Source: an uncultured Gammaproteobacteria bacterium (GTDB lineage Bacteria; Patescibacteriota; Microgenomatia; Levybacterales; GWA1-39-11). Taken from it: 59,491 bases of DNA. The number at the start of each line of letters is the position of its first letter. Within the stretch, counting starts at the first letter, position 1. The DNA lies in the NCBI GenBank assembly GCA_964627245.1, contig CAZVGS010000007.1, forward strand, positions 1 through 59,491, in the 5' to 3' direction. Below are positions 1 through 59,491 of the stretch, piece by piece. The translations under genes were made by a program, and so were the position numbers. The notes beneath the pieces were generated by a model that had not been told where the DNA came from, did no database searches, and was given only the letters and a program-made list of their open reading frames with translations.

Positions 1-98
1 AAAGACTATCATTCTACTTTAGAAGTGTAACCGATGTATCTCAGCCTACACATCATCACTGTGATAACATGTAAAATGAAGCTTTTCAGATGAGATAC

Positions 99-107
99 TG
101 ATAAAAT
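99..107 (+). promoter_or_regulatory. Extended -10-like box TGaTAAAAT, 9 nt upstream of the ATG at 117
   Basis: Read directly: tg-a-taaaat at 99-107, then agtattagc, then ATG 117. No SD motif in between. Confidence 0.35.
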
Positions 108-116
108 AGTATTAGC

Positions 117-1181
117 ATGAGAATCGGAATTTATTCTCCCTACCTTCAAACATTAACCGGCGGTGAAAAATATGTCTTTACGGCTGCTTCCTGTCTTTCG
201 AAAGAGCATGACGTTGTGGTATTTTGGGATGATAAAGAAATATTAGCCAGGGCTTCAAAACAATTCAATCTTGATTTGGAGAATGTAAAGGTGGTTGATG
301 ACATTTTTAGCCATAGTTACCCGCCTGCTAAGAGATTTCTTTCAAGTACCAAGTATGACAGAATATTTTTTCTTTCCGATGGGAGTATTCCTTTTATTTA
401 CTGCAAGCTTATTGTTCATTTTCAGTTTCCTGTTGAATGGGTTGATACTAACAGTTTTCTGTTTATGCTTAAGAATTCAAGGATTTCAAAAGTAGTCTGC
501 AATTCTTATTTCACTAAAAGGTACATTGATAAAAAATTTGGTAAAGATAGTTTTATTTTGTACCCTCCTGCTTCTACCAATAGCGAACCGCTTGGCGAAA
601 AGGAAAATCTTATATTAACAGTTGGGAGATTTAGTATTTTACCGAATGGAACCGATTTTAAAAAACTCGCTTTCCTAGCTGAAAGTTTCAAGAAGTTTCA
701 AAGAAAAAGATTGAAAGGTTGGAGAATGGCTATTGTAACTAGTGTTAAAGGGGAAGATGAAGATCGATTCAATAAATTTCAAAGTGAGATAAAAAACAGC
801 AAAATCACAATCTATAAAAATGCCAGCCATGAACAAATTATTTCTTTATATAAAAAGGCAAAAATATATTGGCATGCTTCAGGCTTTGGTGAAGATCTTT
901 TGAAATTTCCGGAAAGAGCTGAACACTTTGGTATATCAACAGTTGAAGCTATGTCGTATGGGGCAGTTCCTGTGGTTGTAGATGCCGGTGGTCAGCCGGA
1001 GATTGTTAAAGAAAATGAAAACGGGTATTTATGGAAGTCCGAGGATGAGCTCATAAAAAAAACACATAAGCTTGCCGTAAACAAAGATTTGTTTGCAAAT
1101 CTTCAAGAAGAGGGCGTTGAGACTTCGAAACGGTTTGGAAAAGAGAGGTTTTGTGAAGAACTCAATCATCTCATATGGTAG
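117..1181 (+). CDS. Glycosyltransferase family 4 (GT-B, retaining type)
   Basis: 354-aa ORF. The C-terminal half carries the GT4 donor-binding signature EHFGISTVEAMSYGAVPVVVDAGGQPEIV...NGYL (E-x7-E). Confidence 0.85.
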   Translation: MRIGIYSPYLQTLTGGEKYVFTAASCLSKEHDVVVFWDDKEILARASKQFNLDLENVKVVDDIFSHSYPPAKRFLSSTKYDRIFFLSDGSIPFIYCKLIVHFQFPVEWVDTNSFLFMLKNSRISKVVCNSYFTKRYIDKKFGKDSFILYPPASTNSEPLGEKENLILTVGRFSILPNGTDFKKLAFLAESFKKFQRKRLKGWRMAIVTSVKGEDEDRFNKFQSEIKNSKITIYKNASHEQIISLYKKAKIYWHASGFGEDLLKFPERAEHFGISTVEAMSYGAVPVVVDAGGQPEIVKENENGYLWKSEDELIKKTHKLAVNKDLFANLQEEGVETSKRFGKERFCEELNHLIW

Positions 1182-3406
1182 AAAAGTTAAAAAAACATTC
1201 AGCAGTTATTGTTCTTATTTTTTTTATTTGTATATTCTATTCGCCATTCCTGCTCTATTCAAAAGTTCCTATTCCATCCGATACTATCGTAGGACTCTAC
1301 AGTCCATATAGAGATTTCTACTCGAAAGACTATCCTAACGGAATACCATTCAAAAACTTTTTGATAACTGACCCGGTTAGGCAAACATATGTATGGAAGG
1401 AGTTGGCAGTAAGCCTTTACAAAAAGGCACAAATTCCTTCATGGAATCCATACGAAATGACAGGTAAGCCATTGGCCGGCAACTTTCAGTCGGGTGCGTT
1501 TTATCCTCTAAACATAATTCTTCTTTTTGGCAGATTTGATTTTTTCTGGTCTCTTTTTATCATCTCCCAAACACTTCTTTTTTCTCTATTCACCTATTTT
1601 TACTTAAGGAGTTTGAAAATTAGTGGATCCTCATCACTCCTCGGATCAACAGCAGCTGCTTTTAGCGGATTTAGCATAAGCTGGTTGGAATGGGGAAACG
1701 TATTGCATACCGTATTGTGGCTTCCTCTAATTCTGCTTTCAATAGATAAGCTTGTATCAAAAGGTGGCAATCGAAATTATATAGTTATCTTAAGTATATC
1801 CGTTATTTCATCAATGCTTGCGGGGCACCTGCAGTTTTTTTTCTACGTTATTCTTACTGCAATAGCTTATTTCATTTTAAGATGGTTTGAGAATGGAAAA
1901 AAGGGCATGAATATCCTGAAACTCCTGGGAGTTCTTTCAATATCTTTTTTAGTCGGGTCTGTACAGTTACTGCCCGCCTTGCAGTTTATTTCTCATTCTG
2001 CAAGAAGTATTGACCAAAACTTTCAGGACATTTCCGGCTGGTTTATTCCTTGGCAGAATTTAATTCAATTCGTTGCCCCTGATTTTTTTGGGAATCCTGC
2101 TACTCTTAACTACTTTGGGGAATGGAATTATGCTGAGTTTGTTGGGTACATAGGAATTGCTTCTTTGTGCTTTGTATTTTATTCTTTTCTAAAAAGAAGC
2201 TCGACCGTTGTATTTTTTGGCGCTGTAAGTGTATCGAGTTTGTTATTTGCGCTTCCTACCGGTATTTCAAGCATTCCATATGTATTAAATATTCCTCTTC
2301 TTTCAAGCGCTCAGCCTACGAGATTGATTTTCTTGGTATCTTTTTCCATGATTATTCTTTCATCTATTGGATTTGAGTATTTTGTTCATAGCAAACAAAA
2401 ATTATCTTTCAAAAATGTTTTTCCTGTCCTTTTAGTAGGAGTTATTTTCATGGCATTATGGATAATATCGCAATTTGGAACGGTTCTTTTTAAGGACCCA
2501 GGCGAAGCATCTATTGCAAAAAGAAATCTGATCTTTCCAAGTATAATATTTTCAGCATGCTTGGCTGGAATTTTACTGCTTTTAAATGTTAACAAAGATA
2601 GGGTAAGAAAAGCTGTATTTATTTTACTAATTTTTATTTCTTTTTTTGATTTGCTTCGTTTCTCACAAAAATTTACTCCTTTTTCTGAAGCTTCATATCT
2701 TTATCCTCAGACAAAGATAATAAATTTTTTGCAGTCTCGGGATGGAGTTTTTAGAATAGCATCACTTGACAGGCGTATTCTTGCACCCAATTTCTCAACT
2801 CATTACAAACTGCAGTCAATTGAAGGGTATGATCCTTTATACTTAAAATCTTACGCTGAGTTTATTGTTTCGCTTGAGAGAGGGAATGGGGATCTAAGTC
2901 AGCCGTACGGCTTTAACCGGATTATTACACCCCATAATTACAACTCTGTACTTTTCGATTTCTTGAATGTTAAATACGTTCTTGCGTATGAGAATTTACC
3001 TTCTGATAAATTTAGGTTTATTTATGAAGAAGGCGCGACTAAGGTATATGAGAATAAAAGTTATTTTGAAAGGGCATTTTTTGTAGAAAATATTGTTGTG
3101 CCAAACAGCATGGAAAAGCTATTTAACGTAGATCTTCATAAAACGGCCGTTGTTGACGGTTTTTACGGAGGATCAGAGTTTTCAAAGGGAGAAGCAACCA
3201 TAATAAGCTATAGTGAAAATGAAATTATAATTAAAACCAAAAATAATGGCGACGGGTTTTTAGTTATTTCAGACGCATACTACCCGACATGGAAAGCACG
3301 AATAGACGGTGTTGCAGCTGAAATACACAAAACAAATCATGCATTTAGAGGAATTGCTATTCCCAAAGGAGAGCACGTAGTTATAATGCAAAACAGCTTA
3401 TTGTAA
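1175..3406 (+). CDS. YfhO-like polytopic membrane protein (GT-C-type glycosyltransferase candidate)
   Basis: 743 aa. The ATG overlaps the upstream stop (ATGGTAG). Many hydrophobic helices span the first ~520 aa. A soluble C-terminal domain ends ISDAYYPTWKARIDGVAAEI...GIAIPKGEHVV, typical of the YfhO family. Confidence 0.65.
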   Translation: MVEKLKKHSAVIVLIFFICIFYSPFLLYSKVPIPSDTIVGLYSPYRDFYSKDYPNGIPFKNFLITDPVRQTYVWKELAVSLYKKAQIPSWNPYEMTGKPLAGNFQSGAFYPLNIILLFGRFDFFWSLFIISQTLLFSLFTYFYLRSLKISGSSSLLGSTAAAFSGFSISWLEWGNVLHTVLWLPLILLSIDKLVSKGGNRNYIVILSISVISSMLAGHLQFFFYVILTAIAYFILRWFENGKKGMNILKLLGVLSISFLVGSVQLLPALQFISHSARSIDQNFQDISGWFIPWQNLIQFVAPDFFGNPATLNYFGEWNYAEFVGYIGIASLCFVFYSFLKRSSTVVFFGAVSVSSLLFALPTGISSIPYVLNIPLLSSAQPTRLIFLVSFSMIILSSIGFEYFVHSKQKLSFKNVFPVLLVGVIFMALWIISQFGTVLFKDPGEASIAKRNLIFPSIIFSACLAGILLLLNVNKDRVRKAVFILLIFISFFDLLRFSQKFTPFSEASYLYPQTKIINFLQSRDGVFRIASLDRRILAPNFSTHYKLQSIEGYDPLYLKSYAEFIVSLERGNGDLSQPYGFNRIITPHNYNSVLFDFLNVKYVLAYENLPSDKFRFIYEEGATKVYENKSYFERAFFVENIVVPNSMEKLFNVDLHKTAVVDGFYGGSEFSKGEATIISYSENEIIIKTKNNGDGFLVISDAYYPTWKARIDGVAAEIHKTNHAFRGIAIPKGEHVVIMQNSLL

Positions 3407-3407
3407 T

Positions 3408-4340
3408 ATGAAAATTGATATTATTATTCCAAACTACAACGGCTCTCATCTTATTGAGAATAACTTATCAAAAGTTATTCTGGCGCATAATAACTTTGAT
3501 GGCAGAATCATATTAGTTGACGATGGGTCACAAAAAGAAGAAAAAATACAACTAAGGAATCTTGTCAGAAAAATTAATTCCCCTAAATTAACCCTAATTG
3601 AACACTCAAAGAATAAAGGTTTTTCCTCGGCAATAAATACAGGTGTCAATGAATCAAACGCAGAATTTGTTGTTCTGCTGAATTCGGATGTAGTTCCAGC
3701 CGCTAATTTCTTGGGAGTACTGGTCGAAAAAATGAAGAGAGACGATTTGTTATTCGGTCTGGGGTGTCTTGACGAAAGTGTAGAAAAGGAAAGAGTTGTA
3801 ATGCGGGGAAGGGGATTGGGTTTTTGGAAAAAAGGAATGCTTTTGCACAAAAAAGGAGACGTTGGGTCAGATGATACCTTCTGGATATCCGGGGGGAGCT
3901 GTATTCTAAGGAGGGCAATTTTTGTTAAGCTCAATGGAATGGATGAGCTTTTCAACCCTTTTTACTGGGAAGACATAGACCTTTCATATAGAGCTAGAAA
4001 AGCAGGATACCATATTGGATTTTGCAAAGAGTCGGTTGTCAGGCACTATCACGAAGAAGGGGCGATAAAAACAGGTTTTACAAGTTCTAAGATAACTAAA
4101 ATTGCATACAGAAATCAATTCATTTTTGTTTGGAAGAACATAACATCTCTTCATTTGTTGGCAAATCATATTCTTTTTTTGCCGGTAAACATTGTTAACG
4201 CAATCAAAGGCGGTGATAGCGCTTTTATTTACGGCTTTATTCTTGCCGTGTTAAAGTTACCTGCTATAATAAAAAAAAGAAAGATTCAAAGAGATTTTTA
4301 TAAGGTAGAGGATATAGAGCTTTTAAATCAAATTTCATGA
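3408..4340 (+). CDS. Glycosyltransferase family 2 (rhamnosyltransferase-like subgroup)
   Basis: Motifs IIIPNYNGSHLI, VDDGS, LLNSDV and FYWEDIDLSYRARKAGY indicate a GT-A fold GT2. Confidence 0.85.
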   Translation: MKIDIIIPNYNGSHLIENNLSKVILAHNNFDGRIILVDDGSQKEEKIQLRNLVRKINSPKLTLIEHSKNKGFSSAINTGVNESNAEFVVLLNSDVVPAANFLGVLVEKMKRDDLLFGLGCLDESVEKERVVMRGRGLGFWKKGMLLHKKGDVGSDDTFWISGGSCILRRAIFVKLNGMDELFNPFYWEDIDLSYRARKAGYHIGFCKESVVRHYHEEGAIKTGFTSSKITKIAYRNQFIFVWKNITSLHLLANHILFLPVNIVNAIKGGDSAFIYGFILAVLKLPAIIKKRKIQRDFYKVEDIELLNQIS

Positions 4341-5068
4341 ATTTATCCAAAAAGACATTATCAATAGTTATCCCCGTTTATAATGAGGAAAAAACAATTG
4401 GGTTTGTTCTGGATCAATTGGAGAAAGTTAATTTTACTGGAGTGACTAAGGAAATTGTGGTCGTGAACGACGGGTCAAGCGACAATTCGGTTAAGATCAT
4501 ACAAGAACGGAAGAATAAAATTTCAGGTTTAAGATTTTTTGATCATAAAATAAATCAAGGGAAGGGGGCAGCTGTTCAGACGGGTCTAAAAAATGCTAAG
4601 GGTGATATATTGATGATCCAGGATGCTGATCTTGAGTACGACCCTAACGATATTCCAAGGCTTCTCAAGCCAATACTGGACAGGCATGCAGATATTGTTT
4701 ATGGAACAAGGCTTAGGCGGATGCCAAACCTCAAAAAAGAGGAAAAAAGTATACGCTTTTTACTTCATTATCTGGGTAACAGGTGGTTGAGCTTGGTTAC
4801 CACAATACTTTACGGGAGTGTTGTAACCGATATGGAGACATGCTACAAACTTTTTACAAAAGAAGCGTTCAAGGGAATTAAATTAAAATCAAGAGGATTT
4901 GATTTGGAACCCGAGATAACCGCTAAATTCTTAAAGAAGGGATTAAAAATTATGGAACTGGATATTGTTACTAAACCACGGGGGTATGATGAAGGAAAAA
5001 AACTCAATACTTTTAGAGACGGATTTAAGGCAATCTGGACGCTATTAAAGTATAGATTTAGTTCATGA
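4337..5068 (+). CDS. GT2, Dpm1/GtrB/ArnC-type polyprenyl-phosphate sugar synthase
   Basis: 243 aa, ATGA-coupled. Motifs: LSIVIPVYNEEKTI, VVVNDGSSDNS, NQGKGAAVQTGL, IQDADLEYDP, DMETCYKLF. No TM segment seen. Confidence 0.7.
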   Translation: MNLSKKTLSIVIPVYNEEKTIGFVLDQLEKVNFTGVTKEIVVVNDGSSDNSVKIIQERKNKISGLRFFDHKINQGKGAAVQTGLKNAKGDILMIQDADLEYDPNDIPRLLKPILDRHADIVYGTRLRRMPNLKKEEKSIRFLLHYLGNRWLSLVTTILYGSVVTDMETCYKLFTKEAFKGIKLKSRGFDLEPEITAKFLKKGLKIMELDIVTKPRGYDEGKKLNTFRDGFKAIWTLLKYRFSS

Positions 5069-6312
5069 CAAATACCAGATTTTCAGTTTCAAGTATAGTA
5101 CTGCCGGCACTTATTGTGCCGATAATAATGACCTACCAGATATTTCCTGGTGATACGAATTACATTCAATTTGGTCTAATATTTCTTGCACTTTTTTTCA
5201 ATTTTTTTCTTGATGCATTTAGTATTTCTGATAAAAAATATTACCTTTTTAAGTATTTCTTGTTTTGGTCTGTTTTGCTACTAGCTGTAGGGGGTGCATT
5301 TGTTTCAACAGTTATCGTAAGACATAATGTTGCACCGGTATTTCAAATTCACGATATTATCCTTCAGCTAGAAGCGGCAATACGGTTTTTTCTTGATGGT
5401 ATAAATCCTTGGGCTGCAACTTACCACAATACGCTAATGGCTAGCTGGCATTACAGTGACACCATGGTTAATCCGGCATTGTACCATTTTGTAATGATGC
5501 CCTTTTACCTTCTTTTCTCACTACCTTTTTATTATTTATCTAATCATTCTATAGGTTATTTCGATGGAAGAATTCCGCTTTTTATATTGTATTTTATTAT
5601 GTGTATCTCAACTTTTGTATTTACAAAAAAACCGGAAAATAAATTGCTCTTCACTTCTTTACTAGCGCTAAATCCTGCAATGTTTTCCTATACACTGGAG
5701 GGGAGAAGCGATGTTTATATGTTCGCTTTTTTGATTTTAGGGTTTATTACGCTTACAAAAAAAATGTATGGAATGTCTGGAGTCGTAATGGCACTTGCCT
5801 TCACAGTAAAGCAATCTGTTTGGCCCTTGCTGCCATTGTATGTTGCATACGTTTACTTTAAGTCCAGGAATGTAAAGTTGACCTTAATGAGGATAAGTTC
5901 TTTCTTTATTGTTACACTATTATTAACGTTGCCTTTTTTCCTTTGGGACCCAATATCATTTCTCAACAGTACGGTTTTCTATCTCTCGGGCAATACCGAG
6001 CATAGCTATCCGATATCAGGTTACGGGCTTGGTGTGCTGCTGCATCAGCTTGGAATAATCAAGGATCTGATATCACCTTACCCTTTTGTTTTTTGGCAGA
6101 TAGTAATTGTCATACCCCTCATGGTTTTTCTAATCAAGTACTTAAAACGGAATCAAAATGTTAGAACTCTAATCTTTACTTATGGAATTTTGCTTTTTGT
6201 TTTTTGGTATTTATCCCGATACTTCAATAACAGCCACGTAGGTTATTTAACCATGGTTTTTACAACAGCATATTTTTGGCCAGAAAGTGAAAAAGAAAAA
6301 AGTAAAAAATAA
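5065..6312 (+). CDS. Polytopic membrane protein, DUF2029/GT87 (PimE-like) GT-C candidate
   Basis: 415 aa, about 10 hydrophobic helices. The first-loop motif HDIILQLEAAIRFFLDGINPW and FTVKQSVWPLLPL resemble the GT87 family. Assignment is by eye only. Confidence 0.45.
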   Translation: MTNTRFSVSSIVLPALIVPIIMTYQIFPGDTNYIQFGLIFLALFFNFFLDAFSISDKKYYLFKYFLFWSVLLLAVGGAFVSTVIVRHNVAPVFQIHDIILQLEAAIRFFLDGINPWAATYHNTLMASWHYSDTMVNPALYHFVMMPFYLLFSLPFYYLSNHSIGYFDGRIPLFILYFIMCISTFVFTKKPENKLLFTSLLALNPAMFSYTLEGRSDVYMFAFLILGFITLTKKMYGMSGVVMALAFTVKQSVWPLLPLYVAYVYFKSRNVKLTLMRISSFFIVTLLLTLPFFLWDPISFLNSTVFYLSGNTEHSYPISGYGLGVLLHQLGIIKDLISPYPFVFWQIVIVIPLMVFLIKYLKRNQNVRTLIFTYGILLFVFWYLSRYFNNSHVGYLTMVFTTAYFWPESEKEKSKK

Positions 6313-7813
6313 AGATCGATTTTTGGAGAGTATTCTTAAGAAGAGTAGAGTCTTTCTGAAGGATAACGTAATGCTCCTCACGATTTTGATACTCTCTTTT
6401 TTTCTGCGGTTTGTTAACTACTCTAACAGGTGGGGTATCGCGTACGACCAAGCAAGAGATGCCATAGTAGTAAATGAGGCAATTGAAAGGTTTGTTTTGC
6501 CATTGATCGGTCCATTTTCAGCTTCGGGTCCTTTTGTTTTTGGCCCGCAATGGTACTGGATAAATATTCTTGTTGTTTTTGTATCTCCTCAATGGATGCT
6601 CGTCCCCTGGTTTTTTCAGGGGGCGGTTTCTTCGCTATTACCTATAATTGCATTTATGGCAGGTAGGCAAATTGCAGGTAAGGGCTTTGGATTATTATTT
6701 GCTTTATTTACAGCGATTTCACCAGCTGTCATAGCCCAATCAACAAATCTTACCTATTCAACGATGGTTGGATTTGTTTGCTTTCTTCTGTTTTTAACTG
6801 TCGTGCGGTATTGGTACAAACCGAGTGATAAAAAACTATTTATAATTTCGTTTCTGGTTGGTTTGTCAATCAACATACACTTTCAAGCTATAGGAACCCT
6901 CGCATTAATCCCATTGATAATCCTTTTTAAGGGATTGTCATTTAGAAAAATTCTGATTTCCGTTCTAGGTCTGGCAGTGCCATTTACACCGATTATTATA
7001 TTTGATTTTATTTCTGATCACTTTCAGACCCGAAATTTAGTTGACTATTTTTTCCTTAACCGGGGAGTTTCCGGACTTCCAAAGAGATGGCTAACATTTG
7101 GTCTTGAGACGATACCAAATATATGGGCCCATATTATTGGGGGGAATATTTTTGCTGCATATTTTGTAGGAATAGGATTAGCTATATTAGGGTTATTCTT
7201 TTCCTTCAAGCGAAAGATGCAAGGCATAGTAGTATTCTTCATGCTTTATTTAGGTGTAAATATAGTAGCTCTGAGATACTTTAAGGGAGGATTGTTTGAC
7301 GCTTTTTTTACCTATCTTCATCCGGTTGTAATTTTTCTATCTGCATGGATGTTATTCCAATTGTTGAAATTGCACAGAAAGGGGGGAATAATCCTTCTTA
7401 TTGCGTTAACTTTTACAACGTTATATAAGACATATGTTGAGATAGTCAATAGTACCAATCTTAAAGCCTCTGCAACTGAGAAGTATGTTGAAGAGCTGAT
7501 AAGGAAATACCCTGGAACAAAATTTGCAGTTTATGATCATAAGTACAAGTATGGTCATGATTCTTTAACTTTGGTTTTGTACTTGAATTCAGAGGGTTTA
7601 CTGAAAAATGACGGGCATAGGATAGGCGTAGTTGTATCTACTTCGAGTGCAATAATGCCTGTCGTGCACTTCAAGCCCATATATGGGAACATAAGGAGTT
7701 TACAGATTTATGACTTGAATTCCTCTTCATCGGCCGAACTTGAGAGTGCTGAGTGGGCTCCTGTTAACCCGTCATACATATATGAGTCTACAGTAGAATG
7801 GTATAAAAAATAG
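6287..7813 (+). CDS. Polytopic GT-C-like membrane protein (subfamily X of the tandem array)
   Basis: 508 aa from GTG 6287; TTG 6323 or ATG 6371 are alternative starts. First external loop WGIAYDQARDAIVVNEAI...GPQWYW. Paralogous to the genes at 11127 and 12640. Confidence 0.55.
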   Translation: MKKKKVKNKDRFLESILKKSRVFLKDNVMLLTILILSFFLRFVNYSNRWGIAYDQARDAIVVNEAIERFVLPLIGPFSASGPFVFGPQWYWINILVVFVSPQWMLVPWFFQGAVSSLLPIIAFMAGRQIAGKGFGLLFALFTAISPAVIAQSTNLTYSTMVGFVCFLLFLTVVRYWYKPSDKKLFIISFLVGLSINIHFQAIGTLALIPLIILFKGLSFRKILISVLGLAVPFTPIIIFDFISDHFQTRNLVDYFFLNRGVSGLPKRWLTFGLETIPNIWAHIIGGNIFAAYFVGIGLAILGLFFSFKRKMQGIVVFFMLYLGVNIVALRYFKGGLFDAFFTYLHPVVIFLSAWMLFQLLKLHRKGGIILLIALTFTTLYKTYVEIVNSTNLKASATEKYVEELIRKYPGTKFAVYDHKYKYGHDSLTLVLYLNSEGLLKNDGHRIGVVVSTSSAIMPVVHFKPIYGNIRSLQIYDLNSSSSAELESAEWAPVNPSYIYESTVEWYKK

Positions 7814-7823
7814 CATATTTATG

Positions 7824-7829
7824 TATAAT
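7824..7829 (+). promoter_or_regulatory. TATAAT -10 box in the 33-nt gap upstream of the gene at 7847
   Basis: atgTATAATt read directly, 17 nt before ATG 7847. No convincing -35. Confidence 0.3.
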
Positions 7830-7846
7830 TTAATAGCAAACAATAC

Positions 7847-9454
7847 ATGTATAAAGCACGATATTATCTTTTGGCAATATTGTTGATTGCCGGGGTTCTT
7901 AGATTTTTTCAAATAGGAAGTATCCCTCCTTCCCTTACTTGGGATGAAGTCTCCTGGGGCTATAATGCTTACGTATTAGGTATTGATGGCAAAGATGAGT
8001 TTGGAAAATTTTTACCTCTTTCTTATCTTGAATCATTTGGCGACTTCAAGCCACCGCTTTATGCTTATCTTGATATTATTCCGGTAAAAATATTTGGATT
8101 AACTGAATTCGCTACCCGTTTTCCATCAGCATTCTTTGGAACAGCAGCCGTTCTACTAACATATTTTACTGTAAAGGAAATATTTGGTACTAAAAGGGAA
8201 GGATTGGCATTGCTGTCTTCTCTGATATTGGCAATTTCCCCTTGGCACATAATGCTTTCAAGAGCTGCATTTGAAGCTAACGTTGCTCAGTTTTTTATTT
8301 TATTGGGAATTTTGACTTTTCTTCTGAGTGTTCGCTCAAACAAACTCTTTCTCTTATTATCTTCAATTTCATTTGTAGCTTCAATGTATACGTTCAATAG
8401 TGCGAGGATAGTAGCACCTATTTTGGTAATTGTGCTTTTATTCTCATTCTGGAAGACGCTGATTAAATATCCAAAAACGGTTATATCTTCCGGCTTATTA
8501 GGTGTTATTTTATTCCTGCCTCTTTTGCTTTTCATAAATACTCCTCAAGCAAAGCTTAGATTTAATGAAGTAAATATATTTTCAGATATAAAAGTTATTG
8601 AGAGAATAAATCAGCAAGTTGAAAATGACAGTAGTTCTATTCTTTCAAAAACCGTTCACAACAGAAGGTTTGCTTATGGAGTCGAATATTTGAGACATTA
8701 TTTTGACAACTTTAATCCCGCATTTCTATTTATAAAGGGGGACGGAAATCCAAAATTTTCCATACAAGATGTTGGCCAATTATATTTGTGGGAAATACCC
8801 TTTTTTATAGCAGGCATTCTTATACTATTTAGAAAGAGGGAAGGGTATTGGTGGATTGTTCCTGTGGTTATATTTGTCGGGATTTTGCCGGCAGGTTTTG
8901 CGCGCGAAACTCCACACGCTTTAAGAATTGAAAATGCTTTGCCTATGTTTCAGATAATTACCGCATTGGGCGTGATTTATTTGGTTGGTAAACTAAAAAA
9001 ATACAGAAAATTTGCGGTAGGTTTGATTTCTTTCTTAATACTTCTTAATTTTACTTATTTTATTCATAATTACCTTACGCATTATTCAAGAGAATTTTCA
9101 GGAGAATGGCAGTATGGGTATAAAGAATCAATTGATTTCGCTTCAAAGAATTCTGGGAGTTACGATAAGATATATGTAACTACAGCACTTGGAAGGCCAT
9201 ATATATACTACCTTTTTTACCTAAAATATGATCCTAAGACTTTCAGAAGTGAAGCAGATATTTACCGTGAGCCTCTTGGATTTGTCCACGTAAATTCTTT
9301 TTCAAATTTCGAGTTTGCTGATGATCTAGGAGAGATTAATGAACCCCACTCATTATACATTGCCTTACCCCGTGAAATTCCTGACAACGCAGAAATTGTT
9401 AAAGAATTCAAGCTTCTAAATGGTGAAATTCAGCTAGTTGCTTACACATTATGA
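7847..9454 (+). CDS. PMT_2/GT39-ArnT-like GT-C glycosyltransferase (subfamily A)
   Basis: 535 aa. Motifs: PPSLTWDEVSWGYNAY..GKDEFGKFLPL..FGDFKPPLYAYL, RFPSAFFG, ISPWHIMLSR, NRRFAY, ETPHALR. C-terminal domain YGYKESI...YIYYLFYLKYDP. Confidence 0.75.
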   Translation: MYKARYYLLAILLIAGVLRFFQIGSIPPSLTWDEVSWGYNAYVLGIDGKDEFGKFLPLSYLESFGDFKPPLYAYLDIIPVKIFGLTEFATRFPSAFFGTAAVLLTYFTVKEIFGTKREGLALLSSLILAISPWHIMLSRAAFEANVAQFFILLGILTFLLSVRSNKLFLLLSSISFVASMYTFNSARIVAPILVIVLLFSFWKTLIKYPKTVISSGLLGVILFLPLLLFINTPQAKLRFNEVNIFSDIKVIERINQQVENDSSSILSKTVHNRRFAYGVEYLRHYFDNFNPAFLFIKGDGNPKFSIQDVGQLYLWEIPFFIAGILILFRKREGYWWIVPVVIFVGILPAGFARETPHALRIENALPMFQIITALGVIYLVGKLKKYRKFAVGLISFLILLNFTYFIHNYLTHYSREFSGEWQYGYKESIDFASKNSGSYDKIYVTTALGRPYIYYLFYLKYDPKTFRSEADIYREPLGFVHVNSFSNFEFADDLGEINEPHSLYIALPREIPDNAEIVKEFKLLNGEIQLVAYTL

Positions 9455-11130
9455 AAATACTGCTAAAACCTACAATTTTACTGGCCGTTATTATATGTGT
9501 TGGGTTTTTTTTGAGAGGATATCAATTAGGTCTTGTCCCCCAAAGCCTTAACTGGGACGAAGTTTCATTGGGATACAATGCTTACTCAATTCTTAATACG
9601 GGAAAAGATGAATATGGTGAATTTATGCCTTTAGTATTAAGGTCATTTGATGATTACAAGCCGGCTCTTTACACATATCTTGTTATTCCATTCGTAGCTT
9701 TGTTAGGTTTGACTGAGCAGGCAGTTAGGCTACCTTCGGCAATTGCGGGAACCTTAGCCGTTGGACTTATTTATTTCCTGGTATTGGAATTATTGGGGAG
9801 TAAAAAAATCAATATTTTTGGAAGAGAGATAAAGTCAATACATATAGCTCTTCTTGCCTCATTTTTCTTGGCAATTTCTCCATGGCATATCCAGTTTTCA
9901 AGGATAGCCTACGAGTCAAACGTAGGGTTGACTATAAATATAGCGGTTTTTCTGACTTTTCTTAAAGGTCTTAAGAAACCGATTTATTTACCTCTTTCAT
10001 TCCTTCTTGCCTCCTTAAATATTCATATGTATCAAAGCGACCGTGTTTTTTCCCCATTATTGGTGGTTGTGTTATGCATAATTTTTTACAAGAAGATTTT
10101 GAAAATTAAAAAGTGGTTTGTTGTTTCTTTTTTTATTGCATTTTTGGTTTCACTGCCTCTTATTATTTTTATTGCAACAAACAACGACGCGCTGCTTAGG
10201 GCGAGGGGAGTTAGCGTTTTCTCAGAACAAAGTTTGGTTAAACGCTCGTCGTCTAAGCTACTATACGATACTGAAAGCAACAACATTTTGGGGAAAATAT
10301 TTGATAACAGAAGAGTCGAATTTATAAAAGCAAGTGTCGATGGCTACACTTCGCATTTTGACTTAAATTGGCTGTTTATAACAGGTGATCTTGCAAGGCA
10401 CCACGCGCCGAATATGGGCTTATTGCATCTATTTACACTGCCGTTTCTTCTAATAGGGATTTACGTTATGGTATTTCTTAACCTAGAACTGACTAAAAAA
10501 CTTTCTTTTTTTTCCTACTTTCTACTTGTGCCTATCCCGGCTTCCATTACAAGCGGTGTACCTCATGCAGTCAGAACATTAAATTTTGAATGGACCTTTG
10601 AGTTTTTTATTGCGTTAGGTTTGGTCGGTTTTGCAGTTCTAATACTTAAAATAAAAAAGAGCATTTTCAAGTCTGTCATTTATCTTGGGGTTATTATTTA
10701 TTTTGTTCTTTCTTTGGTGAACATCTCGTACTATATTAATCAATACTTTGTTCAGCTTAATTATTTCAATGCAAGGGATTGGCTGTACGGCTATAAGGAA
10801 GCCATTGCCTACGTCTCGGCTAGAAGCTCCGATTATGATTGGGTCGTTGTTGAAAATGAAGTACCATTCGACCAATCCTATATGTTTTTTCTATTTTACT
10901 TAAAGGTTGATCCAGCGTATTATCAAAGTCTTGGAGGTACAAAAAGCGGAGGCTTTAAGGAGCAGCACAAAGGATTTTATAACTACACCTTTGAGCCGGT
11001 AGCAAAAACAGAAAAAACAGGCAAGGTTCTTTTAATGGGTGCTCCGAATGATATACCGGCCGGACTAATGGATAGCAAAGTCATCAGCTATCCGAATGGC
11101 GAACCTGCAATAGTAATTTCGGAAAAATGA
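9451..11130 (+). CDS. PMT_2/GT39-ArnT-like GT-C glycosyltransferase (subfamily A paralogue)
   Basis: 559 aa, ATGA-coupled. Motifs: PQSLNWDEVSLGYNAYSILNTGKDEYGEFMPL..FDDYKPALYTYL, RLPSAIAG, ISPWHIQFSR, DNRRVEF, GVPHAVR, YGYKEAI...YMFFLFYLKVDP. Confidence 0.75.
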   Translation: MKILLKPTILLAVIICVGFFLRGYQLGLVPQSLNWDEVSLGYNAYSILNTGKDEYGEFMPLVLRSFDDYKPALYTYLVIPFVALLGLTEQAVRLPSAIAGTLAVGLIYFLVLELLGSKKINIFGREIKSIHIALLASFFLAISPWHIQFSRIAYESNVGLTINIAVFLTFLKGLKKPIYLPLSFLLASLNIHMYQSDRVFSPLLVVVLCIIFYKKILKIKKWFVVSFFIAFLVSLPLIIFIATNNDALLRARGVSVFSEQSLVKRSSSKLLYDTESNNILGKIFDNRRVEFIKASVDGYTSHFDLNWLFITGDLARHHAPNMGLLHLFTLPFLLIGIYVMVFLNLELTKKLSFFSYFLLVPIPASITSGVPHAVRTLNFEWTFEFFIALGLVGFAVLILKIKKSIFKSVIYLGVIIYFVLSLVNISYYINQYFVQLNYFNARDWLYGYKEAIAYVSARSSDYDWVVVENEVPFDQSYMFFLFYLKVDPAYYQSLGGTKSGGFKEQHKGFYNYTFEPVAKTEKTGKVLLMGAPNDIPAGLMDSKVISYPNGEPAIVISEK

Positions 11131-12647
11131 TTCCAAAAAACATTATTAAAAAAGGAGTTCTACTGTCTTTAATTATTCTTATCGTGATTGGTGTTTTGGC
11201 AAGATCGGTGGAAGTTATAAGCGGAAACTTTTTGTGGGGCTTTGATCATGGTAGAGAATACCTCATGACTCAAGAAATAGTTGATGATAAAAATTTCAGA
11301 CTTATAGGAGCACCATTAGGGGGAGGATCAGCCGGCATAAATGGAATATTCCACGGCCCAGGATATTTCTACTTTTTGGCGATTCCATTTATTATTTTCA
11401 ATGGTGATCCATATGGAGGAATTGTTATGATGTATTCTTTTGGAATTGGTACAGTTTTACTTTCGTTTTGGCTTGCAAAGCGTTTGTTTGGAAATAACTT
11501 TGCATTACTTTTAACCGCACTAATTTCTTTATCTCCCCCGTTAATATCGCAATCACGAGCAATTTGGAGTCCATTCCCCTCTACTTTTTTTATAGTACTG
11601 TCATTCATTTTTGTCTACCTTCTTACTAATAAAAAGAAAGGGAAATTAAAATTTGTATTATTTGCTTCATTTTTTTCAGCTTTTATATACAATTTCGAAC
11701 TGGCAATCGCGGTGCCTATGGTTATAAGTCTATTCTTATACCTTGCTTTTTTATTCAAAAGAAACCTAAAGCCATATTTTGTTGCATCTGCAGGATTGAT
11801 TCTCGCGCTGTCGCCAATGATACTTTTCGAAATAAGACATAAATTTATGGCTATTAATGGATTTATTTCCTATATTACCTCGCCAATAAAACCAAACGGT
11901 CCTACATTTATCGAAAACGCAGTTGATCATTGGGGGTCATTTCTTTTTGTGTTTAGCAACTCTATTCCAGCTCAAGGATTGCTTCCGGGATTAATATTGC
12001 TCACAGTTTTTGCCGCTATGTGGATTTTTGTATTGAGAAGCGAAAAAGATGCAAATCTTAAGAACTTTATATTTTATTTGACATCATTGCCATTCGTTTC
12101 TTTCACCGTATTTTTATTATTAAAAAATACGGTTTATGAATACTATTTATATCACTTGACCGTTGTATATATTTTTGTTTTTGTATACATAATATCAAGG
12201 TTCAAAAAATTGAACATGAGATTTGTTTTTTATACTTTGGTACTATTTATTACAGCCTGTTTTGTGGTCACCGTTCCCAAGTACCTAAGCATGATAAGGT
12301 ACGACTTATACGACTATGGGGGTGACGCCAAAATAAAAGGCAAAAAAGACGCTTTGGATTTTATCTATAGCGATGCCAAAGGAGAGCCTTTTAATCTGCT
12401 TATATTCACCCCCCCTGTGTATACGTATCCATATGATTATTTAATTTCGTGGTATGCCGAAAAAAAGTATGGCTATAAACCCGGTAATGAAAAAGAGGGG
12501 GTTTTCTATCTTTTGATCCAGGTCGATTCGTACAAACCTTGGAGTTACGAAGGTTGGCTGGAAACGGTTATTAAAAGTGGGGAAGTAATTTTTGAAAAGA
12601 AGCTTCCCAGCGGTTTTATAGTACAAAAAAGGATTAGCAATGAGTAA
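11127..12647 (+). CDS. Polytopic GT-C-like membrane protein (subfamily X)
   Basis: 506 aa, ATGA-coupled. Loop motif NFLWGFDHGREYLMTQEIVDDKNFRLIGAP...GPGYFYF aligns with the genes at 6287 and 12640. Confidence 0.5.
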   Translation: MIPKNIIKKGVLLSLIILIVIGVLARSVEVISGNFLWGFDHGREYLMTQEIVDDKNFRLIGAPLGGGSAGINGIFHGPGYFYFLAIPFIIFNGDPYGGIVMMYSFGIGTVLLSFWLAKRLFGNNFALLLTALISLSPPLISQSRAIWSPFPSTFFIVLSFIFVYLLTNKKKGKLKFVLFASFFSAFIYNFELAIAVPMVISLFLYLAFLFKRNLKPYFVASAGLILALSPMILFEIRHKFMAINGFISYITSPIKPNGPTFIENAVDHWGSFLFVFSNSIPAQGLLPGLILLTVFAAMWIFVLRSEKDANLKNFIFYLTSLPFVSFTVFLLLKNTVYEYYLYHLTVVYIFVFVYIISRFKKLNMRFVFYTLVLFITACFVVTVPKYLSMIRYDLYDYGGDAKIKGKKDALDFIYSDAKGEPFNLLIFTPPVYTYPYDYLISWYAEKKYGYKPGNEKEGVFYLLIQVDSYKPWSYEGWLETVIKSGEVIFEKKLPSGFIVQKRISNE

Positions 12648-13914
12648 ATTTAGAACCTTTATAAAAAAGACATTCAGCGGGAAATGGACATTGCCTATAT
12701 TTATTCTCATTCTAGTCTTTTTTGTTTTTACAAGATTTTCATTTATCGAAACTAAAACCAGCTTCGGATGGGATCAAGTAGATAACGCGTGGATGGCCAA
12801 GAACATTATTGATGATCATAATTACCCGACTGTTGGAATGCAGGCTAAAGGGAATACCGGTTTTTATATTGGTCCTTACTATTACTATTTAATAACTCCT
12901 TTTTATCTTTTAACAAATCTTGATCCTATAGCTTCGGGCGTTATTGCAGGTATTACTGCACTGTTGAACTTTTTCCTTATATATTTATTAGTAAGAAAAA
13001 TTTTGAATGAACATGTAGCTTTAATTGCAGTCTTCATAAACACTTTTTCTTTTTTTGTTCTTGCTTCGGAAAGAACTCAATGGCCGGTAAATTTTATTGC
13101 ACCTGTGTCGCTTATAATCTTCTTCAGCTTGTTCAAGACTATTATTGGTAATAGCAAGTATATCTTGTTGCTTGTAGCTGCAATAGGCTTTTCGCTGCAC
13201 ATACATTTCACCTCAATATTCTATTTTTTGATTGTCATATTATCTATTCCCCTAATGAGAAAATCCAAAAACAAGCTTAGGTACATTTTATTGTCAATCC
13301 CAATAGCTGTTTTTTTTGTTTTTCCAATTGCTTATTCAACCCTGACTCTCCAAAAAGGAAATGCAGTAAGCTATCTCGAATCAAGTTATATCGGAATACA
13401 TCTTAGGAGATTTTCGCAAGTTTTCTTTGATGGAATGATTGAATTTCAAGAAATTATTGGATTGGGAATAATGAGATATTTAGGAATTATTTTTTTTGCC
13501 TGGTATTTGTTCCTCCTCTACAGAGATAAATTTGTAAAGGAGCGTCACAGTATTTTTTTCTTGAGCATAATTTGGATAGTGGTTCCATGGTTTGCTTTTT
13601 CAACTTATGGAGGCGAGATAAGCAACTATTACTTTTCCATGACAAGGCCAGTTGTGCTAATAGTTTTTTCATACTTAATATATAGATTGTTCTGTTTTAG
13701 GGAGAAAATTTTCTTAATATTACCAATTATTGCGGGAGTAATTTTTGTTTACAATGGGTTGGGTTCATTTATTAAAAAAGAGAATCTGGGTATAAGTTAC
13801 TATAGAAACTTAGTAAAGAATAAAATAAAAGTTGCAGATAAAGTCGAGTATTCCCAGGGCGATCCGGAATCCTATTTTTACTATGTATATAAAGAACGTT
13901 TTGATAGAAAATAA
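12640..13914 (+). CDS. Polytopic GT-C-like membrane protein (subfamily X)
   Basis: 424 aa. Loop motif SFGWDQVDNAWMAKNIIDDHNYPTVGMQ...GPYYYYL. Hydrophobic throughout, with no large soluble domain. Confidence 0.5.
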   Translation: MSKFRTFIKKTFSGKWTLPIFILILVFFVFTRFSFIETKTSFGWDQVDNAWMAKNIIDDHNYPTVGMQAKGNTGFYIGPYYYYLITPFYLLTNLDPIASGVIAGITALLNFFLIYLLVRKILNEHVALIAVFINTFSFFVLASERTQWPVNFIAPVSLIIFFSLFKTIIGNSKYILLLVAAIGFSLHIHFTSIFYFLIVILSIPLMRKSKNKLRYILLSIPIAVFFVFPIAYSTLTLQKGNAVSYLESSYIGIHLRRFSQVFFDGMIEFQEIIGLGIMRYLGIIFFAWYLFLLYRDKFVKERHSIFFLSIIWIVVPWFAFSTYGGEISNYYFSMTRPVVLIVFSYLIYRLFCFREKIFLILPIIAGVIFVYNGLGSFIKKENLGISYYRNLVKNKIKVADKVEYSQGDPESYFYYVYKERFDRK

Positions 13915-15529
13915 AAAGATTTTTCTGCTATTTTTTTTGATAATTTTAATAGCCTCATTACTTAGGTTATATAATCTTGACTCTATTCCTCCGCATCCGT
14001 CTCTTGACGAGGTATCAACCGGATATAATGCTTATTCAATATTAAAAACGGGAGGAGATGAATATGGGAATAAGACACCGGTGCTCCTAAGGGCGTATGA
14101 TGATTATAGGCCCGCACACTATGCTTACCTCGTAACACCCTTTGTAAATATTTTTGGGTTAAACGTATTTTCAGTCAGATTCCCGTCGGCAATTTTATCT
14201 CTAGCAACTATTGTTTTTTCTTATTTTCTTGCAGTTAATATATTTGAAAAATCCAAGAACAAATATTTATTTGGCTTGCTGGTAATGTTTCTTCTGTCAA
14301 TTTCTCCATGGCACATATATATATCAAGACTTGGACACGAGGTAAATCTTTTTTACACGACATTTATAATTGGAGCCACCTTAGCTCTAAGTTATCTTAG
14401 AAATGAAAGATTTTACATTTTAATTGCAGCCGCAGTCATGTTGGGAATATCTTTTTCTTCATATCAAACAGGAAAGATTTTTATCCCATTGTTCATTACA
14501 ATTTTTGGAGCACTTTTTATAAAGGAGTTTTTTACAAAAAAAATAAAAACGTTTATAGCAGTAGTGTTATTCCTGCTTGTGTCTTTGCCAATTTTACAGG
14601 CGAGCTTTAGTCCTCAAGCACTCGTAAGATTTGAGGCAACGAACATCTATACGTCTATTGAGGAACCCTTGAAAATTAGTGCTCAAAAAGTGCTTGAAGC
14701 AAAGGAGAATAATGATCTGATTGGACAGATTGTCAATAACAGAAGATTTGTTTACCTTTTTCTTCCTTTTAACGCATACCTTTCTCACTTCAACCCTTTT
14801 TGGCTTGCCTCAAATGGCGGTGATGAACCATTCAAAGTTCCGGGCAGCGGGCTATTATATGTGATGGAAATACCCTTGATACTTATGGGAGCTGCATTTT
14901 TATTTTTCTCAAAGAAAATTGATACAAGAGCAAAAATATTGCTGTTGGGATGGTTGTTGATTTCAATTATTCCTGGAGCTATAACAAATGGTTATCCCCA
15001 TGCAATGAGAACGATGCAAATTCTCCCTCTTCCGCAGCTGTTGATTGCTTTAGGGGTTTTTAGTCTTCTTAATTCTAGGAAAAACAGAATGGTGATTGCA
15101 TCAATTCTTGCAGTTTTCTATTTGATTTCAATATCAATTTTTATTCAGGGATATTTCTACCTATTCCAACGAAATATAGCCTGGCAATTTCAGTATGGAA
15201 TTCAAGATGCATTTTTTTACGCTAAGTCTGTTGAGGACAAATATCCTAAGATATTTGTTGAAAACAATAAAAATTTATTCCAAAGTTATATGTTTTATCT
15301 TTATTTCAATCAGTATGATCCCGAAAAGTATCAAGAAGCAGGAGGAACTATCTCGGGAGGATATGCCCAAACTCACCAGATTGGCAAATACCTTTTTGGA
15401 CCCGTACCTGATAAATCCGGTTCGAAATCTCTTTTTATCCTAAATCCTGACAGTAGGAGCTCAGGCAATGTTATGAAGTGGTTTTACTTTCCCGATGGAA
15501 AGCCTGCTTTGAAGATAATTGAAGAATAA
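13883..15529 (+). CDS. PMT_2/GT39-ArnT-like GT-C glycosyltransferase (subfamily A paralogue)
   Basis: The ORF opens at 13832, but ATG 13883 (MYIKNVL...) gives the usual short N-terminus before TM1. Motifs: PPHPSLDEVSTGYNAYSILKTGGDEYGNKTPV..YDDYRPAHYAYL, RFPSAILS, ISPWHIYISR, NNRRFVY, GYPHAMR, YMFYLYFNQYDP. Confidence 0.75.
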   Translation: MYIKNVLIENKKIFLLFFLIILIASLLRLYNLDSIPPHPSLDEVSTGYNAYSILKTGGDEYGNKTPVLLRAYDDYRPAHYAYLVTPFVNIFGLNVFSVRFPSAILSLATIVFSYFLAVNIFEKSKNKYLFGLLVMFLLSISPWHIYISRLGHEVNLFYTTFIIGATLALSYLRNERFYILIAAAVMLGISFSSYQTGKIFIPLFITIFGALFIKEFFTKKIKTFIAVVLFLLVSLPILQASFSPQALVRFEATNIYTSIEEPLKISAQKVLEAKENNDLIGQIVNNRRFVYLFLPFNAYLSHFNPFWLASNGGDEPFKVPGSGLLYVMEIPLILMGAAFLFFSKKIDTRAKILLLGWLLISIIPGAITNGYPHAMRTMQILPLPQLLIALGVFSLLNSRKNRMVIASILAVFYLISISIFIQGYFYLFQRNIAWQFQYGIQDAFFYAKSVEDKYPKIFVENNKNLFQSYMFYLYFNQYDPEKYQEAGGTISGGYAQTHQIGKYLFGPVPDKSGSKSLFILNPDSRSSGNVMKWFYFPDGKPALKIIEE

Positions 15530-15533
15530 TTGT

Positions 15534-15542
15534 TGATATAAT
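15534..15542 (+). promoter_or_regulatory. Extended -10 box TGATATAAT, 7 nt upstream of ATG 15550 (leaderless geometry)
   Basis: Read directly: ttgTGATATAATaatagctATG. No SD motif. Confidence 0.45.
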
Positions 15543-15549
15543 AATAGCT

Positions 15550-16323
15550 ATGTTAAAACTCACAGTGGTTCTGGCAACATTTAATGAGGAAAAAAACTTG
15601 CCTGGCTGTTTGAATTCTGTCAAAAATCTGGCTGATGAAATAGTTATTGTAGATGGAACATCTAGCGATAAAACAGTCGCAATTGCCAAAAAATACGGGG
15701 CAAAAGTTACTGTAACGAATAATCCTCCGAATTTCCATATCAACAAGCAGAAAGCGATAAATAAAGCTAGGGGGGCATGGATACTTCAACTTGATGCTGA
15801 TGAAAGAGTATCCGAAGAGTTGAGTAAAGAAATAAAATCGAAGTTGGACGTTGAACAATCAGAAAATGGCTATTGGATGCCAAGGAAAAACTATTTTCTA
15901 GGACGATTTTTGATGAAAGGCGGACAATACCCTGATTATACAGTTAGACTTTACAAGAATGGTATGGGGAGACTTCCGCAAAAAGATGTACATGAACAGG
16001 CGGTGATTGAGGGAAAGATAGGATATCTCAAGCACCCTTTGCTTCACTATCCTTACGAAAACTTTTCAGCCTATTTTGCCAAGTGGATGCGGTATAATCG
16101 TTTATTTGCCGGTCAAATTCATGAGGAAATGATGAAAAAAAACTTACTATATAAAATTTATTTCGGGCTTGGTTATTTGCTCGCAAAGCCGGCACACTGG
16201 ATGCTGACATCGTACGGACGGCACAAAGGATTTATGGATGGATGGCAAGGATTTGTTTTTTCACTTTTTTCTGCTCTTCGTTTTCCGGTGTCTTATATAA
16301 TATACTTAAAGTTAAAGAAATAA
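15550..16323 (+). CDS. Glycosyltransferase family 2
   Basis: 257 aa. Motifs: LTVVLATFNEEKNL, IVIVDGTSSDKT, LQLDADERV. Confidence 0.85.
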   Translation: MLKLTVVLATFNEEKNLPGCLNSVKNLADEIVIVDGTSSDKTVAIAKKYGAKVTVTNNPPNFHINKQKAINKARGAWILQLDADERVSEELSKEIKSKLDVEQSENGYWMPRKNYFLGRFLMKGGQYPDYTVRLYKNGMGRLPQKDVHEQAVIEGKIGYLKHPLLHYPYENFSAYFAKWMRYNRLFAGQIHEEMMKKNLLYKIYFGLGYLLAKPAHWMLTSYGRHKGFMDGWQGFVFSLFSALRFPVSYIIYLKLKK

Positions 16324-16325
16324 TT

Positions 16326-17315
16326 ATGGATACAAAGAAAAATATATTGGTTACAGGCGGCTGCGGATATATCGGAAGTTTTATGGTAAAAGCGCTTATA
16401 GAAGGGGGCTATAATCCAATTGTTTTGGATAATTTAGAAAGAGGTGCGCGTGATTCAATTCCTCAAAATACGGTATTTTATCAAGGCAATGTTTCTGATG
16501 GAGAACTTTTGTCAAAGATCAACGCTGAGAACAATTTTGGGGCTGTAATACATTTTGCAGGATACATTTCCATGAAGGAGTCTATGGATAATCCTGATCT
16601 TTACTTTGAAAAAAATACTCATGAAACGCAAAAATTGCTGTATAACCTGAAAAGTATTGGAGTGAGTAAAATTATATTTTCATCTACAGCGGGAGTGTAT
16701 GGAAATCCGGAAAGGGTTCCCATAAGTGAAAACGACAAAAAGGATCCTACAAACCCCTATGGTGAAAGCAAGCTAATGACTGAGAGGATGCTCCGGTGGT
16801 ACCAGGAAATTTATGGCATTGATTATGTTGTTTTGAGATATTTTAATGCATGCGGGGCTTCCTTGGATGGGTCAATGGGAGAGAGACACAATCCTGAAAC
16901 CCACATAATACCGGTAGCTTTAACCTCAATGCTGAATGGTAGAGAGTTTTCAATTTACGGTACTGACTATGATACACCCGATGGGACATGTGTAAGAGAC
17001 TACATTCATGTTATTGATCTGGCAAACGCTCACCTACTCGCTTTGCAAAAGATACTAAGTGAATCGGGAGGTTTTACTTATAATGTCGGTACAGGGCATG
17101 GTTATTCAAACCGTGAGGTCGTTGATATGATTCAGGAAGTAACCGAAAAAGAAGTTATTGTTAAGGAAATGGAAAGAAGGCCGGGAGATGCTGACGCGCT
17201 CGTTGCAGATGTATCGAAAATTAATGAAGAATTACACTTCGCTCCAAAATACTCGGATCTTAAATCTATTGTAGAATCTGCCTGGAAGTGGCATAGTAAA
17301 AATTCTTCTTCCTAA
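16326..17315 (+). CDS. galE: UDP-glucose 4-epimerase
   Basis: The ORF opens at 16242, but ATG 16326 (MDTKKNILVTGGCGYIGS) is the sensible start. Motifs: GxxGxxG, STAGVYG, PYGESK (YxxxK), RYFNACGA, GTDYDTPDGTCVRDYIHVIDLA. Confidence 0.9.
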   Translation: MDTKKNILVTGGCGYIGSFMVKALIEGGYNPIVLDNLERGARDSIPQNTVFYQGNVSDGELLSKINAENNFGAVIHFAGYISMKESMDNPDLYFEKNTHETQKLLYNLKSIGVSKIIFSSTAGVYGNPERVPISENDKKDPTNPYGESKLMTERMLRWYQEIYGIDYVVLRYFNACGASLDGSMGERHNPETHIIPVALTSMLNGREFSIYGTDYDTPDGTCVRDYIHVIDLANAHLLALQKILSESGGFTYNVGTGHGYSNREVVDMIQEVTEKEVIVKEMERRPGDADALVADVSKINEELHFAPKYSDLKSIVESAWKWHSKNSSS

Positions 17316-17320
17316 CTTCT

Positions 17321-18367
17321 ATGGTTATTGCAATTGACGTTTCTCCGATTGATGGAAATAGTAAAAGTGGACACAAGGTTAGAGGTGTTGGGAAATATAT
17401 ATTTTTATTAAAAGAAAACCTTGAGAAGTATGATAAAAAAAACAAATACATTTTTTCAAATTCTCCAGCGTCGGAGGCCGGAGTCGATTTAGTTCATTAT
17501 CCATATTTAGATCCTTTTTTTGTGACATTCCCATTTGTTAAGAGGAGAAAAACAATAATAACGGTGCACGATCTAATTCCTTTAATGCACAAAACTCATT
17601 TTCCCGCCGGCCTAAGAGGGAGTTTGTCTTGGCAAGTTAATAAGATTATTCTTAAGAGGGCAGATGCGATAATTTCAGATTCGAAGGCATCAGCTCAAGA
17701 TATTGCACAAGTCACGGGAATTGCCAAAGAAAAAATAAATCCAATTTACCTCGGCATTGATCCTAAATACAAAAAATTAAGATTAGATGAATTTCAAGCG
17801 AAAGAAATTAAGAGCAAATACAAACTCCCTGATAATTTTTTCTTATATGTTGGAGATATAACATGGAACAAAAACCTCCCAAGGCTGATAGAGGCTATCA
17901 AAATAGTTAATGTTCCTTTGGTATTGGTCGGCAAGGCAATAGTTGATGATTTTGATCCAGACAACCTATGGAATAGAGACAGGACAATTGTTAAAAAGGA
18001 AACTATCTCTCCGCTGTTCATAAAAACAGGCTTTGTCGATGAGGAAGATTTGATAAAGCTTTACAACTTGGCGCTTGCCGTTTGTATGCCTTCTTTAGAT
18101 GAGGGGTTCGGTCTTCCGGTTCTTGAAGGGCTTAGTTGCGGAGCGATTGTTATTGCCTCAAGGGAAGGAAGTTTGCCCGAAGTTGCCGGTGATGCTGCTT
18201 TGTATGTCGATGCATATAAAGTTGGAAGTATAGCCGAAAAACTCAAGCTAGTTGCGAAAGGTAAAGTACAAAAAAAGGAATTTTCTAAAAAAGCACTTGC
18301 ACAAGCAGAGAACTTTTCTATTAAATCAATGATAGAAAATACGGTAAAGTGTTACGAATCTATTTGA
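17321..18367 (+). CDS. Glycosyltransferase family 4
   Basis: 348 aa. Signature DEGFGLPVLEGLSCGAIVIASREGSLPEVAGDAALYVD. Confidence 0.85.
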   Translation: MVIAIDVSPIDGNSKSGHKVRGVGKYIFLLKENLEKYDKKNKYIFSNSPASEAGVDLVHYPYLDPFFVTFPFVKRRKTIITVHDLIPLMHKTHFPAGLRGSLSWQVNKIILKRADAIISDSKASAQDIAQVTGIAKEKINPIYLGIDPKYKKLRLDEFQAKEIKSKYKLPDNFFLYVGDITWNKNLPRLIEAIKIVNVPLVLVGKAIVDDFDPDNLWNRDRTIVKKETISPLFIKTGFVDEEDLIKLYNLALAVCMPSLDEGFGLPVLEGLSCGAIVIASREGSLPEVAGDAALYVDAYKVGSIAEKLKLVAKGKVQKKEFSKKALAQAENFSIKSMIENTVKCYESI

Positions 18368-19620
18368 TGAAAAGTGATATAAAAAATATATTTATAAATC
18401 CGTTGGTTGCAGGATCTTTTTTTTTGTTTCTTGGTGGAATTATCGCAAGTTTTTTTAACTTCCTTTTTAATATTCTTATGAGTAGAAACCTTCCGGTCGA
18501 AGATTATGGTATTCTCATAAGCTTGATTTCAATTGTTACATTACTTGCAATCCCATCAGGCGCAATTACACCGACTGTTGTTACGGTAGCTGGAGGGTAT
18601 TTCACGAAAAACGACAGAGCGCATCTCCACGCCTTTTATTTGAAACTATTTAAGGCACTTGTTGGAATAGGTATTATGCTGTTTCTAGTTTTTTTCTTGT
18701 TCTCAGGAATACTTGCTGATTTTTTTAAGATTGAAAATACAATTCTTCTAAGTTTCGCAATAGCGGGTGTAGTTTTATCTTACTTACTTACTCTAAGTAA
18801 CTCCTTTCTTCAGGCAAAGCTAGCTTTCAGATTCTTATCATTCTCAAATTCCGTTGCGGCTTTTTTGAAAGTTTTATTGGCCTTTTCGTTGGTGCTATTT
18901 GGGTGGGGTACTCTTGGTGCTCTCTTCGGGTTTTTAATTTCACTTGCAATAACAATTCTTTTGGGAGTCTATTATTTCAGAAATTTCATTTTTTACAAAT
19001 CTAAAGATCTTCCAAAAATTTCATATAAGGATTTATTGTCATACGGTGTTCCGTCCGCTATCGTCATTTTTTCTCTTAATGCCCTTGTTTCAAGTGATAT
19101 TCTTCTTGTAAAGCATCTTTTTTCCTCTTATCAAGCAGGGCTTTATGCAGGACTTTCTCTGGTTGGACGAGTTGTATTTTTTATAGGGGCACCAATAGGG
19201 ACAGTCATGTTCTCGGTAATCGTCAAAAGGATCAGTAACAGTCAAGGCTATAGGTTAATTTTGTTTCTGTCAATTGCAATGGTAACTACGCTTTCTTTAT
19301 CAATAAGTATTTTTTACTATTTATTTCCTGAATTCTCTATTATTTTCTTTCTAAAAAAGGAAGAATACTTACCGGTTAGTGTTAATCTCTTTAGGTTTTC
19401 TATATTTATAACTTTATATTCCATAGTTTCATTAATGGCGTACTATTTTCTTTCGATAAAAAAAACTGCATTCTCAGTAGTAATGCTCCTTGCCGCAATG
19501 CTACAAATAGTGCTTATTTATACGTACCATGATAATTTTGATCAAGTAATTAATATATCTATTATGGTCTGTATATTAATTCTTATATCCTCTGCGATTA
19601 TTCAGCGTTTCAAGAATTAA
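18367..19620 (+). CDS. MOP-superfamily polysaccharide/oligosaccharide flippase (Wzx-like)
   Basis: About 12 hydrophobic helices. N-terminal pattern NILMSRNLPVEDYG resembles the Polysacc_synt family. ATG 18367 overlaps the upstream TGA by 1 nt; the ORF also opens at 18349. Confidence 0.6.
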   Translation: MKSDIKNIFINPLVAGSFFLFLGGIIASFFNFLFNILMSRNLPVEDYGILISLISIVTLLAIPSGAITPTVVTVAGGYFTKNDRAHLHAFYLKLFKALVGIGIMLFLVFFLFSGILADFFKIENTILLSFAIAGVVLSYLLTLSNSFLQAKLAFRFLSFSNSVAAFLKVLLAFSLVLFGWGTLGALFGFLISLAITILLGVYYFRNFIFYKSKDLPKISYKDLLSYGVPSAIVIFSLNALVSSDILLVKHLFSSYQAGLYAGLSLVGRVVFFIGAPIGTVMFSVIVKRISNSQGYRLILFLSIAMVTTLSLSISIFYYLFPEFSIIFFLKKEEYLPVSVNLFRFSIFITLYSIVSLMAYYFLSIKKTAFSVVMLLAAMLQIVLIYTYHDNFDQVINISIMVCILILISSAIIQRFKN

Positions 19621-19625
19621 ACTTC

Positions 19626-19654
19626 TTGCTATATCAAGTTCACTCTAATAAAAT
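19626..19654 (+). promoter_or_regulatory. Sigma70-like promoter TTGCTA-17 nt-TAAAAT upstream of the gene at 19669
   Basis: Hexamers at 19626-19631 and 19649-19654, read directly, with a 17-nt spacer. 14 nt to the ATG. Confidence 0.35.
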
Positions 19655-19668
19655 AACAAGATAAAAAT

Positions 19669-20439
19669 ATGCGTAAAAAGCATCAAAAAATATCGTTAGT
19701 TATACCTGCCTTCAAGCAAGAAAAGACAATCGTGCAAAATGTAAGAAAAATTTCCGCTGTTCTTAAAGAATTAAAATACGAGTTTGAAATAATAGTTGTT
19801 GTTGACGGCAGATTGGACAAGACGTATGAAAAAATTAAGAAAAACCGTTCCAAAAAAATCAGAGTTTATCAGTACAAGATAAATCAAGGTAAAGGGTATG
19901 CAGTGAAGTACGGATGTCTTCGGGCGAAAGGTGATATTATTGGATTTATTGATGCAGGTCTTGATATTGACCTGACAGGAGTTTCCATGCTGCTTAATCA
20001 CATGATTTGGTATGATGCCGATATTATTGTTGGAAGCAAGTTGCATCCTGTATCAAAGGTTAATTATCCCGGATACCGTAAAGTCCTTTCTTGGGGATAC
20101 AGAACTTTTACAAGGTTACTTTTTGGATTTAAATTAAGGGATACCCAGACTGGTATTAAATTTTATAAATCAAAGGTCGTTAAAGATGTTTTTCCAAGGC
20201 TTTTGGTTAAGACCTTTGCTTTTGATGTTGAAATTCTTGCGCTTTCTTACGCTCTTGGATATAGAAGAATATTTGAAGCACCCATAAAATTAAATTTCAA
20301 GGGTGCAAATTCTATTACATCATCTACTCTTTGGTTAGTGGTTGCGCATATGATTTGGGATACGATGTCTGTATTTTATAGAGTTAGAATTTTAAAATAC
20401 TACAGAAAAAGAAACAAAAAAAATTGGATGACGAAATGA
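19669..20439 (+). CDS. GT2, Dpm1/GtrB-type polyprenyl-phosphate sugar synthase (second copy)
   Basis: 256 aa. Motifs: ISLVIPAFKQEKTI, IIVVVDGRLDKT, NQGKGYAVKYG, FIDAGLDID, RDTQTGIKFYK. Confidence 0.7.
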   Translation: MRKKHQKISLVIPAFKQEKTIVQNVRKISAVLKELKYEFEIIVVVDGRLDKTYEKIKKNRSKKIRVYQYKINQGKGYAVKYGCLRAKGDIIGFIDAGLDIDLTGVSMLLNHMIWYDADIIVGSKLHPVSKVNYPGYRKVLSWGYRTFTRLLFGFKLRDTQTGIKFYKSKVVKDVFPRLLVKTFAFDVEILALSYALGYRRIFEAPIKLNFKGANSITSSTLWLVVAHMIWDTMSVFYRVRILKYYRKRNKKNWMTK

Positions 20440-20449
20440 AAAGTTATAC

Positions 20450-21787
20450 ATGACGCATATGGATTTTATTGCTAGAAATAGACATTTTTGGTTACTTGCG
20501 CTTTGCGCAATTTTGCTGCTCGGATTTTTTGTAAGAGACTCAAAGCTTTATGAGACACCCAGACTAGGCGCAACTTTTGATGAGTTTGCGTGGACTTGGC
20601 TTGGTGTAAGTATTATACAAACGGGAACCCCGACTTCATGGTCTCCGCATAAACAATACAGTGATGTGAGGGTTTTTAAGCATAAAGGTGCCTATTTTAG
20701 ATTGGTTAAGCCTTATCTTGAGCATCCGCCACTTTTTGGTCTTGTTGCAGGCAGTTTTTCGCTGTTCTCAGGAGCAAAAAGCATGCTTGATGTTGAACTT
20801 TTCCATATCCGTCCTTTAGCGCTTATCATGGGGAGTCTTAGTATTATTCTAGTTTATATTCTGGCGAGTTTGAGTTTTGGAAAATCGGTTGGTCTAATCT
20901 CTGCACTTCTTTATTCCGTTGTGCCAACCGTTGCAATAGGTTCACGGCTAATCCAAAATGAAAATTTTTTTATTCCCTTATGGCTTTTAGGGTTAATCGC
21001 GGTATATTTTTCGATTAAAAAGAATAAGAAATTATACGTCCTCACCTCGGCTGTAATTGCTTTAATTCTTGTCCTTTCTAAGATTCCATTTATTGCGGGA
21101 GGCTTATCATTCATAACGCTATACTTAATCTCAAGAAAATTCAAAGCTGCTTTTGCTGTCTTTACGGCCTTGCTTATAGGCATCTTAATATATATTTCCT
21201 ATGGTATTTATTTTGACAAAGACTTACTTTTTAGTATTCTGCAACTCCAGACACAAAGATACGACCTAACCTTTAACAGCATATTTGCGGTTTTTGAGAA
21301 ACCGTACCTGGCAGACCGGTTTTATACGGATGGGTGGATTTTGTGGGGTTACATTTCCTTATTCCTGCTGATGTTAAAGGATTTCAAGAAAAACGTCTAT
21401 ATTCTCATACCTTTCTTGTCGTACTTTTTGATATTTATGGCGGGTATTCCTGATGAACCTGGTCATGGCTGGTATAGGTACCCTTTTTATCCGTTTTTAA
21501 TTATTTCGCTTGCACTATTTATAAAAGAATATTTTGCAAAGAATTACCTTTTAACATTCTTCTTTTTAGCATTTATTGTAACTTCTTTATTGCAAAATGT
21601 TTATGAAGTAAGATTTGGATTTTCATTCCCGGTTTTTAGAATTTTTATTTTGCTATGCGGGTTAGTCTTATTGCCTTATTTTGGAAAATGGAAGCTAGCA
21701 GTTAGAATTTCTGTTGTTGTCAGTTATTTACTATTAATATGGGCATTAGCTTTAAGTATAGTGAGTGGGATAACTTTTTTGGATTGA
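20450..21787 (+). CDS. PMT_2-like GT-C membrane glycosyltransferase
   Basis: 445 aa, polytopic. First-loop acidic motif FDEFAWTWLG, then LEHPPLFGL. Confidence 0.6.
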   Translation: MTHMDFIARNRHFWLLALCAILLLGFFVRDSKLYETPRLGATFDEFAWTWLGVSIIQTGTPTSWSPHKQYSDVRVFKHKGAYFRLVKPYLEHPPLFGLVAGSFSLFSGAKSMLDVELFHIRPLALIMGSLSIILVYILASLSFGKSVGLISALLYSVVPTVAIGSRLIQNENFFIPLWLLGLIAVYFSIKKNKKLYVLTSAVIALILVLSKIPFIAGGLSFITLYLISRKFKAAFAVFTALLIGILIYISYGIYFDKDLLFSILQLQTQRYDLTFNSIFAVFEKPYLADRFYTDGWILWGYISLFLLMLKDFKKNVYILIPFLSYFLIFMAGIPDEPGHGWYRYPFYPFLIISLALFIKEYFAKNYLLTFFFLAFIVTSLLQNVYEVRFGFSFPVFRIFILLCGLVLLPYFGKWKLAVRISVVVSYLLLIWALALSIVSGITFLD

Positions 21788-21793
21788 TATAAA
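21785..21793 (+). promoter_or_regulatory. Extended -10 box TGATATAAA, 7 nt upstream of ATG 21801 (leaderless geometry)
   Basis: Read directly. The TG comes from the TGA stop of the upstream gene. Confidence 0.4.
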
Positions 21794-21800
21794 TTCAAGC

Positions 21801-22907
21801 ATGAAAATTCTAATATTAAACTGGAGAGACCCTAAAAATCCAAAGGGCGGAGGCGCGGAGATCGTAACTTTGGAACATGCGAAAAGATGGGTTGAAAAGG
21901 GATATGAGGTAACATGGTTTACTTCTGCATTCAAGGGCTGTGAAAGAAGGGAAACCCTAAACGGAATCAATATTATACGCTGGGGGAATTACATTACAGT
22001 TTATCTGCTAGCACCAATCTTCTATTTTTTAAGTCATGGTAAATTCGACATTGTTATTGATGAAATCCATGGAATTCCTTTCTTGACCCCAATTTATGTG
22101 AGAAAGCCAAAAATAGTGATAATACACGAAGTCGCAGATTCGATTTGGAATTACATGTTTCCGTGGCCGATAAATATAATAGGAAGGTTTAGTGAAAAAT
22201 TCTATTTTAAGATTTATAAGAATATGGAGTTTTTGGTGCCTTCCAAATCCACACGTCATGATCTAGTTCAAAAAGGTATTCCAAGAACAAAGATCAATAT
22301 GTTTTACTGCGGTGTAAATAAGCCGCCGCTTTTGTCATTGCAAAAAGAAAAAAATCCTACGTTCATTTTTATTAGCAGGCTGGTAAAAATGAAGGGAATT
22401 CAGAATGTTATTGACTCCTTTTGTATGATTAAAATAAGACTTCCCAATGCAAAACTATGGGTAGTAGGAGATGGAGATAAAGATGACGTAAGCAGATTTA
22501 AGCTTCGGGTTAGAGAGTCCGGATTGTTAAGAGACGTTATTTTTTTCGGACGGGTTAGCGAAAAGAAGAAATTCGAATTGATGAGAAGAGCTCACATCCT
22601 ACTTCATGCATCGGTTAGAGAAGGGTGGGGATTGGTAGTGATAGAGGCTGCCAGTCAGAAAACCCCCTCTGTTGTCTATAACGTTGGTGGTTTGCGGGAT
22701 TCTGTAATTAATAACAAGACTGGAATTGTAATAAAAAATAATACTCCCTTGGAGCTTTCAAATCAAGCAGTCCAACTCTATGAAGATAAAAAAACTTACA
22801 AAAGATTGCAGAGGGAGTCTTTGGAATGGGTAAACTTTCTTACGTGGGAAAGATCAGTAAGCTCTAGCTTAAAGCTGATAAGGAAATTAACAAAGGATTA
22901 TGTATAA
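21801..22907 (+). CDS. Glycosyltransferase family 4
   Basis: 368 aa. Signature REGWGLVVIEAASQKTPSVVYNVGGLRDSV. Confidence 0.85.
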   Translation: MKILILNWRDPKNPKGGGAEIVTLEHAKRWVEKGYEVTWFTSAFKGCERRETLNGINIIRWGNYITVYLLAPIFYFLSHGKFDIVIDEIHGIPFLTPIYVRKPKIVIIHEVADSIWNYMFPWPINIIGRFSEKFYFKIYKNMEFLVPSKSTRHDLVQKGIPRTKINMFYCGVNKPPLLSLQKEKNPTFIFISRLVKMKGIQNVIDSFCMIKIRLPNAKLWVVGDGDKDDVSRFKLRVRESGLLRDVIFFGRVSEKKKFELMRRAHILLHASVREGWGLVVIEAASQKTPSVVYNVGGLRDSVINNKTGIVIKNNTPLELSNQAVQLYEDKKTYKRLQRESLEWVNFLTWERSVSSSLKLIRKLTKDYV

Positions 22908-22919
22908 TTGCAGGGTGTT

Positions 22920-23951
22920 ATGACAAAAAAAGAGAAGTTACCAACAGTAACAATAGTAATTATTACCTATAATGTTGAACGTACAATTTCAAGAGTTTTG
23001 GAGAGTATATTAATGCAGGATTATCCGAAGGATAGATATGAAGTAGTGATTATTGATGGTAACTCTAAAGATAAAACGCTTAGCATAATCCGGAAATCAA
23101 GGTTAAAAACAAGAATAGTTCAGAGTAAGTACCCTAGAGATCCCGAGGCTTGCAGGGGAGAAGGTTTACTCAATGCAAGGAACGAGTTAGTTTGTTTTAT
23201 TGATTCGGATAATATTATGCCTCATGAAAAATGGCTAACCAACATGGTCGAGCCCTTTATTGAAAATGCAGACATCGTTGGCACGGCAACCTTAAGATTT
23301 GCATACTTAAAAAATGATAATTATCTCAATAGATATTTTGCGTTGATCGGATCGGCAGACCCTGTGGGACTGTATTTAGGAAAGGCAGACAAATTATCTT
23401 ATATTACTAATAAATGGAATTTGTACGGTACTATCGTTAAAAAAAGTAAAAAATACTTTTTAGTTAAATTTGACCCTAACCATTTTCCAACTCTTGGATC
23501 AAATGGTTTTTGCGCTAGGGTAAGACTGCTCAGAAAAGCGCAATCCGATCCTGAGCATTATTTTCACATTGATGTACCCTTGGACCTGGCATATCTTGGT
23601 TATAGAAAGTATGGTATCGTAAGAGAAACCATAATCCATGATACAGCATCCGATCCATCAATCTTAAAATATGTTGTTAAAAGGGCTAAGTATATGATGC
23701 TGCATTACCAAAAAAGATCTAAAGATAGAAGGTATATGGTTTTTGATCCCGGGAGAACTAGTGATGTTTACAGAATAATTTTGTTTGTCATATTGGCATC
23801 AACGTTTTTACAGCCTCTATATGTTGCAGTTAAAGGTTACAGAAGAAAGAAAGATTGGGCGTGGTTTGTGCATCCAATTTTTTGTTTTGCGATCGTTTTA
23901 GGATATGAGGTTGCAATATTAAAGAGACTGCTTCCTATTTCTCAAAAATGA
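22920..23951 (+). CDS. Glycosyltransferase family 2 with C-terminal membrane hairpin
   Basis: ATG 22920; the ORF also opens at TTG 22908. Motifs: VTIVIITYNVERTI, VVIIDGNSKDKT, FIDSDN, PTLGSNGF, YFHIDV. Hydrophobic C-terminus. Paralogue of the gene at 25117. Confidence 0.8.
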   Translation: MTKKEKLPTVTIVIITYNVERTISRVLESILMQDYPKDRYEVVIIDGNSKDKTLSIIRKSRLKTRIVQSKYPRDPEACRGEGLLNARNELVCFIDSDNIMPHEKWLTNMVEPFIENADIVGTATLRFAYLKNDNYLNRYFALIGSADPVGLYLGKADKLSYITNKWNLYGTIVKKSKKYFLVKFDPNHFPTLGSNGFCARVRLLRKAQSDPEHYFHIDVPLDLAYLGYRKYGIVRETIIHDTASDPSILKYVVKRAKYMMLHYQKRSKDRRYMVFDPGRTSDVYRIILFVILASTFLQPLYVAVKGYRRKKDWAWFVHPIFCFAIVLGYEVAILKRLLPISQK

Positions 23952-25117
23952 TCCCTCTAATAAAATCAACATTTTATAAAGAAGCTCAGACTAAAAGGGA
24001 GCTTGTGAATTTCATAAAGAAAGCAAAGATTCTGAGTTTTAGCAAAGAGTGTGAAAAATTTGAAAAGGGGTTCGCCCGTTTTCAAGGCCGTAAAACTTGT
24101 GTCATGGTTAACAGCGGAAGTTCTGCAAATCTTGCATTGATTCAAGCGTTATTAAACATGGGGATGATAAAGGCAGGTGATAAAGTTGGGTTTTCAGAGT
24201 TAACCTGGTCGACCAATGCCATGCCCCTCATACAGCTTGGGCTTAAGCCCGTGCCGGTGGATGTAGAGCTTGAAACATTAAATGTGTCGTCGAAAACATT
24301 ATCCAAAGTTTTGGTGAGAGAGAAAATAAAATTAATGTTTTTAACTAACCTCCTTGGTTTTTGCTCAGATCCGGAAAAAATTGCCGAAATATGCAAGAGA
24401 GAAAAAATTATTTTGGTCGAAGACAATTGCGAAGCCTTAGGCACTAAATACAAAGGCAGGAATTTGGGTAATTTTGGTCTAGCCAGCACTTTTTCTTTTT
24501 ACGTTGGACATCATTTGTCAACAATTGAAGGAGGTGCGGTTTGTACAGATTCCGATGAACTTGCTACTCAACTTAGCGTAGTAAGAGCACACGGCTGGGA
24601 CAGAAACCTGAATTCCAGAAATCAAAAAATGTTTAGGAATAAATTTAATGTAAATTCTACTTTTTACTCTAGATACACCTTCTACGATTTGGGTTTTAAC
24701 TTAAGACCTACCGAAATAAGCGGATTTATTGGAAATGTGCAGTTGAAGTATATTAGGGAAATAGTAGGAAAGAGAAAGGATAATTTTGCCAAACTATCCA
24801 ACTTACTATATTCGGATCAAAGGTTTTATCCAATAAAATATGATCACTTGGATCTTGTTTCTAATTTTGCTGTACCCGTGATATGCAAGTCCCAGAAAAC
24901 AAGGGACGAACTCGTTAAGAAGTGTGATAAAAGACTGGAGATACGTCCAATTGTAGGGGGAGCCATGACAATGCAGCCATTCTTTCAAAAATATGTCGGG
25001 AAAAAATTCAGCAGTAATACAAATGCCAAGCTTATACATGAAAACGGATTTTATTTCGGCAATAATCCCGAGCTAACAAAAAAGGAGATTTCAGAAATAC
25101 TTAAAATACTTTCATAA
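23948..25117 (+). CDS. DegT/DnrJ/EryC1-family PLP/PMP enzyme; ColD/E1-like nucleotide-sugar 3-dehydratase candidate
   Basis: 389 aa. Motifs NSGSSANLLAL and TFSFYVGHHLSTIEGG. The position of the Schiff-base lysine (FSFHAIKxxxxxEGG in aminotransferases) is occupied by His, as in ColD and E1. Confidence 0.7.
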   Translation: MIPLIKSTFYKEAQTKRELVNFIKKAKILSFSKECEKFEKGFARFQGRKTCVMVNSGSSANLALIQALLNMGMIKAGDKVGFSELTWSTNAMPLIQLGLKPVPVDVELETLNVSSKTLSKVLVREKIKLMFLTNLLGFCSDPEKIAEICKREKIILVEDNCEALGTKYKGRNLGNFGLASTFSFYVGHHLSTIEGGAVCTDSDELATQLSVVRAHGWDRNLNSRNQKMFRNKFNVNSTFYSRYTFYDLGFNLRPTEISGFIGNVQLKYIREIVGKRKDNFAKLSNLLYSDQRFYPIKYDHLDLVSNFAVPVICKSQKTRDELVKKCDKRLEIRPIVGGAMTMQPFFQKYVGKKFSSNTNAKLIHENGFYFGNNPELTKKEISEILKILS

Positions 25118-26157
25118 TGAAATTTTCAAATAAACCCTTACCCTTTGTATCCGCTGTTATTCCAACCTATAACTCAAGCAGGATTATAGAAAAATGTCTG
25201 CATAGTATATTAAAGCAGGACTACCCAAAAAGTAAGCTGGAAATAATAATTGTTGACGGGGGCTCTACCGACAGCACAATTAGTATAGTTAGTAAATTTA
25301 AGGTAAAACTAATATATGCAGATCCAAAAAAACAAAATGTCGAATATAATAAAAGCATTGGAATAGAACACGCTAAGGGCGATTTACTCTTAATGCTTGA
25401 TCACGATAATATTTTGCCGAATAAAGACACTCTTCAAAAGATGGTTAAGCCATTCACCGAGATTGATGATTTGGTTGCGTCTGAAACTCTGCACTACAAG
25501 TATGATAAAAGAGCATCTTTAATTAATAGATATATTGCACTTTTTGGAGTCACAGATCCAGTAGCTTACTACCTTGGTAAAGCAGATAGGATGTCGTATC
25601 ACACCGAAGAGTATGACAAAAAATACAAACCTGAAAAAAGAAAGGGATATTTTTTAGTTAGATTTTCAAAAAAAAATTTACCAACAGTTGGGGCAAACGG
25701 ATTTTTAGTGAACAAAGAAATCCTAAAGAATAATGCAAAAATTAGTCCCCGTTACTATTTTCATATTGATGTAAATGTGGACCTGATTAACAAAGGATAC
25801 AACAAATACGCTTTTGTGAATGATTCAATTCTTCACCTCGGAGGTGATGTTAGCCTTAACAAATTTTTTCTGAGAAGAATGAAATTCATGAAACAGTTTT
25901 TTTCCGGTGACAATAAAACGGCAGCAAAGAGACGCTATAAGATATATAAGAGAGAGGATAGGCTAAGACTGGTATATTTCATACTAATCAGCATCACATT
26001 CATTATACCTTTAATAGACAGTATGCGAGGTTACCTAAGAATCAAAGATAAAGCATGGTTTTTGCATCCGGTTATATGTTTTGGTTTTGTGTTAGTCTAC
26101 GGATATGTTATTCTTGAGCATTATATTGTAAAGTCATGCAAACACTTTTTAAGATAG
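25117..26157 (+). CDS. Glycosyltransferase family 2 with C-terminal membrane hairpin (paralogue of the gene at 22920)
   Basis: 346 aa, TAATG junction. Motifs: VSAVIPTYNSSRII, IIIVDGGSTDST, LDHDN, PTVGANGF, YFHIDV. Confidence 0.8.
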   Translation: MKFSNKPLPFVSAVIPTYNSSRIIEKCLHSILKQDYPKSKLEIIIVDGGSTDSTISIVSKFKVKLIYADPKKQNVEYNKSIGIEHAKGDLLLMLDHDNILPNKDTLQKMVKPFTEIDDLVASETLHYKYDKRASLINRYIALFGVTDPVAYYLGKADRMSYHTEEYDKKYKPEKRKGYFLVRFSKKNLPTVGANGFLVNKEILKNNAKISPRYYFHIDVNVDLINKGYNKYAFVNDSILHLGGDVSLNKFFLRRMKFMKQFFSGDNKTAAKRRYKIYKREDRLRLVYFILISITFIIPLIDSMRGYLRIKDKAWFLHPVICFGFVLVYGYVILEHYIVKSCKHFLR

Positions 26158-26891
26158 TATTGGTACTTAAAACGTTCACTAATTTTCATGTAGCATTTGC
26201 AGATAAACTTGGTTTGGTAAAGTCTAAGGTTCTATATAAAACACGAAGCGGATTGTTCTTTTGGGCAAGAGGAGGCACGGAGGATATGGCGGAAATTGCA
26301 GTTGTTGCTTCCGGAAGCGAGTATGATTTAAGCCTGGTTGATTTGGGAGCGAATCCGATAATACTTGACCTAGGAGCACATATTGGAACATTCAGCGTTT
26401 ATGTCTCTAAAAAATTAAGGAGAAGCAAAATACTTGCTTTCGAACCTGATAGCAGTAATTTTGATCTTTTACAAAAGAATATAAGAAAAAATAAAGCAAA
26501 AAATATTAAGACTTATAACATGGCTGTAGCCAGCTATACAGGCAGAGGATTTCTACAGACAAGGTCTCTAAATACTGACGCCTATTATTTGGACAAGGTT
26601 GGTAAAAGAAGGCCTAACTGTAAAGTTGTATCACTTATAGATGTATGTAAAAAAAATAATTTAACAAGAATTCAGCTTATGAAGATTGATATAGAGGGGG
26701 GGGAGTACGACCTTTTCTTTGATAAACCAACGCTTAAATTTATGCAACAGCATGTAAAATACATATATATGGAGTACCACAATGTTAACAAGATAAAAAA
26801 CTCATCATCAATAAAAAAATGCGTAAAAAATATCTTTAACGTAACTCAGCAACATAATAACTTATTCATAATGGAAAACATAAAAATATGA
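26136..26891 (+). CDS. FkbM-family SAM-dependent methyltransferase
   Basis: 251 aa. Motifs: ILDLGAHIGTFSVY, AFEPDSSNFDLLQKNI, KIDIEGGEYDLF. Confidence 0.75.
   Translation: MQTLFKIVLVLKTFTNFHVAFADKLGLVKSKVLYKTRSGLFFWARGGTEDMAEIAVVASGSEYDLSLVDLGANPIILDLGAHIGTFSVYVSKKLRRSKILAFEPDSSNFDLLQKNIRKNKAKNIKTYNMAVASYTGRGFLQTRSLNTDAYYLDKVGKRRPNCKVVSLIDVCKKNNLTRIQLMKIDIEGGEYDLFFDKPTLKFMQQHVKYIYMEYHNVNKIKNSSSIKKCVKNIFNVTQQHNNLFIMENIKI
26696..26703 (+). repeat. G8 homopolymer inside the FkbM methyltransferase CDS
   Basis: gag-ggg-ggg-gag read directly, encoding EGGE of the KIDIEGGEYD motif. Confidence 0.95.
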
Positions 26892-27793
26892 TTTCAGAAA
26901 CAAAGAAAAAGATTGTGGCAGTAACGGGAATGACAGGCGTAATTGGTAGCATTTTAAGCGAGGAGCTTTCAAGTGAATATTTCTTGGTTGATCTATACCA
27001 TAAAGCCAAACATGGCAAAAAGAAGTTTGTTAAAAAACATATTTTTATTGATTTATCAAAAAAAAGGAATATCTTAAAGGCATTGGAAGAAGCCAGTCCC
27101 GATGTAGTTGTACATATGGCTGCGATTACACACATCGATGCATGCGAAGTTGATAGAAAGAATGGAAAAAGTGGGATTGTTTGGAAAGTGAATGTTGAAG
27201 GAACTAAAATTGTGTCTGAGTTTTGTGCAAAAAATAAAATTCCGTTAATTTTTCTTTCGACCGAATGTGTATTTGACGGCAGAAAAGAATTTTTCGAGGA
27301 AAATGATAAAAAGAAACCTATAAATTGGTACGGAGTTACTAAGAATGAGGCTGAGGAAATAATTTTCAATTCAGGCGCAAAGTTTGCGGTAATAAGATCA
27401 GTCGTTGCATATCATCATAACGATAAAGCCAAAACAATATATGGAAAAATCCTGAAAGGTTTGAAGTCGGGATCCAAGCTATTTATGGTTGATGATCAGC
27501 TGTTCACACCAACCTATACTTACGATATCGTAAAAGCAGTGCACAAAGTAATTGACAAGAATTTACGTGGCGTGTTTCATGTTGCACCCCAAAAGAACTT
27601 ATCACCCTATTCGTTTGCTTTGCTTATAGCAAAAAAAAATAAGATTCTTTCAAAGAATGTTATCAAAACAAAACTTGTCAATTTTTATGGACAGGACAAA
27701 GCGTCTCTAAGATTGAAAAACTCATCTTTGCTTGCTAAAAAGTCCATCAAAGAATTGAAGTTTAGAGCCCGGATTCCGGACAAAGTTATATGA
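26888..27793 (+). CDS. RmlD-like NAD(P)-dependent nucleotide-sugar 4-ketoreductase (SDR)
   Basis: 301 aa. Motifs: VAVTGMTGVIGS, VVHMAAITHIDACE, FLSTECVFDG, WYGVTKNEAE (YxxxK), VDDQLFTPTYTYDIV. Confidence 0.7.
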   Translation: MISETKKKIVAVTGMTGVIGSILSEELSSEYFLVDLYHKAKHGKKKFVKKHIFIDLSKKRNILKALEEASPDVVVHMAAITHIDACEVDRKNGKSGIVWKVNVEGTKIVSEFCAKNKIPLIFLSTECVFDGRKEFFEENDKKKPINWYGVTKNEAEEIIFNSGAKFAVIRSVVAYHHNDKAKTIYGKILKGLKSGSKLFMVDDQLFTPTYTYDIVKAVHKVIDKNLRGVFHVAPQKNLSPYSFALLIAKKNKILSKNVIKTKLVNFYGQDKASLRLKNSSLLAKKSIKELKFRARIPDKVI

Positions 27794-28725
27794 GTAAATT
27801 AGTCTCAATAGTCATACCAACATACAACAGGAAAGAAATGGTTACGAATTTGATAAAGAGTTTGCTCTCCGGGTCATACAAGAACATTGAAGTAATTGCG
27901 GTTGATGATGCTTCAATTGATGGTACGAGCGAGCATTTACAAAAAAAATTCGGTGAAGAACCCAAAGTAATTATTATCAGAAATAATAAGAATATGTTTG
28001 CCGCAGGAAGTAAAAACGTTGGTCAAGGTAAGGCTAGGGGGGAGCTTATTGCATTTATAGATGATGACAATATTGCCGATAGTAAGATGATTGAGGAGTT
28101 GGCAAAGGTGCTGGAAAGTGAACCTGACATTGGAGAGGTGGGCCCGGTGAATTACGTTCTTGGTAAGAAAAGTAAGGTTTTACTTGCTGGGTCTACTAGA
28201 AGTATGTGGACAACAAGAACCAGTCACGCAAGGTCACTTAAAGGTTATAAAAAAGATTTTTGGGAGACTGATGATATACCAAATGCATTTATGGTGAAAA
28301 AGGAAGTTGTCTTAAAAAACAAAATTAAGTTTAACAGAAGATTCGGAATAATGTATGAAGAAAGCGACTACGCCTATAAAATAAGAAAAGCAGGCTATAA
28401 AATTCTATTTGTTAAAAAGGCAAAAATATATCACAAGATCGATTATAAAGATAAGGATTTTATTTCACATTTCCTTGCTGATGAAAGAAGGCCTTTTGTT
28501 TTTGCAAGAAATAGGGTTGTGTTTCACTATCTCTATTCTAGCTTTCTGCAGAATTTATTCATAACCAGCTTTTGGGTATGGTTTTTTTCAGTCTATTATG
28601 CTATGAAATTTGTTCAGTATAAAGATACTGAGGTTTCCATAATGAAAAGACTAAGCGCGGTAATTAGCTATGTCAGCGGTACAGTAAATGGCATAGTATT
28701 GGTTGCAGCAAGAAAAAAATTTTGA
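27790..28725 (+). CDS. Glycosyltransferase family 2
   Basis: 311 aa. Motifs: VSIVIPTYNRKEMV, VIAVDDASIDGT, FIDDDN, ESDYAYKIRKAGY. Confidence 0.85.
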   Translation: MSKLVSIVIPTYNRKEMVTNLIKSLLSGSYKNIEVIAVDDASIDGTSEHLQKKFGEEPKVIIIRNNKNMFAAGSKNVGQGKARGELIAFIDDDNIADSKMIEELAKVLESEPDIGEVGPVNYVLGKKSKVLLAGSTRSMWTTRTSHARSLKGYKKDFWETDDIPNAFMVKKEVVLKNKIKFNRRFGIMYEESDYAYKIRKAGYKILFVKKAKIYHKIDYKDKDFISHFLADERRPFVFARNRVVFHYLYSSFLQNLFITSFWVWFFSVYYAMKFVQYKDTEVSIMKRLSAVISYVSGTVNGIVLVAARKKF

Positions 28726-28738
28726 GGTTAAATAAAAA

Positions 28739-29446
28739 ATGATCTGGAGTATTTATTATTTTTTTGTAAGAAAAATTCAACCTGGCTTCTTAATTAAAAA
28801 GAAGTCATTAGTGGTTGATATTGGGTCCGGGGACAAACCCTTCTGGAGGGCAGATGTTTTTGTCGATGACTTGTCACTTGGGGATGTTCAAAGAGCATCA
28901 GAAAGTAAGACCATTCACAACCTTGGAATTTTTGTCGACGCTAATGTTAACTCTCTGCCTTTTAGAGATAAGTATTTCGATTTTTCTTTCTGCAGTCACT
29001 TATTGGAGCATGTTGATGATCCCGCAAAGGCAATTGGTGAGATAACAAGGGTGTCAAAGGCTGGGTACGTAGAGATTCCCAATGGAATAATAGAATCGGT
29101 TCAGCCTTTTATAAGCCACTTATGGTTTGTATATATAAATAAGAAAAAGTTAATTTTTGTCAGGAAAAGTAAAAAAATGCATGAGGTGTTAACTCAAAAC
29201 AATAATAAGTTTTTCCCCGTCATAAATAAATCAAAAGATCCATTTATAAGACTATATTGGAATAAGAAAATAGAATTTGAAGTAATTGATCCGCTGAAGG
29301 TTAAGGATAAATACTATTCTCCAAAAAAACTTCCGAAGACTAGTGTAAGAAAAAATTACTACATACAGCTAGTGAAAATCTTGAGATATTTTTTTTATGA
29401 AAACAAAAGTCATAAGAGCATACAAGGGTTTTCAAAAAATGTTTGA
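28739..29446 (+). CDS. Class I SAM-dependent methyltransferase (Methyltransf_11-like)
   Basis: 235 aa. Motifs: VVDIGSGDKP and LPFRDKYFDFSFCSHLLEHVDDPAKAIGEITRVSKAGYVEIP. Confidence 0.75.
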   Translation: MIWSIYYFFVRKIQPGFLIKKKSLVVDIGSGDKPFWRADVFVDDLSLGDVQRASESKTIHNLGIFVDANVNSLPFRDKYFDFSFCSHLLEHVDDPAKAIGEITRVSKAGYVEIPNGIIESVQPFISHLWFVYINKKKLIFVRKSKKMHEVLTQNNNKFFPVINKSKDPFIRLYWNKKIEFEVIDPLKVKDKYYSPKKLPKTSVRKNYYIQLVKILRYFFYENKSHKSIQGFSKNV

Positions 29447-30239
29447 CGCGAATAAAAAACTATATTTCCTTTTTTCCTATATATATAACGTTATAAAATC
29501 TCCTTTTGAAGTAAGGAAGGGTAGAGCATCAGTTGTTGTGGCTCAGGCAATTTGGGTACTTAGACGTTTAGGTTTGCAAATACCAATGCCAAAAATTTTT
29601 TCCGGTGAATACTTTGAAACAATTTTTGGAAAATTTTTTGTAAATCCTGACCTGATAAGCATCTATGCAGTCTCTCCGTCATTTGAAAGAGCAGAGATGG
29701 AAATGCTTATCAATATGATTAGGAAGGAAAGTGAAAAAAGAAAAAGAATTCTTTTTATTGATATTGGGGCCTTTTTTGGATTGTATACAGTTGCAGTTGG
29801 CAATAAATTTAAGCAGAATAATAAGGTAGATATTGTTACATTTGAGCCTGGAAGTGATTATTTGTCTGATTCGACTCTCAAAATTCTTGAGAAGAACATA
29901 CTAATTAACAATCTTAGAAGGGCTGTTCTTCACAAGTATGGAATAGGATCAAAGGTTGAGAAAAATAAGTATGGGATTAAGACAAAACCTTTAGACAAAT
30001 TTATTAGTCTTAAGGACTCTAAGCAGTATGATGTTGTTTTCATAAAGTTAGACGTTGATGATTTTGTTGAAGATGGCTTGAAGGGAATACAAAAAAGCGT
30101 TGAGAAATTTTCAGATGTGTATCTTCTAGTCGAGGATTTTGTAAAGCCAAAAAAGGTTTTCCCGTATCTACAAAAGCATGGCTACACACTCATAGAAAAA
30201 CCAACTCCATATAACAGTTTTTGGAAATATAAAAAGTGA
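29397..30239 (+). CDS. FkbM-like methyltransferase
   Basis: 280 aa. ATG 29439 is an alternative start that gives an 8-nt overlap. Motifs: FIDIGAFFGLYTV, TFEPGSDYL, IKLDVDDFVEDGL. Confidence 0.55.
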   Translation: MKTKVIRAYKGFQKMFDANKKLYFLFSYIYNVIKSPFEVRKGRASVVVAQAIWVLRRLGLQIPMPKIFSGEYFETIFGKFFVNPDLISIYAVSPSFERAEMEMLINMIRKESEKRKRILFIDIGAFFGLYTVAVGNKFKQNNKVDIVTFEPGSDYLSDSTLKILEKNILINNLRRAVLHKYGIGSKVEKNKYGIKTKPLDKFISLKDSKQYDVVFIKLDVDDFVEDGLKGIQKSVEKFSDVYLLVEDFVKPKKVFPYLQKHGYTLIEKPTPYNSFWKYKK

Positions 30240-32542
30240 AAAATTTTCTTAAAAAAAGAATGATACTCATAAGCAACATTTTAGTTACCGTATTTCTTAT
30301 AGTGCTTCCTTATTTCTTGTTCCAGGGAAAATACTATATAAGTGGTGATGACACACGGCTCTACTATATTTATCCCTATGAATATTTGGTCGAATTTACT
30401 TTTTCTTCTTGGCACCACTTTTCATCAGTAGGTGCAAACGGTCCAACTCAATTTATGATGCCATTCCTGATTCTATGGTCTCTGCTAGATGCAGTTATTG
30501 AATCAAAGGTTATACTAGCTTACTTGGGTTTTTCTTCACCATTAATACTGGGCTTCTTATTCTTTCAACTTTTTGTAAGAGAACTTGTATCCAAAAAATA
30601 TAGCTTTGAATCTCTATTAGGCTCGTTAATGTTTATAGCTTCACCCATTCTTATGTCAAATCAGTATTTTATTTTTCTATCTACAATTTGGCTTGTGCCA
30701 CTCCTTCCTCTGATTTCGTATTTGTATCTGAAGTACATTTCTACCGGGGATAAAAGATTTTTAGCAGTATTGGTGATAAGCACTTTTTTTATGTCGTTAG
30801 GTTTATTTTCTATACCTTGGGTTGTAGGGTATATATTGCCGATATTTCTAGGAGCAATACTCATCTTCAGCTTGATTGAAAGAAAAAAGCTAAGGCTATA
30901 CATACCTAGAACACTTATATTTTTTGGAATGCTGGCAGCTACACAGTTTTTTTGGCTTTTTCCATTCATAATGACTTATCTCGGTACTTCTGAAGTTAAC
31001 TTTGGATCAAAAGTACTTTCAAAAGACGTAATGGATACTTTTTCGCCGACAGTCTTAGCAACTGCAACGGGGAATATTCTCTATCCAATGCTTAATCTAT
31101 TTCATAGACAAATAGCCATGGATTTTGGGTGGCAGCTTCGCACTGTATTTAATTCATTTTTTGACATACTGCTTCCTATAAATGCTATTTTTCCAGCTAT
31201 ACTTTTTCTTGGACTTTTTAGTCTTAAAAAAACTAAGGATAAAAAAATAATGTTTGCTTACCTACTATACTTAGGAGCATTTGCTGTAGCCCTCTTTCTA
31301 TTTACAGTAAACGTAGGTCCACTGAAGAATTTATTTTTATATTTAGGTAATATCCCTGGGTTTGTGATGTTTAGAAATTTTTATGATAAATTAGGCCTTT
31401 CTTACATCCTTATTTACTCAGTATTGATCTGTTTTTCGTTAGTTCTCATTAAAAACCTAAATAGGAAGATTTATATATTAACTGTAATTATTTTTCTTTC
31501 TGTTATTTCAATTAATTTTACAAGAGTAGGTGATATTGTTAACGCGCCTCTATGGCAAACTTCTAAAGTTGGTAGAAATATATCAATTTCAAGTGAGTAC
31601 CTAAATTTTATGAGTGAAGTTAGAGATACCGTTCCTTCAACCAGCAATATACTAACAATTCCCTTCGGCACTGCATTGTACTCGGTAATCAAGGATGCAA
31701 ATTCCGATAACGTTTACGTAGGGACATCGCCCGTCAAGCTTTTTTCGGGAGTTAATGATTTTTCAGGTTATTTATCCTTTTACTTTTCAGATGCAAAAGG
31801 TATTATTGAAAATCTCATAATAAGCAGAGATTATGAAGGCTTAAAAAAAATTCTTAAGGCATACAATATAAACTATTTATTCTTGAATAGAAACATCCCA
31901 GAAGCTGTCCTTGGCTCTTGGATATTTGACGAAAGAATGCTAAGCGCTCAAGATCAAGAATTCTTTTCAAGCATAGTAGAAAACTCACCTATTCTAGTAA
32001 GTGAAAATAACAACTACGAACTTTATAAGTTTAAAAGCCCAAATATTTTGATCAGTTCAAAGAATTTGTCATTTCAGAAAATAAACGAAACAAATTTCAG
32101 GATTATGATTAAAGGACTAGATAAGAATCAAAAATTGTATTTTTTTGATTCGTATCATAATGGATGGAAAATTTACCCCGAGAAATTTACAGGTTCAAAT
32201 TGGTGTATATCTGAAAATTATTTAGACGGTGTAACGGAGTGCAAAGAGGATTTAGCGTTGTTTGATTTGTCTGAGTTAAAGTTATTCTCAACTAAATCAA
32301 TTGCCGATTCAACTCATAGAGTTTACACAGATTTTTTTGTTAACCAATGGACTTTGAATGCGAAGGATATTGTAAATAATTATCCTCCCGGATATTACAA
32401 GAACAACGAAGACGGTTCAGTAGATGTTGTTTTGAGACTTTATTTTCAACCGCAGCATTATTTCTATATAGGGAGTATTTTGAGTTTATCCATCTTGATT
32501 GGAAGTTTGTTTTACTTATTAATAAAGCTTATTAAAAAATAA
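30236..32542 (+). CDS. Large polytopic membrane protein, AftD/DUF3367- or YfhO-like GT-C candidate
   Basis: 768 aa, GTGA-coupled. N-terminal loop YYISGDDTRLYYIYPYEYL..SW..SVGANGP. About 12 TM helices, motif PGFVMFRNFYDKLG, a soluble C-terminal domain (SYHNGWKIYP) and a terminal TM anchor. Confidence 0.4.
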   Translation: MKNFLKKRMILISNILVTVFLIVLPYFLFQGKYYISGDDTRLYYIYPYEYLVEFTFSSWHHFSSVGANGPTQFMMPFLILWSLLDAVIESKVILAYLGFSSPLILGFLFFQLFVRELVSKKYSFESLLGSLMFIASPILMSNQYFIFLSTIWLVPLLPLISYLYLKYISTGDKRFLAVLVISTFFMSLGLFSIPWVVGYILPIFLGAILIFSLIERKKLRLYIPRTLIFFGMLAATQFFWLFPFIMTYLGTSEVNFGSKVLSKDVMDTFSPTVLATATGNILYPMLNLFHRQIAMDFGWQLRTVFNSFFDILLPINAIFPAILFLGLFSLKKTKDKKIMFAYLLYLGAFAVALFLFTVNVGPLKNLFLYLGNIPGFVMFRNFYDKLGLSYILIYSVLICFSLVLIKNLNRKIYILTVIIFLSVISINFTRVGDIVNAPLWQTSKVGRNISISSEYLNFMSEVRDTVPSTSNILTIPFGTALYSVIKDANSDNVYVGTSPVKLFSGVNDFSGYLSFYFSDAKGIIENLIISRDYEGLKKILKAYNINYLFLNRNIPEAVLGSWIFDERMLSAQDQEFFSSIVENSPILVSENNNYELYKFKSPNILISSKNLSFQKINETNFRIMIKGLDKNQKLYFFDSYHNGWKIYPEKFTGSNWCISENYLDGVTECKEDLALFDLSELKLFSTKSIADSTHRVYTDFFVNQWTLNAKDIVNNYPPGYYKNNEDGSVDVVLRLYFQPQHYFYIGSILSLSILIGSLFYLLIKLIKK

Positions 32543-34161
32543 TGTTCTTAAGAAAAATATTTTTGGTAATAATCATTCCAGGAGTTCTATTTATCATTGG
32601 ATTTACCTCATCGCTTTTATTGAGCAGCGATAGCTTCTCAGCACTTACATACCATAATCCAAAACTTAATATTGCAAAGAATCCTGAAAGGGTGCTTGTG
32701 AAGGGAGACATGATTATGGGTAGTTTTACAAGCAGTCAAGACAATCTGGGGATTATATCGTTAAATTTTAAGAAATATGAAGGGGGAAGCTATCAAGGAG
32801 AAGACAGGCTGATTTTTAGAATAAAAGAAGAAAACAGTATCAATTGGTATTACGTTAATGAGTATGGAATAGGTACTTTCCAAAAGTCATTCACCTTACC
32901 CTTCGGGTTCCCAATTATTTCAGATTCAAAGGACAAGAATTATATCTTTGAGATCGAGTCAATGGCAGGAAACGGATTTAACTCGGTAATCCTTGATAAA
33001 AGAGTTATTTTCAAGAGCATTCATAAATTTTCAAAAGCAGAAATATTGAGTTCAAAGAGATCAGCTATTAAATTTATGATTCTAAAGACATATGTAGGAT
33101 ATACAAATCCGGAATTCATCTACCATTCTGTCATATTTTATATGCCATTATTTGCTTATCTGCTCCTCATTCTTTTTAGAAGAAAAATTAGATTTCTTAA
33201 GAGAGGCTTAAGTCAGATTATAATCGTATTTGTTGTGGCGGACTCACTCTTGCTACAGGACTCGAATGCTGGAGTTTTTTTTATAGCATTTGGAATCTGG
33301 GTCTATTATGTAAGGGCCCGTAGACTAAAAAGTGAAGAATCCTTCTTGAATGCTTTAATTATACTTACTTTTTTACTGTTGCTGACGTATATAGGAATTG
33401 ATAGAGGAAATGATAAACTTTCTGCATACAGTTTTATCTTTTTAGCCATCGGATCTATTCAATTATCTATTGAGATAAGAGATAAATACAAAAGGAAGCG
33501 GGGACAGCAATCTGCAAGCAAGACATTCAAATATGGAAATCTTTTTGGAAATGCAACGCAGCTTTTCAGGCAGGATTTATACCAAAGAATTGGATTAAGA
33601 GGAATGTTTAAAAATAAAAAGGTGTTAGATTTGGGCTGCGGCTATGGAATTGAGTCTGTAAATTTTACTAAATTTGCAAAAAGTGTAGTTGGATCTGATA
33701 TTGAGATACACAACACTTGGAATGATTATAAAAGCAAGAAGTTAATTTTTGTAAAAGCAAATTCGCAAAAATTGCCTATGAAGAGCAATACCTTCGATGG
33801 GGTATATCTTAAAGACCTTCTTCATCATGTGAATGATCCCAAAAAGACTTTGTCTGAAATAAGAAGAGTATCAAAAAGTAACTCAAACATTGTTATCATC
33901 GAAGGCAATAGATACAACCCGATGTTCTTCCTTCACGCAACTCTCTTAAATGGTCATAATCATTTTGCCCAACAAGATTTTCGAAAATTAGTGCTTGAAA
34001 CCTTTCCACAGGCAGAGTTCTTAGCATTGGAAGCATATCCTCCCTATTTTCTGAATAAGCCTCTCTATAAAATTGTGCTTTACTTGGTAAAGTTCACTCA
34101 GAGGACTAAAATATTATCACGCTTCTTTTCATATAATGTAGCAATAATACGACGAAAGTGA
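32542..34161 (+). CDS. Fusion protein: N-terminal extracytoplasmic plus polytopic membrane domain, C-terminal class I SAM methyltransferase
   Basis: 539 aa. TM1, then a ~150-aa hydrophilic domain, then 4-5 TM helices. C-terminal motifs VLDLGCGYGIES and FDGVYLKDLLHHVNDPKKTLSEIRRVSK. Confidence 0.65.
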   Translation: MFLRKIFLVIIIPGVLFIIGFTSSLLLSSDSFSALTYHNPKLNIAKNPERVLVKGDMIMGSFTSSQDNLGIISLNFKKYEGGSYQGEDRLIFRIKEENSINWYYVNEYGIGTFQKSFTLPFGFPIISDSKDKNYIFEIESMAGNGFNSVILDKRVIFKSIHKFSKAEILSSKRSAIKFMILKTYVGYTNPEFIYHSVIFYMPLFAYLLLILFRRKIRFLKRGLSQIIIVFVVADSLLLQDSNAGVFFIAFGIWVYYVRARRLKSEESFLNALIILTFLLLLTYIGIDRGNDKLSAYSFIFLAIGSIQLSIEIRDKYKRKRGQQSASKTFKYGNLFGNATQLFRQDLYQRIGLRGMFKNKKVLDLGCGYGIESVNFTKFAKSVVGSDIEIHNTWNDYKSKKLIFVKANSQKLPMKSNTFDGVYLKDLLHHVNDPKKTLSEIRRVSKSNSNIVIIEGNRYNPMFFLHATLLNGHNHFAQQDFRKLVLETFPQAEFLALEAYPPYFLNKPLYKIVLYLVKFTQRTKILSRFFSYNVAIIRRK

Positions 34162-36128
34162 ATTACAAAAAAATAATCACATTCTTACTTCTTCTACTGT
34201 CTGTATTACTTGTTTATAGAGAGTGGTTTTTTGGAGGCCTAATCACTGCTGGGGATTTTTGGCCATATTTTCAAAGCATGTACGAGCTTAGAAGTACTAT
34301 GCCGTTTGCTTGGGATCCAAATGGAGGAGGGGGAATGGGTGCTAACTCGATTCCATTTCTTTGGATTCACATGAATTTTGGAATTGGCATAGATATATTT
34401 GGAAAATTACTTGGATTAAATTGGCCCATCGTTGAGAGGTTATATTATTTAATCCCTCTACTGTCGCTGTTACTGGGTAGTCCTTACCTTTTATTTAAGA
34501 AACTTTTTCCTGACAGCAAATTCTCAATTTTTGCGACCGTAATATACGGATTTAATACCTATATACTAATGGTTATTGGCGGAGGACAACTTCACGGCGT
34601 TGGAATGGCATATGCTTTGGTTCCGCTTATTATTTGGGCACTTCTACGTACTTCTTTTACAAAGCGTTCAATTTGCATTCTTTCAATCCTATTTTCTGCT
34701 TTATTGCTTTTTGATATCCGCATTTTTTATTTATCACTCTTTCTTGCTGTCGGAGTAGTTATTGTTTTAAGAAATAAATTAGGAAAATCTATACCTTATC
34801 TAATATTGGTTCCGTTGGCCGTTACTTTGCTAATCCACGCATTTTGGATCTTGCCGTTAATAATTTATCCGCACAACCCAATAGAAAATTTAGGCAGCAG
34901 TTATGGAAGTTTGGACGCTGTAAGATTTTTTAGTTTTGCACAACTGGAAAATTCAATAGCGCTTCTTCACCCAAATTGGTACGAAAATGTATTCGGTAAA
35001 GTCGGGTTTATGAAGCCTGAATTTCTCATTATTCCAATAATAGCTTTTGCAAGTATTCTTTTAATAGGTAAGGAGAAAAAACACAAAAAGATAATTTTGC
35101 TCTTTTCAAGCATAGGTCTTATAGGAGCCTTTTTAGCAAAAGGAGCAAATGAACCATTTGGAGAAGTTTATCTTTTTATGTTTGAAAGATTTCCGGGGTT
35201 TCAAATGTTCCGGGATCCGACAAAATTTTACGTTCTAACTGCTCTTTCTTACTCTATCTTAATTCCATACACGCTAGAAAGCATTTATATTAAATTGAGA
35301 AAAATTAAAAAAATATTTTCTACTGGTTTTTTAGTTTTTTCCGGTTTGCTTTTTATCATTCTATTATGGCCTGCGATTTCAGGGCAACTTGGAGGGACAT
35401 TCAAGACTGTAAATATCCCAAATGATTACGTAAAACTCGAGAATTTTCTCCGGCAGGGCAAATCTTTTTATAGAACTCTTTGGGTTCCTGATATCCAGCG
35501 GTTTGCTTACTTTACAAATAACCGGCCGGCGGTTTCATACGACCGCTACAAACCGAAGTTGAGTGCGGAAAACCTGAGAAGACTTTCCATAAAATACGTT
35601 ATTGTGCCGTATGATGTAAATGGAGAAATTTTTGTAACTGACAGAAAATTTGATAATGTAAAATATCTCAAAACAATAGAAATTATCGAAAAAGTTGATG
35701 GACTTTTTGAAATTGATAGATTTGGAAAAGTAAAAGTTTATGAGGTGCCGGATCCTCAGCCTCATTTCTGGTCCGAGAAGAAAGGGCTTATTGGAAATGT
35801 AGAAGTAAAAAATCCTACGCACTATAGAGTAGATATCTTAGATGCTGAAGCAGGAGATGAGCTTGTTTTTGCGGAAAGTTTTGATGCATTTTGGTTTGCA
35901 AGGAAAACTGAAACTCTTGATAGAAAAATAGATCTAAGTACATCTCTACCTTCAAATCCGCATCAACTCAAGCTTAACAGCTTTACTCTTAGAGAAGCAG
36001 GAAATTATACATTAGATGTATTTTACTTAAAGCAGAAGTACGTTGAAGTGGGAGGCATGATCTCAATGGGTACACTTATTACCGTACTTGTAATTATTTT
36101 GGGTAATAAAATCCGATTCAAAAAATGA
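34158..36128 (+). CDS. Large polytopic membrane protein, AftD/YfhO-like GT-C candidate (distant paralogue of the gene at 30236)
   Basis: 656 aa, GTGA-coupled. Motifs: ITAGDFWPYFQSMYEL..WDPNGGGGMG and PGFQMFRDPTKFY. Soluble C-terminal domain (ESFDAFWFARK) and a terminal TM anchor. Confidence 0.4.
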   Translation: MNYKKIITFLLLLLSVLLVYREWFFGGLITAGDFWPYFQSMYELRSTMPFAWDPNGGGGMGANSIPFLWIHMNFGIGIDIFGKLLGLNWPIVERLYYLIPLLSLLLGSPYLLFKKLFPDSKFSIFATVIYGFNTYILMVIGGGQLHGVGMAYALVPLIIWALLRTSFTKRSICILSILFSALLLFDIRIFYLSLFLAVGVVIVLRNKLGKSIPYLILVPLAVTLLIHAFWILPLIIYPHNPIENLGSSYGSLDAVRFFSFAQLENSIALLHPNWYENVFGKVGFMKPEFLIIPIIAFASILLIGKEKKHKKIILLFSSIGLIGAFLAKGANEPFGEVYLFMFERFPGFQMFRDPTKFYVLTALSYSILIPYTLESIYIKLRKIKKIFSTGFLVFSGLLFIILLWPAISGQLGGTFKTVNIPNDYVKLENFLRQGKSFYRTLWVPDIQRFAYFTNNRPAVSYDRYKPKLSAENLRRLSIKYVIVPYDVNGEIFVTDRKFDNVKYLKTIEIIEKVDGLFEIDRFGKVKVYEVPDPQPHFWSEKKGLIGNVEVKNPTHYRVDILDAEAGDELVFAESFDAFWFARKTETLDRKIDLSTSLPSNPHQLKLNSFTLREAGNYTLDVFYLKQKYVEVGGMISMGTLITVLVIILGNKIRFKK

Positions 36129-36337
36129 AACCGCAAGATATATTTTTTATCATAATTTTAATTATTTTATTATATAAGAAAAAACCGGAATGGCTTGTTT
36201 TGGGCGGCATCGTGTGCATACTTATTGCAATACCGCTCTTTTCCTTCTGGATATTCTTCACAGCGCAAAGGCTTGTTTACTACTCATTCTTTCTCTTTCT
36301 TATAGCAATACTTCTATTTGCCTTCAAAAAAAGATAA
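36125..36337 (+). CDS. Small hydrophobic membrane protein (70 aa, 2-3 TM)
   Basis: ATGA-coupled to the upstream gene. Almost entirely hydrophobic (IFFIIILIILLY, LVLGGIVCILIAIPLFSFWIFF, YYSFFLFLIAILLFAF). Confidence 0.45.
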   Translation: MKPQDIFFIIILIILLYKKKPEWLVLGGIVCILIAIPLFSFWIFFTAQRLVYYSFFLFLIAILLFAFKKR

Positions 36338-36346
36338 AATTAAACA

Positions 36347-37243
36347 ATGAGCATTATTCATCCGTCAGAAGTTGCTATAGTAGGAATAACTTTTACCCCT
36401 AAATGGTATAAAGGAAGCCTTAGGAGCATTAAGCACACGGATAAAATTAGGGGGGATCTTCAGCTCTATGCTTCAAAATTTGCAGCAGGGATAGGATACA
36501 AGGTGGTCATAGTTGACGGCGGAAGTGCAAAAACATTTGTTAAAGAGTTAAAAAGCATTGGCGGTGTTAAAGTGCTTCAAGCAAAGATTCCAAAAAGATC
36601 ACCAAATAGGCGCCGTGCAATTTTCGAAGCATCAAAAATTGAAGGTGTAAAGACGATTGTCATGACTGAGCTTGAAAAAACGTCTATTATTACCGACTGT
36701 ATTGAGGAAATTGTGAGTCCTATCATCAAAGATGAGGCAGACCTTGTAGTTCCTAAAAGAGAGCAGTCCCATTTCAAAAAGACGGTTCCAGATTATATGT
36801 ATGAATCTGAAATGGAGGGCAATCTTCTTTATTGCGAGGCTCTTAGATCCCATGGATTCCTCTCTTCTCATCAAGACGATCTGGATGTTTTCTTTGGTGT
36901 AAGGGTTTTTAAGAACGACAGAAAGATGCTGAAAATGTTATTGTCACGCTACGAAACAAATCCCTTCAATTCACTTCTTGAGCATAGACTTTTTGACGTG
37001 GAGGAGTACTCTAATGCTCAGTTTTTTCCTGTTGTAAGAGCTTTGCAGCAGAAAAAAAGAGTGGTGTCCGTTACTATTCCTTTTGAATACCCAAAAACTC
37101 AAATGGAGAATGAAATTCGCGGAGAGAAGGATTTTTTTATACTTAAGAGACGTTTTCAAAGAATGACAATTTTGGTTGAGCTAATGCACTTTTTAGGATA
37201 TCTTGAGGGTATTAAAACAAGGAAAATAAGAAAGGAAGTATAG
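36347..37243 (+). CDS. Hypothetical cytoplasmic protein; possibly a divergent GT-A-like fold
   Basis: 298 aa, no TM. The order VAIVGITF, VVIVDGGS, IVMTELEK, DLVVPKRE mimics GT-A strand order but has no canonical DxD. Confidence 0.35.
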   Translation: MSIIHPSEVAIVGITFTPKWYKGSLRSIKHTDKIRGDLQLYASKFAAGIGYKVVIVDGGSAKTFVKELKSIGGVKVLQAKIPKRSPNRRRAIFEASKIEGVKTIVMTELEKTSIITDCIEEIVSPIIKDEADLVVPKREQSHFKKTVPDYMYESEMEGNLLYCEALRSHGFLSSHQDDLDVFFGVRVFKNDRKMLKMLLSRYETNPFNSLLEHRLFDVEEYSNAQFFPVVRALQQKKRVVSVTIPFEYPKTQMENEIRGEKDFFILKRRFQRMTILVELMHFLGYLEGIKTRKIRKEV

Positions 37244-37810
37244 ATGAAAATTGGAATTGACATAAGCCAGCTTGCATACAGAAATACTGGAGTTGCGAAT
37301 TACTTGAAAAATTTGCTTCAAGAATTAGTTAAAAGTGAGCACGAATTTGTTTTGTTTTATTCCTCTCTAAGACAGCCTGTGCCCCAAAGTGTTTTGGATA
37401 TCTCTAAAAAAGAGAATGTGAAATTGGTTAAAAAAAGGTTCCCGAATTCATTACTCAATCTTTTATGGAACGATCTTCACAAAATTCCCATAGAGTCATT
37501 TATTGGAGATGTTGATCTTTTTATAACTTCAGACTGGTCCGAGCCTCCAACAAAAAAAGCAAAAAAAGCAACGATAATTTATGACTTGATTGTTTATAAA
37601 TATCCTGAAGAAACTCATAACAAAACTAGTGTAAAATTATCGGATTTAACACTTTCTTCTAATATTGTAAATATCCAAAAGAAGAAATTATTCTGGGTTA
37701 AAGATGAGTGCAGTATAGTATTTTGCATCTCGGAGTCTACTAAAAAAGATGTTGTTGAAATTCTTGGTATTTCTGAAGACAGGGTTAAGGTTATATACCC
37801 GGGTTGTTAG
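37244..37810 (+). pseudogene. Truncated GT4 glycosyltransferase (N-terminal Rossmann domain only)
   Basis: 188 aa. The N-terminus MKIGIDISQLAYRNTGVANYLKNLL parallels the intact GT4 genes at 39404 and 48692. It stops at ...RVKVIYPGC*, where the others continue (KIEVIYEGFDP...). The E-x7-E donor domain is absent. Confidence 0.55.
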
Positions 37811-39323
37811 GCTGAGCATATTTGTTCCTATCTATTTTGCCCCACTTGTCTTGATCAATTTCCTTAATCTTTTCATTTAAGATGAGTATGCAGTTCTTAG
37901 TGCCCTCTTTATCAAGCTGCGTGTATTTTGTTAGAAGGACTTCATAAACTTTATCATTATTTTTCTGCGCGTCATATAAGCACATTCCATAGTAAAAATC
38001 CGGCGGGTTTGTTAAAAACATGTGTTTTCTTGCATCACTGTAAATGCTAATTTTGGGCATGTAAGAAGTGTACCAGTGATATTTATAATTGCTCTTAAGT
38101 TTGGCCTCCCAGACAATCAGTTCATCATAGCCGTCGACAAATAGAGTGTCGTTGACATTGGACAGGTTTCTTATTGTAGTGCCCGCACCCATAATCCCTG
38201 CGTAATTTGTAAAAAACTCTTCATGAGTTTTGACTTCGTCGTACAGAAAATAGTTTCTGTTTGTTATGCCGTATACTAAAGTCAACAAGAAGAATGTTGC
38301 TATTATTCCGCCGGTAAATTTTGATTTTTGAAATATCAAGGCAATAAGAACTGCGGTAATAAAAATTAGCATTCCAAACCAAGGGGCGATGTGAAAAGTT
38401 TCGTAAAAGGATTGAGATGCTTTTGGGGGTCTAAGATTGACTACAAATAATGTAAAAACTATAAGCAAAAGACCTTTAAGCGTTTTGTGATACACAGCAT
38501 AAAGCAGTAATGAAGTTAAAAATATTATTGAAAGTGTAAAAGTTATACTTCTAAAAAAAGTGAAAGACTCAGGCGATCCGATAACATATATAGGATAGAA
38601 GAAAGACAAACCAAGATCCCATATATAACCTGCTCTGGTTGAGGCTTCAATTACAAGCTGATTTATCGTTACAAGATTGAGGTAATAAGCACGAATATCT
38701 ATTGACGTTGCAAAAAGCATAATGGGAGTAATAAGAAGTAAAATAGGTACGATAACATTGTTTTTTTTGCTTTTGAAAAGTAAGTAAATGTAAATCCCAA
38801 ACAGGAGTAATGAAGCAGGAATTAAGGGTTCTCGTAGCAAAATTACTGATAAGCAAAGAAACGGAACAGCAATAAGGTCTTTTTTGAGGAATTTTTTGTT
38901 CAGCGCTTGAAAGCAAACTCCAAGTAAATAAACAAGAAGATACACAGAAATACCTTCTGCCAAGAACCTATCGCCAAAGACATAAAACTTAAAAGTTTCA
39001 AAAACTAATGAAAACAAAAGTATTGGATATCCAAATCTGACGTATAAAATCACTGTTGAGATTAGAGAAAACACAATCACAAACTGCCTGTGTCTTAAGA
39101 TAAGTTCAGGTATGGATTGCGGACTGGCAACAATTTGTATAAATGCGCTTATGTAAGCCATTCCCGGCTGGTGGTTGAAAAAGAAATCCGAGTAAATCTT
39201 GTTACCAAGGGTAAGGAAATATCCACCCATAATATTGAAGCAATCATCAAAACATCCGAATGCATTTATCCGAGGAATATAAATTTTGTAAATGATTACA
39301 AAAAAAACGATCAAAAAAACCAA
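37791..39323 (-). CDS. Polytopic membrane protein, GT-C-like (the only minus-strand gene)
   Basis: 510 aa from TTG 39323. First loop FGCFDDCFNIMGGYFLTLGNKIYSDFFFNHQPG (acidic DD motif). About 11 TM helices and a ~130-aa soluble C-terminus. Its 3' end overlaps the GT4 fragment by 20 nt. Confidence 0.5.
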   Translation of the reverse strand: MVFLIVFFVIIYKIYIPRINAFGCFDDCFNIMGGYFLTLGNKIYSDFFFNHQPGMAYISAFIQIVASPQSIPELILRHRQFVIVFSLISTVILYVRFGYPILLFSLVFETFKFYVFGDRFLAEGISVYLLVYLLGVCFQALNKKFLKKDLIAVPFLCLSVILLREPLIPASLLLFGIYIYLLFKSKKNNVIVPILLLITPIMLFATSIDIRAYYLNLVTINQLVIEASTRAGYIWDLGLSFFYPIYVIGSPESFTFFRSITFTLSIIFLTSLLLYAVYHKTLKGLLLIVFTLFVVNLRPPKASQSFYETFHIAPWFGMLIFITAVLIALIFQKSKFTGGIIATFFLLTLVYGITNRNYFLYDEVKTHEEFFTNYAGIMGAGTTIRNLSNVNDTLFVDGYDELIVWEAKLKSNYKYHWYTSYMPKISIYSDARKHMFLTNPPDFYYGMCLYDAQKNNDKVYEVLLTKYTQLDKEGTKNCILILNEKIKEIDQDKWGKIDRNKYAQPNNPGI

Positions 39324-39403
39324 TCCAAGTATGCGGAATTTCTTATTTTTAATGTAGCTTAGTGTTTTAGTTATATGCTAAATATTGTATCATCAAAGAA
39401 GTT

Positions 39404-40513
39404 ATGATCATCGGTGTTGACGCTAATGAGGCAAATGTTGAAAGCAGAGTCGGAATCTCAGAGTACGCCTACCAAATTCTACTAAAGTTTTATGAATTCC
39501 GTGAAAAAGGAAAAATCGATCATGTATTTATTATTTACCTAAAATCAAAGCCAATTGGTCTGCCAAGCGAAAAGGAATGGTGGAAATACAAAATTGTAAA
39601 ACCTTCCAAACTATGGACCCAGATTGGCCTTCCGGTAAGTCTTCTCATAGGCAAAAAACCCGACGTTTTCCTGACTCTTACTCACTATGCACCCCGTTTT
39701 TCTCCTGTTCCAACAATTGTTTCGGTAATGGATTTATCATTTCTTCACTTTCCTGATACATTTAAGAAAAAGGATCTTTATCAGCTTACAAAGTGGACTA
39801 AATATTCTGTTAATAATGCTAAAAGAGTTATTACAATTAGCAGAAGCAGTAAAAATGATATAATTAAAAACTACGGGGTAGAAGAAAGCAAGGTAGATGT
39901 TGTCAATCTTGGACTAAAGGAAATTATTATGAATTCATCTCACACATCCCTGAAAGAATTTGGAATTGACAAAAAGTTTATACTTTTTGTTGGTACGCTT
40001 CAGCCCCGAAAAAACATCGTCGGGCTCATCAAGGCTTTTGCAATTTTACCCCAAAACCTTAAGAACGAACACAAGCTTGTTATTGTAGGCAAAAAGGGCT
40101 GGTTGTACGAAGATATTTTGAAGGCTCCCTCCATGTATGTAGTTGAGGATAATACTGTTTTCTTGGATTATATTAAGGACGAAGATTTGCCGAATTTTTA
40201 CAAGAATGCAGAAGTATTCGTTCTGCCAAGTTTGTATGAAGGCTTTGGGCTTCCGATTTTGGAAGCTATGCGTTATGGCTGTCCGGTAATAACGAGTAAT
40301 GTCTCAAGTATGCCGGAGGCTGGAGGGGATGCCGCTTTGTATTTTGACCCGGCAGATATTGAAGATATTAAAGAAAAGATTGAGAAAGTATTGACTGATA
40401 ATGATTTAAGGCAAAAAATGATAGAAAAAGGAAAAGAACACTACAAAAAATTTACTTGGGAAAAAGCAGCAAAGCAAGTGCTTGCAAGTGTTGAAAAAGC
40501 TGTAAATAGTTAA
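39404..40513 (+). CDS. Glycosyltransferase family 4
   Basis: 369 aa. Signature YEGFGLPILEAMRYGCPVITSNVSSMPEAGGDAALYFDP. Confidence 0.85.
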   Translation: MIIGVDANEANVESRVGISEYAYQILLKFYEFREKGKIDHVFIIYLKSKPIGLPSEKEWWKYKIVKPSKLWTQIGLPVSLLIGKKPDVFLTLTHYAPRFSPVPTIVSVMDLSFLHFPDTFKKKDLYQLTKWTKYSVNNAKRVITISRSSKNDIIKNYGVEESKVDVVNLGLKEIIMNSSHTSLKEFGIDKKFILFVGTLQPRKNIVGLIKAFAILPQNLKNEHKLVIVGKKGWLYEDILKAPSMYVVEDNTVFLDYIKDEDLPNFYKNAEVFVLPSLYEGFGLPILEAMRYGCPVITSNVSSMPEAGGDAALYFDPADIEDIKEKIEKVLTDNDLRQKMIEKGKEHYKKFTWEKAAKQVLASVEKAVNS

Positions 40514-40514
40514 T

Positions 40515-41120
40515 ATGCAGGATAAAACAGGCAAAGAACTATCGTCAAAAGAAATAAGCCGGAAAGCTGCTTTCAGATTGAAGACAGTTTTACTTGAATT
40601 GTGGGTTTTTAATCTTCATGTCATAGGTTTTGTTCCCTTTCACCATGTGAGAAGGTTTTTTTACAGAATTTCCGGTGTCAAGATAGGAAGGGGATCAACT
40701 CTTCATATGGGAACCAGATTTTATAACCCATCCAATATTTCTATTGGAAGCGACACAATTGTCGGAGAATTTGCGGTTCTTGACGGACGTGACAAGCTCA
40801 TAATAGGAGATCATGTGGATATAGCTTCGGAGGTGATGATTTATAATTCTCAGCACGATATCAACACTGAGAAGTTTGCGACAGTTGAGGATACTGTAAA
40901 AGAGAGAGTTGAAATAGGAGATTATGTTTTTGTCGGACCAAGGGCAATAATTCTTCCAGGGGTAAAGATAGGGAGGGGCGCTGTTATTGCGGCCGGGGCG
41001 GTGGTTACCAAGGATGTAGAAGAGCTGTCAATTGTAGCCGGAGTGCCGGCCAGGGAAATCGGTAAAAGAAATAGTGAAAATTTGACCTATAAACTTGGAA
41101 GGGCGGCTTGGTTTAGGTAA
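40515..41120 (+). CDS. Hexapeptide-repeat (left-handed beta-helix) O-acetyltransferase, WcaF/MAT-like
   Basis: 201 aa. Motif IGDYVFVGPRAIILPGVKIGRGAVIAAGAVVTKDV...VAGVPAREI. Confidence 0.8.
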   Translation: MQDKTGKELSSKEISRKAAFRLKTVLLELWVFNLHVIGFVPFHHVRRFFYRISGVKIGRGSTLHMGTRFYNPSNISIGSDTIVGEFAVLDGRDKLIIGDHVDIASEVMIYNSQHDINTEKFATVEDTVKERVEIGDYVFVGPRAIILPGVKIGRGAVIAAGAVVTKDVEELSIVAGVPAREIGKRNSENLTYKLGRAAWFR

Positions 41121-41121
41121 T

Positions 41122-41988
41122 ATGCCCATTTCAATACTAATTCTTACATTTAATTCATCCAAATACATCAAGGAACTTCTCGATTCTATTTATAAAATAC
41201 TTGACAACGAGATAACTAGCAAGGAAATTGAGATCATTCTTTTTGATAATGCATCAACGGATAGTACGATTGATCTTGTAACTAAATTTGGAAGAAATAT
41301 TGTTATTAAGAAATCAGATAAAAATTTAGGATATGCAAAAGGGATAAATAAAGCAGCAAAGGAAGCCAAGGGAGAACTTCTTATAGTCATCAATCCTGAT
41401 TCAAAAATCGTTGATTTTGACAAGGAAAAAATAATTTCCGAATTCACTGTTAATAAAAAGCTTGCGATAGCTGGCTTGCGCGTTGAAGGTTTTGACGGGG
41501 TGAAAGAAAAAACGGCAGGTAAATTTTTCAATCCCTTTTCATTTCTCTTGTATGCTTTTGGGCTTGAAGGTATTATTGGTACAAGATTTTCTCCGCGAAA
41601 GGCAAGTTTGGTTGATTTTGTAAGCGGAGGATTTGTTGTTTTTAGAAAAGAATATTTTGATATCCTTCAAGGTTATGATGAGGACTACTTTATGTATGTT
41701 GAGGATATGGATATCTGTTACCGCGCAAAACAACTTGGATACAAGACCGCCTTTTTACCTTATGGCACAATTTATCATAAAGGCCAGGGAAGCTCCGATA
41801 GAGGGTTTGCTATAGCAAACATTTATAAAGGACTTAGGATTTTTTATAAGAAGCATCAGCCGTCTCAACTGCAGTACATAAAAAACTTGCTAGTTATCAA
41901 AGCACAACTTATAATTTTTTTAGGCGGTTTAACCGGCAGGAGAGATCTTTCGGCAAGCTATAAAAAAGCCCTATTAGAGTTAAAATGA
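41122..41988 (+). CDS. Glycosyltransferase family 2 (rhamnosyltransferase-like)
   Basis: ATG 41122 (MPISILILTFNSSKYI); the ORF opens at 41095. Motifs: IILFDNASTDST, VINPDS, YFMYVEDMDICYRAKQLGY. Confidence 0.85.
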   Translation: MPISILILTFNSSKYIKELLDSIYKILDNEITSKEIEIILFDNASTDSTIDLVTKFGRNIVIKKSDKNLGYAKGINKAAKEAKGELLIVINPDSKIVDFDKEKIISEFTVNKKLAIAGLRVEGFDGVKEKTAGKFFNPFSFLLYAFGLEGIIGTRFSPRKASLVDFVSGGFVVFRKEYFDILQGYDEDYFMYVEDMDICYRAKQLGYKTAFLPYGTIYHKGQGSSDRGFAIANIYKGLRIFYKKHQPSQLQYIKNLLVIKAQLIIFLGGLTGRRDLSASYKKALLELK

Positions 41989-44900
41989 AATTTTTCAAAA
42001 AAATATTTGGGAATAGTATGGGAATAGTTGTTCTTTTCCTTTTGGTTTTTATTCCTCTTTATCCAAAGCTGCCTCTTATTGATATAAAAAATACTTGGGT
42101 TTATATAAGAGCTGAGGATTTTGTCGTCTTTTTTACATTGGTAACGTGGATGTTTCTTCTTTTAAGAAAGAAGGTTAGCCTCAAAACGCCTCTCACCATT
42201 CCGATACTGGCTTTTTGGATAATCGGAGCGATTGCAACAATCCACGGAGTTGTTATTATTTTTCCGACCATAGCAGACGTTTTTCCGAACGTAGCACTTC
42301 TTTCATACCTTAGACACATCGAATATCTAAGTTTATTTTTTGTTGCCTACAGTGTTGTTAAAAGTAAAAAGTATGTTCTGGCGGCAATTTGGACGACCGT
42401 TGTAACTCTTTTGGGAGTAATTACCTATGGTTTTGGGCAGAAATATCTTTCATTTCCGGCATACCTCACCATGAATGAGGAGTATGCCAAGGGTATACCC
42501 ATTATCATCTCTCCGCTAAATAGAGTTTCCTCAACATTTGCTGGTCATTACGATCTAGCTGCTTATCTTGTGCTTATAATACCCATTTTAGTCAGCCTTG
42601 CATTCGGATTCAAAAATATCTTTATTAAGGCCTTTATGATATTCGCCTCAATATTGGGAATTTTGCTTCTTTTGATGACAGTTTCAAGGGTTTCCTTTTT
42701 CGTTTTATTTATTGCTCTTTTCTTTGTTATTCTTTTTCAAAAGAGAAAATGGTTGTTGTATTCTATTCCGGTAGTTGCCATTTTAGCCGGTATTTTTTTC
42801 TATAGTCAGTCTTCACTTCTATCTAGATTTGGTAATACAGTCGAACAAGTAGAAGTACTAGTTGATGCAAAAAGCGGTGCGTCTTTAGGGCAGGTTAAAT
42901 TTCAGCCGAGGTCGTATCTTTTTGACAAGAATGTAGTAAATGAAGAGAAGCTTAAAGATGAAAAAGAACTCATAACGCCAAAGCAGATCCAAGCAGCACA
43001 AGCTGAAGGCATCCCTTTGCATCTTGCAGGATTACCTTTACCACAGCAAGTGCCTGTTGTTGAGGCAGAGATCACATCAACAGGTGAAACTCTACCGCAG
43101 GGAAGCAGTTATATAAACTTATCCTTGTCACCGGTTACTCAAAGGTTAAATAACTATTTTTATGAATTACCTCTTGAAGAATCATCAACTTCAGCCACTG
43201 TAAAGATTATTCCAGGCGATTTCTTGGTAAAGAGGGCGTCTGCCTATGATCTATCTTTTACAACTAGGTTTCAGGGTGAATGGCCAAACGCAATCGCGGC
43301 TTTTGAAAGGAATTTACTCCTGGGAAGCGGTTACGGGTCGGTAAGCTTGGCCGTTGATAATAACTATTTTAGAATGCTTGGTGAAACAGGATTACTCGGA
43401 ACACTTTCATTTTTAATAATATTTATAACTGTTGGAGCTTATATGAAGGTAGTTCTTCCGGCAGTTGAATCTAAAGTAATAAAAAGTTTTGCTTTGGGAT
43501 TTGCTGCAGGCGCAATTGGGCTTGCCCTAAATGCGACTTTGATAGATGTTTTTGAAGCTTCAAAAGTTGCTTTCGTACTTTGGATGCTTGCGGGAATTGT
43601 TGTAGGGTCGCTGAGCTTGTATCAGACAAAAAACTTCAGAATTTACAGTGAAATTGGAAAAGTGCTGGTTTCTCCATATGCCGTTTCAATATATCTATTG
43701 CTGTTGACCGTAGCGATATACATAACAAGCATTAGCACATATTTTATAGGTGATGATTTTACATGGTTTAGATGGGCTCAAAAATGCGATCCAAATACTT
43801 GTTCTATTCCCAATACTATTTTGAATTATTTCGTAAATTCCGATGGCTTTTTCTACCGTCCGGGAACAAAAACTTATTTCCTTTTGATGTATCCGTTCTT
43901 TTGGTTAAATCAGGTTGTATATCATATAGTATCTATTATTTTGCATTACCTAGTCGTAGTTCTGCTTTACATTCTTGCAAGAAAAATATTCTCAAACGGC
44001 CTCCTCTCTGCTTCTTCAGCTTTTGCATTTCTTATAATAAGCGGTTATCTTGAGATTGTTTTATGGATTTCGGGCACTGGTCATTTACTGAACGCAATAT
44101 TTATTGTGCTAAGCCTTCTGTCATTTATTCAATGGTATGAATCTAAAAAAGCTGTATATTTTTTCGGAAGCCTTTTCTCTGCCCTTTTATCATTAATGTT
44201 CCACGAACTTGGGATAGTTACACCGTTCCTTGCGGTTTCTTATGTAATATTTAAGTCTGATCTTGGCTTTAGGCCAATTCTTAAAGCAGCGCTTAACAAA
44301 TCACACATTTTACTTTTTGTACCGCTAGTAATTTATCTGATTGTGAGACTATTTTCCCATACTTTCTGGTTTTCGGGAGACTATAGTTACAATCTTGTTA
44401 AATTTCCCCTGAACGCTGCAGGCAATCTTTTTGGATACTTATTGATAACAATTTTTGGCCCTCTGTCGTATCAGTTTTATGAAAGTATTAGGGGAGTATC
44501 CCGCACAAATATTCCGATTTCATTGCTGGGTGTTGCCGTGCTAGGGTTAATACTGTATTTCTTAGGCAGAGCATTTTTGATAAGGTTAAGTATTGAGGAG
44601 AAGAAGATTACTCTTTTTGCGCTCCTATTCTTTGTGTTTTCACTTATTCCATTCTTGGGTTTAGGTAATATCTCATTTCGATATTCATATATAGCAAGTT
44701 TTGGAGTAATTATTATTGGTGTCCTTTTGGTTAACAAGTTATTCATTAACTTAAAATCATCAGGCAGAGACATTGCATTTGGTGTTACTACGGCGCTTAT
44801 CTCGATATTTTGCCTAGTTCATATTGTCCAGGCACAGCAAGTTATAATTGATTGGCGCAGCGCTGGAGAAAAGGTTGAAAGATTTTTAATATCTTTAGAC

Positions 44901-45179
44901 TCTTTATATCAAGATTCATGGTCCAACAGAAATACGGACTTATACTTTGCTAAAGTTCCTATTAAAAACAATAGCGCTTGGGTTTTACCTGTTGGTCTTG
45001 AAGACGCTGTTTGGTTTGCATTTAAGAACGAAAACATTCGCGTGCATCAAATAGAGAGCGTGGAGGAGGTAGGATACGAAACCTTAAATGCTAAAGATAA
45101 ATGGGTATTTGAGTTTCAATCTGACGGGAGTCTTAAAGAAATAAATAGCGAGGATCTTAAAGAAAATGAATATAACTAG
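41985..45179 (+). CDS. 1064-aa fusion: O-antigen ligase/polymerase-like (Wzy_C-type) N-terminal half plus GT-C-like polytopic C-terminal half
   Basis: The N-terminal half is multi-TM with a ~170-aa external loop, followed by LLGSGYGSVSLAVDNNYFRMLGETGLLG (Wzy_C-like). The C-terminal half starts with YFIGDDFTWFRWAQ...FFYRPG, then about 11 TM helices and a soluble tail. Confidence 0.6.
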   Translation: MKFFKKIFGNSMGIVVLFLLVFIPLYPKLPLIDIKNTWVYIRAEDFVVFFTLVTWMFLLLRKKVSLKTPLTIPILAFWIIGAIATIHGVVIIFPTIADVFPNVALLSYLRHIEYLSLFFVAYSVVKSKKYVLAAIWTTVVTLLGVITYGFGQKYLSFPAYLTMNEEYAKGIPIIISPLNRVSSTFAGHYDLAAYLVLIIPILVSLAFGFKNIFIKAFMIFASILGILLLLMTVSRVSFFVLFIALFFVILFQKRKWLLYSIPVVAILAGIFFYSQSSLLSRFGNTVEQVEVLVDAKSGASLGQVKFQPRSYLFDKNVVNEEKLKDEKELITPKQIQAAQAEGIPLHLAGLPLPQQVPVVEAEITSTGETLPQGSSYINLSLSPVTQRLNNYFYELPLEESSTSATVKIIPGDFLVKRASAYDLSFTTRFQGEWPNAIAAFERNLLLGSGYGSVSLAVDNNYFRMLGETGLLGTLSFLIIFITVGAYMKVVLPAVESKVIKSFALGFAAGAIGLALNATLIDVFEASKVAFVLWMLAGIVVGSLSLYQTKNFRIYSEIGKVLVSPYAVSIYLLLLTVAIYITSISTYFIGDDFTWFRWAQKCDPNTCSIPNTILNYFVNSDGFFYRPGTKTYFLLMYPFFWLNQVVYHIVSIILHYLVVVLLYILARKIFSNGLLSASSAFAFLIISGYLEIVLWISGTGHLLNAIFIVLSLLSFIQWYESKKAVYFFGSLFSALLSLMFHELGIVTPFLAVSYVIFKSDLGFRPILKAALNKSHILLFVPLVIYLIVRLFSHTFWFSGDYSYNLVKFPLNAAGNLFGYLLITIFGPLSYQFYESIRGVSRTNIPISLLGVAVLGLILYFLGRAFLIRLSIEEKKITLFALLFFVFSLIPFLGLGNISFRYSYIASFGVIIIGVLLVNKLFINLKSSGRDIAFGVTTALISIFCLVHIVQAQQVIIDWRSAGEKVERFLISLDSLYQDSWSNRNTDLYFAKVPIKNNSAWVLPVGLEDAVWFAFKNENIRVHQIESVEEVGYETLNAKDKWVFEFQSDGSLKEINSEDLKENEYN

Positions 45180-46641
45180 TATATTAAAAACAAAATACCT
45201 TCTTCTATTTGCGTTAACTGCGGTAACAATTGCAGGTTTTGTTTTAAGGCTTTACAAATTGGACAATCCAATTGCAGATTGGCATAGTTGGCGTCAGGCG
45301 GATACGGCAGCAGTTACTAGGAACTTTATCAAAGACGGTTTTAATCCGTTTTTTCCCCAGTATGACGCTCTAAATCCCCTTAATGAAATAGGACATAATC
45401 CAAATAGGTATTTCTTTGCAGAGTTCCCTCTATACAACATAATATCTTACTTTATTTATCTAAAGTTCGGTGTTAATGAAGCATATATGAGGCTTGTCAG
45501 CGCAATATTTGCCGGACTCACAATACCGGTATTATTTTTACTGGTCAGAAAGCACTCCTCATCTTTTGTAGCGCTAACTTCAGCAGCATTTTTTGCATTT
45601 CTTCCTTACAACATTTATTACGGACGTGTAACAATGGCAGACCCATTGTATATTTTCTTTAGTGTATTAACGCTTTATCTTGTAAGCAAGTGGGTGGACA
45701 AAAATAATGTTTTGCTGGCAATTTTATCTGGAATAATATTTGCGCTTGCGATACTCACAAAGCCATACGCACTCGTTTTGTTTATCCCGATACTATTTTT
45801 AATGTATAGAAGATGGAAGGCAAGAATTGTTACCAAGTGGACAATTTACCTATTCGGATTATTAGCAATAATTCCATTTTTGTTATGGCGGCATCACATT
45901 AATCAATATCCAGAAGGGATGTTTGGTACTGCGTGGCTGTACAATCAAGGAAATATTAGATTTACGGGCGCTTACTTTAGGTGGTTAATTTTTGATAGGT
46001 TAAATAGGCTAATTTTTGCAACTGGCGGATTCGTACTTTTATGGTTCGGGTTAGTATCCTCATTTAGTAAAAAAGCCAACTATTTGTACCTTTTCTGGCT
46101 TGTCGGGATCATATCTTTTTTTGTAATTATAGCAAGGGGAAATGTTACACATGATTATTACCAGCTTCCCATTGTACCTGTAGGGTGTGTGATCATGGCG
46201 TTAGGACTTGATTATCTAATAAGAAGTGACCAAAAAATTATATCGCGGGTGTCTGGGTGGATTATCGCATCAAGTCTTGTTGTTATGATGCTTGCATTCG
46301 GATGGTATGAGGTAAGAGGATACTATAATGTAAATCATCCGGAAATTGTTGAAGCAGGTAAGGCGGTTGATGCAATTTTACCAAAAGACGCGATAGTCAT
46401 TGCGCCATATGATAATGATTCGGCCTTTTTGTATCAAACAAACAGGCATGGATATACATATGGAGGAGATAAAATTGAAAAATATATTGCAGAAGGCGCA
46501 ACGCATTTGGTTTCTGTAAATTTTGATGATACTACAAATTATTGGATGGATAAATGCAGTATTGTTGTTAGGACAGAGACTTATGTCATTGTGGACTTAT
46601 CTGTTTGTAAACCCGACCAGCCTGTATTCTCCAGACTATGA
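45166..46641 (+). CDS. ArnT/PMT-like GT-C membrane glycosyltransferase
   Basis: 491 aa. First-loop motif DWHSWRQADTAAVTRNF, then RLVSAIFAGLTIPVLFLLVRK. Polytopic, with a soluble C-terminal domain. Confidence 0.7.
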   Translation: MNITSILKTKYLLLFALTAVTIAGFVLRLYKLDNPIADWHSWRQADTAAVTRNFIKDGFNPFFPQYDALNPLNEIGHNPNRYFFAEFPLYNIISYFIYLKFGVNEAYMRLVSAIFAGLTIPVLFLLVRKHSSSFVALTSAAFFAFLPYNIYYGRVTMADPLYIFFSVLTLYLVSKWVDKNNVLLAILSGIIFALAILTKPYALVLFIPILFLMYRRWKARIVTKWTIYLFGLLAIIPFLLWRHHINQYPEGMFGTAWLYNQGNIRFTGAYFRWLIFDRLNRLIFATGGFVLLWFGLVSSFSKKANYLYLFWLVGIISFFVIIARGNVTHDYYQLPIVPVGCVIMALGLDYLIRSDQKIISRVSGWIIASSLVVMMLAFGWYEVRGYYNVNHPEIVEAGKAVDAILPKDAIVIAPYDNDSAFLYQTNRHGYTYGGDKIEKYIAEGATHLVSVNFDDTTNYWMDKCSIVVRTETYVIVDLSVCKPDQPVFSRL

Positions 46642-47807
46642 ATGTTCTTTTTGTAACCTATGATTTTCCATTTCCAACAAATTCCGGCGGAAAAAACCGT
46701 GCCTACCATCTTATCAAACATACTGCAAAAAATGCCAATATATTTCTCTTCTCATTTGTAAGGGAGGACTATAATCCTGACTACAATAAAGAGATATTCG
46801 AGTTGGGGGTAAAAGATATTAAAGTTTTTAAGAGAGAAAAACTTTCTTCTTTTTCAAATATTCCAAAAACAATCTTAAATAATTCATCAATTTTCAAAAC
46901 CCTATATTTTGATGCCGGCGTTGAATGGAGTATGAAGGAGTATATGAAGAAGCACAAAATAGACGTTGTTCATTTCGAGTCGTCTTACACCGGGTTTTAC
47001 ATTGGAAAGAAGTTGGGAATGACAGGAGCCAAACAAGTGCTAGGTACGGAGAATATAGAGTTTCAGCTGTACTACGATTATGCAGCAAATACTAAAAAAA
47101 TTTACTTAAAACCCTTCGTCAAGTTTCAAGCCGGAAGACTAAAAAATGAAGAGTTAATGATGGTAAAAAACGCAGATAAGGTTACAACAGTTACGGAAGA
47201 AGAAGCAAGAAAATGGGAGAGTCTTACGGGTAAGAAATGCGATGTGGTAGCAAATGGAATTGAACCGAATACTTTCTCTTACAGTTTTGACCCGAAAATT
47301 AAAAGCAACATACTTTTTGTCGGCAATTTTAGTTATTTCCCAAATATAGATGGGATTAATTTTTTTTACAAAGAAGCATTTGATAAGTTAAGTAAAGACC
47401 TCACTCTTACTGTGATCGGCAAGGACTGCAGTAAAATTCTGAATTTTGACAATGAAAGAATCATTAAAAAAGATTTTGTTGACGATATAATTACAGAATA
47501 CAGGAAAGCAGATATTATGATATTTCCGATAAGAATAGGCGGGGGGACAAATTTCAAAATCTTGGAAGCAATGGCACTTGGAATACCGATCGTAGCAAAT
47601 CCTGAGAGACTGGCGGGACTAAATGCAGTTTCAGGTAAGCATTTTTTGGAAGCAACAACGGGAGAAGAGTATGCAGAAAAAATAGAATTATTGTATAAAG
47701 ATAAAAAATTAAGAGAGGAATTAGCCCAGCAGGGAAGAAAATTAATTGACAAATACTTTTCATGGGAAAATATAGGACATGATCTTTTGAAGGTTTGGAT
47801 AAGCTAA
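46638..47807 (+). CDS. Glycosyltransferase family 4
   Basis: 389 aa. Motifs: FPFPTNSGGKNR and GGGTNFKILEAMALGIPIVANPERLAGL. Confidence 0.8.
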   Translation: MNVLFVTYDFPFPTNSGGKNRAYHLIKHTAKNANIFLFSFVREDYNPDYNKEIFELGVKDIKVFKREKLSSFSNIPKTILNNSSIFKTLYFDAGVEWSMKEYMKKHKIDVVHFESSYTGFYIGKKLGMTGAKQVLGTENIEFQLYYDYAANTKKIYLKPFVKFQAGRLKNEELMMVKNADKVTTVTEEEARKWESLTGKKCDVVANGIEPNTFSYSFDPKIKSNILFVGNFSYFPNIDGINFFYKEAFDKLSKDLTLTVIGKDCSKILNFDNERIIKKDFVDDIITEYRKADIMIFPIRIGGGTNFKILEAMALGIPIVANPERLAGLNAVSGKHFLEATTGEEYAEKIELLYKDKKLREELAQQGRKLIDKYFSWENIGHDLLKVWIS

Positions 47808-47810
47808 TAT

Positions 47811-48695
47811 ATGGACTTGTCAATAATAATTGTTTCTTACAATTCCGAGAATACTATCAAAGACTGCATTGATTCTGTTCTTAATACTATCAAAAAACAT
47901 TCATTCGAAATTATTGTTTCTGACAATAGTGAGAACGAGATCACAAATGAATTAATAAGTAAAGAATATGGAAAAAATTCCAAACTCGTATATATTAAGA
48001 ATGACTCCAATTTAGGCTTTTCAAAGGCTAATAATGTTGGAATAAAACAATCTAAAGGCGAATTCGTACTTTTTTTGAATCCTGACACTAAAGTTTATGA
48101 GAAAACAGTAGACGGTATGATTGAATTTATGAAAAAAAATCCTGACTGCGGTGTTTCAACTTGTTTTGTGGAGTTACCCGGAGGAAAATTGGATCAAGCC
48201 TCCCACAGAGGGTTTCCAACGCCTCTTCGATCTTTGAGTTATTTTACAGGGCTTTCAAAGTTTTTTTCAAAAAATAAATTATTAGGCGGTTATTCTATGC
48301 TGTATAAGAACATGGAGGAGACGCACGAGATCGACTCTGCTGCCGGTTCATTCATGCTTGTGCCAAGAAAAGTCGGGAACAGGATAAAATGGTGGGATGA
48401 AGATTATTTTTTTTACGGAGAAGATCTGGATTTTTGCTTCAGGGTGAAAGAGCTTGGGTATAAAGTATATTTTGTCCCGGAATTCAAGGCGCTTCACCTG
48501 AAGGGAGTCTCAAGCGGTATAAAGAAAGAATCGATGGGAATAACCAAGGCGTCAAATAGAACAAAAAATCTTGCAATGCATCATAGATTTAAGGCAATGG
48601 AAATCTTTTACGATAAGCATTACAAAAACAAATACCCGGGCTTTCTTAGGGCATTCATAATCATGGGTATAAAATTCAAAAGGGCCATTTCATGA
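47811..48695 (+). CDS. Glycosyltransferase family 2 (rhamnosyltransferase-like)
   Basis: 294 aa. Motifs: LSIIIVSYNSENTI, IIVSDNSEN, LFLNPDT, YFFYGEDLDFCFRVKELGY. Confidence 0.85.
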   Translation: MDLSIIIVSYNSENTIKDCIDSVLNTIKKHSFEIIVSDNSENEITNELISKEYGKNSKLVYIKNDSNLGFSKANNVGIKQSKGEFVLFLNPDTKVYEKTVDGMIEFMKKNPDCGVSTCFVELPGGKLDQASHRGFPTPLRSLSYFTGLSKFFSKNKLLGGYSMLYKNMEETHEIDSAAGSFMLVPRKVGNRIKWWDEDYFFYGEDLDFCFRVKELGYKVYFVPEFKALHLKGVSSGIKKESMGITKASNRTKNLAMHHRFKAMEIFYDKHYKNKYPGFLRAFIIMGIKFKRAIS

Positions 48696-49783
48696 AAAAG
48701 ATAGGAATTGACGCTAGACTTTGGAACGAAAGCGGTGTAGGAAGATACATTAGGAGTTTGGTTAATGGAATTGATGATAGAAAAATTGCTGACCAATATA
48801 CGATTTTTTTGACGAAAGAGAACTACAATTCGGTTAGTTTCAAAAATCCAAATATTACAAAAAAAATGGCCGATGTAAGGTGGCATACAATATCCGAGCA
48901 ATGGAAAATGAAGAAGGTGCTAGATGACGAAAAACTGGACCTTGTGCATTTCCCGTATTTTTCCTATCCGGTTTTTTATAACCGTCCTTTTGTCATAACA
49001 ATTCACGATCTTATAATTGATAATTTTCCCACAGGCGTAGCAAGCTCACTGCCTTATCCGTTGTATAGACTTAAGCACTTAGGTTACAAGAATATCGTTA
49101 AAAGAGCGGTTTCCAATTCAAAGAAAATTATTGTTCCTTCATATGCTACATCGGATGATTTGGTAAAAACTTACAAAGTCAATGAAAGCAAAATAGAAGT
49201 AATATATGAAGGGTTTGATCCGTTAATTTCTGGTTCAAAAAATCCGAAAAAACTTGTTTCCAGTAATTACTTACTGTATGTTGGGAACGCTTATCCTCAT
49301 AAAAATCTGCAGGTTCTTTTTGAGGCTTTCAATATTCTTAAGAAAAGTTTGGATATTGATCTGGTCTGCGTGGGAAGAAGTGACTTCTTCTACAAGAGAC
49401 TTAAAAAAAATAAAACTGAAGATGTATTTTTTTTGCATAATGTTGATGATTCTTCACTTTTCGATTATTATACAAACGCAAGATTATTTGTAATGCCAAG
49501 CTTAATGGAGGGATTTGGCCTGCCTTTGCTTGAGGCAATGAATCTTTCCTGCCCCGTTATAGCTTCAAACATAAAAGCGCTAAAAGAAATAGGAGGAGAC
49601 GCATGTTTGTATTTTGATCCTTCTGATCCGTCAGAGTTAGCTGATGTTGCAAATAAAGTATTGGTCAATAAAGACGTAAGAAACAAACTTATAACAAATG
49701 GACAAATCCGTTCAAAAAAATATTCGTGGGATAAATGTATCGCTGAAACGCTTAAAGTCTATAAGAGTTGCTATAGTGTATGA
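48692..49783 (+). CDS. Glycosyltransferase family 4
   Basis: 363 aa. Signature MEGFGLPLLEAMNLSCPVIASNIKALKEIGGDACLYFDP. Confidence 0.85.
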   Translation: MKKIGIDARLWNESGVGRYIRSLVNGIDDRKIADQYTIFLTKENYNSVSFKNPNITKKMADVRWHTISEQWKMKKVLDDEKLDLVHFPYFSYPVFYNRPFVITIHDLIIDNFPTGVASSLPYPLYRLKHLGYKNIVKRAVSNSKKIIVPSYATSDDLVKTYKVNESKIEVIYEGFDPLISGSKNPKKLVSSNYLLYVGNAYPHKNLQVLFEAFNILKKSLDIDLVCVGRSDFFYKRLKKNKTEDVFFLHNVDDSSLFDYYTNARLFVMPSLMEGFGLPLLEAMNLSCPVIASNIKALKEIGGDACLYFDPSDPSELADVANKVLVNKDVRNKLITNGQIRSKKYSWDKCIAETLKVYKSCYSV

Positions 49784-50846
49784 CAGAGTTAATAAAATAG
49801 GTGGTGCCGAGCGGGTTCTTGAATCTCTGAGAGAAATATTTCCAAATTCTGTACTTTATACATCAGTTTACAATAAAAAGTCTACACCATGGGCGAAAAA
49901 ATTTAAGATACAAACTTCATTTTTGCAAAAGATCCCAATACTTAATTTACGACATGAATTTATTCCCTATCTTATGCCGATTGCTTTTGAATCATTCAGG
50001 TTCGATGGATTTGAACTTGTTGTTTCGGTTACCAGCGAAGCTGCCAAAGGAGTGATTGTTCCCCCGGGAGTTACTCATGTATGTATATGTCTTACCCCTA
50101 CCAGGTATCTTTGGAGCGGATATAAGTCTTATTTCAAAAGCGCTTTGTTAAAAACAATAGCATTTCCTCTTGTATGGTACCTTAGAAAGTGGGATCTGGC
50201 AGCATCTAAAAGACCGGATTACTATATTGCTATCTCTGAAACTGTAAAAAAAAGAATAGCAAAATATTATAAAAGGGAGAGCATGGTTATTTATCCTCCA
50301 TCGGATAGACTCTTTAGAGCAAAAGGAGGAAAAATGGAAATCAACGAAAAAAATTACTTTTTGGTTGTTTCAAGGCTTGTTGATTACAAGAGGGTCGATT
50401 TGGCAGTTAAGGCTTGCACAAAGCTCAAGCTTCCATTGGTTGTAATAGGACAAGGCAGCGAATTTGAAAAACTTGATGCAATTGCGGGTGATACGGTTAT
50501 TTTTAAGGGCAAAGTTAGCGATGACGAGCTTATTGCCTATTATAAGAATTGCAGAGCGCTGATATTTCCGGGTATTGAGGATTTTGGCATAACCATGGTT
50601 GAAGTCCAGAAAGCGGGAAAGCCGGTGATAGCTTACGGAAGTGGGGGGGCAAAGGAGGTAGTTATCAACGGAAAAACCGGTACTTTTTTTGAAAATCAGA
50701 GTGTGTCCTCGCTTTGCAGTGTATTGCTAAAATTCAAAGATAATCGTTATAATGTAAAAGATTGCAGGAATAACGCAAGCCGTTTTTCCGAGAGAATTTT
50801 TAAGAAAAGTATACTATCATTTGTTTCGGATAAAATAAAAATATGA
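49698..50846 (+). CDS. Glycosyltransferase family 4
   Basis: 382 aa. Motifs: RVAIVYDRVNKIGGAERVL and IEDFGITMVEVQKAGKPVIAYGSGGAKEVV. ATG 49698 gives an unusual 86-nt overlap, so the true start is uncertain (see findings). Confidence 0.8.
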   Translation: MDKSVQKNIRGINVSLKRLKSIRVAIVYDRVNKIGGAERVLESLREIFPNSVLYTSVYNKKSTPWAKKFKIQTSFLQKIPILNLRHEFIPYLMPIAFESFRFDGFELVVSVTSEAAKGVIVPPGVTHVCICLTPTRYLWSGYKSYFKSALLKTIAFPLVWYLRKWDLAASKRPDYYIAISETVKKRIAKYYKRESMVIYPPSDRLFRAKGGKMEINEKNYFLVVSRLVDYKRVDLAVKACTKLKLPLVVIGQGSEFEKLDAIAGDTVIFKGKVSDDELIAYYKNCRALIFPGIEDFGITMVEVQKAGKPVIAYGSGGAKEVVINGKTGTFFENQSVSSLCSVLLKFKDNRYNVKDCRNNASRFSERIFKKSILSFVSDKIKI

Positions 50847-51925
50847 AAGTAGTTATTTTTGCTGGAGGTGTAGGTACTAGATTGTGGCCGTTATCAAGAA
50901 AGCACACGCCAAAGCAGTTTGAAAAGATTATTGGCGACCGGTCAACGCTTCAGCTTGCATTCGACCGCGTGCGTCCTATATTTGATCCTAAAGACATTTT
51001 TATATCATCTGGAGACAGGTATAAGGATGTTTTACTGCAGCAATTGCCTGAAATTCCAAAAGAAAACTTTATCCTCGAGCCTGAAATGCGGGATGTCGGA
51101 GCAGCAGTTGGTCTTGTTTCGGCAGTTTTTCAAAAGATTTCACCTGATGAACCTTTTATTATCTTGTGGAGTGACCACTTGGTAAAAAACGAAGCTTTAT
51201 TCAGAAGCATTTTGCAAGCTGCCGGAAAGGTGCTTGAGGAGGATCCGGATAAAATCGTGTTTATTGGACAAAGATCAAGGTTTGCAAGTCAGAATTTGGG
51301 CTGGATTGAATTCGGCAATAAAATAAAAGATGTGGATGGTGTAGACCTCTTTGAATTTAAGAGTCTTCATTATCGTCCGGATATTGATAAGGCTGAAACA
51401 TTTCACCAGAGCGTTAATCATGCCTGGAATCCTGGGTACTTTGCAACGACTCCAAATTTTATTATGAGTTTATATCAAAGGCATGCTCCCGAAATGCACA
51501 GCATGCTTGTTAAGATACAAGAATCATGGGGAAGTGAAGGATTTGACAGTGTCTTAAGAGAAGTCTTTCCTCAGCTTGAGAAGGTGTCTTTCGACAATTT
51601 AATTCTTGAAAAGATTGATGAGAATGACGGATTTGTGATAGGAGCGGATCTCGGATGGAGCGATATTGGTGCTTGGGAGGCTTTAAAGGAGGCTTTAGCT
51701 GAGGGGGATGATGAAAATGTAACGAGGGGGAAAGTTATGCTTGAGGAGTCCGTTGACAGTTTGATATTCAATTACAACGAGCAGATGGTTGTCGGAATAG
51801 ATCTTAAGGATATGCTTGTAATAAATACAGAGGATGTCTTGTTAATATGCCCTAAAGAGTCGGTTCCTAAGATAAAAAAACTTGTAGAAAGTCTTTCAGG
51901 TACTGAGCATGAGTCGTTAACCTAG
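50843..51925 (+). CDS. manC: Mannose-1-phosphate guanylyltransferase (no PMI/cupin domain)
   Basis: 360 aa. N-terminus VIFAGGVGTRLWPLSRKHTPKQF, with a nucleotidyltransferase fold pattern throughout. Confidence 0.85.
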   Translation: MKVVIFAGGVGTRLWPLSRKHTPKQFEKIIGDRSTLQLAFDRVRPIFDPKDIFISSGDRYKDVLLQQLPEIPKENFILEPEMRDVGAAVGLVSAVFQKISPDEPFIILWSDHLVKNEALFRSILQAAGKVLEEDPDKIVFIGQRSRFASQNLGWIEFGNKIKDVDGVDLFEFKSLHYRPDIDKAETFHQSVNHAWNPGYFATTPNFIMSLYQRHAPEMHSMLVKIQESWGSEGFDSVLREVFPQLEKVSFDNLILEKIDENDGFVIGADLGWSDIGAWEALKEALAEGDDENVTRGKVMLEESVDSLIFNYNEQMVVGIDLKDMLVINTEDVLLICPKESVPKIKKLVESLSGTEHESLT

Positions 51926-51926
51926 T

Positions 51927-52565
51927 ATGATGTATGATGTTTCCAAACGCCTGCTTGATGTTCTGATATCTATAACAGCTCTAATTTTTTTTTCACCCAT
52001 AATTTTGCTTACTGCCATATTTATCAAAATTGATACTAAAGGACCTCTATTGGCAGATACGCCTCCTAGAATAGGAAGAAAAGGACGTGCATTCAGGATG
52101 TATAAATTCCGCTCGATGGTAGCAAATGCACATGAAATCTTAACAAGTGACCCTAAGTACAAAAACCTTTTAGATGAGTATAAAAAAGGAGGTTACAAAC
52201 TGAAAGGGGATCCGAGAATAACTAGAGTCGGAAGGTTCATACGCAAATACTCTTTTGATGAATTACCTCAATTCATCAATGTTATAAAGGGGGATATGAG
52301 TGTTGTGGGTCCCAGGGCTTATTATCCTGATGAACTCAGGGATCAGCAAAAAAAATATCCGCACACAAGAGATGCTGTAAAAGTTGTGTTGTCTGTCAAG
52401 CCGGGGATTACGGGAGTTTGGCAAGTATCGGGCAGAAGCGAAATTAATTTTGACAAACGCATCCAATTGGATGCTCACTACGCGAAAAAAAGATCTATAC
52501 TTTATGACCTGCTGATACTTTTCAAAACTCCTTTCGCGATGTTTTCCGGCAAAGGTGCTATGTGA
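51927..52565 (+). CDS. Small monotopic phosphoglycosyl transferase (Bac_transf; PglC/WbaP C-terminal type), polyprenyl-phosphate hexose-1-phosphate transferase
   Basis: 212 aa. Motifs: KRLLDVLISITALIFFSPIILLTAIFIK, MYKFRSM, DELPQFINVIKGDMSVVGPR, KPGITGVWQVSGR. Confidence 0.9.
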   Translation: MMYDVSKRLLDVLISITALIFFSPIILLTAIFIKIDTKGPLLADTPPRIGRKGRAFRMYKFRSMVANAHEILTSDPKYKNLLDEYKKGGYKLKGDPRITRVGRFIRKYSFDELPQFINVIKGDMSVVGPRAYYPDELRDQQKKYPHTRDAVKVVLSVKPGITGVWQVSGRSEINFDKRIQLDAHYAKKRSILYDLLILFKTPFAMFSGKGAM

Positions 52566-52572
52566 ATGATTT

Positions 52573-52601
52573 TGCCTTTTAATTATAAAACAGGCATTTT
52601 T
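52573..52601 (+). terminator. Weak intrinsic-terminator-like hairpin plus T5 after the PGT gene
   Basis: tgcctttt (52573-80) pairs with aaaa-c-aggca (52587-96): 8 bp with a one-base bulge and a 7-nt loop. Followed by ttttt (52597-52601). Confidence 0.35.
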
Positions 52602-52609
52602 GATATAAT
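52601..52609 (+). promoter_or_regulatory. Extended -10 box TGATATAAT upstream of the DUF4012 gene (59-nt leader)
   Basis: Read directly. It is the same 9-mer as at 15534. Confidence 0.4.
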
Positions 52610-52668
52610 GTTACTTTGCCTTGCAATAAAACTTTCAAATATGATTAAATTAACTGTATTTCTCATCA

Positions 52669-54627
52669 ATGGAAGATAAAGGATTTCAAAAAATTGATCT
52701 CACGAAAAAACAGGATACTGTTGAGTCGGTGCCAATGGAAGATCGCCTTATGAAAAGAAAAAGTAAATTTAAATTTCGGACAAAAAACAAGAAGCTTCTT
52801 ACCTGGCTGTTTGGTGCAGCAGCGGTAATTCTAGTTCTTGGTATTTTTTCAGGAATAAAAGCATTTGGTGTTTATAAGCAGGCGACTAAAGTAAAAGCAC
52901 AGGCAAGTGTTGCTTTTGCAAAATTGAAAGAACAAGATATAGAATCCGCCAGGAAAGAATTGGCATTAACTCAAACCGAAGTGGAAGGCTTAAAGAAGGA
53001 ATTAAATGGTGTCGCTTTTCTAAAATTTATTCCTCTTGTCTCATGGTATTACAACGATGTGACTCATGCAGTTGAAGCTTCATCTCATGGGATAAATGCA
53101 GGAATAATCGGGGCAGATGCACTGATTCCATATGTTGATGTGTTAGGACTTAAAGGAAAAGGGACATTTACAGGTGGGACAGCGCAAGACAGGATAAGAA
53201 CTGCGGTTCAGACAATGGGTAAGGTGGTTCCTAAGATTGACGAAATAGAAAAAGAATTGGTTGCTGCACAAAAAGAGATTGATCAGATAGATCCCGGTCA
53301 TTACCCGCCGATAGGAGATATAAAAAAGGTTAAAGAAGGACTCCAGCAGATAAAGGATGTAGCCGACGGAGCGGTTGTGGCTGTTGAACAAGGTAAACCT
53401 TTGATAAAAGCCCTTCCCTCGCTTCTTGGAGAAAAGGAGGGCAAAAAATATCTTTTGCTCTTCCAAAACGACGCAGAACTCCGGCCGACAGGAGGATTTC
53501 TTACCTATTATGCAATATTTAGAGTAGAGGAAGGGGACATAAAAGTTGATAGTTCAAACGACATATACTCGCTTGACAACAGTATTTCACCCCACCCTCC
53601 CGCTCCGGATATTATCAAGAAGTATTTTCCAAGCGTCAAAAGTGCATTTATAAGGGACAGTAATTTGTCACCGGACTTTGTTAAATCGATGGAAGATTTT
53701 AACAAGCTTTATGAAGAATCATCCGCTCCAAAGGATGTCGATGGAATTATTGCAATTGACACACACTTTTTCGTTAATATAATACGGATTTTGGGCGAAG
53801 TTGAGGCTTCAGGTCTCAAATTTACGGCAGATAACGAGCCCAAGTGCGATTGTCCTCAGGTTGTTTATTCACTTGAGAATGAAATCTCAAGGCCTGTTAA
53901 CTATGTTAAGACAGACCGAAAAGGACTTTTGGGGGATCTTATGTTTGCCACTCTTGATAAGGCACTTAAGTCTTCACCGAAATTGTACTGGGGACAGCTT
54001 TTCCAGCAATTTATAGTTGATGCAAATGAGAAAAATATTATGTTTTATCTATATGATAAAGAAGCCCAAAAAGGTATAGAAGCATTGAATTGGGCGGGGA
54101 GGGTCCAAACCTTTGAAGGAGATTATTTATACGTTAACGATGCTAATTTCGGAGGTCAAAAGTCAAATCTTTTTGTGGATAAGACCATGACGGTTGATTA
54201 CAACACAAATAATGGTGAAATCAAGAAGAAAGTAACGATAGAATATAAGAACCCCGAACCTCATTCGGACTGCAATTTGGAACGGGGGGGGCTTTGTCTT
54301 AACGCAACTTTAAGGAATTATCAGCGTCTTTTGGTTCCAGAAGGAAGTGTTTTGGAAAAATCTAAAGGGTCACAGGTAAAAGTCGGAACAAGCAAGGATC
54401 TTGGCAAGACTGTTTTTGACTCGTTTTTTACGGTTAACCCTCAAGGAAAAGCATCAATAGAATATGAATACACTTTACCTTTTAAAGTTGAAGACGGAAC
54501 TCTGCCTGTTATGATTCAAAAACAGCCGGGAGTGGAGGTAATACCGACTAAAATTAATGTTAACGGTAAAAAGGTGCAGGAATTTGATCTAAGATCGGAT
54601 ACAAAGCTTGATCTTTCCGGTTTTTAA
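52669..54627 (+). CDS. DUF4012-like membrane-anchored extracytoplasmic protein
   Basis: 652 aa. Basic N-terminus, a single TM (LLTWLFGAAAVILVLGIFSGI) and a coiled-coil-like stretch. Motif LLLFQNDAELRPTGGFLTYYAIFRV is characteristic of DUF4012. Confidence 0.65.
   Translation: MEDKGFQKIDLTKKQDTVESVPMEDRLMKRKSKFKFRTKNKKLLTWLFGAAAVILVLGIFSGIKAFGVYKQATKVKAQASVAFAKLKEQDIESARKELALTQTEVEGLKKELNGVAFLKFIPLVSWYYNDVTHAVEASSHGINAGIIGADALIPYVDVLGLKGKGTFTGGTAQDRIRTAVQTMGKVVPKIDEIEKELVAAQKEIDQIDPGHYPPIGDIKKVKEGLQQIKDVADGAVVAVEQGKPLIKALPSLLGEKEGKKYLLLFQNDAELRPTGGFLTYYAIFRVEEGDIKVDSSNDIYSLDNSISPHPPAPDIIKKYFPSVKSAFIRDSNLSPDFVKSMEDFNKLYEESSAPKDVDGIIAIDTHFFVNIIRILGEVEASGLKFTADNEPKCDCPQVVYSLENEISRPVNYVKTDRKGLLGDLMFATLDKALKSSPKLYWGQLFQQFIVDANEKNIMFYLYDKEAQKGIEALNWAGRVQTFEGDYLYVNDANFGGQKSNLFVDKTMTVDYNTNNGEIKKKVTIEYKNPEPHSDCNLERGGLCLNATLRNYQRLLVPEGSVLEKSKGSQVKVGTSKDLGKTVFDSFFTVNPQGKASIEYEYTLPFKVEDGTLPVMIQKQPGVEVIPTKINVNGKKVQEFDLRSDTKLDLSGF
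54284..54291 (+). repeat. G8 homopolymer inside the DUF4012 CDS
   Basis: cgg-ggg-ggg-ctt read directly (ERGGLC). Confidence 0.95.
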
Positions 54628-54630
54628 TTT

Positions 54631-55164
54631 ATGACCTATCTTTCCGATTATGGTTTTGTGCTAAGAAGGATCAATCTTGGGGAAGCAGATAGATTTGTCA
54701 CCCTCTACACAAAAGATAATGGCAAAGTGGAGGTTTTAGCAAAAGGAGTAAGAAAAATTAACAGCCGCAGATCATCACACATAGAACCTCTAAATCTTAT
54801 CCGGTTTCATTCTGTCAGAACATCCAAAAATTTTATTCTTACAGAAGTAGAGCTTTTGAATTCTTATCAAGAGCGGAAAAAGGATCTTAAGCAATGTGAG
54901 ATTGCTTTTTTTGTATGTGAAATTATCGATAACCTATGTCCTCATGGACAAGTCAACAAGGAGCTTTTCTTTACTGTTTCAGATTTTTTGAAAAGCGGAG
55001 AGCACAACGATGAATCTCTTTTGAAATTTGAGACGGAAATTCTTACACTTTTGGGTTATTGGAATACAGAGCGTAAATTTAAGACCGAAGAAGAGTCGCG
55101 CCTTTTTATTGAAAGTCTTATTGAAAGAAAAATTAAATCAAGAGTTATCGGAAATTTCTCCTGA
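54631..55164 (+). CDS. recO: DNA repair protein RecO (short form, 177 aa)
   Basis: N-terminal OB-fold signature YGFVLRRINLGEADRFVTLYTKDNGKVEVLAKGVRKINSRRS. No CxxC zinc motif. Confidence 0.75.
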   Translation: MTYLSDYGFVLRRINLGEADRFVTLYTKDNGKVEVLAKGVRKINSRRSSHIEPLNLIRFHSVRTSKNFILTEVELLNSYQERKKDLKQCEIAFFVCEIIDNLCPHGQVNKELFFTVSDFLKSGEHNDESLLKFETEILTLLGYWNTERKFKTEEESRLFIESLIERKIKSRVIGNFS

Positions 55165-55188
55165 TCTCGTGTTTAATGGCAGATTCTA

Positions 55189-55197
55189 TGTTATACT
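55189..55197 (+). promoter_or_regulatory. Extended -10 box TGtTATACT, 8 nt upstream of the glyQS ATG
   Basis: Read directly in the 41-nt recO-glyQS gap. No SD motif. Confidence 0.4.
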
Positions 55198-55205
55198 AGC
55201 CTCAA

Positions 55206-56588
55206 ATGGAAAATACTTCTCTTTCAAAAATTGTAGCACTTGCCAAGCGCCGGGGATTTATATATCCAGGGTCGGAAATATACGGAGGTGTTGCAAATAC
55301 TTACGATTATGGTCCTGTTGGGACAGAGCTTCTTCGAAACATAAGAAATATTTGGTGGGAGTATTTCGTGCACAGGAAAAAAGATATTGTAGGTCTTGAA
55401 GGCTCACTTATCTCACACCAGGAGATCTGGAAGGCTTCAGGCCATACTTCAGGTTTTTCAGATGCGATGATTGATTGCAGGAACTGCAAGCTTAGAAAAA
55501 GAGCAGACCATTTAATAGAAGAAAGTTTGAGTGGTGAGAAAGAGGTAAAGGTTGAGGGTTTGTCCGATAGTCAGCTTGACGAAATTATTGAGGACAACAA
55601 AATTACTTGCCCTAACTGTGGAAAAGCCGACTGGACCAAGGTTAGAAAATTTAATCTTTTATTTCCTGTAAATCTTGGGATTGTGGAGGGCGACCAGAGC
55701 CTTGCTTATCTGCGCGGAGAGACTGCTCAGGGTATGTTTGTGAATTTCAAGAATGTTATTGAAAGCAACCGGGTCAAGCTGCCATTCGGAATTGCACAGC
55801 TTGGAAAGAGCTTCAGAAATGAAATAACCCCAGGAAACTCGGTTTTTAGAACTCTCGAATTTGAACAGGGTGAAATTGAATATTTCTTTGATCCAGATGA
55901 GTCCAATTGGGAAGAGCTCTTTGAAGCCTGGAGAAAAGACATGTGGGAATTTATTACTAAAAAGATCGGAATAAAAGAGGATAATCTAAGGTGGAGAGAG
56001 CATTCGGATGAAGAGAGGTCCTTTTATAGTAAGAGAACTGAGGATCTGGAATATAAATTTCCATTTGGATTCAAGGAATTATGGGGTCTTGCATACAGGA
56101 CAGACTACGATCTATCACAGCACGAAAAAGGGTCGGGTAAGGAGCTGAAGGTTGTTGACAGCCAGACAGGCAAAAAAGTTCTCCCTCACGTGATAGAGCC
56201 TGCTGTTGGGATAAATAGAATATTTCTCATGATTCTTTCCGATGCTTATTGTGAGGAAGAGAACAGAATAGTTCTTAAGATTGAACCAAAATTGGCACCT
56301 TTTAAGGCTGCAGTTTTTCCGCTTCTTGCCAATAAGCCTGAGTTAACATCAAAAGCCGAGGAAATTTACAATGATTTGTCCCAGATTTTTTACGTCAATT
56401 ATGACGCAAGAGGAAATATTGGAAAAAGGTATTTAGCTCAAGATGAAATCGGAACACCTTATTGTGTAACAGTTGATTTTCAAAGTCTTGAGGATGGCAC
56501 TGTTACGATACGTGACAGGGACTCTATGGAGCAAGTTAGAGTACCTGCTTCTAACTTGCGAAATTATATTTCTCAAAAAATAATTTAG
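55206..56588 (+). CDS. glyQS: Glycine--tRNA ligase, homodimeric class II type
   Basis: 460 aa. N-terminus IVALAKRRGFIYPGSEIYGGVANTYDYGPVGTELLRNI plus class II core and anticodon-binding patterns. Confidence 0.95.
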   Translation: MENTSLSKIVALAKRRGFIYPGSEIYGGVANTYDYGPVGTELLRNIRNIWWEYFVHRKKDIVGLEGSLISHQEIWKASGHTSGFSDAMIDCRNCKLRKRADHLIEESLSGEKEVKVEGLSDSQLDEIIEDNKITCPNCGKADWTKVRKFNLLFPVNLGIVEGDQSLAYLRGETAQGMFVNFKNVIESNRVKLPFGIAQLGKSFRNEITPGNSVFRTLEFEQGEIEYFFDPDESNWEELFEAWRKDMWEFITKKIGIKEDNLRWREHSDEERSFYSKRTEDLEYKFPFGFKELWGLAYRTDYDLSQHEKGSGKELKVVDSQTGKKVLPHVIEPAVGINRIFLMILSDAYCEEENRIVLKIEPKLAPFKAAVFPLLANKPELTSKAEEIYNDLSQIFYVNYDARGNIGKRYLAQDEIGTPYCVTVDFQSLEDGTVTIRDRDSMEQVRVPASNLRNYISQKII

Positions 56589-56602
56589 TAAATAGACTCT
56601 GT

Positions 56603-56631
56603 TTGCAAATAACCCCCCCATTTCATATAGT
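56603..56631 (+). promoter_or_regulatory. Sigma70-like promoter TTGCAA-17 nt-TATAGT, 6 nt upstream of ATG 56638; the spacer contains a C7 tract
   Basis: Hexamers at 56603-08 and 56626-31. Spacer is ataaCCCCCCCatttca (17 nt). No SD motif. Confidence 0.5.
56613..56619 (+). repeat. C7 homopolymer within the promoter spacer
   Basis: Read directly. Confidence 0.95.
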
Positions 56632-56637
56632 AAAAGT

Positions 56638-57243
56638 ATGAACCAAAGGAATGTAATTTTACTCATTGGAGCAATGCTTCTTCTAATAATTCTAAGTATA
56701 TTTTTTCTTTTCAGGCAAAACTTAATAGGTAGTATCAATACTCAGCAGGGAAGAGAAGATCAAAAAAAAGAAGCAACAAATACGACTTCTTATTCTACCC
56801 CCACGGGTCCACTTCTAAAAACAGGATCTTTGATAAAAGAATATGACATGAAACTCTTAAATGAACAGGTAGTTATTGCAAAACTTAAAGAATTGAATAT
56901 CTTCGGAAGAGAATACCTATATACAGATACTCAGACAACAGGATCAAAACCCCTAGATGCTATATTTATATTACTGACAAATGACCCCCGAAATTATGAG
57001 AAATTCTATAGCAATAATTCATATGTAGTGTTATTCAATGGAATAGTACAGATATATTTTAACTTAGACGATAACGCTCTTTCAGACCCCAGCATAAAAG
57101 ACACCATTCTTGAAGAATCAATAGGTGTTCTTTATACACTCAGATATCCTGATGTTGAAAAAGGGAAAGCAAAAGATTTTGTACAACAAGTAGTTAAAGA
57201 GCTTAAAGATGATGATGCAAGCATGGTAATTACAAAAAAATAA
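56638..57243 (+). CDS. Hypothetical N-terminally membrane-anchored protein
   Basis: 201 aa. Signal-anchor VILLIGAMLLLIILSIFFLF, a Thr/Ser-rich stretch, then a globular domain. Paralogue of the gene at 57245 (KLKELNIFGREYLY vs LLEEWNIYGKYFYD). Confidence 0.6.
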   Translation: MNQRNVILLIGAMLLLIILSIFFLFRQNLIGSINTQQGREDQKKEATNTTSYSTPTGPLLKTGSLIKEYDMKLLNEQVVIAKLKELNIFGREYLYTDTQTTGSKPLDAIFILLTNDPRNYEKFYSNNSYVVLFNGIVQIYFNLDDNALSDPSIKDTILEESIGVLYTLRYPDVEKGKAKDFVQQVVKELKDDDASMVITKK

Positions 57244-57244
57244 T

Positions 57245-57988
57245 ATGAATAACATCAGTGAAAAAGGATTTTCATATGAATCACCTGAAAAGCAAAAAAA
57301 GAGCGCAGCCAAATTCTTCATATTGGAATTGATTATTCTTGGTATTGCCATAATTTCCATCATTGGATTTTTGCAGTATTCTGGGATTATTAACATAATG
57401 GATTTTGTAAATCAAAATAAAAATAATGTAACTACCCAAATTCCGGAGAAGGTAAAGCCCAATAAGCCAAAAGGTGAAAATCCAGCTGGCATCATCAACC
57501 GGAAAACTGCAACTCTTACTATCAAGCCTGCCATTAGCGCTATCTCAGATGTCCCAAATTATCAAACTATCTTAAATAACGAAGAAAAGCTGATCAGTCT
57601 TCTTGAAGAATGGAATATTTATGGCAAATATTTTTATGATTCCAATCTTGAATACAACGATGCAGAGCCGCTTTCTACTATTAAAGTGCATTTTAGTCCA
57701 ATTAAGCAGCCGAATGTGCTTTTATCTGATACTCAGGGCAATTCCTACCTCACATATAGCGCAAATACATCAAAAAATGTTATGGATTATTACATAAATA
57801 TTTCGGAAGATACACTTAATAATAAAAGTGCTGATCTTGAAGGTTTGGTAACTTATGCTTTTTTAGTCCCGCTTTATAAATCAGCCCATGATGTGCCGGT
57901 TCATGAGCTGGAACAAAGAGATGAAAAAATAAAAGAGATGATTGCCGAACAACTTAAATATGAATATTTTAAAATACAGCCAGAATAA
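57245..57988 (+). CDS. Hypothetical membrane-anchored protein (paralogue of the gene at 56638)
   Basis: 247 aa. ~20-aa cytoplasmic N-terminus, TM FFILELIILGIAIISIIGFL, a Pro/Lys-rich linker, then a homologous globular domain. Confidence 0.6.
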   Translation: MNNISEKGFSYESPEKQKKSAAKFFILELIILGIAIISIIGFLQYSGIINIMDFVNQNKNNVTTQIPEKVKPNKPKGENPAGIINRKTATLTIKPAISAISDVPNYQTILNNEEKLISLLEEWNIYGKYFYDSNLEYNDAEPLSTIKVHFSPIKQPNVLLSDTQGNSYLTYSANTSKNVMDYYINISEDTLNNKSADLEGLVTYAFLVPLYKSAHDVPVHELEQRDEKIKEMIAEQLKYEYFKIQPE

Positions 57989-57997
57989 AGCTTAGTA

Positions 57998-58026
57998 TTG
58001 AAATACTATAGGGGAAGTACTATAAT
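57998..58026 (+). promoter_or_regulatory. Near-consensus sigma70 promoter TTGAAA-17 nt-TATAAT abutting ATG 58027
   Basis: Hexamers at 57998-58003 and 58021-58026, read directly. A 7+7 palindrome at 57993-58008 overlaps the -35. Confidence 0.5.
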
Positions 58027-59316
58027 ATGGCGGATATGACACAGCCAGAAAGACCGGAAAGGGCAGATATACCGGAGAGCAATAGTTCTACTTCTTATGA
58101 AGCAGTAGAACCAGTTGACTTGGGACAAAGAAGAAGGCGAAGAGATTTTGTTCCCGAAAAACCCAGCTCAGTATCTCCCAATGTTTTAACCCCAGCAGAT
58201 AGAAGTTCTGCAAGAACAATTCAAGAACAAATAGATGCGATTGCAGCAAGACAGCCATATGAAGAAGTAGAAGAGGATAAAAGCTCTGAATTTCTAGGTG
58301 AACCCACCATACCTGAAGAGAAAAAAGGTTTTCCAATAAAAAGAACTATTGCAGGAGGCTTGGGAACAATAGCATTAACAGCCGCAGGCTTTCTGGGACT
58401 TAATAAAATTAATTCAGAAGATAATGGAAGTGAAAGACCTGGAGTTATCATAACAGACCCCACTCTAGAACCTGCAACTCAACCTCCAACACTTACCCTA
58501 GAACCTACATCAACACCAGAGCCAGTCCGTGAATATCCTGAATTCATGCCTGATGCAAAAAGGAATATATATGGAGACACTTCTCTTGCAACAGACAGTG
58601 AATATCCAAAGAGAAAAGAATGCCCCGATCCCCAAGTCCTCTTCAAAACTAAAACCTGTTCTTCGATGAGTGAGCTGTATCTTAGAGAAGAGAGTTTTGA
58701 GGTTAATGATGCAAATGGTCAAAAAGAAGAAAAAACAGCACTCGAACTTTTAAATGAAGGTAATGAAAAAGTTATGGCAATTGCATGGATGCGGCTTTCT
58801 AAAGGTTTATCGGTTGAGGAAATAGCAAATAATTATGATGAGCTTTTTGCTGAATATCAAAATTTGAAATCAGAAGGATCAGATGTGTCATTTAATATTT
58901 ATGGATTTGATGAACAAAATGATTACTTCAACCCTTCTGTCATAACCATAGACCCGTCATATAAAATAGAATACCTCTATGTGCCACTCCCCATTACACA
59001 AACCAATATTGAGCTTCAATCTTCTTCTAAGGTTGGGTTCGTTGCAAATACGGTAAATAAAAAACTATATGTTGTTATTTATGACTTCTCTGCGGGTGGA
59101 ATAGGAGATGATAGTGTTAATCAAGCTGTACCTTCAGAGTATCGATCCTCATCTGCTATTTCATGGGCTGGCGTTTTACTCTCAGATAAAGATGCACAAA
59201 CAAACCAGAAAGTATCAAATCACAGCACTCTAACACCTATTAGGTTGGAACTCCAAAAATCTTTTATTCCATTTAAGACTGACACTTTATGGAAAGGTAT
59301 AGTTATAGCTAGGTAA
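58027..59316 (+). CDS. Hypothetical single-pass membrane protein with a Pro/Thr-rich juxtamembrane linker
   Basis: 429 aa; start may be ATG 58036. Acidic/basic disordered N-terminus, TM IAGGLGTIALTAAGFLGL, linker TDPTLEPATQPPTLTLEPTSTPEP, then a ~250-aa C-terminal domain. Confidence 0.6.
   Translation: MADMTQPERPERADIPESNSSTSYEAVEPVDLGQRRRRRDFVPEKPSSVSPNVLTPADRSSARTIQEQIDAIAARQPYEEVEEDKSSEFLGEPTIPEEKKGFPIKRTIAGGLGTIALTAAGFLGLNKINSEDNGSERPGVIITDPTLEPATQPPTLTLEPTSTPEPVREYPEFMPDAKRNIYGDTSLATDSEYPKRKECPDPQVLFKTKTCSSMSELYLREESFEVNDANGQKEEKTALELLNEGNEKVMAIAWMRLSKGLSVEEIANNYDELFAEYQNLKSEGSDVSFNIYGFDEQNDYFNPSVITIDPSYKIEYLYVPLPITQTNIELQSSSKVGFVANTVNKKLYVVIYDFSAGGIGDDSVNQAVPSEYRSSSAISWAGVLLSDKDAQTNQKVSNHSTLTPIRLELQKSFIPFKTDTLWKGIVIAR
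58273..58327 (+). repeat. 55-nt block, copy 1 of an exact direct repeat
   Basis: gaggataaaagctctgaatttctaggtgaacccaccatacctgaagagaaaaaag is identical to 59437-59491. Confidence 0.95.
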
Positions 59317-59373
59317 ATTTAATTGACAATTCCTTCTACAAGCCCTGGGTATAAATAGCATAGTACAGTAGAT

Positions 59374-59491
59374 ATGATAAATCCTGAGATGACGGAAAGA
59401 GGAAAAAGAGAAGAAGAAAGTGAAGCGCAAACGAGTGAGGATAAAAGCTCTGAATTTCTAGGTGAACCCACCATACCTGAAGAGAAAAAAG
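59374..59491 (+). CDS. Partial CDS (5' end) of a paralogue of the gene at 58027
   Basis: ATG 59374 opens a frame that runs to the window edge: MINPEMTERGKREEESEAQTSEDKSSEFLGEPTIPEEKK. The last 18 codons are identical to the gene at 58027. Confidence 0.5.
   Translation, partial: MINPEMTERGKREEESEAQTSEDKSSEFLGEPTIPEEKK
59437..59491 (+). repeat. 55-nt block, copy 2 (runs to the window edge)
   Basis: Exact match to 58273-58327. The match may continue beyond the window. Confidence 0.95.

Follow-up and report, generated by a model that had tools for sequence, protein, structure and literature searches.

A 45-gene locus rich in GT-C glycosyltransferases as the probable main envelope glycopolymer region of a Levybacteria bacterium

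Introduction

What would a bacterium with a reduced genome build with 14 polytopic membrane proteins of glycosyltransferase type, set in one nearly unidirectional block of 45 genes? The question is raised by positions 117-54627 of the stretch of DNA analysed here (59,491 nucleotides in full, referred to as the window). A sequence-only reading had described the block as an envelope-glycan super-locus whose assembly logic fits no textbook pathway. In our analysis, the locus is probably the main region for cell-envelope glycopolymer biosynthesis in a Levybacteria/Microgenomates (CPR) bacterium, composed of modules which recur across the lineage. It is an uncharacterised variant of an already known kind of system.

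Layout and conservation of the locus

The co-directional arrangement is borne out by the ORF listing, with 44 of 45 ORFs on the + strand (as are all features below unless stated), a sole minus-strand ORF at 37791-39323 and a coding density of 99.4% across 117-54627. The total includes a 70-aa membrane ORF (36125-36337, in four-base overlap with the g29 stop), at whose position ORFs of 70-75 aa are found in the related loci L004, L005 and L085, matched by position and size, not sequence. Tight start/stop overlaps exist as proposed, although 16 were counted (14 four-base of ATGA/GTGA type and two one-base) rather than 17. GC content along the window is uniform (0.32-0.40). A 37.4-kb contig of a related species (CAYTCO010000013.1) is collinear with g1-g33, the loci of two further genomes (L004 and L005) are collinear from g30 to RecO, and L086 matches g30 to g39, where its contig ends. 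The 177-aa RecO (54631-55164, Pfam RecO_N) is the conserved downstream boundary, being the neighbour of the locus in L004 and L005 too. Gene order is therefore conserved in related genomes. The contigs of relatives span 0.84-1.08 Mb, so that the locus would take up ~5% of a genome; this supports the earlier suggestion of a reduced genome, here that of a CPR bacterium.

Dozens of Microgenomates species share the gene order and the GT-C arrays, and across 47 related Microgenomates loci of at least 20 kb the number of GT-C genes has a median of 6 per ~22 kb. The concentration of GT-C genes had been thought unparalleled among characterised bacterial loci, and a literature search indeed found no paper describing such arrays, but within this lineage they are recurrent.

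GT-C membrane glycosyltransferases

All 14 polytopic proteins are polytopic by hydropathy and, judged by homology and predicted structure, all connect to the GT-C superfamily, g32 being the weakest case. This upholds their first assignment as glycosyltransferases and not transporters. Six of the 14 match GT-C families above Pfam thresholds: g2 (1175-3406, 743 aa; YfhO 2.7e-29) and the PMT_2 proteins g7 (7847-9454; PMT 8e-12, PMT_2 1.4e-11), g10 (12640-13914; 7e-07), g11 (13832-15529; 3.5e-09), g17 (20450-21787; 8.4e-13) and g37 (45166-46641; PMT_2 2.1e-14, PMT 3.1e-12). The TTG start of g11 overlaps g10 by 83 nt, and its true start may lie further downstream, for example at 13883. Elsewhere, support comes from AlphaFold models searched with Foldseek (g27 and g36) and from paralogy or profile comparison (the rest). 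By BLASTP, g8 (9451-11130) is a PMT_2-like paralogue of g7 (35% identity, 1e-83) and g11 (34%, 8e-87); the three share a conserved acidic pair after the first TM helix (D36-E37 in g8 numbering), and g7 has a DE motif at 33-34. Two further PMT_2-like proteins align with g10 in hhalign, namely g9 (11127-12647; 91%, with a sub-threshold PMT_2 match) and g6 (6287-7813, 508 aa; 88% over 386 columns, with a weak TMEM260-like match). The sequence of g5 (5065-6312, 415 aa) has no Pfam match of its own. Its GT87/PIG-M-like character is suggested at family level, where 16 of 35 relatives match GT87, the family profile matches GPI mannosyltransferase 1 in the PDB at 1.8e-7, and hhalign against the g7 family gives 96%.

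In families without a Pfam model, g27 (30236-32542, 768 aa) has 111 relatives, the named ones mostly Patescibacteria. The family was found here only in CPR relatives and is distantly YfhO/AftD/STT3-like. Its AlphaFold model (pLDDT 85.9, pTM 0.88) has STT3, AftD, PglB, AglB and AftA as top Foldseek matches, all with probability 1.0; G37-D38-D39 is nearly invariant, and hhalign gives 96% to both the YfhO and g9 families. Its paralogue g29 (34158-36128, 656 aa) aligns with the g27 family over its full length at 99.7%. The minus-strand g32 (37791-39323) is a probable GT-C protein; no Pfam domain was found in any of its 404 relatives, of which the named ones are mostly CPR. It aligns with the g7 and g11 families at 88% and 82%, and its counterpart in L085 occupies the same minus-strand position. 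An acidic motif shortly after TM1 is conserved in g27 (D38-D39), g36 (D590-D591) and g32 (D26-D27, nearly invariant).

The 1064-aa g36 (41985-45179) joins a WaaL/Wzy-fold N-domain (residues ~1-555) to a PMT_2-like GT-C C-domain (~556-1064); in L001 the two are separate genes. The C-half aligns with the g7 and g11 families at 95%, and D590-D591 is invariant. Foldseek matches of the AlphaFold model (pLDDT 76.6) include STT3, PglB, Pmt and WaaL (PDB 7TPG, GT-C_B class), on which the N-half superposes with a TMt of 0.64, and a weak Wzy_C match, below the Pfam threshold, covers residues 220-294. WaaL-type proteins carry an HN-YL motif, and at the corresponding place, in an unaligned comparison, D-N-N-Y-L is conserved in the g36 family. 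The N-domain may act as a polymerase, a ligase or an O-oligosaccharyltransferase. It differs from WaaL in its fusion to a PMT_2-like domain, and in that the canonical acceptor is absent, CPR bacteria not being known to have a lipid A-core.

Other genes of the locus

The family tally first made by motif reading was reproduced almost exactly with Pfam and NCBIfam. Seven GT4 enzymes were identified: g1 (117-1181; Glycos_transf_1 8.9e-22), g14 (17321-18367; 6.1e-24), g18 (21801-22907; 2.9e-35), g33 (39404-40513; 2.9e-43), g40 (48692-49783; 2.4e-30), g41 (49698-50846; 2e-28) and g38 (46638-47807; Glyco_trans_1_4 1.9e-18). The 188-aa g31 (37244-37810; Glyco_transf_4) consists of a GT4 N-terminal domain alone. 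It had been taken for a GT4 fragment, but it is kept as a separate ORF of 176-181 aa in every relative examined (L001, L004, L005, L085 and L086), and is not debris.

Nine proteins are GT2 enzymes. By Glycos_transf_2 these include g3 (3408-4340; 1.5e-20; one C-terminal TM at 270-289), g12 (15550-16323; 7.2e-20), g24 (27790-28725; 7e-29), g35 (41095-41988; 7.2e-22) and g39 (47811-48695; 2.2e-23). The soluble g4 (4337-5068) is a candidate polyprenyl-phosphate-hexose synthase; its best NCBIfam matches are AglJ (5.7e-36, 124 bits), PpgS, ArnC and dolichyl-P hexose transferase, all below the equivalog cut-offs. Its soluble paralogue g16 (19669-20439, 33% identity) has PpgS/ArnC-like matches. Among the related loci compared, g4 always lies immediately upstream of the GT-C array, g1-g2-g3-g4 form a syntenic block in many, and g12 is retained at the array's 3' end. 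Each with two C-terminal TMs, g19 (22908-23951; TMs at 287-344) and g21 (25117-26157; 40% identity to g19) have Pfam GT2 matches and resemble generic GT2s rather than GtrB, the closest solved relatives of g19 being generic GT2 entries (5tze, 6h1j) and not GtrB. The conserved 298-aa g30 (36347-37243), which has equally placed homologues of 65% identity in L004 and L005, is possibly a divergent GT-A/GT2-like enzyme (Pfam GT2 0.041, AglJ 0.0071).

Four nucleotide-sugar enzymes are present: the UDP-glucose 4-epimerase GalE (g13, 16242-17315; TIGR01179, 398 bits against a cut-off of 262), a DegT/RfbH-like PLP enzyme of nucleotide-sugar modification (g20, 23948-25117; DegT_DnrJ_EryC1 2.8e-63; NCBIfam RfbH 219 bits, below cut-off), an RmlD-like NDP-sugar reductase (g23, 26888-27793; RmlD_sub_bind 1.3e-46) and a ManC-like mannose-1-phosphate guanylyltransferase for GDP-mannose supply (g42, 50843-51925; Pfam NTP_transferase plus ManC beta-helix, with NCBIfam GMP_PMI at 1.4e-61 over the transferase part). 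Of the four methyltransferases first counted, three are clear: g22 (26136-26891; NCBIfam fkbM_fam 91 bits, above cut-off), g25 (28739-29446; Methyltransf_11 1.2e-12) and g28 (32542-34161), in which a Methyltransf_11 domain (residues 362-451) is fused to a membrane-associated N-domain of no known family, the two halves being separate genes in L002 and L085. The fourth, g26 (29397-30239), is a weak, probably FkbM-like case (fkbM_fam 4.9e-07, below cut-off) whose homologue in L002 carries Methyltransf_21. The only hexapeptide acetyltransferase is the WcaF-like O-acetyltransferase g34 (40515-41120; Pfam Hexapep, NCBIfam WcaF family 1.1e-25). Single copies were likewise found of a polytopic Wzx/MOP-family flippase (g15, 18349-19620; Polysacc_synt_3 1.1e-10, Polysacc_synt 6.2e-08), a small priming phosphoglycosyl transferase (PGT; g43, 51927-52565; Bac_transf 2.1e-60, NCBIfam EPS_sugtrans and WbaP C-terminal domain) and a DUF4012 protein (g44, 52669-54627; 5e-24) with a single N-terminal TM at 41-70 and a large extracytoplasmic part. 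In agreement with the sequence-only reading, profile searches of the window proteins gave no match to ABC_tran, Wzz or LytR_cpsA_psr; nor was any GtrA or ArnE/F-type match (polyprenyl-phosphate-sugar flippase) found in the window.

A proposed pathway and its parallels

Gene content, the GT-C fold or homology of the polytopic proteins, the presence of a PGT, a Wzx and a WaaL-like domain, and the conserved gene order are observed; the donors, the sequence of steps, the nature of the acceptor and the number of polymers made are inferred from them. Undecaprenyl phosphate would be primed by g43, and cytoplasmic GT4 and GT2 enzymes, with the O-acetyltransferase g34 and several methyltransferases, would build a lipid-linked oligosaccharide from UDP-Gal (g13), GDP-Man (g42) and a modified deoxy or amino sugar (g20, g23). 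This would be exported by the flippase g15 and then polymerised, or ligated to an acceptor that may be a glycan or a protein, by the N-domain of g36. Outside the membrane, 13-14 GT-C enzymes could extend or decorate the product: three YfhO-like (g2, g27, g29), one GT87/PIG-M-like (g5) and about ten PMT_2/ArnT-like (g6-g11, g17, g32, g37 and the g36 C-domain). Their polyprenyl-phosphate-monosaccharide donors would come from the AglJ/PpgS/ArnC-like g4 and g16, the sugar probably being mannose, to judge by the family types and the ManC-like g42. With a PGT, a Wzx and a WaaL/Wzy-fold domain in place, a Wzx/Wzy core is present after all; the base logic is of this ordinary type, topped by sugar addition outside the membrane via GT-C enzymes, and the sequence-only interpretation is right only in part. 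No recognisable Wzz/PCP or LCP ligase is present in the window, which leaves late steps without assigned enzymes.

The GT-C layer and g4 apparently follow a scheme based on polyprenyl-phosphate sugars that is known from Gtr/YfhO systems and from the assembly of mycobacterial walls. In mycobacterial and corynebacterial arabinogalactan and lipomannan/LAM assembly, a cytoplasmic lipid-linked primer is likewise extended outside by many GT-Cs (AftA-D, EmbA-C, PimE, MptA-C), there with decaprenyl-phosphate sugars as donors, and several of the genes are clustered. In the structure search g27 had AftD and AftA among its best matches, and g5 falls in the GT87/PimE-like group. However, the M. tuberculosis cluster has about 5-7 GT-C genes in ~35 kb, roughly half the density seen here (14 in 54 kb). 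The present window lacks decaprenyl-phosphate-arabinose pathway genes and an ABC exporter, carries a WaaL/Wzy-like domain along with a Wzx flippase instead, and belongs to an unrelated lineage with a genome of about 1 Mb. Three-component extracytoplasmic glycosylation systems (GtrA/GtrB/GtrC, CsbB/GtcA/YfhO, GacI-L and the lactococcal Csd systems) also pair a GT2 that makes a polyprenyl-phosphate sugar with a YfhO- or PMT_2-like GT-C by which that sugar is added to a surface polymer on the outer side of the membrane. The corresponding parts here are g2, a genuine member of the YfhO family, and the synthase-like g4. They differ in their GtrA/GtcA-type flippase, of which none was detected in the window, and in their usual 1:1:1 ratio, whereas here as many as 13 GT-Cs, encoded in tandem arrays, would depend on one or two candidate synthases. 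Wzx/Wzy loci for capsule, EPS and O-antigen share the GT2/GT4 enzymes, Wzx flippase, Wzy_C-type protein, nucleotide-sugar genes and acetyltransferase, and the pairing of a Bac_transf priming enzyme with a DUF4012 protein also occurs in the EPS cluster of Bifidobacterium longum 105-A (PMC5412050). In contrast to such loci, there is no Wzz/PCP or tyrosine kinase here, one protein combines the Wzy/WaaL-like domain with a GT-C glycosyltransferase, and 13 additional GT-C enzymes are present.

Alternative explanations

The locus is very large and co-directional, as first described, but it is doubtful as a single unit and is probably several juxtaposed modules. In at least one relative (CAYRKM010000001.1), an array-type block (L057, 687-708 kb) and a core block (L005, 759-782 kb) lie ~50 kb apart, which indicates that modules may make separate products. 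A serious competitor, somewhat short of an even chance, is accordingly that two or three independent glycan pathways are adjacent here, each making or modifying a different product: a YfhO/GT-C array (g1-g12), a Wzx-dependent variable heteropolysaccharide (g13-g29) and a conserved core (g30-g44). The array also varies from 2 to 9 GT-C genes between related loci, and g30-g45 are invariant between relatives while the middle region is variable. However, the window has one priming PGT and one Wzx, so that initiation and export would be shared unless copies exist elsewhere in the genome, and both here and in CAYTCO010000013.1 the blocks directly adjoin one another, run in one direction and show translational coupling.

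Protein glycosylation is an unlikely alternative, in which PMT-like GT-Cs O-mannosylate secreted or surface proteins (pilins, S-layer) and/or g36 acts as a PglL/PilO-like O-oligosaccharyltransferase, its Wzy_C-type domain moving an Und-PP-linked glycan en bloc to proteins. Wzy_C is indeed also a domain of PglL and PilO, g7 and g37 match the PMT family itself (PF02366), structure searches with g27 and g36 both gave the oligosaccharyltransferase subunit STT3 as one of the top matches, and the window is without an LCP ligase for peptidoglycan attachment. Pilus and surface proteins are, moreover, abundant in CPR genomes (PMC6744442). Yet the WWDxG oligosaccharyltransferase motif is in none of the proteins, and the locus has no acceptor protein gene. 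The glycan-acting AftD and AftA are matches of g27 equal in quality to STT3, the relationship of g27 to YfhO is to a family known to act on teichoic acids, and PMT_2 also takes in ArnT-type enzymes acting on lipids or glycans. That the block is an artefact, either a chimeric mis-join or a set of transporters mistaken for glycosyltransferases, is highly improbable. Five of the polytopic proteins initially had no Pfam match, but nothing was found in support of this explanation: GC content is uniform, independent assemblies are collinear over the whole span, and the g27 and g36 models match GT-C enzymes with probability 1.0 and transporters below 0.15. Synteny and fold thus effectively refute it.

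Significance

A main envelope glycopolymer region, modular and resting on a Wzx/Wzy-type base, probably remains the best description of the locus. What is notable in it is the presence of three GT-C families without a Pfam model and the fusion of a WaaL/Wzy-fold domain to a GT-C glycosyltransferase.

Organisation and gene content of the locus

The locus at 117-54627 comprises 44 open reading frames (ORFs) of at least 100 aa, here numbered g1 to g44 in order, all of which lie on the + strand except g32 (37791-39323). A 70-aa membrane ORF raises the total to the 45 genes, co-directional but for one, that had been proposed in the sequence-only reading. Coding sequence occupies 99.4% of this span, with 14 four-base and two one-base start/stop overlaps. 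GC content is even along the stretch (0.32-0.40), which carries no tRNA genes. Four + strand ORFs with starts at 13832, 16242, 29397 and 49698 reach 50-86 nt into the preceding gene when read from the first possible start codon, and their real starts are probably further downstream.

Scans of every ORF with Pfam and NCBIfam reproduced the family tally previously made from motifs. Seven GT4 (g1, g14, g18, g33, g38, g40, g41) and nine GT2 enzymes (g3, g4, g12, g16, g19, g21, g24, g35, g39) are accompanied by the methyltransferases g22, g25 and g28, a weak FkbM-like match in g26, and a hexapeptide O-acetyltransferase (g34). The nucleotide-sugar enzymes are a GalE (g13, above the NCBIfam cut-off and with the alignment starting at residue 34), a DegT/RfbH-like protein (g20), an RmlD-like reductase (g23) and a ManC-like guanylyltransferase (g42). 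The last gene, g44, encodes a DUF4012 protein and is followed by a 177-aa RecO and, further downstream, GlyRS. Beyond GlyRS, three + strand ORFs of 201, 247 and 429 aa (56638-59316) have no Pfam match, and the 201-aa and 247-aa products each have an N-terminal transmembrane (TM) segment.

Identity of the polytopic proteins

The 14 polytopic proteins (g2, g5-g11, g17, g27, g29, g32, g36 and g37) all show multiple TM segments in a hydropathy scan, and AlphaFold predicts helical bundles for g27 and g36. Their earlier assignment to the GT-C glycosyltransferases was borne out by Pfam for six and by paralogy, profile or fold for the remainder, less firmly for g32. Above the Pfam threshold are g2 (YfhO, 2.7e-29) and g7, g10, g11, g17 and g37 (PMT_2 or PMT), with g7 and g37 being putative GT39 members by their match to PF02366 (PMT). 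The g8 protein is 34-35% identical to g7 and g11, hhalign links g9 (91% probability) and g6 (88%) to g10, and g29 is a paralogue of g27 over its full length (hhalign 99.7%). For g5, which has 776 relatives, 16 of the 35 sampled carry Pfam GT87 and others PMT_2, ALG3 or Alg6, and the family profile reaches the solved GPI mannosyltransferase 1 (1.8e-7). This is the only solved relative found in PDB sequence searches, which, run with single proteins or profiles, returned none for g27, g29, g36, g32, g30 (the first gene of the core block g30-g44) or the g7/g8/g11 family.

The weakest case is g32, whose 404 relatives (few named, mostly from the Candidate Phyla Radiation, CPR) lack Pfam domains. Its sole homology link, which needed deeper profiles made from the fetched related loci, is to the g7 family (hhalign 88%) and the g11 family (82%); when compared directly, the profiles of the g27, g36 and g5 families did not match it. 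It does have a nearly invariant D26-D27 pair past TM1. Acidic motifs of the DD/DE type occur just past the first TM helix, in what is predicted to be the first extracytoplasmic loop, in g27, g32, the C-terminal half of g36 and g7/g8/g11, with HD in g5. When WaaL-type proteins are included as GT-C_B (PMC10920833), the earlier count of 14 stands, with 13 firm GT-C proteins and one probable.

The g27 family (~770 aa, 111 relatives, the named ones mostly Patescibacteria) has no Pfam match in g27 itself and a nearly invariant G37-D38-D39 after the first helix. Fold comparison with AlphaFold and Foldseek covered g27 and g36 and gave GT-C matches for both. The model of g27 (pLDDT 85.9, pTM 0.88, 30 homologues in the alignment) has its best solved matches in STT3, AftD, PglB, AglB and AftA, with probability 1.0 and E-values down to 2e-6. 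Polytopic proteins of this kind might alternatively be transporters, but this reading was rejected, as transporters matched g27 with probabilities below 0.15 against 1.0 for GT-C enzymes, and g36 likewise matches GT-C. The presence of STT3, PglB and AglB among the matches would allow g27 to be read as an oligosaccharyltransferase of family GT66; however, the WWDxG motif of those enzymes is missing from the g27 family consensus, and the pattern W[WYF]DxG was absent from all 14 proteins in a regular-expression search. Membership of g27 among the oligosaccharyltransferases was therefore rejected. In g29 (34158-36128, + strand), and more weakly in g27, a sub-threshold NCBIfam match to 'MmpA family trehalose lipid delivery protein' was also observed (1.2e-08, residues 296-459 of g29), which may reflect shared GT-C-like helices.

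Fused, split and small genes

The 1064-aa product of g36 (41985-45179, + strand) has more than 1500 relatives, the named ones from Levybacteria or other Patescibacteria. Its Wzy_C score of 19.5 bits falls under the Pfam cut-off of 31.7. Foldseek matches of its AlphaFold model (pLDDT 76.6) include both WaaL, over the N-terminal domain (7tpg, TMt 0.64), and STT3/PglB/Pmt enzymes, while the C-terminal half has an invariant D590-D591 and 95% hhalign probability to the g7 and g11 families. On these grounds, g36 is a WaaL/Wzy-fold domain fused to a PMT_2-like GT-C domain. At the presumed counterpart of the HN-YL loop motif of WaaL-type proteins, the g36 family conserves D-N-N-Y-L, with D458, N459 and N460 invariant. 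Levybacteria have the two halves as one protein, with more than 100 relatives of ~1065 aa, whereas they are separate adjacent genes (19239-20912 and 20857-22299) in locus L001 of a more distant Patescibacterium.

A second fusion, g28 (32542-34161, + strand), joins a ~330-aa membrane-associated domain without an assigned family to a SAM methyltransferase. In two related loci its halves stand apart on either side of the g29 homologue (12234-13322 and 15065-15715 in L002; 12322-13314 and 15256-15918 in L085), and therefore a local rearrangement and fusion took place in the window genome. The product of g31 (37244-37810, + strand) contains a GT4 N-terminal domain only and had been taken for a GT4 fragment. 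It is instead conserved as a separate protein (176-188 aa), with a homologue in all five relatives examined, and in four of these a full-length GT4 gene follows directly. This points to a working GT-B half, split or accessory, and not to a pseudogene. The 70-aa ORF (36125-36337, + strand) has two to three predicted membrane spans, no family match and a four-base overlap with the stop of g29. ORFs of 70-75 aa occupy the matching position in three related loci (L004, L005, L085), and the product is a possible partner subunit or small flippase.

Conservation and soundness of the assembly

A search with an alignment of g7, g8 and g11, taking one genome per species, yielded 79 loci, which, where the title is informative, come from Levybacteria, Roizmanbacteria, Gottesmanbacteria, Curtissbacteria, Chisholmbacteria or unclassified Patescibacteria. 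Most of the others, with many contigs among L007-L084, are titled 'uncultured Gammaproteobacteria bacterium' yet clearly have Patescibacteria/Levybacteria gene content, and the title seems to be either a placeholder or a taxonomic error. When the ORFs of related loci were labelled by their best match to the window proteins, the order g1 (GT4), g2 (YfhO), g3, g4, an array of PMT_2-like GT-C genes, g12, g13, g14, g15 (Wzx), g16 and g18 recurred.

A chimeric assembly could in principle have brought so many GT-C genes together, but the even GC content and the collinearity with other contigs both speak against it. The 37.4-kb contig CAYTCO010000013.1 (L008 and L085) is collinear with g1-g33, including the minus-strand g32. 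In two further loci (L004 and L005) collinearity runs from g30 to RecO, and in another (L086) it starts at g30 and continues up to the contig end at g39. Because these spans cover the locus collinearly, a mis-join is excluded. In CAYRKM010000001.1 the array and core blocks lie ~50 kb apart, and the two modules are therefore separable.

The 47 related loci that reach 20 kb or more have a median of six GT-C genes per ~21.6 kb (range 2-9), compared to nine in the equivalent span of the window. Some genomes have two adjacent array-bearing spans (L029 and L040; L019 and L049) with 12-14 GT-C genes in sum. The GT-C battery is conserved throughout the Microgenomates lineage, with the window at the high end, and is not a singular find. 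Literature searches found no paper describing GT-C arrays of CPR bacteria.

Proposed assembly route and relation to known systems

The base of the locus is of the Wzx/Wzy type, with a small priming phosphoglycosyl transferase (PGT; g43, Bac_transf 2.1e-60, the WbaP/EPS_sugtrans C-terminal domain), a Wzx/MOP flippase (g15, Polysacc_synt and Polysacc_synt_3 both above threshold) and the WaaL-like N-terminal domain of g36. Unlike Wzx/Wzy loci, the window has no Wzz/PCP protein. The absence of an ABC exporter, Wzz and a LytR-CpsA-Psr (LCP) ligase, already noted from the sequence, was upheld by Pfam, with no Wzz or LytR_cpsA_psr match in the 49 long window ORFs at E <= 0.01 and no ABC exporter domain in any window protein. 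Genes for Wzz and an LCP ligase may be located in another part of the genome. In the proposed route, an Und-PP-linked oligosaccharide would be made on the cytoplasmic face by the PGT, the GT-A and GT-B enzymes and the nucleotide-sugar and tailoring enzymes, flipped by g15, and then polymerised or ligated by the N-terminal domain of g36. A polyprenyl-phosphate sugar would be made by g4 and g16 and used by the 13-14 GT-C enzymes, on the outer side of the membrane, to lengthen or branch the polymer. The soluble GT2 g4 always adjoins the GT-C array, and its best families are AglJ (124 bits), PpgS, ArnC and Dol-P hexose transferase, all below equivalog cut-offs. Both the ManC-like g42 and the family types (PMT, GT87 and PIG-M) point to mannose as the likely donor sugar. 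By position, g44 and the 70-aa ORF are candidates for polyprenyl-P-sugar flippase, chain-length or anchoring roles. CPR and Gram-positive bacteria are enriched in DUF4012 (PMC6744442), and a Bifidobacterium EPS cluster provides an earlier example of its pairing with a PGT (PMC5412050).

Two other systems resemble parts of this scheme. The GT-C layer would work similarly to the Gtr/CsbB-YfhO three-component systems, and g2 belongs to the YfhO family; however, no window ORF has a GtrA-like Pfam match that would indicate a GtrA/GtcA-type flippase. A GtrB-type synthase role for g19 and g21, which each have two C-terminal TM helices, was unsupported, the closest solved relatives being generic GT2 enzymes (5tze, 6h1j). 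Mycobacterial arabinogalactan/lipomannan assembly shares the multiplicity of GT-C enzymes, but the window lacks its arabinose-donor pathway (no UbiA-type PRPP transferase or DprE1/E2 domain in Pfam scans of all window proteins) and its ABC exporter. Since the GtrA-type flippase, arabinose-donor pathway, ABC exporter and LCP ligase are all missing, the locus is a member of neither system. The earlier interpretation holds in part: the locus has so far gone uncharacterised and carries an unusual wealth of GT-C enzymes, but the view that it fits no textbook pathway is not supported, since its logic combines known schemes. The Mycobacterium tuberculosis cell-wall cluster has ~5-7 GT-C genes in ~35 kb. 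If this figure holds, 14 GT-C genes in 54 kb are denser than in any characterised locus known to us.

Implications for Microgenomates envelopes

The CPR/Patescibacteria account for a large part of bacterial diversity, with an envelope chemistry that is almost uncharacterised. The locus takes up ~5% of a ~1-Mb genome and its layout is kept in Levybacteria, Roizmanbacteria, Gottesmanbacteria, Curtissbacteria and Chisholmbacteria, which makes it a strong candidate for the pathway of the main surface polymer of these Microgenomates, the likely interface with hosts and phages. A broader and rather doubtful proposal is that assembly of the principal wall or surface polymer of Microgenomates takes place largely outside the membrane, by means of the densest GT-C battery known in bacteria, including three Pfam-less GT-C families (g27/g29, g32 and g5 types) and a polymerase/ligase-GT-C fusion, and that the variable array sets a surface glycan code for host or phage recognition or serves general protein glycosylation. 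If true, the battery would be an independently evolved counterpart, within a ~1-Mb genome, of mycobacterial arabinogalactan/lipomannan assembly. The value of the finding lies in lineage-wide conservation in such small genomes and in the targets it supplies, namely three GT-C families without a Pfam model (g27 with a confident predicted structure), the WaaL/Wzy-GT-C fusion and the recurring PGT-DUF4012 pair.

Follow-up and report, generated by a model that had tools for sequence, protein, structure and literature searches.

The window, a 59,491-nucleotide stretch of a Levybacteria contig, carries between positions 6287 and 15529 six co-directional and mostly overlapping open reading frames on the + strand, which we name X1, A1, A2, X2, X3 and A3 after two protein subfamilies (order X-A-A-X-X-A). 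A separate gene prediction for this contig gave the same starts, and the six consecutive GT-C paralogues described in the first-pass annotation were all found in place. X1 (6287-7813, 508 aa) is a GT-C enzyme with a C-terminal alpha/beta domain and an Asp, D54 (nt 6446-6448), in its first external loop. It is followed by A1 (7847-9454, 535 aa), an ArnT/PMT-like GT-C with a DE motif at D33-E34 (nt 7943-7948), and by the A1 paralogue A2 (9451-11130, 559 aa; DE motif D36-E37, nt 9556-9561), whose ATG overlaps the A1 stop codon (ATGA). Then come X2 (11127-12647, 506 aa; Asp D40, nt 11244-11246), X3 (12640-13914, 424 aa; Asp D45, nt 12772-12774), which has no C-terminal soluble domain and belongs to a family with a median length of 428 aa, and the third A-type GT-C, A3 (13883-15529, 548 aa from the ATG at 13883; DE motif D42-E43, nt 14006-14011).

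The run extends beyond the six genes noted in the first-pass annotation. Directly upstream, a polytopic protein of 415 aa is encoded by a gene (5065-6312, + strand) that shares its last 26 nt with X1. Pfam gave no match for the window copy; GT87 is matched by 12 of its 19 orthologues (best E 1.1e-10), and the protein is weakly linked to the subfamily A profile (hhalign E 1.8e-5). Judged by these matches, it is the seventh consecutive GT-C of the array, GT87-like. Successive spacings, counted from this gene across the six ORFs up to the GT2 gene at 15550, are -26, +33, -4, -4, -8, -32 and +20 nt, an operon-like layout with mostly overlapping genes and no gap above 33 nt.

Three more genes lie further upstream on the same strand, one for a YfhO-type GT-C and two for GT2 enzymes. 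The YfhO-type gene (1175-3406, 743 aa; Pfam YfhO, E 2.7e-29) is the conserved left-hand member of the locus; most related loci have an orthologue (40-54% identity) on the upstream side of the array. The first GT2 (3408-4340; Pfam Glycos_transf_2, E 1.5e-20) has two C-terminal transmembrane helices, located by hydropathy at 245-263 and 270-288, and the GtrB/CsbB/ArnC architecture; it is conserved at 40 related loci and may act as a membrane-bound polyprenyl-P-sugar synthase. The second (4337-5068) is soluble and resembles polyprenyl/dolichyl-phosphate hexose synthases. Its best NCBIfam matches are AglJ (124 bits, cut-off 325), PpgS, ArnC (PRK10714) and dolichyl-P hexose transferase, all scoring well below the curated equivalog cut-offs. 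In 24 of 44 complete arrays, a gene of this type is the left neighbor of the polytopic genes, and 4337-5068 may be the array's donor synthase. On the right, the array is closed by a conserved + strand GT2 with one C-terminal hydrophobic helix (15550-16323, 257 aa; Glycos_transf_2, 7e-20), a type that is the right neighbor in 23/44 arrays and has orthologues of up to 75% identity. The GT2 genes beside the array plausibly make lipid-linked donors. A single candidate flippase occurs in the window, of the Wzx type (Polysacc_synt; 18349-19620, + strand; Polysacc_synt_3, 1.1e-10); no GtrA-type flippase was found in the window, which is 99% coding and has no space for a GtrA-sized gene. Around the array, 55 kb of DNA form a glycan island, which also encodes an initiating Bac_transf, RmlD, a Wzy-like protein and glycosyltransferases of the GT4 and GT2 families. 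Its GT-Cs number at least 12, seven of them consecutive, against no more than two or three candidate synthases.

The assignment of all six proteins to the GT-C enzymes is borne out by domain matches and by structure. Pfam PMT/PMT_2 models score above threshold for A1 (PMT, PF02366, 8e-12, above cut-off; PMT_2, 1.4e-11), A3 (PMT_2, 3.3e-9) and X3 (PMT_2, 30 bits). The matches of A2 and X2 stay under the threshold, and X1 has only a sub-threshold TMEM260-like match. Homologues in databases are named GT39, ArnT-like or 'phospholipid carrier-dependent glycosyltransferase'. AlphaFold (AF2) models of A1 (pLDDT 87) and X1 (pLDDT 92, pTM 0.90; a complete, confidently predicted fold) were compared with the PDB using Foldseek, and the top ~30 matches were all GT-C enzymes; other matches had probabilities below 0.2 and TM-scores of ~0.1. 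The best matches were AglB, ArnT, STT3 and Pmt4 for A1, and PglB (6.6e-8) and ArnT were matched by X1; AftB, AftD and Emb were also among the matches. All six proteins carry an invariant Asp in the loop after TM1, as DE in subfamily A and as DQ or DH in subfamily X, and this acidic position aligns across the subfamilies (X1 D54 = A1 D33). In ArnT and Pmt1 its counterpart is the DE motif, D55/E56 and D77/E78, respectively (PMC7801869, PMC8698208). Basic N-terminal tails, present in all six and followed by a long first loop, together with the GT-C fold place the TM1-TM2 loop outside the cell; the acidic residue is thus external, as first proposed, and not in a cytoplasmic loop.

Within subfamily A, full-length alignments gave 35% identity for A1/A2 (E 7e-84), 34% for A2/A3 (E 2e-87) and 31% for A1/A3 (E 2e-64), with 95 invariant columns in the three-way alignment, a relatedness that by these alignments is far beyond chance. 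Most of the motifs listed for this subfamily in the first-pass annotation, namely RxPSA, ISPWHI..SR, NRR, PHAxR and Y(I/M)(Y/F)(Y/F)L...DP, occur in all three copies. Others fail in one copy each: A3 has YGIQD for YGYKE and, in the first loop, PPHPSLDEVS in place of PPSL(T/N)WDEVS, and A1 has GDFKPP for DD(F/Y)KP. Besides DE, A1 carries FKPP, ISPWHI..SR, NRR and PHALR, and its orthologues across Levybacteria are 51-66% identical. In a neighbor-joining (NJ) tree, the A3 clade nests with A2. Searched against the PDB, the A profile had a single sequence-level match, ArnT (5ezm, E 5.7e-4), in which its 'KPPLYAY' aligned with ArnT 'KPPFHMWV'.

We considered whether the A-type proteins are instead bacterial protein O-mannosyltransferases (Pmt-like, GT39), the paralogues glycosylating different secreted or surface proteins (S-layer, pilins, lipoproteins) and no polysaccharide. 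Ppm1 is paired with Pmt in actinobacteria, to which the soluble DPM1/AglJ-like GT2 upstream is comparable; PMT is the best Pfam family of A1, and NCBI names the homologues 'glycosyltransferase family 39'. The DE and (K/R)P motifs also parallel D113/E114 and H159 of S. coelicolor Pmt (PMC8698208). However, A1 alone passes the PMT model, the only sequence-level PDB match is ArnT and no Pmt, and OST and ArnT outrank Pmt in Foldseek. The island is moreover of the polysaccharide type (Wzx, Wzy-like protein, Bac_transf, RmlD, YfhO-like genes), and a single Pmt suffices in known protein-O-mannosylating bacteria, against 6-9 paralogues here. We therefore regard this explanation as unlikely.

Subfamily X is real but loose, as far as sequence comparison goes. 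X1/X3 (20% identity, E 2e-5) and X2/X3 (23% over 166 aa, E 1e-7) are linked by BLASTP, X1/X2 gave no BLASTP match, and the three proteins fall into three separate orthologue clusters. Profile-profile comparison with hhalign joins X1-X2 (1.8e-39), X2-X3 (6.6e-34) and X1-X3 (5.6e-27) more strongly than any of them to subfamily A (A-X2 1.3e-20, A-X3 5.7e-18, A-X1 1.5e-14). The X families form one exclusive clade in the NJ tree (48/48), as do the A sequences (106/106), and so profiles and tree both keep apart the two subfamilies distinguished in the first-pass annotation. The Asp of the first-loop motif ascribed to subfamily X (X1 D54) is invariant in 46/46 X-type sequences. No sequence-level PDB match was obtained with the X profile. 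Catalytic competence of the X family appears less certain, because it lacks the Glu of the DE motif and because, in X1 and X3, the basic residue preceding Pro and equivalent to ArnT K85 is missing too.

These substitutions might mean that some paralogues, especially of the X type, are catalytically inactive and assist active A-type enzymes by binding the acceptor or as a scaffold, for example in hetero-oligomers like Pmt1-Pmt2. Sequence divergence is also faster in the X genes than in A1 and A2 (X1 does not exceed 42% identity in genomes in which A1 is ~65% identical), and it has been speculated that small GT-Cs may require partner proteins for acceptor recognition (PMC8035078). Yet the invariant first Asp is common to all GT-C active sites (PMC7801869), X1 has a complete fold, and X genes vary in number and position without being fixed to an A gene, all of which makes an inactive role improbable.

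We further investigated the organization of the array in 79 related Microgenomates loci. The A1-A2 pair is almost universal there, an A1 gene being followed by an A2-type gene in 70 of 74 loci. Around this pair, the 44 complete arrays contain 2-9 polytopic genes (median 6) in 40 different orders, that of the window being repeated in no related locus; X2 is present in 19/44 and A3 in 11/44. The check on copy-number variability suggested by the first-pass annotation thus returned a variable cassette around a conserved A1-A2 core and no fixed six-gene unit. The tandem diversification proposed there is supported as to paralogy but is ancient and not recent, as separate sets of orthologues exist for every paralogue across Microgenomates.

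The conserved A1-A2 core, the tight operon coupling and the seven consecutive GT-Cs would also suit an extracytoplasmic assembly line, in which one lipoglycan or wall polymer is built stepwise from polyprenyl-P-monosaccharides, one residue or linkage per paralogue, rather than a pre-made polymer being decorated. One of the seven is GT87-like, GT87 being the family of the mycobacterial PPM-dependent mannosyltransferases, and the AftB, AftD and Emb matches point the same way. On balance we consider such a pathway doubtful: modules differ in nearly every genome, as would be expected of optional decorations more than of a fixed sequence of obligatory steps, and a complete cytoplasmic Wzx/Wzy-type pathway in the same island could make the backbone.

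Altogether, we favor, with a probability of about 0.8, a modular, polyprenyl-phosphate-sugar-dependent extracytoplasmic glycosylation cassette of GT-Cs of the ArnT/PMT (PMT_2) clan, which most likely decorates the cell surface of these uncultured, ultra-small CPR bacteria. The cytoplasmic or membrane-anchored GT2 4337-5068, and perhaps 3408-4340, would load single sugars onto polyprenyl phosphate, and the lipid-linked sugar would be flipped across the membrane, the Wzx-like 18349-19620 being the sole candidate in the window. At the outer face, each GT-C would transfer the sugar to a surface acceptor using the invariant Asp that starts the first external-loop helix, with the Lys/Arg-Pro motif of the A family, equivalent to ArnT K85, holding the carrier phosphate. 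A1-A2 would act as a translationally coupled core, and X1, X2, X3, A3 and further families of the relatives as exchangeable modules differing in donor, acceptor or linkage specificity, so that the cassette would diversify one or more cell-envelope glycoconjugates. Our analysis shows the fold, the motifs, the external loop, the paralogy and a conserved core within variable surroundings; the lipid-linked donor, its flipping, the sugars and the acceptor are inferred, and the acceptor would most likely be a cell-wall or lipid-anchored glycopolymer. That a GT-A synthase, a flippase and a GT-C together decorate wall polymers outside the cytoplasm is well established (PMC8035078).

Among known systems, ArnT (GT83; C. 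metallidurans, PDB 5ezm/5f15) resembles the array proteins most closely in overall structure (TM 0.64/0.61 for X1, 0.53 for A1). It is of similar size and shares the K-P-P motif, the D(E) of the TM1-TM2 loop and a small external alpha/beta domain at the C-terminus, at 9-12% sequence identity; the E is absent from the X family and the K from X1 and X3. ArnT is, however, a single-copy enzyme of the arn operon, in contrast to this multi-paralogue array, and its acceptor is lipid A, which we would not expect in CPR bacteria. Protein O-mannosyltransferases (GT39; yeast Pmt1-Pmt2, 6p25, Pmt4, actinobacterial Pmt) have in common Pfam PMT/PMT_2, the loop 1 DE motif and an (H/K)PP motif (PMC8698208), and Pmt1-Pmt2 offer a precedent of paired paralogues for A1-A2. 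Unlike them, the array proteins have no MIR domain, align structurally over the N-terminal half only (TM ~0.32 over ~270 columns) and lie in a polysaccharide-type context.

The Gram-positive multi-component (three-component) transmembrane glycosylation systems (CsbB/GtcA/YfhO, GtlA/GtlB, CsdAB/CD/EF, GacI/J/K/L; PMC8035078) likewise place a GT-A (GT2) polyprenyl-P-sugar synthase gene next to GT-C genes, with a YfhO-type member, strain- or species-variable content and a rhamnose/Wzx-type wall-polysaccharide island. In the known systems each GT-A gene goes with one GT-C, and a genome has no more than a few such pairs, against seven consecutive GT-Cs here, and the Levybacteria window has no GtrA flippase. 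The mycobacterial and corynebacterial LM-LAM and arabinan sets (PimE and MptA-C of GT87, tandem embC-embA-embB, AftA-D) comprise several GT-C paralogues, some in tandem, that use polyprenyl-P-monosaccharide donors outside the membrane. PimE, MptA-C, Emb and Aft enzymes building LM/LAM are the model for stepwise assembly, and the GT87-like 5065-6312 and the AftB, AftD and Emb matches recall them. The array enzymes are much smaller, without large carbohydrate-binding domains, and come from another phylum, with highly variable module content; Microgenomates are not known to have a lipoglycan. The enzymes themselves are of a well-known type, and what is unusual is only how many there are and how modular their arrangement is.

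The six tandem polytopic GT-C genes, which fall into subfamilies A and X, lie where the first-pass annotation had placed them. An independent gene call on an identical Logan contig returned the same models for X1 (6287-7813), A1 (7847-9454), A2 (9451-11130), X2 (11127-12647), X3 (12640-13914) and A3 (13883-15529), including the ATG of A3 at 13883. All six are on the plus strand, as are all genes of the window but one, and neighbours overlap by 4-32 nt or are separated by a gap of at most 33 nt. G+C content is about 35% over the window, of which 99% is coding. A promoter and terminator scan gave counts at chance level (67 versus 69.5 expected; 12 versus 13.2 expected) and is uninformative on transcription units.

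The run of consecutive GT-C genes had been counted as six; all six are present, and the run is in fact longer. Directly upstream of X1, overlapping it by 26 nt, lies a polytopic GT87-like gene (5065-6312, plus strand, 415 aa). The window copy matches neither Pfam GT87 (PF09594) nor any other Pfam family, and 12 of its 19 orthologues match GT87 at E <= 1 (best E 1.1e-10). This gene is the seventh consecutive GT-C gene. Upstream of it on the same strand come a soluble GT2 of 243 aa (4337-5068), a GT2 with two C-terminal transmembrane helices in the GtrB/CsbB architecture (3408-4340) and a YfhO-type GT-C (1175-3406), and a conserved GT2 (15550-16323, plus strand) closes the array at its right-hand, downstream end. 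The best NCBIfam matches of the soluble GT2 were AglJ (124 bits), PpgS, ArnC and DPhHxTase, every score being below the equivalog cut-off; no specific NCBIfam assignment was obtained for the GT2s starting at 15550, 22908, 25117 and 27790. Judging from sequence, 4337-5068 and 3408-4340, both conserved upstream of arrays, are the probable GT-A-fold polyprenyl-P-sugar synthase genes that accompany the GT-Cs.

The best-matching homologues come from MAGs called Candidatus Levybacteria or Levyibacteriota and remoter ones from Roizman-, Gottesman- and Shapirobacteria, which marks the source of the window as a Microgenomates genome (CPR/Patescibacteria). Many GTDB representative MAGs with a Levybacteria-type locus (L003-L005, L013-L017 and others) are TPA assemblies whose record titles read 'uncultured Gammaproteobacteria bacterium', and one homologue bears a Cyanobacteria label and one locus a Sulfotelmatobacter label. 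The names of these records are clearly placeholders or the result of mis-binning, and no guide to taxonomic distribution.

AlphaFold2 models of A1 (pLDDT 87.4, pTM 0.87) and X1 (pLDDT 92.0, pTM 0.90) each gave about 30 significant Foldseek matches in the PDB, to GT-C enzymes only: AglB, PglB, STT3, ArnT, Pmt1/2/4, ALG9/12, AftA/B/D and EmbA-C. ArnT gave the best overall superposition, with TM scores of 0.53 for A1 and 0.64/0.61 for X1. A2, A3, X2 and X3 are tied to these two models through sequence or profile homology, and the array proteins are predicted by the models to have the GT-C superfamily fold. We also considered a transporter or other membrane protein and ruled it out, MFS and SLC matches of the A1 and X1 models having probabilities below 0.2 and TM scores of about 0.1.

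In Pfam, A1 scores above threshold for PMT (PF02366, 45.7 bits for a cut-off of 22.7) and for PMT_2, and A2, A3, X1, X2 and X3 have no PF02366 match at E <= 0.01. A3 and X3 pass the broader PMT_2 model only, A2 and X2 match it below threshold, and the only Pfam match of X1 is a weak, sub-threshold one to a TMEM260-like family. Searched alone against PDB sequences, A1 matched none; the A-family profile reached ArnT (5ezm, E 5.7e-4 over 165 residues), with the A motif KPPLYAY aligned on ArnT KPPFHMWV. The X profile gave only spurious matches among PDB sequences, and no match to an ArnT model appeared in the NCBIfam scan. The A family comprises 2,772 clusters (50% identity) at E <= 1e-30 and 12,454 at E <= 1e-3; where its members are named, they are called GT39, ArnT-like or 'phospholipid carrier-dependent glycosyltransferase' (Microgenomates).

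Within subfamily A, the three proteins are 31-35% identical over their full length (BLASTP E 2e-64 to 2e-87) and have 95 invariant columns in common. Most of the subfamily motifs proposed in the first-pass annotation were found in A1, A2 and A3 alike, with three exceptions: A3 has YGIQD where the motif reads YGYKE and PPHPSLDEVS where it reads PPSL(T/N)WDEVS, and A1 has GDFKPP where it reads DD(F/Y)KP. Subfamily X is far looser, at about 20-23% identity; BLASTP connected X1 with X3 (E 2e-5) and X2 with X3 (E 1e-7) and detected no similarity between X1 and X2, and when 582 polytopic ORFs, taken from the window together with 79 related loci, were clustered, X1, X2 and X3 ended up in three separate families. 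Despite this looseness, profile-profile comparison with hhalign grouped the X families together (E 1.8e-39 for X1-X2, 6.6e-34 for X2-X3 and 5.6e-27 for X1-X3), the corresponding values against the A family being 1.3e-20 for X2, 5.7e-18 for X3 and 1.5e-14 for X1. A neighbour-joining distance tree of 162 sequences, built without bootstrap support values, recovered exclusive clades for X1, X2 and X3 together (48/48) and for the A family (106/106), with A1 monophyletic and A3 nested beside A2. Because this tree carries no bootstrap and X-X identities (17-18%) are barely above X-A identities (14-17%), the profile scores are the stronger evidence for the X grouping. The gene order X-A-A-X-X-A given in the first-pass annotation is correct. 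Single-linkage clustering at 38-42% identity left A1, A2 and A3 unseparated, and they were split instead by best-hit identity, which is bimodal, and by the tree. Recent tandem duplication was ruled out as the origin of the paralogues: identity between them does not exceed 35% and every one has orthologues of its own, so they are ancient.

The acidic residue that had been proposed as the catalytic hallmark in the first external loop proved to be an invariant Asp between TM1 and TM2. It is part of a DE motif in A1 (D33-E34), A2 (D36-E37) and A3 (D42-E43), and is followed by Gln in X1 (D54-Q55) and X3 (D45-Q46) and by His in X2 (D40-H41). The Asp is unchanged throughout the family alignments (41 sequences of type A, 46 of type X), its A and X positions align with one another in the profile alignment, and both models, A1 and X1, place it where the first loop helix begins. 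In ArnT and Pmt1, the active-site motif of the TM1-TM2 loop is D55/E56 and D77/E78, respectively (PMC7801869, PMC8698208). One could suppose that the X-type proteins are catalytically inactive partners, a reading that the invariance of their loop-1 Asp makes less likely and that we rate as very improbable.

Basic tails precede TM1 in all six proteins, that of X1 being the most extreme (MKKKKVKNKDR...), and the first loop after the N-terminal tail spans 51-92 residues. The basic N-termini and the GT-C fold together argue for a first loop on the outer face, an orientation that is predicted from sequence and models. A positive-inside tally over whole proteins gave N-in for five proteins and not for A3, and crude hydropathy gave inconsistent counts of 8-11 transmembrane helices, which are unreliable and carry no weight for topology. 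With the motifs collinear and the loop predicted to lie outside, the initial proposal of an array of paralogous GT-C enzymes stands.

In multi-component transmembrane glycosylation, a GT-A C55-P-sugar synthase acts together with a flippase and a GT-C, and the dedicated flippase is of the GtrA type or, in some systems, of the Wzx type (PMC8035078). In the best-supported model, which follows these lines, the GT2 enzymes at the left edge of the array would produce polyprenyl-phosphate monosaccharides, a putative flippase would bring these across the membrane, and each array GT-C would then use its loop-1 Asp to move a sugar to a surface acceptor on the outer face. Beyond the fold and motifs of the proteins and their genomic association, which are observed here, we infer a lipid-linked donor, the flipping step and the acceptor. 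A lipid-phosphate-linked donor is suggested by the adjacent GT2, which resembles polyprenyl-P-hexose synthases, and by a K/R-P motif that aligns with ArnT K85, the residue that contacts the carrier-lipid phosphate (PMC7801869). In the profile alignment, X1 and X3 lack an equivalent basic residue.

In a serious, if unlikely, rival reading, the A family consists of Pmt-like enzymes of protein O-glycosylation. As only A1 passes the PMT model, the array proteins are not assignable to GT39 proper, and Pmt activity is a candidate for the A family. Mannose transfer from polyprenyl-P-Man to protein Ser/Thr is mildly disfavoured by the polysaccharide-type context of the locus.

That context is extensive. 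Glycan-biosynthesis genes run co-directionally and without interruption for about 55 kb (117-54627, 99% coding) up to RecO (54631) and a class II aminoacyl-tRNA synthetase (55206), which is a great deal for a genome whose expected size is about 1 Mb. No fewer than 12 GT-C-type enzymes are encoded there, including the seven of the operon-like run, alongside an initiating Bac_transf, a giant Wzy_C-like protein, a Wzx-like flippase, methyltransferases, GT4 and GT2 enzymes, and enzymes of sugar-nucleotide metabolism (epimerases, an NTP-transferase, a DegT aminotransferase and an RmlD-like one). PMT_2 matches at 20450-21787 and 45166-46641 (both plus strand) are related to the A profile with 97-98% probability. 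Two large polytopic proteins without a Pfam family (30236-32542, 768 aa; 34158-36128, 656 aa; both plus strand) are related to the YfhO-like family c2 with 94% and 97.5% probability (hhalign), and c2 is located inside GT-C arrays of other Levybacteria. A Pfam scan identified the Wzx-type Polysacc_synt gene at 18349-19620 (plus strand). No GtrA-sized ORF fits within the window, which at 99% coding has no room for one; a flippase could be encoded elsewhere in the genome.

Several further genes of the region deserve mention. Flanked by the two c2-related genes, 32542-34161 (plus strand) encodes 539 aa with about four N-terminal transmembrane helices and a C-terminal SAM methyltransferase domain; its homologues (26-38% identical) lie in or beside the GT-C arrays of many loci (L015, L017, L020, L024, L027, L031, L041, L043 and L044), and it may be a membrane-anchored glycan methyltransferase. 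The sole sizeable minus-strand gene of the window, 37791-39323, has a polytopic product of 510 aa that matches no Pfam family and is related to c11, a family present in arrays elsewhere. It converges, with a 20-nt overlap, on a 188-aa plus-strand ORF (37244-37810) in which a GT4 enzyme is represented by its N-terminal half alone and which looks like a gene truncated by local inversion or insertion. The 1064-aa product of 41985-45179 (plus strand), with more than 20 predicted transmembrane helices, has a weak Wzy_C/O-antigen-ligase match at residues 220-294 and a weak resemblance to the A-family core at residues ~624-756 (hhalign 87%), and may be a polymerase or ligase fused to a GT-C-like module. 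A second GT2 and GT-C pair is formed by 19669-20439, weakly similar to the polyprenyl-P-sugar synthases PpgS and ArnC, and the PMT_2 protein 20450-21787 that directly follows it on the plus strand. Finally, 22908-23951 and 25117-26157 (plus strand) are paralogous GT2s of 346-347 aa with two C-terminal transmembrane helices (GtrB/CsbB architecture) that lie on either side of a DegT-type aminotransferase; they, too, are candidates for the synthesis of a lipid-linked sugar, perhaps an amino sugar.

We then compared the array with 79 loci from GTDB species representatives, in which ORFs were called and classified against the window. A1 orthologues are 39-66% identical; for 70 of 74 of them the next gene is of the A2 type, and the two often overlap by 4 nt. 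In 44 loci the polytopic run can be seen from end to end; its length there varies from two to nine genes (median 6), and the array is copy-number variable among relatives. A1 occurs in all 44 of these complete arrays and A2 in 39, followed by X2 (19), X3 (15), X1 (13), A3 (11) and the GT87-like gene (10). Arrays of relatives also hold further A-type paralogues and families that the window array lacks: c2, c8 and c10 (~655 aa), c11 and c12. There are 40 different gene orders among the 44, none matching that of the window; the nearest, in L005 and L049, reads GT87-like, c8, A1, A2, X2, X3, A3. A fixed six-gene operon is accordingly ruled out, the same order being found in no related locus. The array is bordered on the left by a 4337-type GT2 in 24/44 and on the right by a 15550-type GT2 in 23/44. 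Within one and the same genome, divergence is far greater for X-type genes than for A1 and A2 (in L002, 35% identity for X1, 65% for A1 and 64% for A2). In L003, L004, L013, L030, L042 and L046, an epimerase/dehydratase-like gene separates the A3 orthologue from that of X3 (or A2); this gene is 20-28% identical to window gene 16242-17315 and is absent from that position in the window. Altogether, the locus behaves as a modular cassette around a conserved A1-A2 core.

This variability bears on what the array makes. A stepwise build-up of a polymer by the array, in the manner of LAM, is possible but doubtful, since an obligatory assembly line sits poorly with a variable periphery and a co-resident Wzx/Wzy-type pathway. 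For the same reasons we prefer a role in optionally decorating a glycopolymer of the wall or anchored in the membrane. A bolder and improbable alternative has A1-A2 as an obligate Pmt1-Pmt2-like heterodimeric GT-C core specific to Microgenomates that, with exchangeable X-type, A-type and other modules, forms an extracytoplasmic assembly line. Polyprenyl-P-monosaccharides would be its only building blocks, and its product, a hypervariable surface lipoglycan (LAM-like) or wall polymer, would be what chiefly determines attachment to host cells or evasion of phage. The ultra-small bacteria of this group are probably episymbiotic, and cassette turnover would, if that alternative were true, drive their host range.

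CPR bacteria (Patescibacteria) have genomes of about 1 Mb and an envelope chemistry that is little known, and the value of the locus is mainly for CPR envelope biology. The A1-A2 pair retained by nearly all related loci, the conserved flanking GT2s and a periphery that varies from almost every genome to the next offer a handle on Microgenomates surface diversity, and we nominate A1-A2 as the first biochemical targets. Because the A family is large and none of its members is characterised, assigning an activity to just one would annotate thousands of proteins.

By mechanism and structure, the array proteins are GT-C enzymes of the ArnT/PMT (PMT_2) clan. ArnT itself works in the context of an arn operon, on lipid A and with Und-P-L-Ara4N, whereas the array lies in a Wzx/Wzy-type glycan island, and Pfam scans of the neighbouring genes revealed no arnA-, arnD-, arnE- or arnF-type families. 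In view of this missing arn context, and as lipid A is not expected, the array proteins are not ArnT proper. The family is uncharacterised but already auto-annotated, and the enzymes are ordinary members of the clan; we found no description in the literature of GT-C arrays of this kind in CPR bacteria. [quoted passage not shown]
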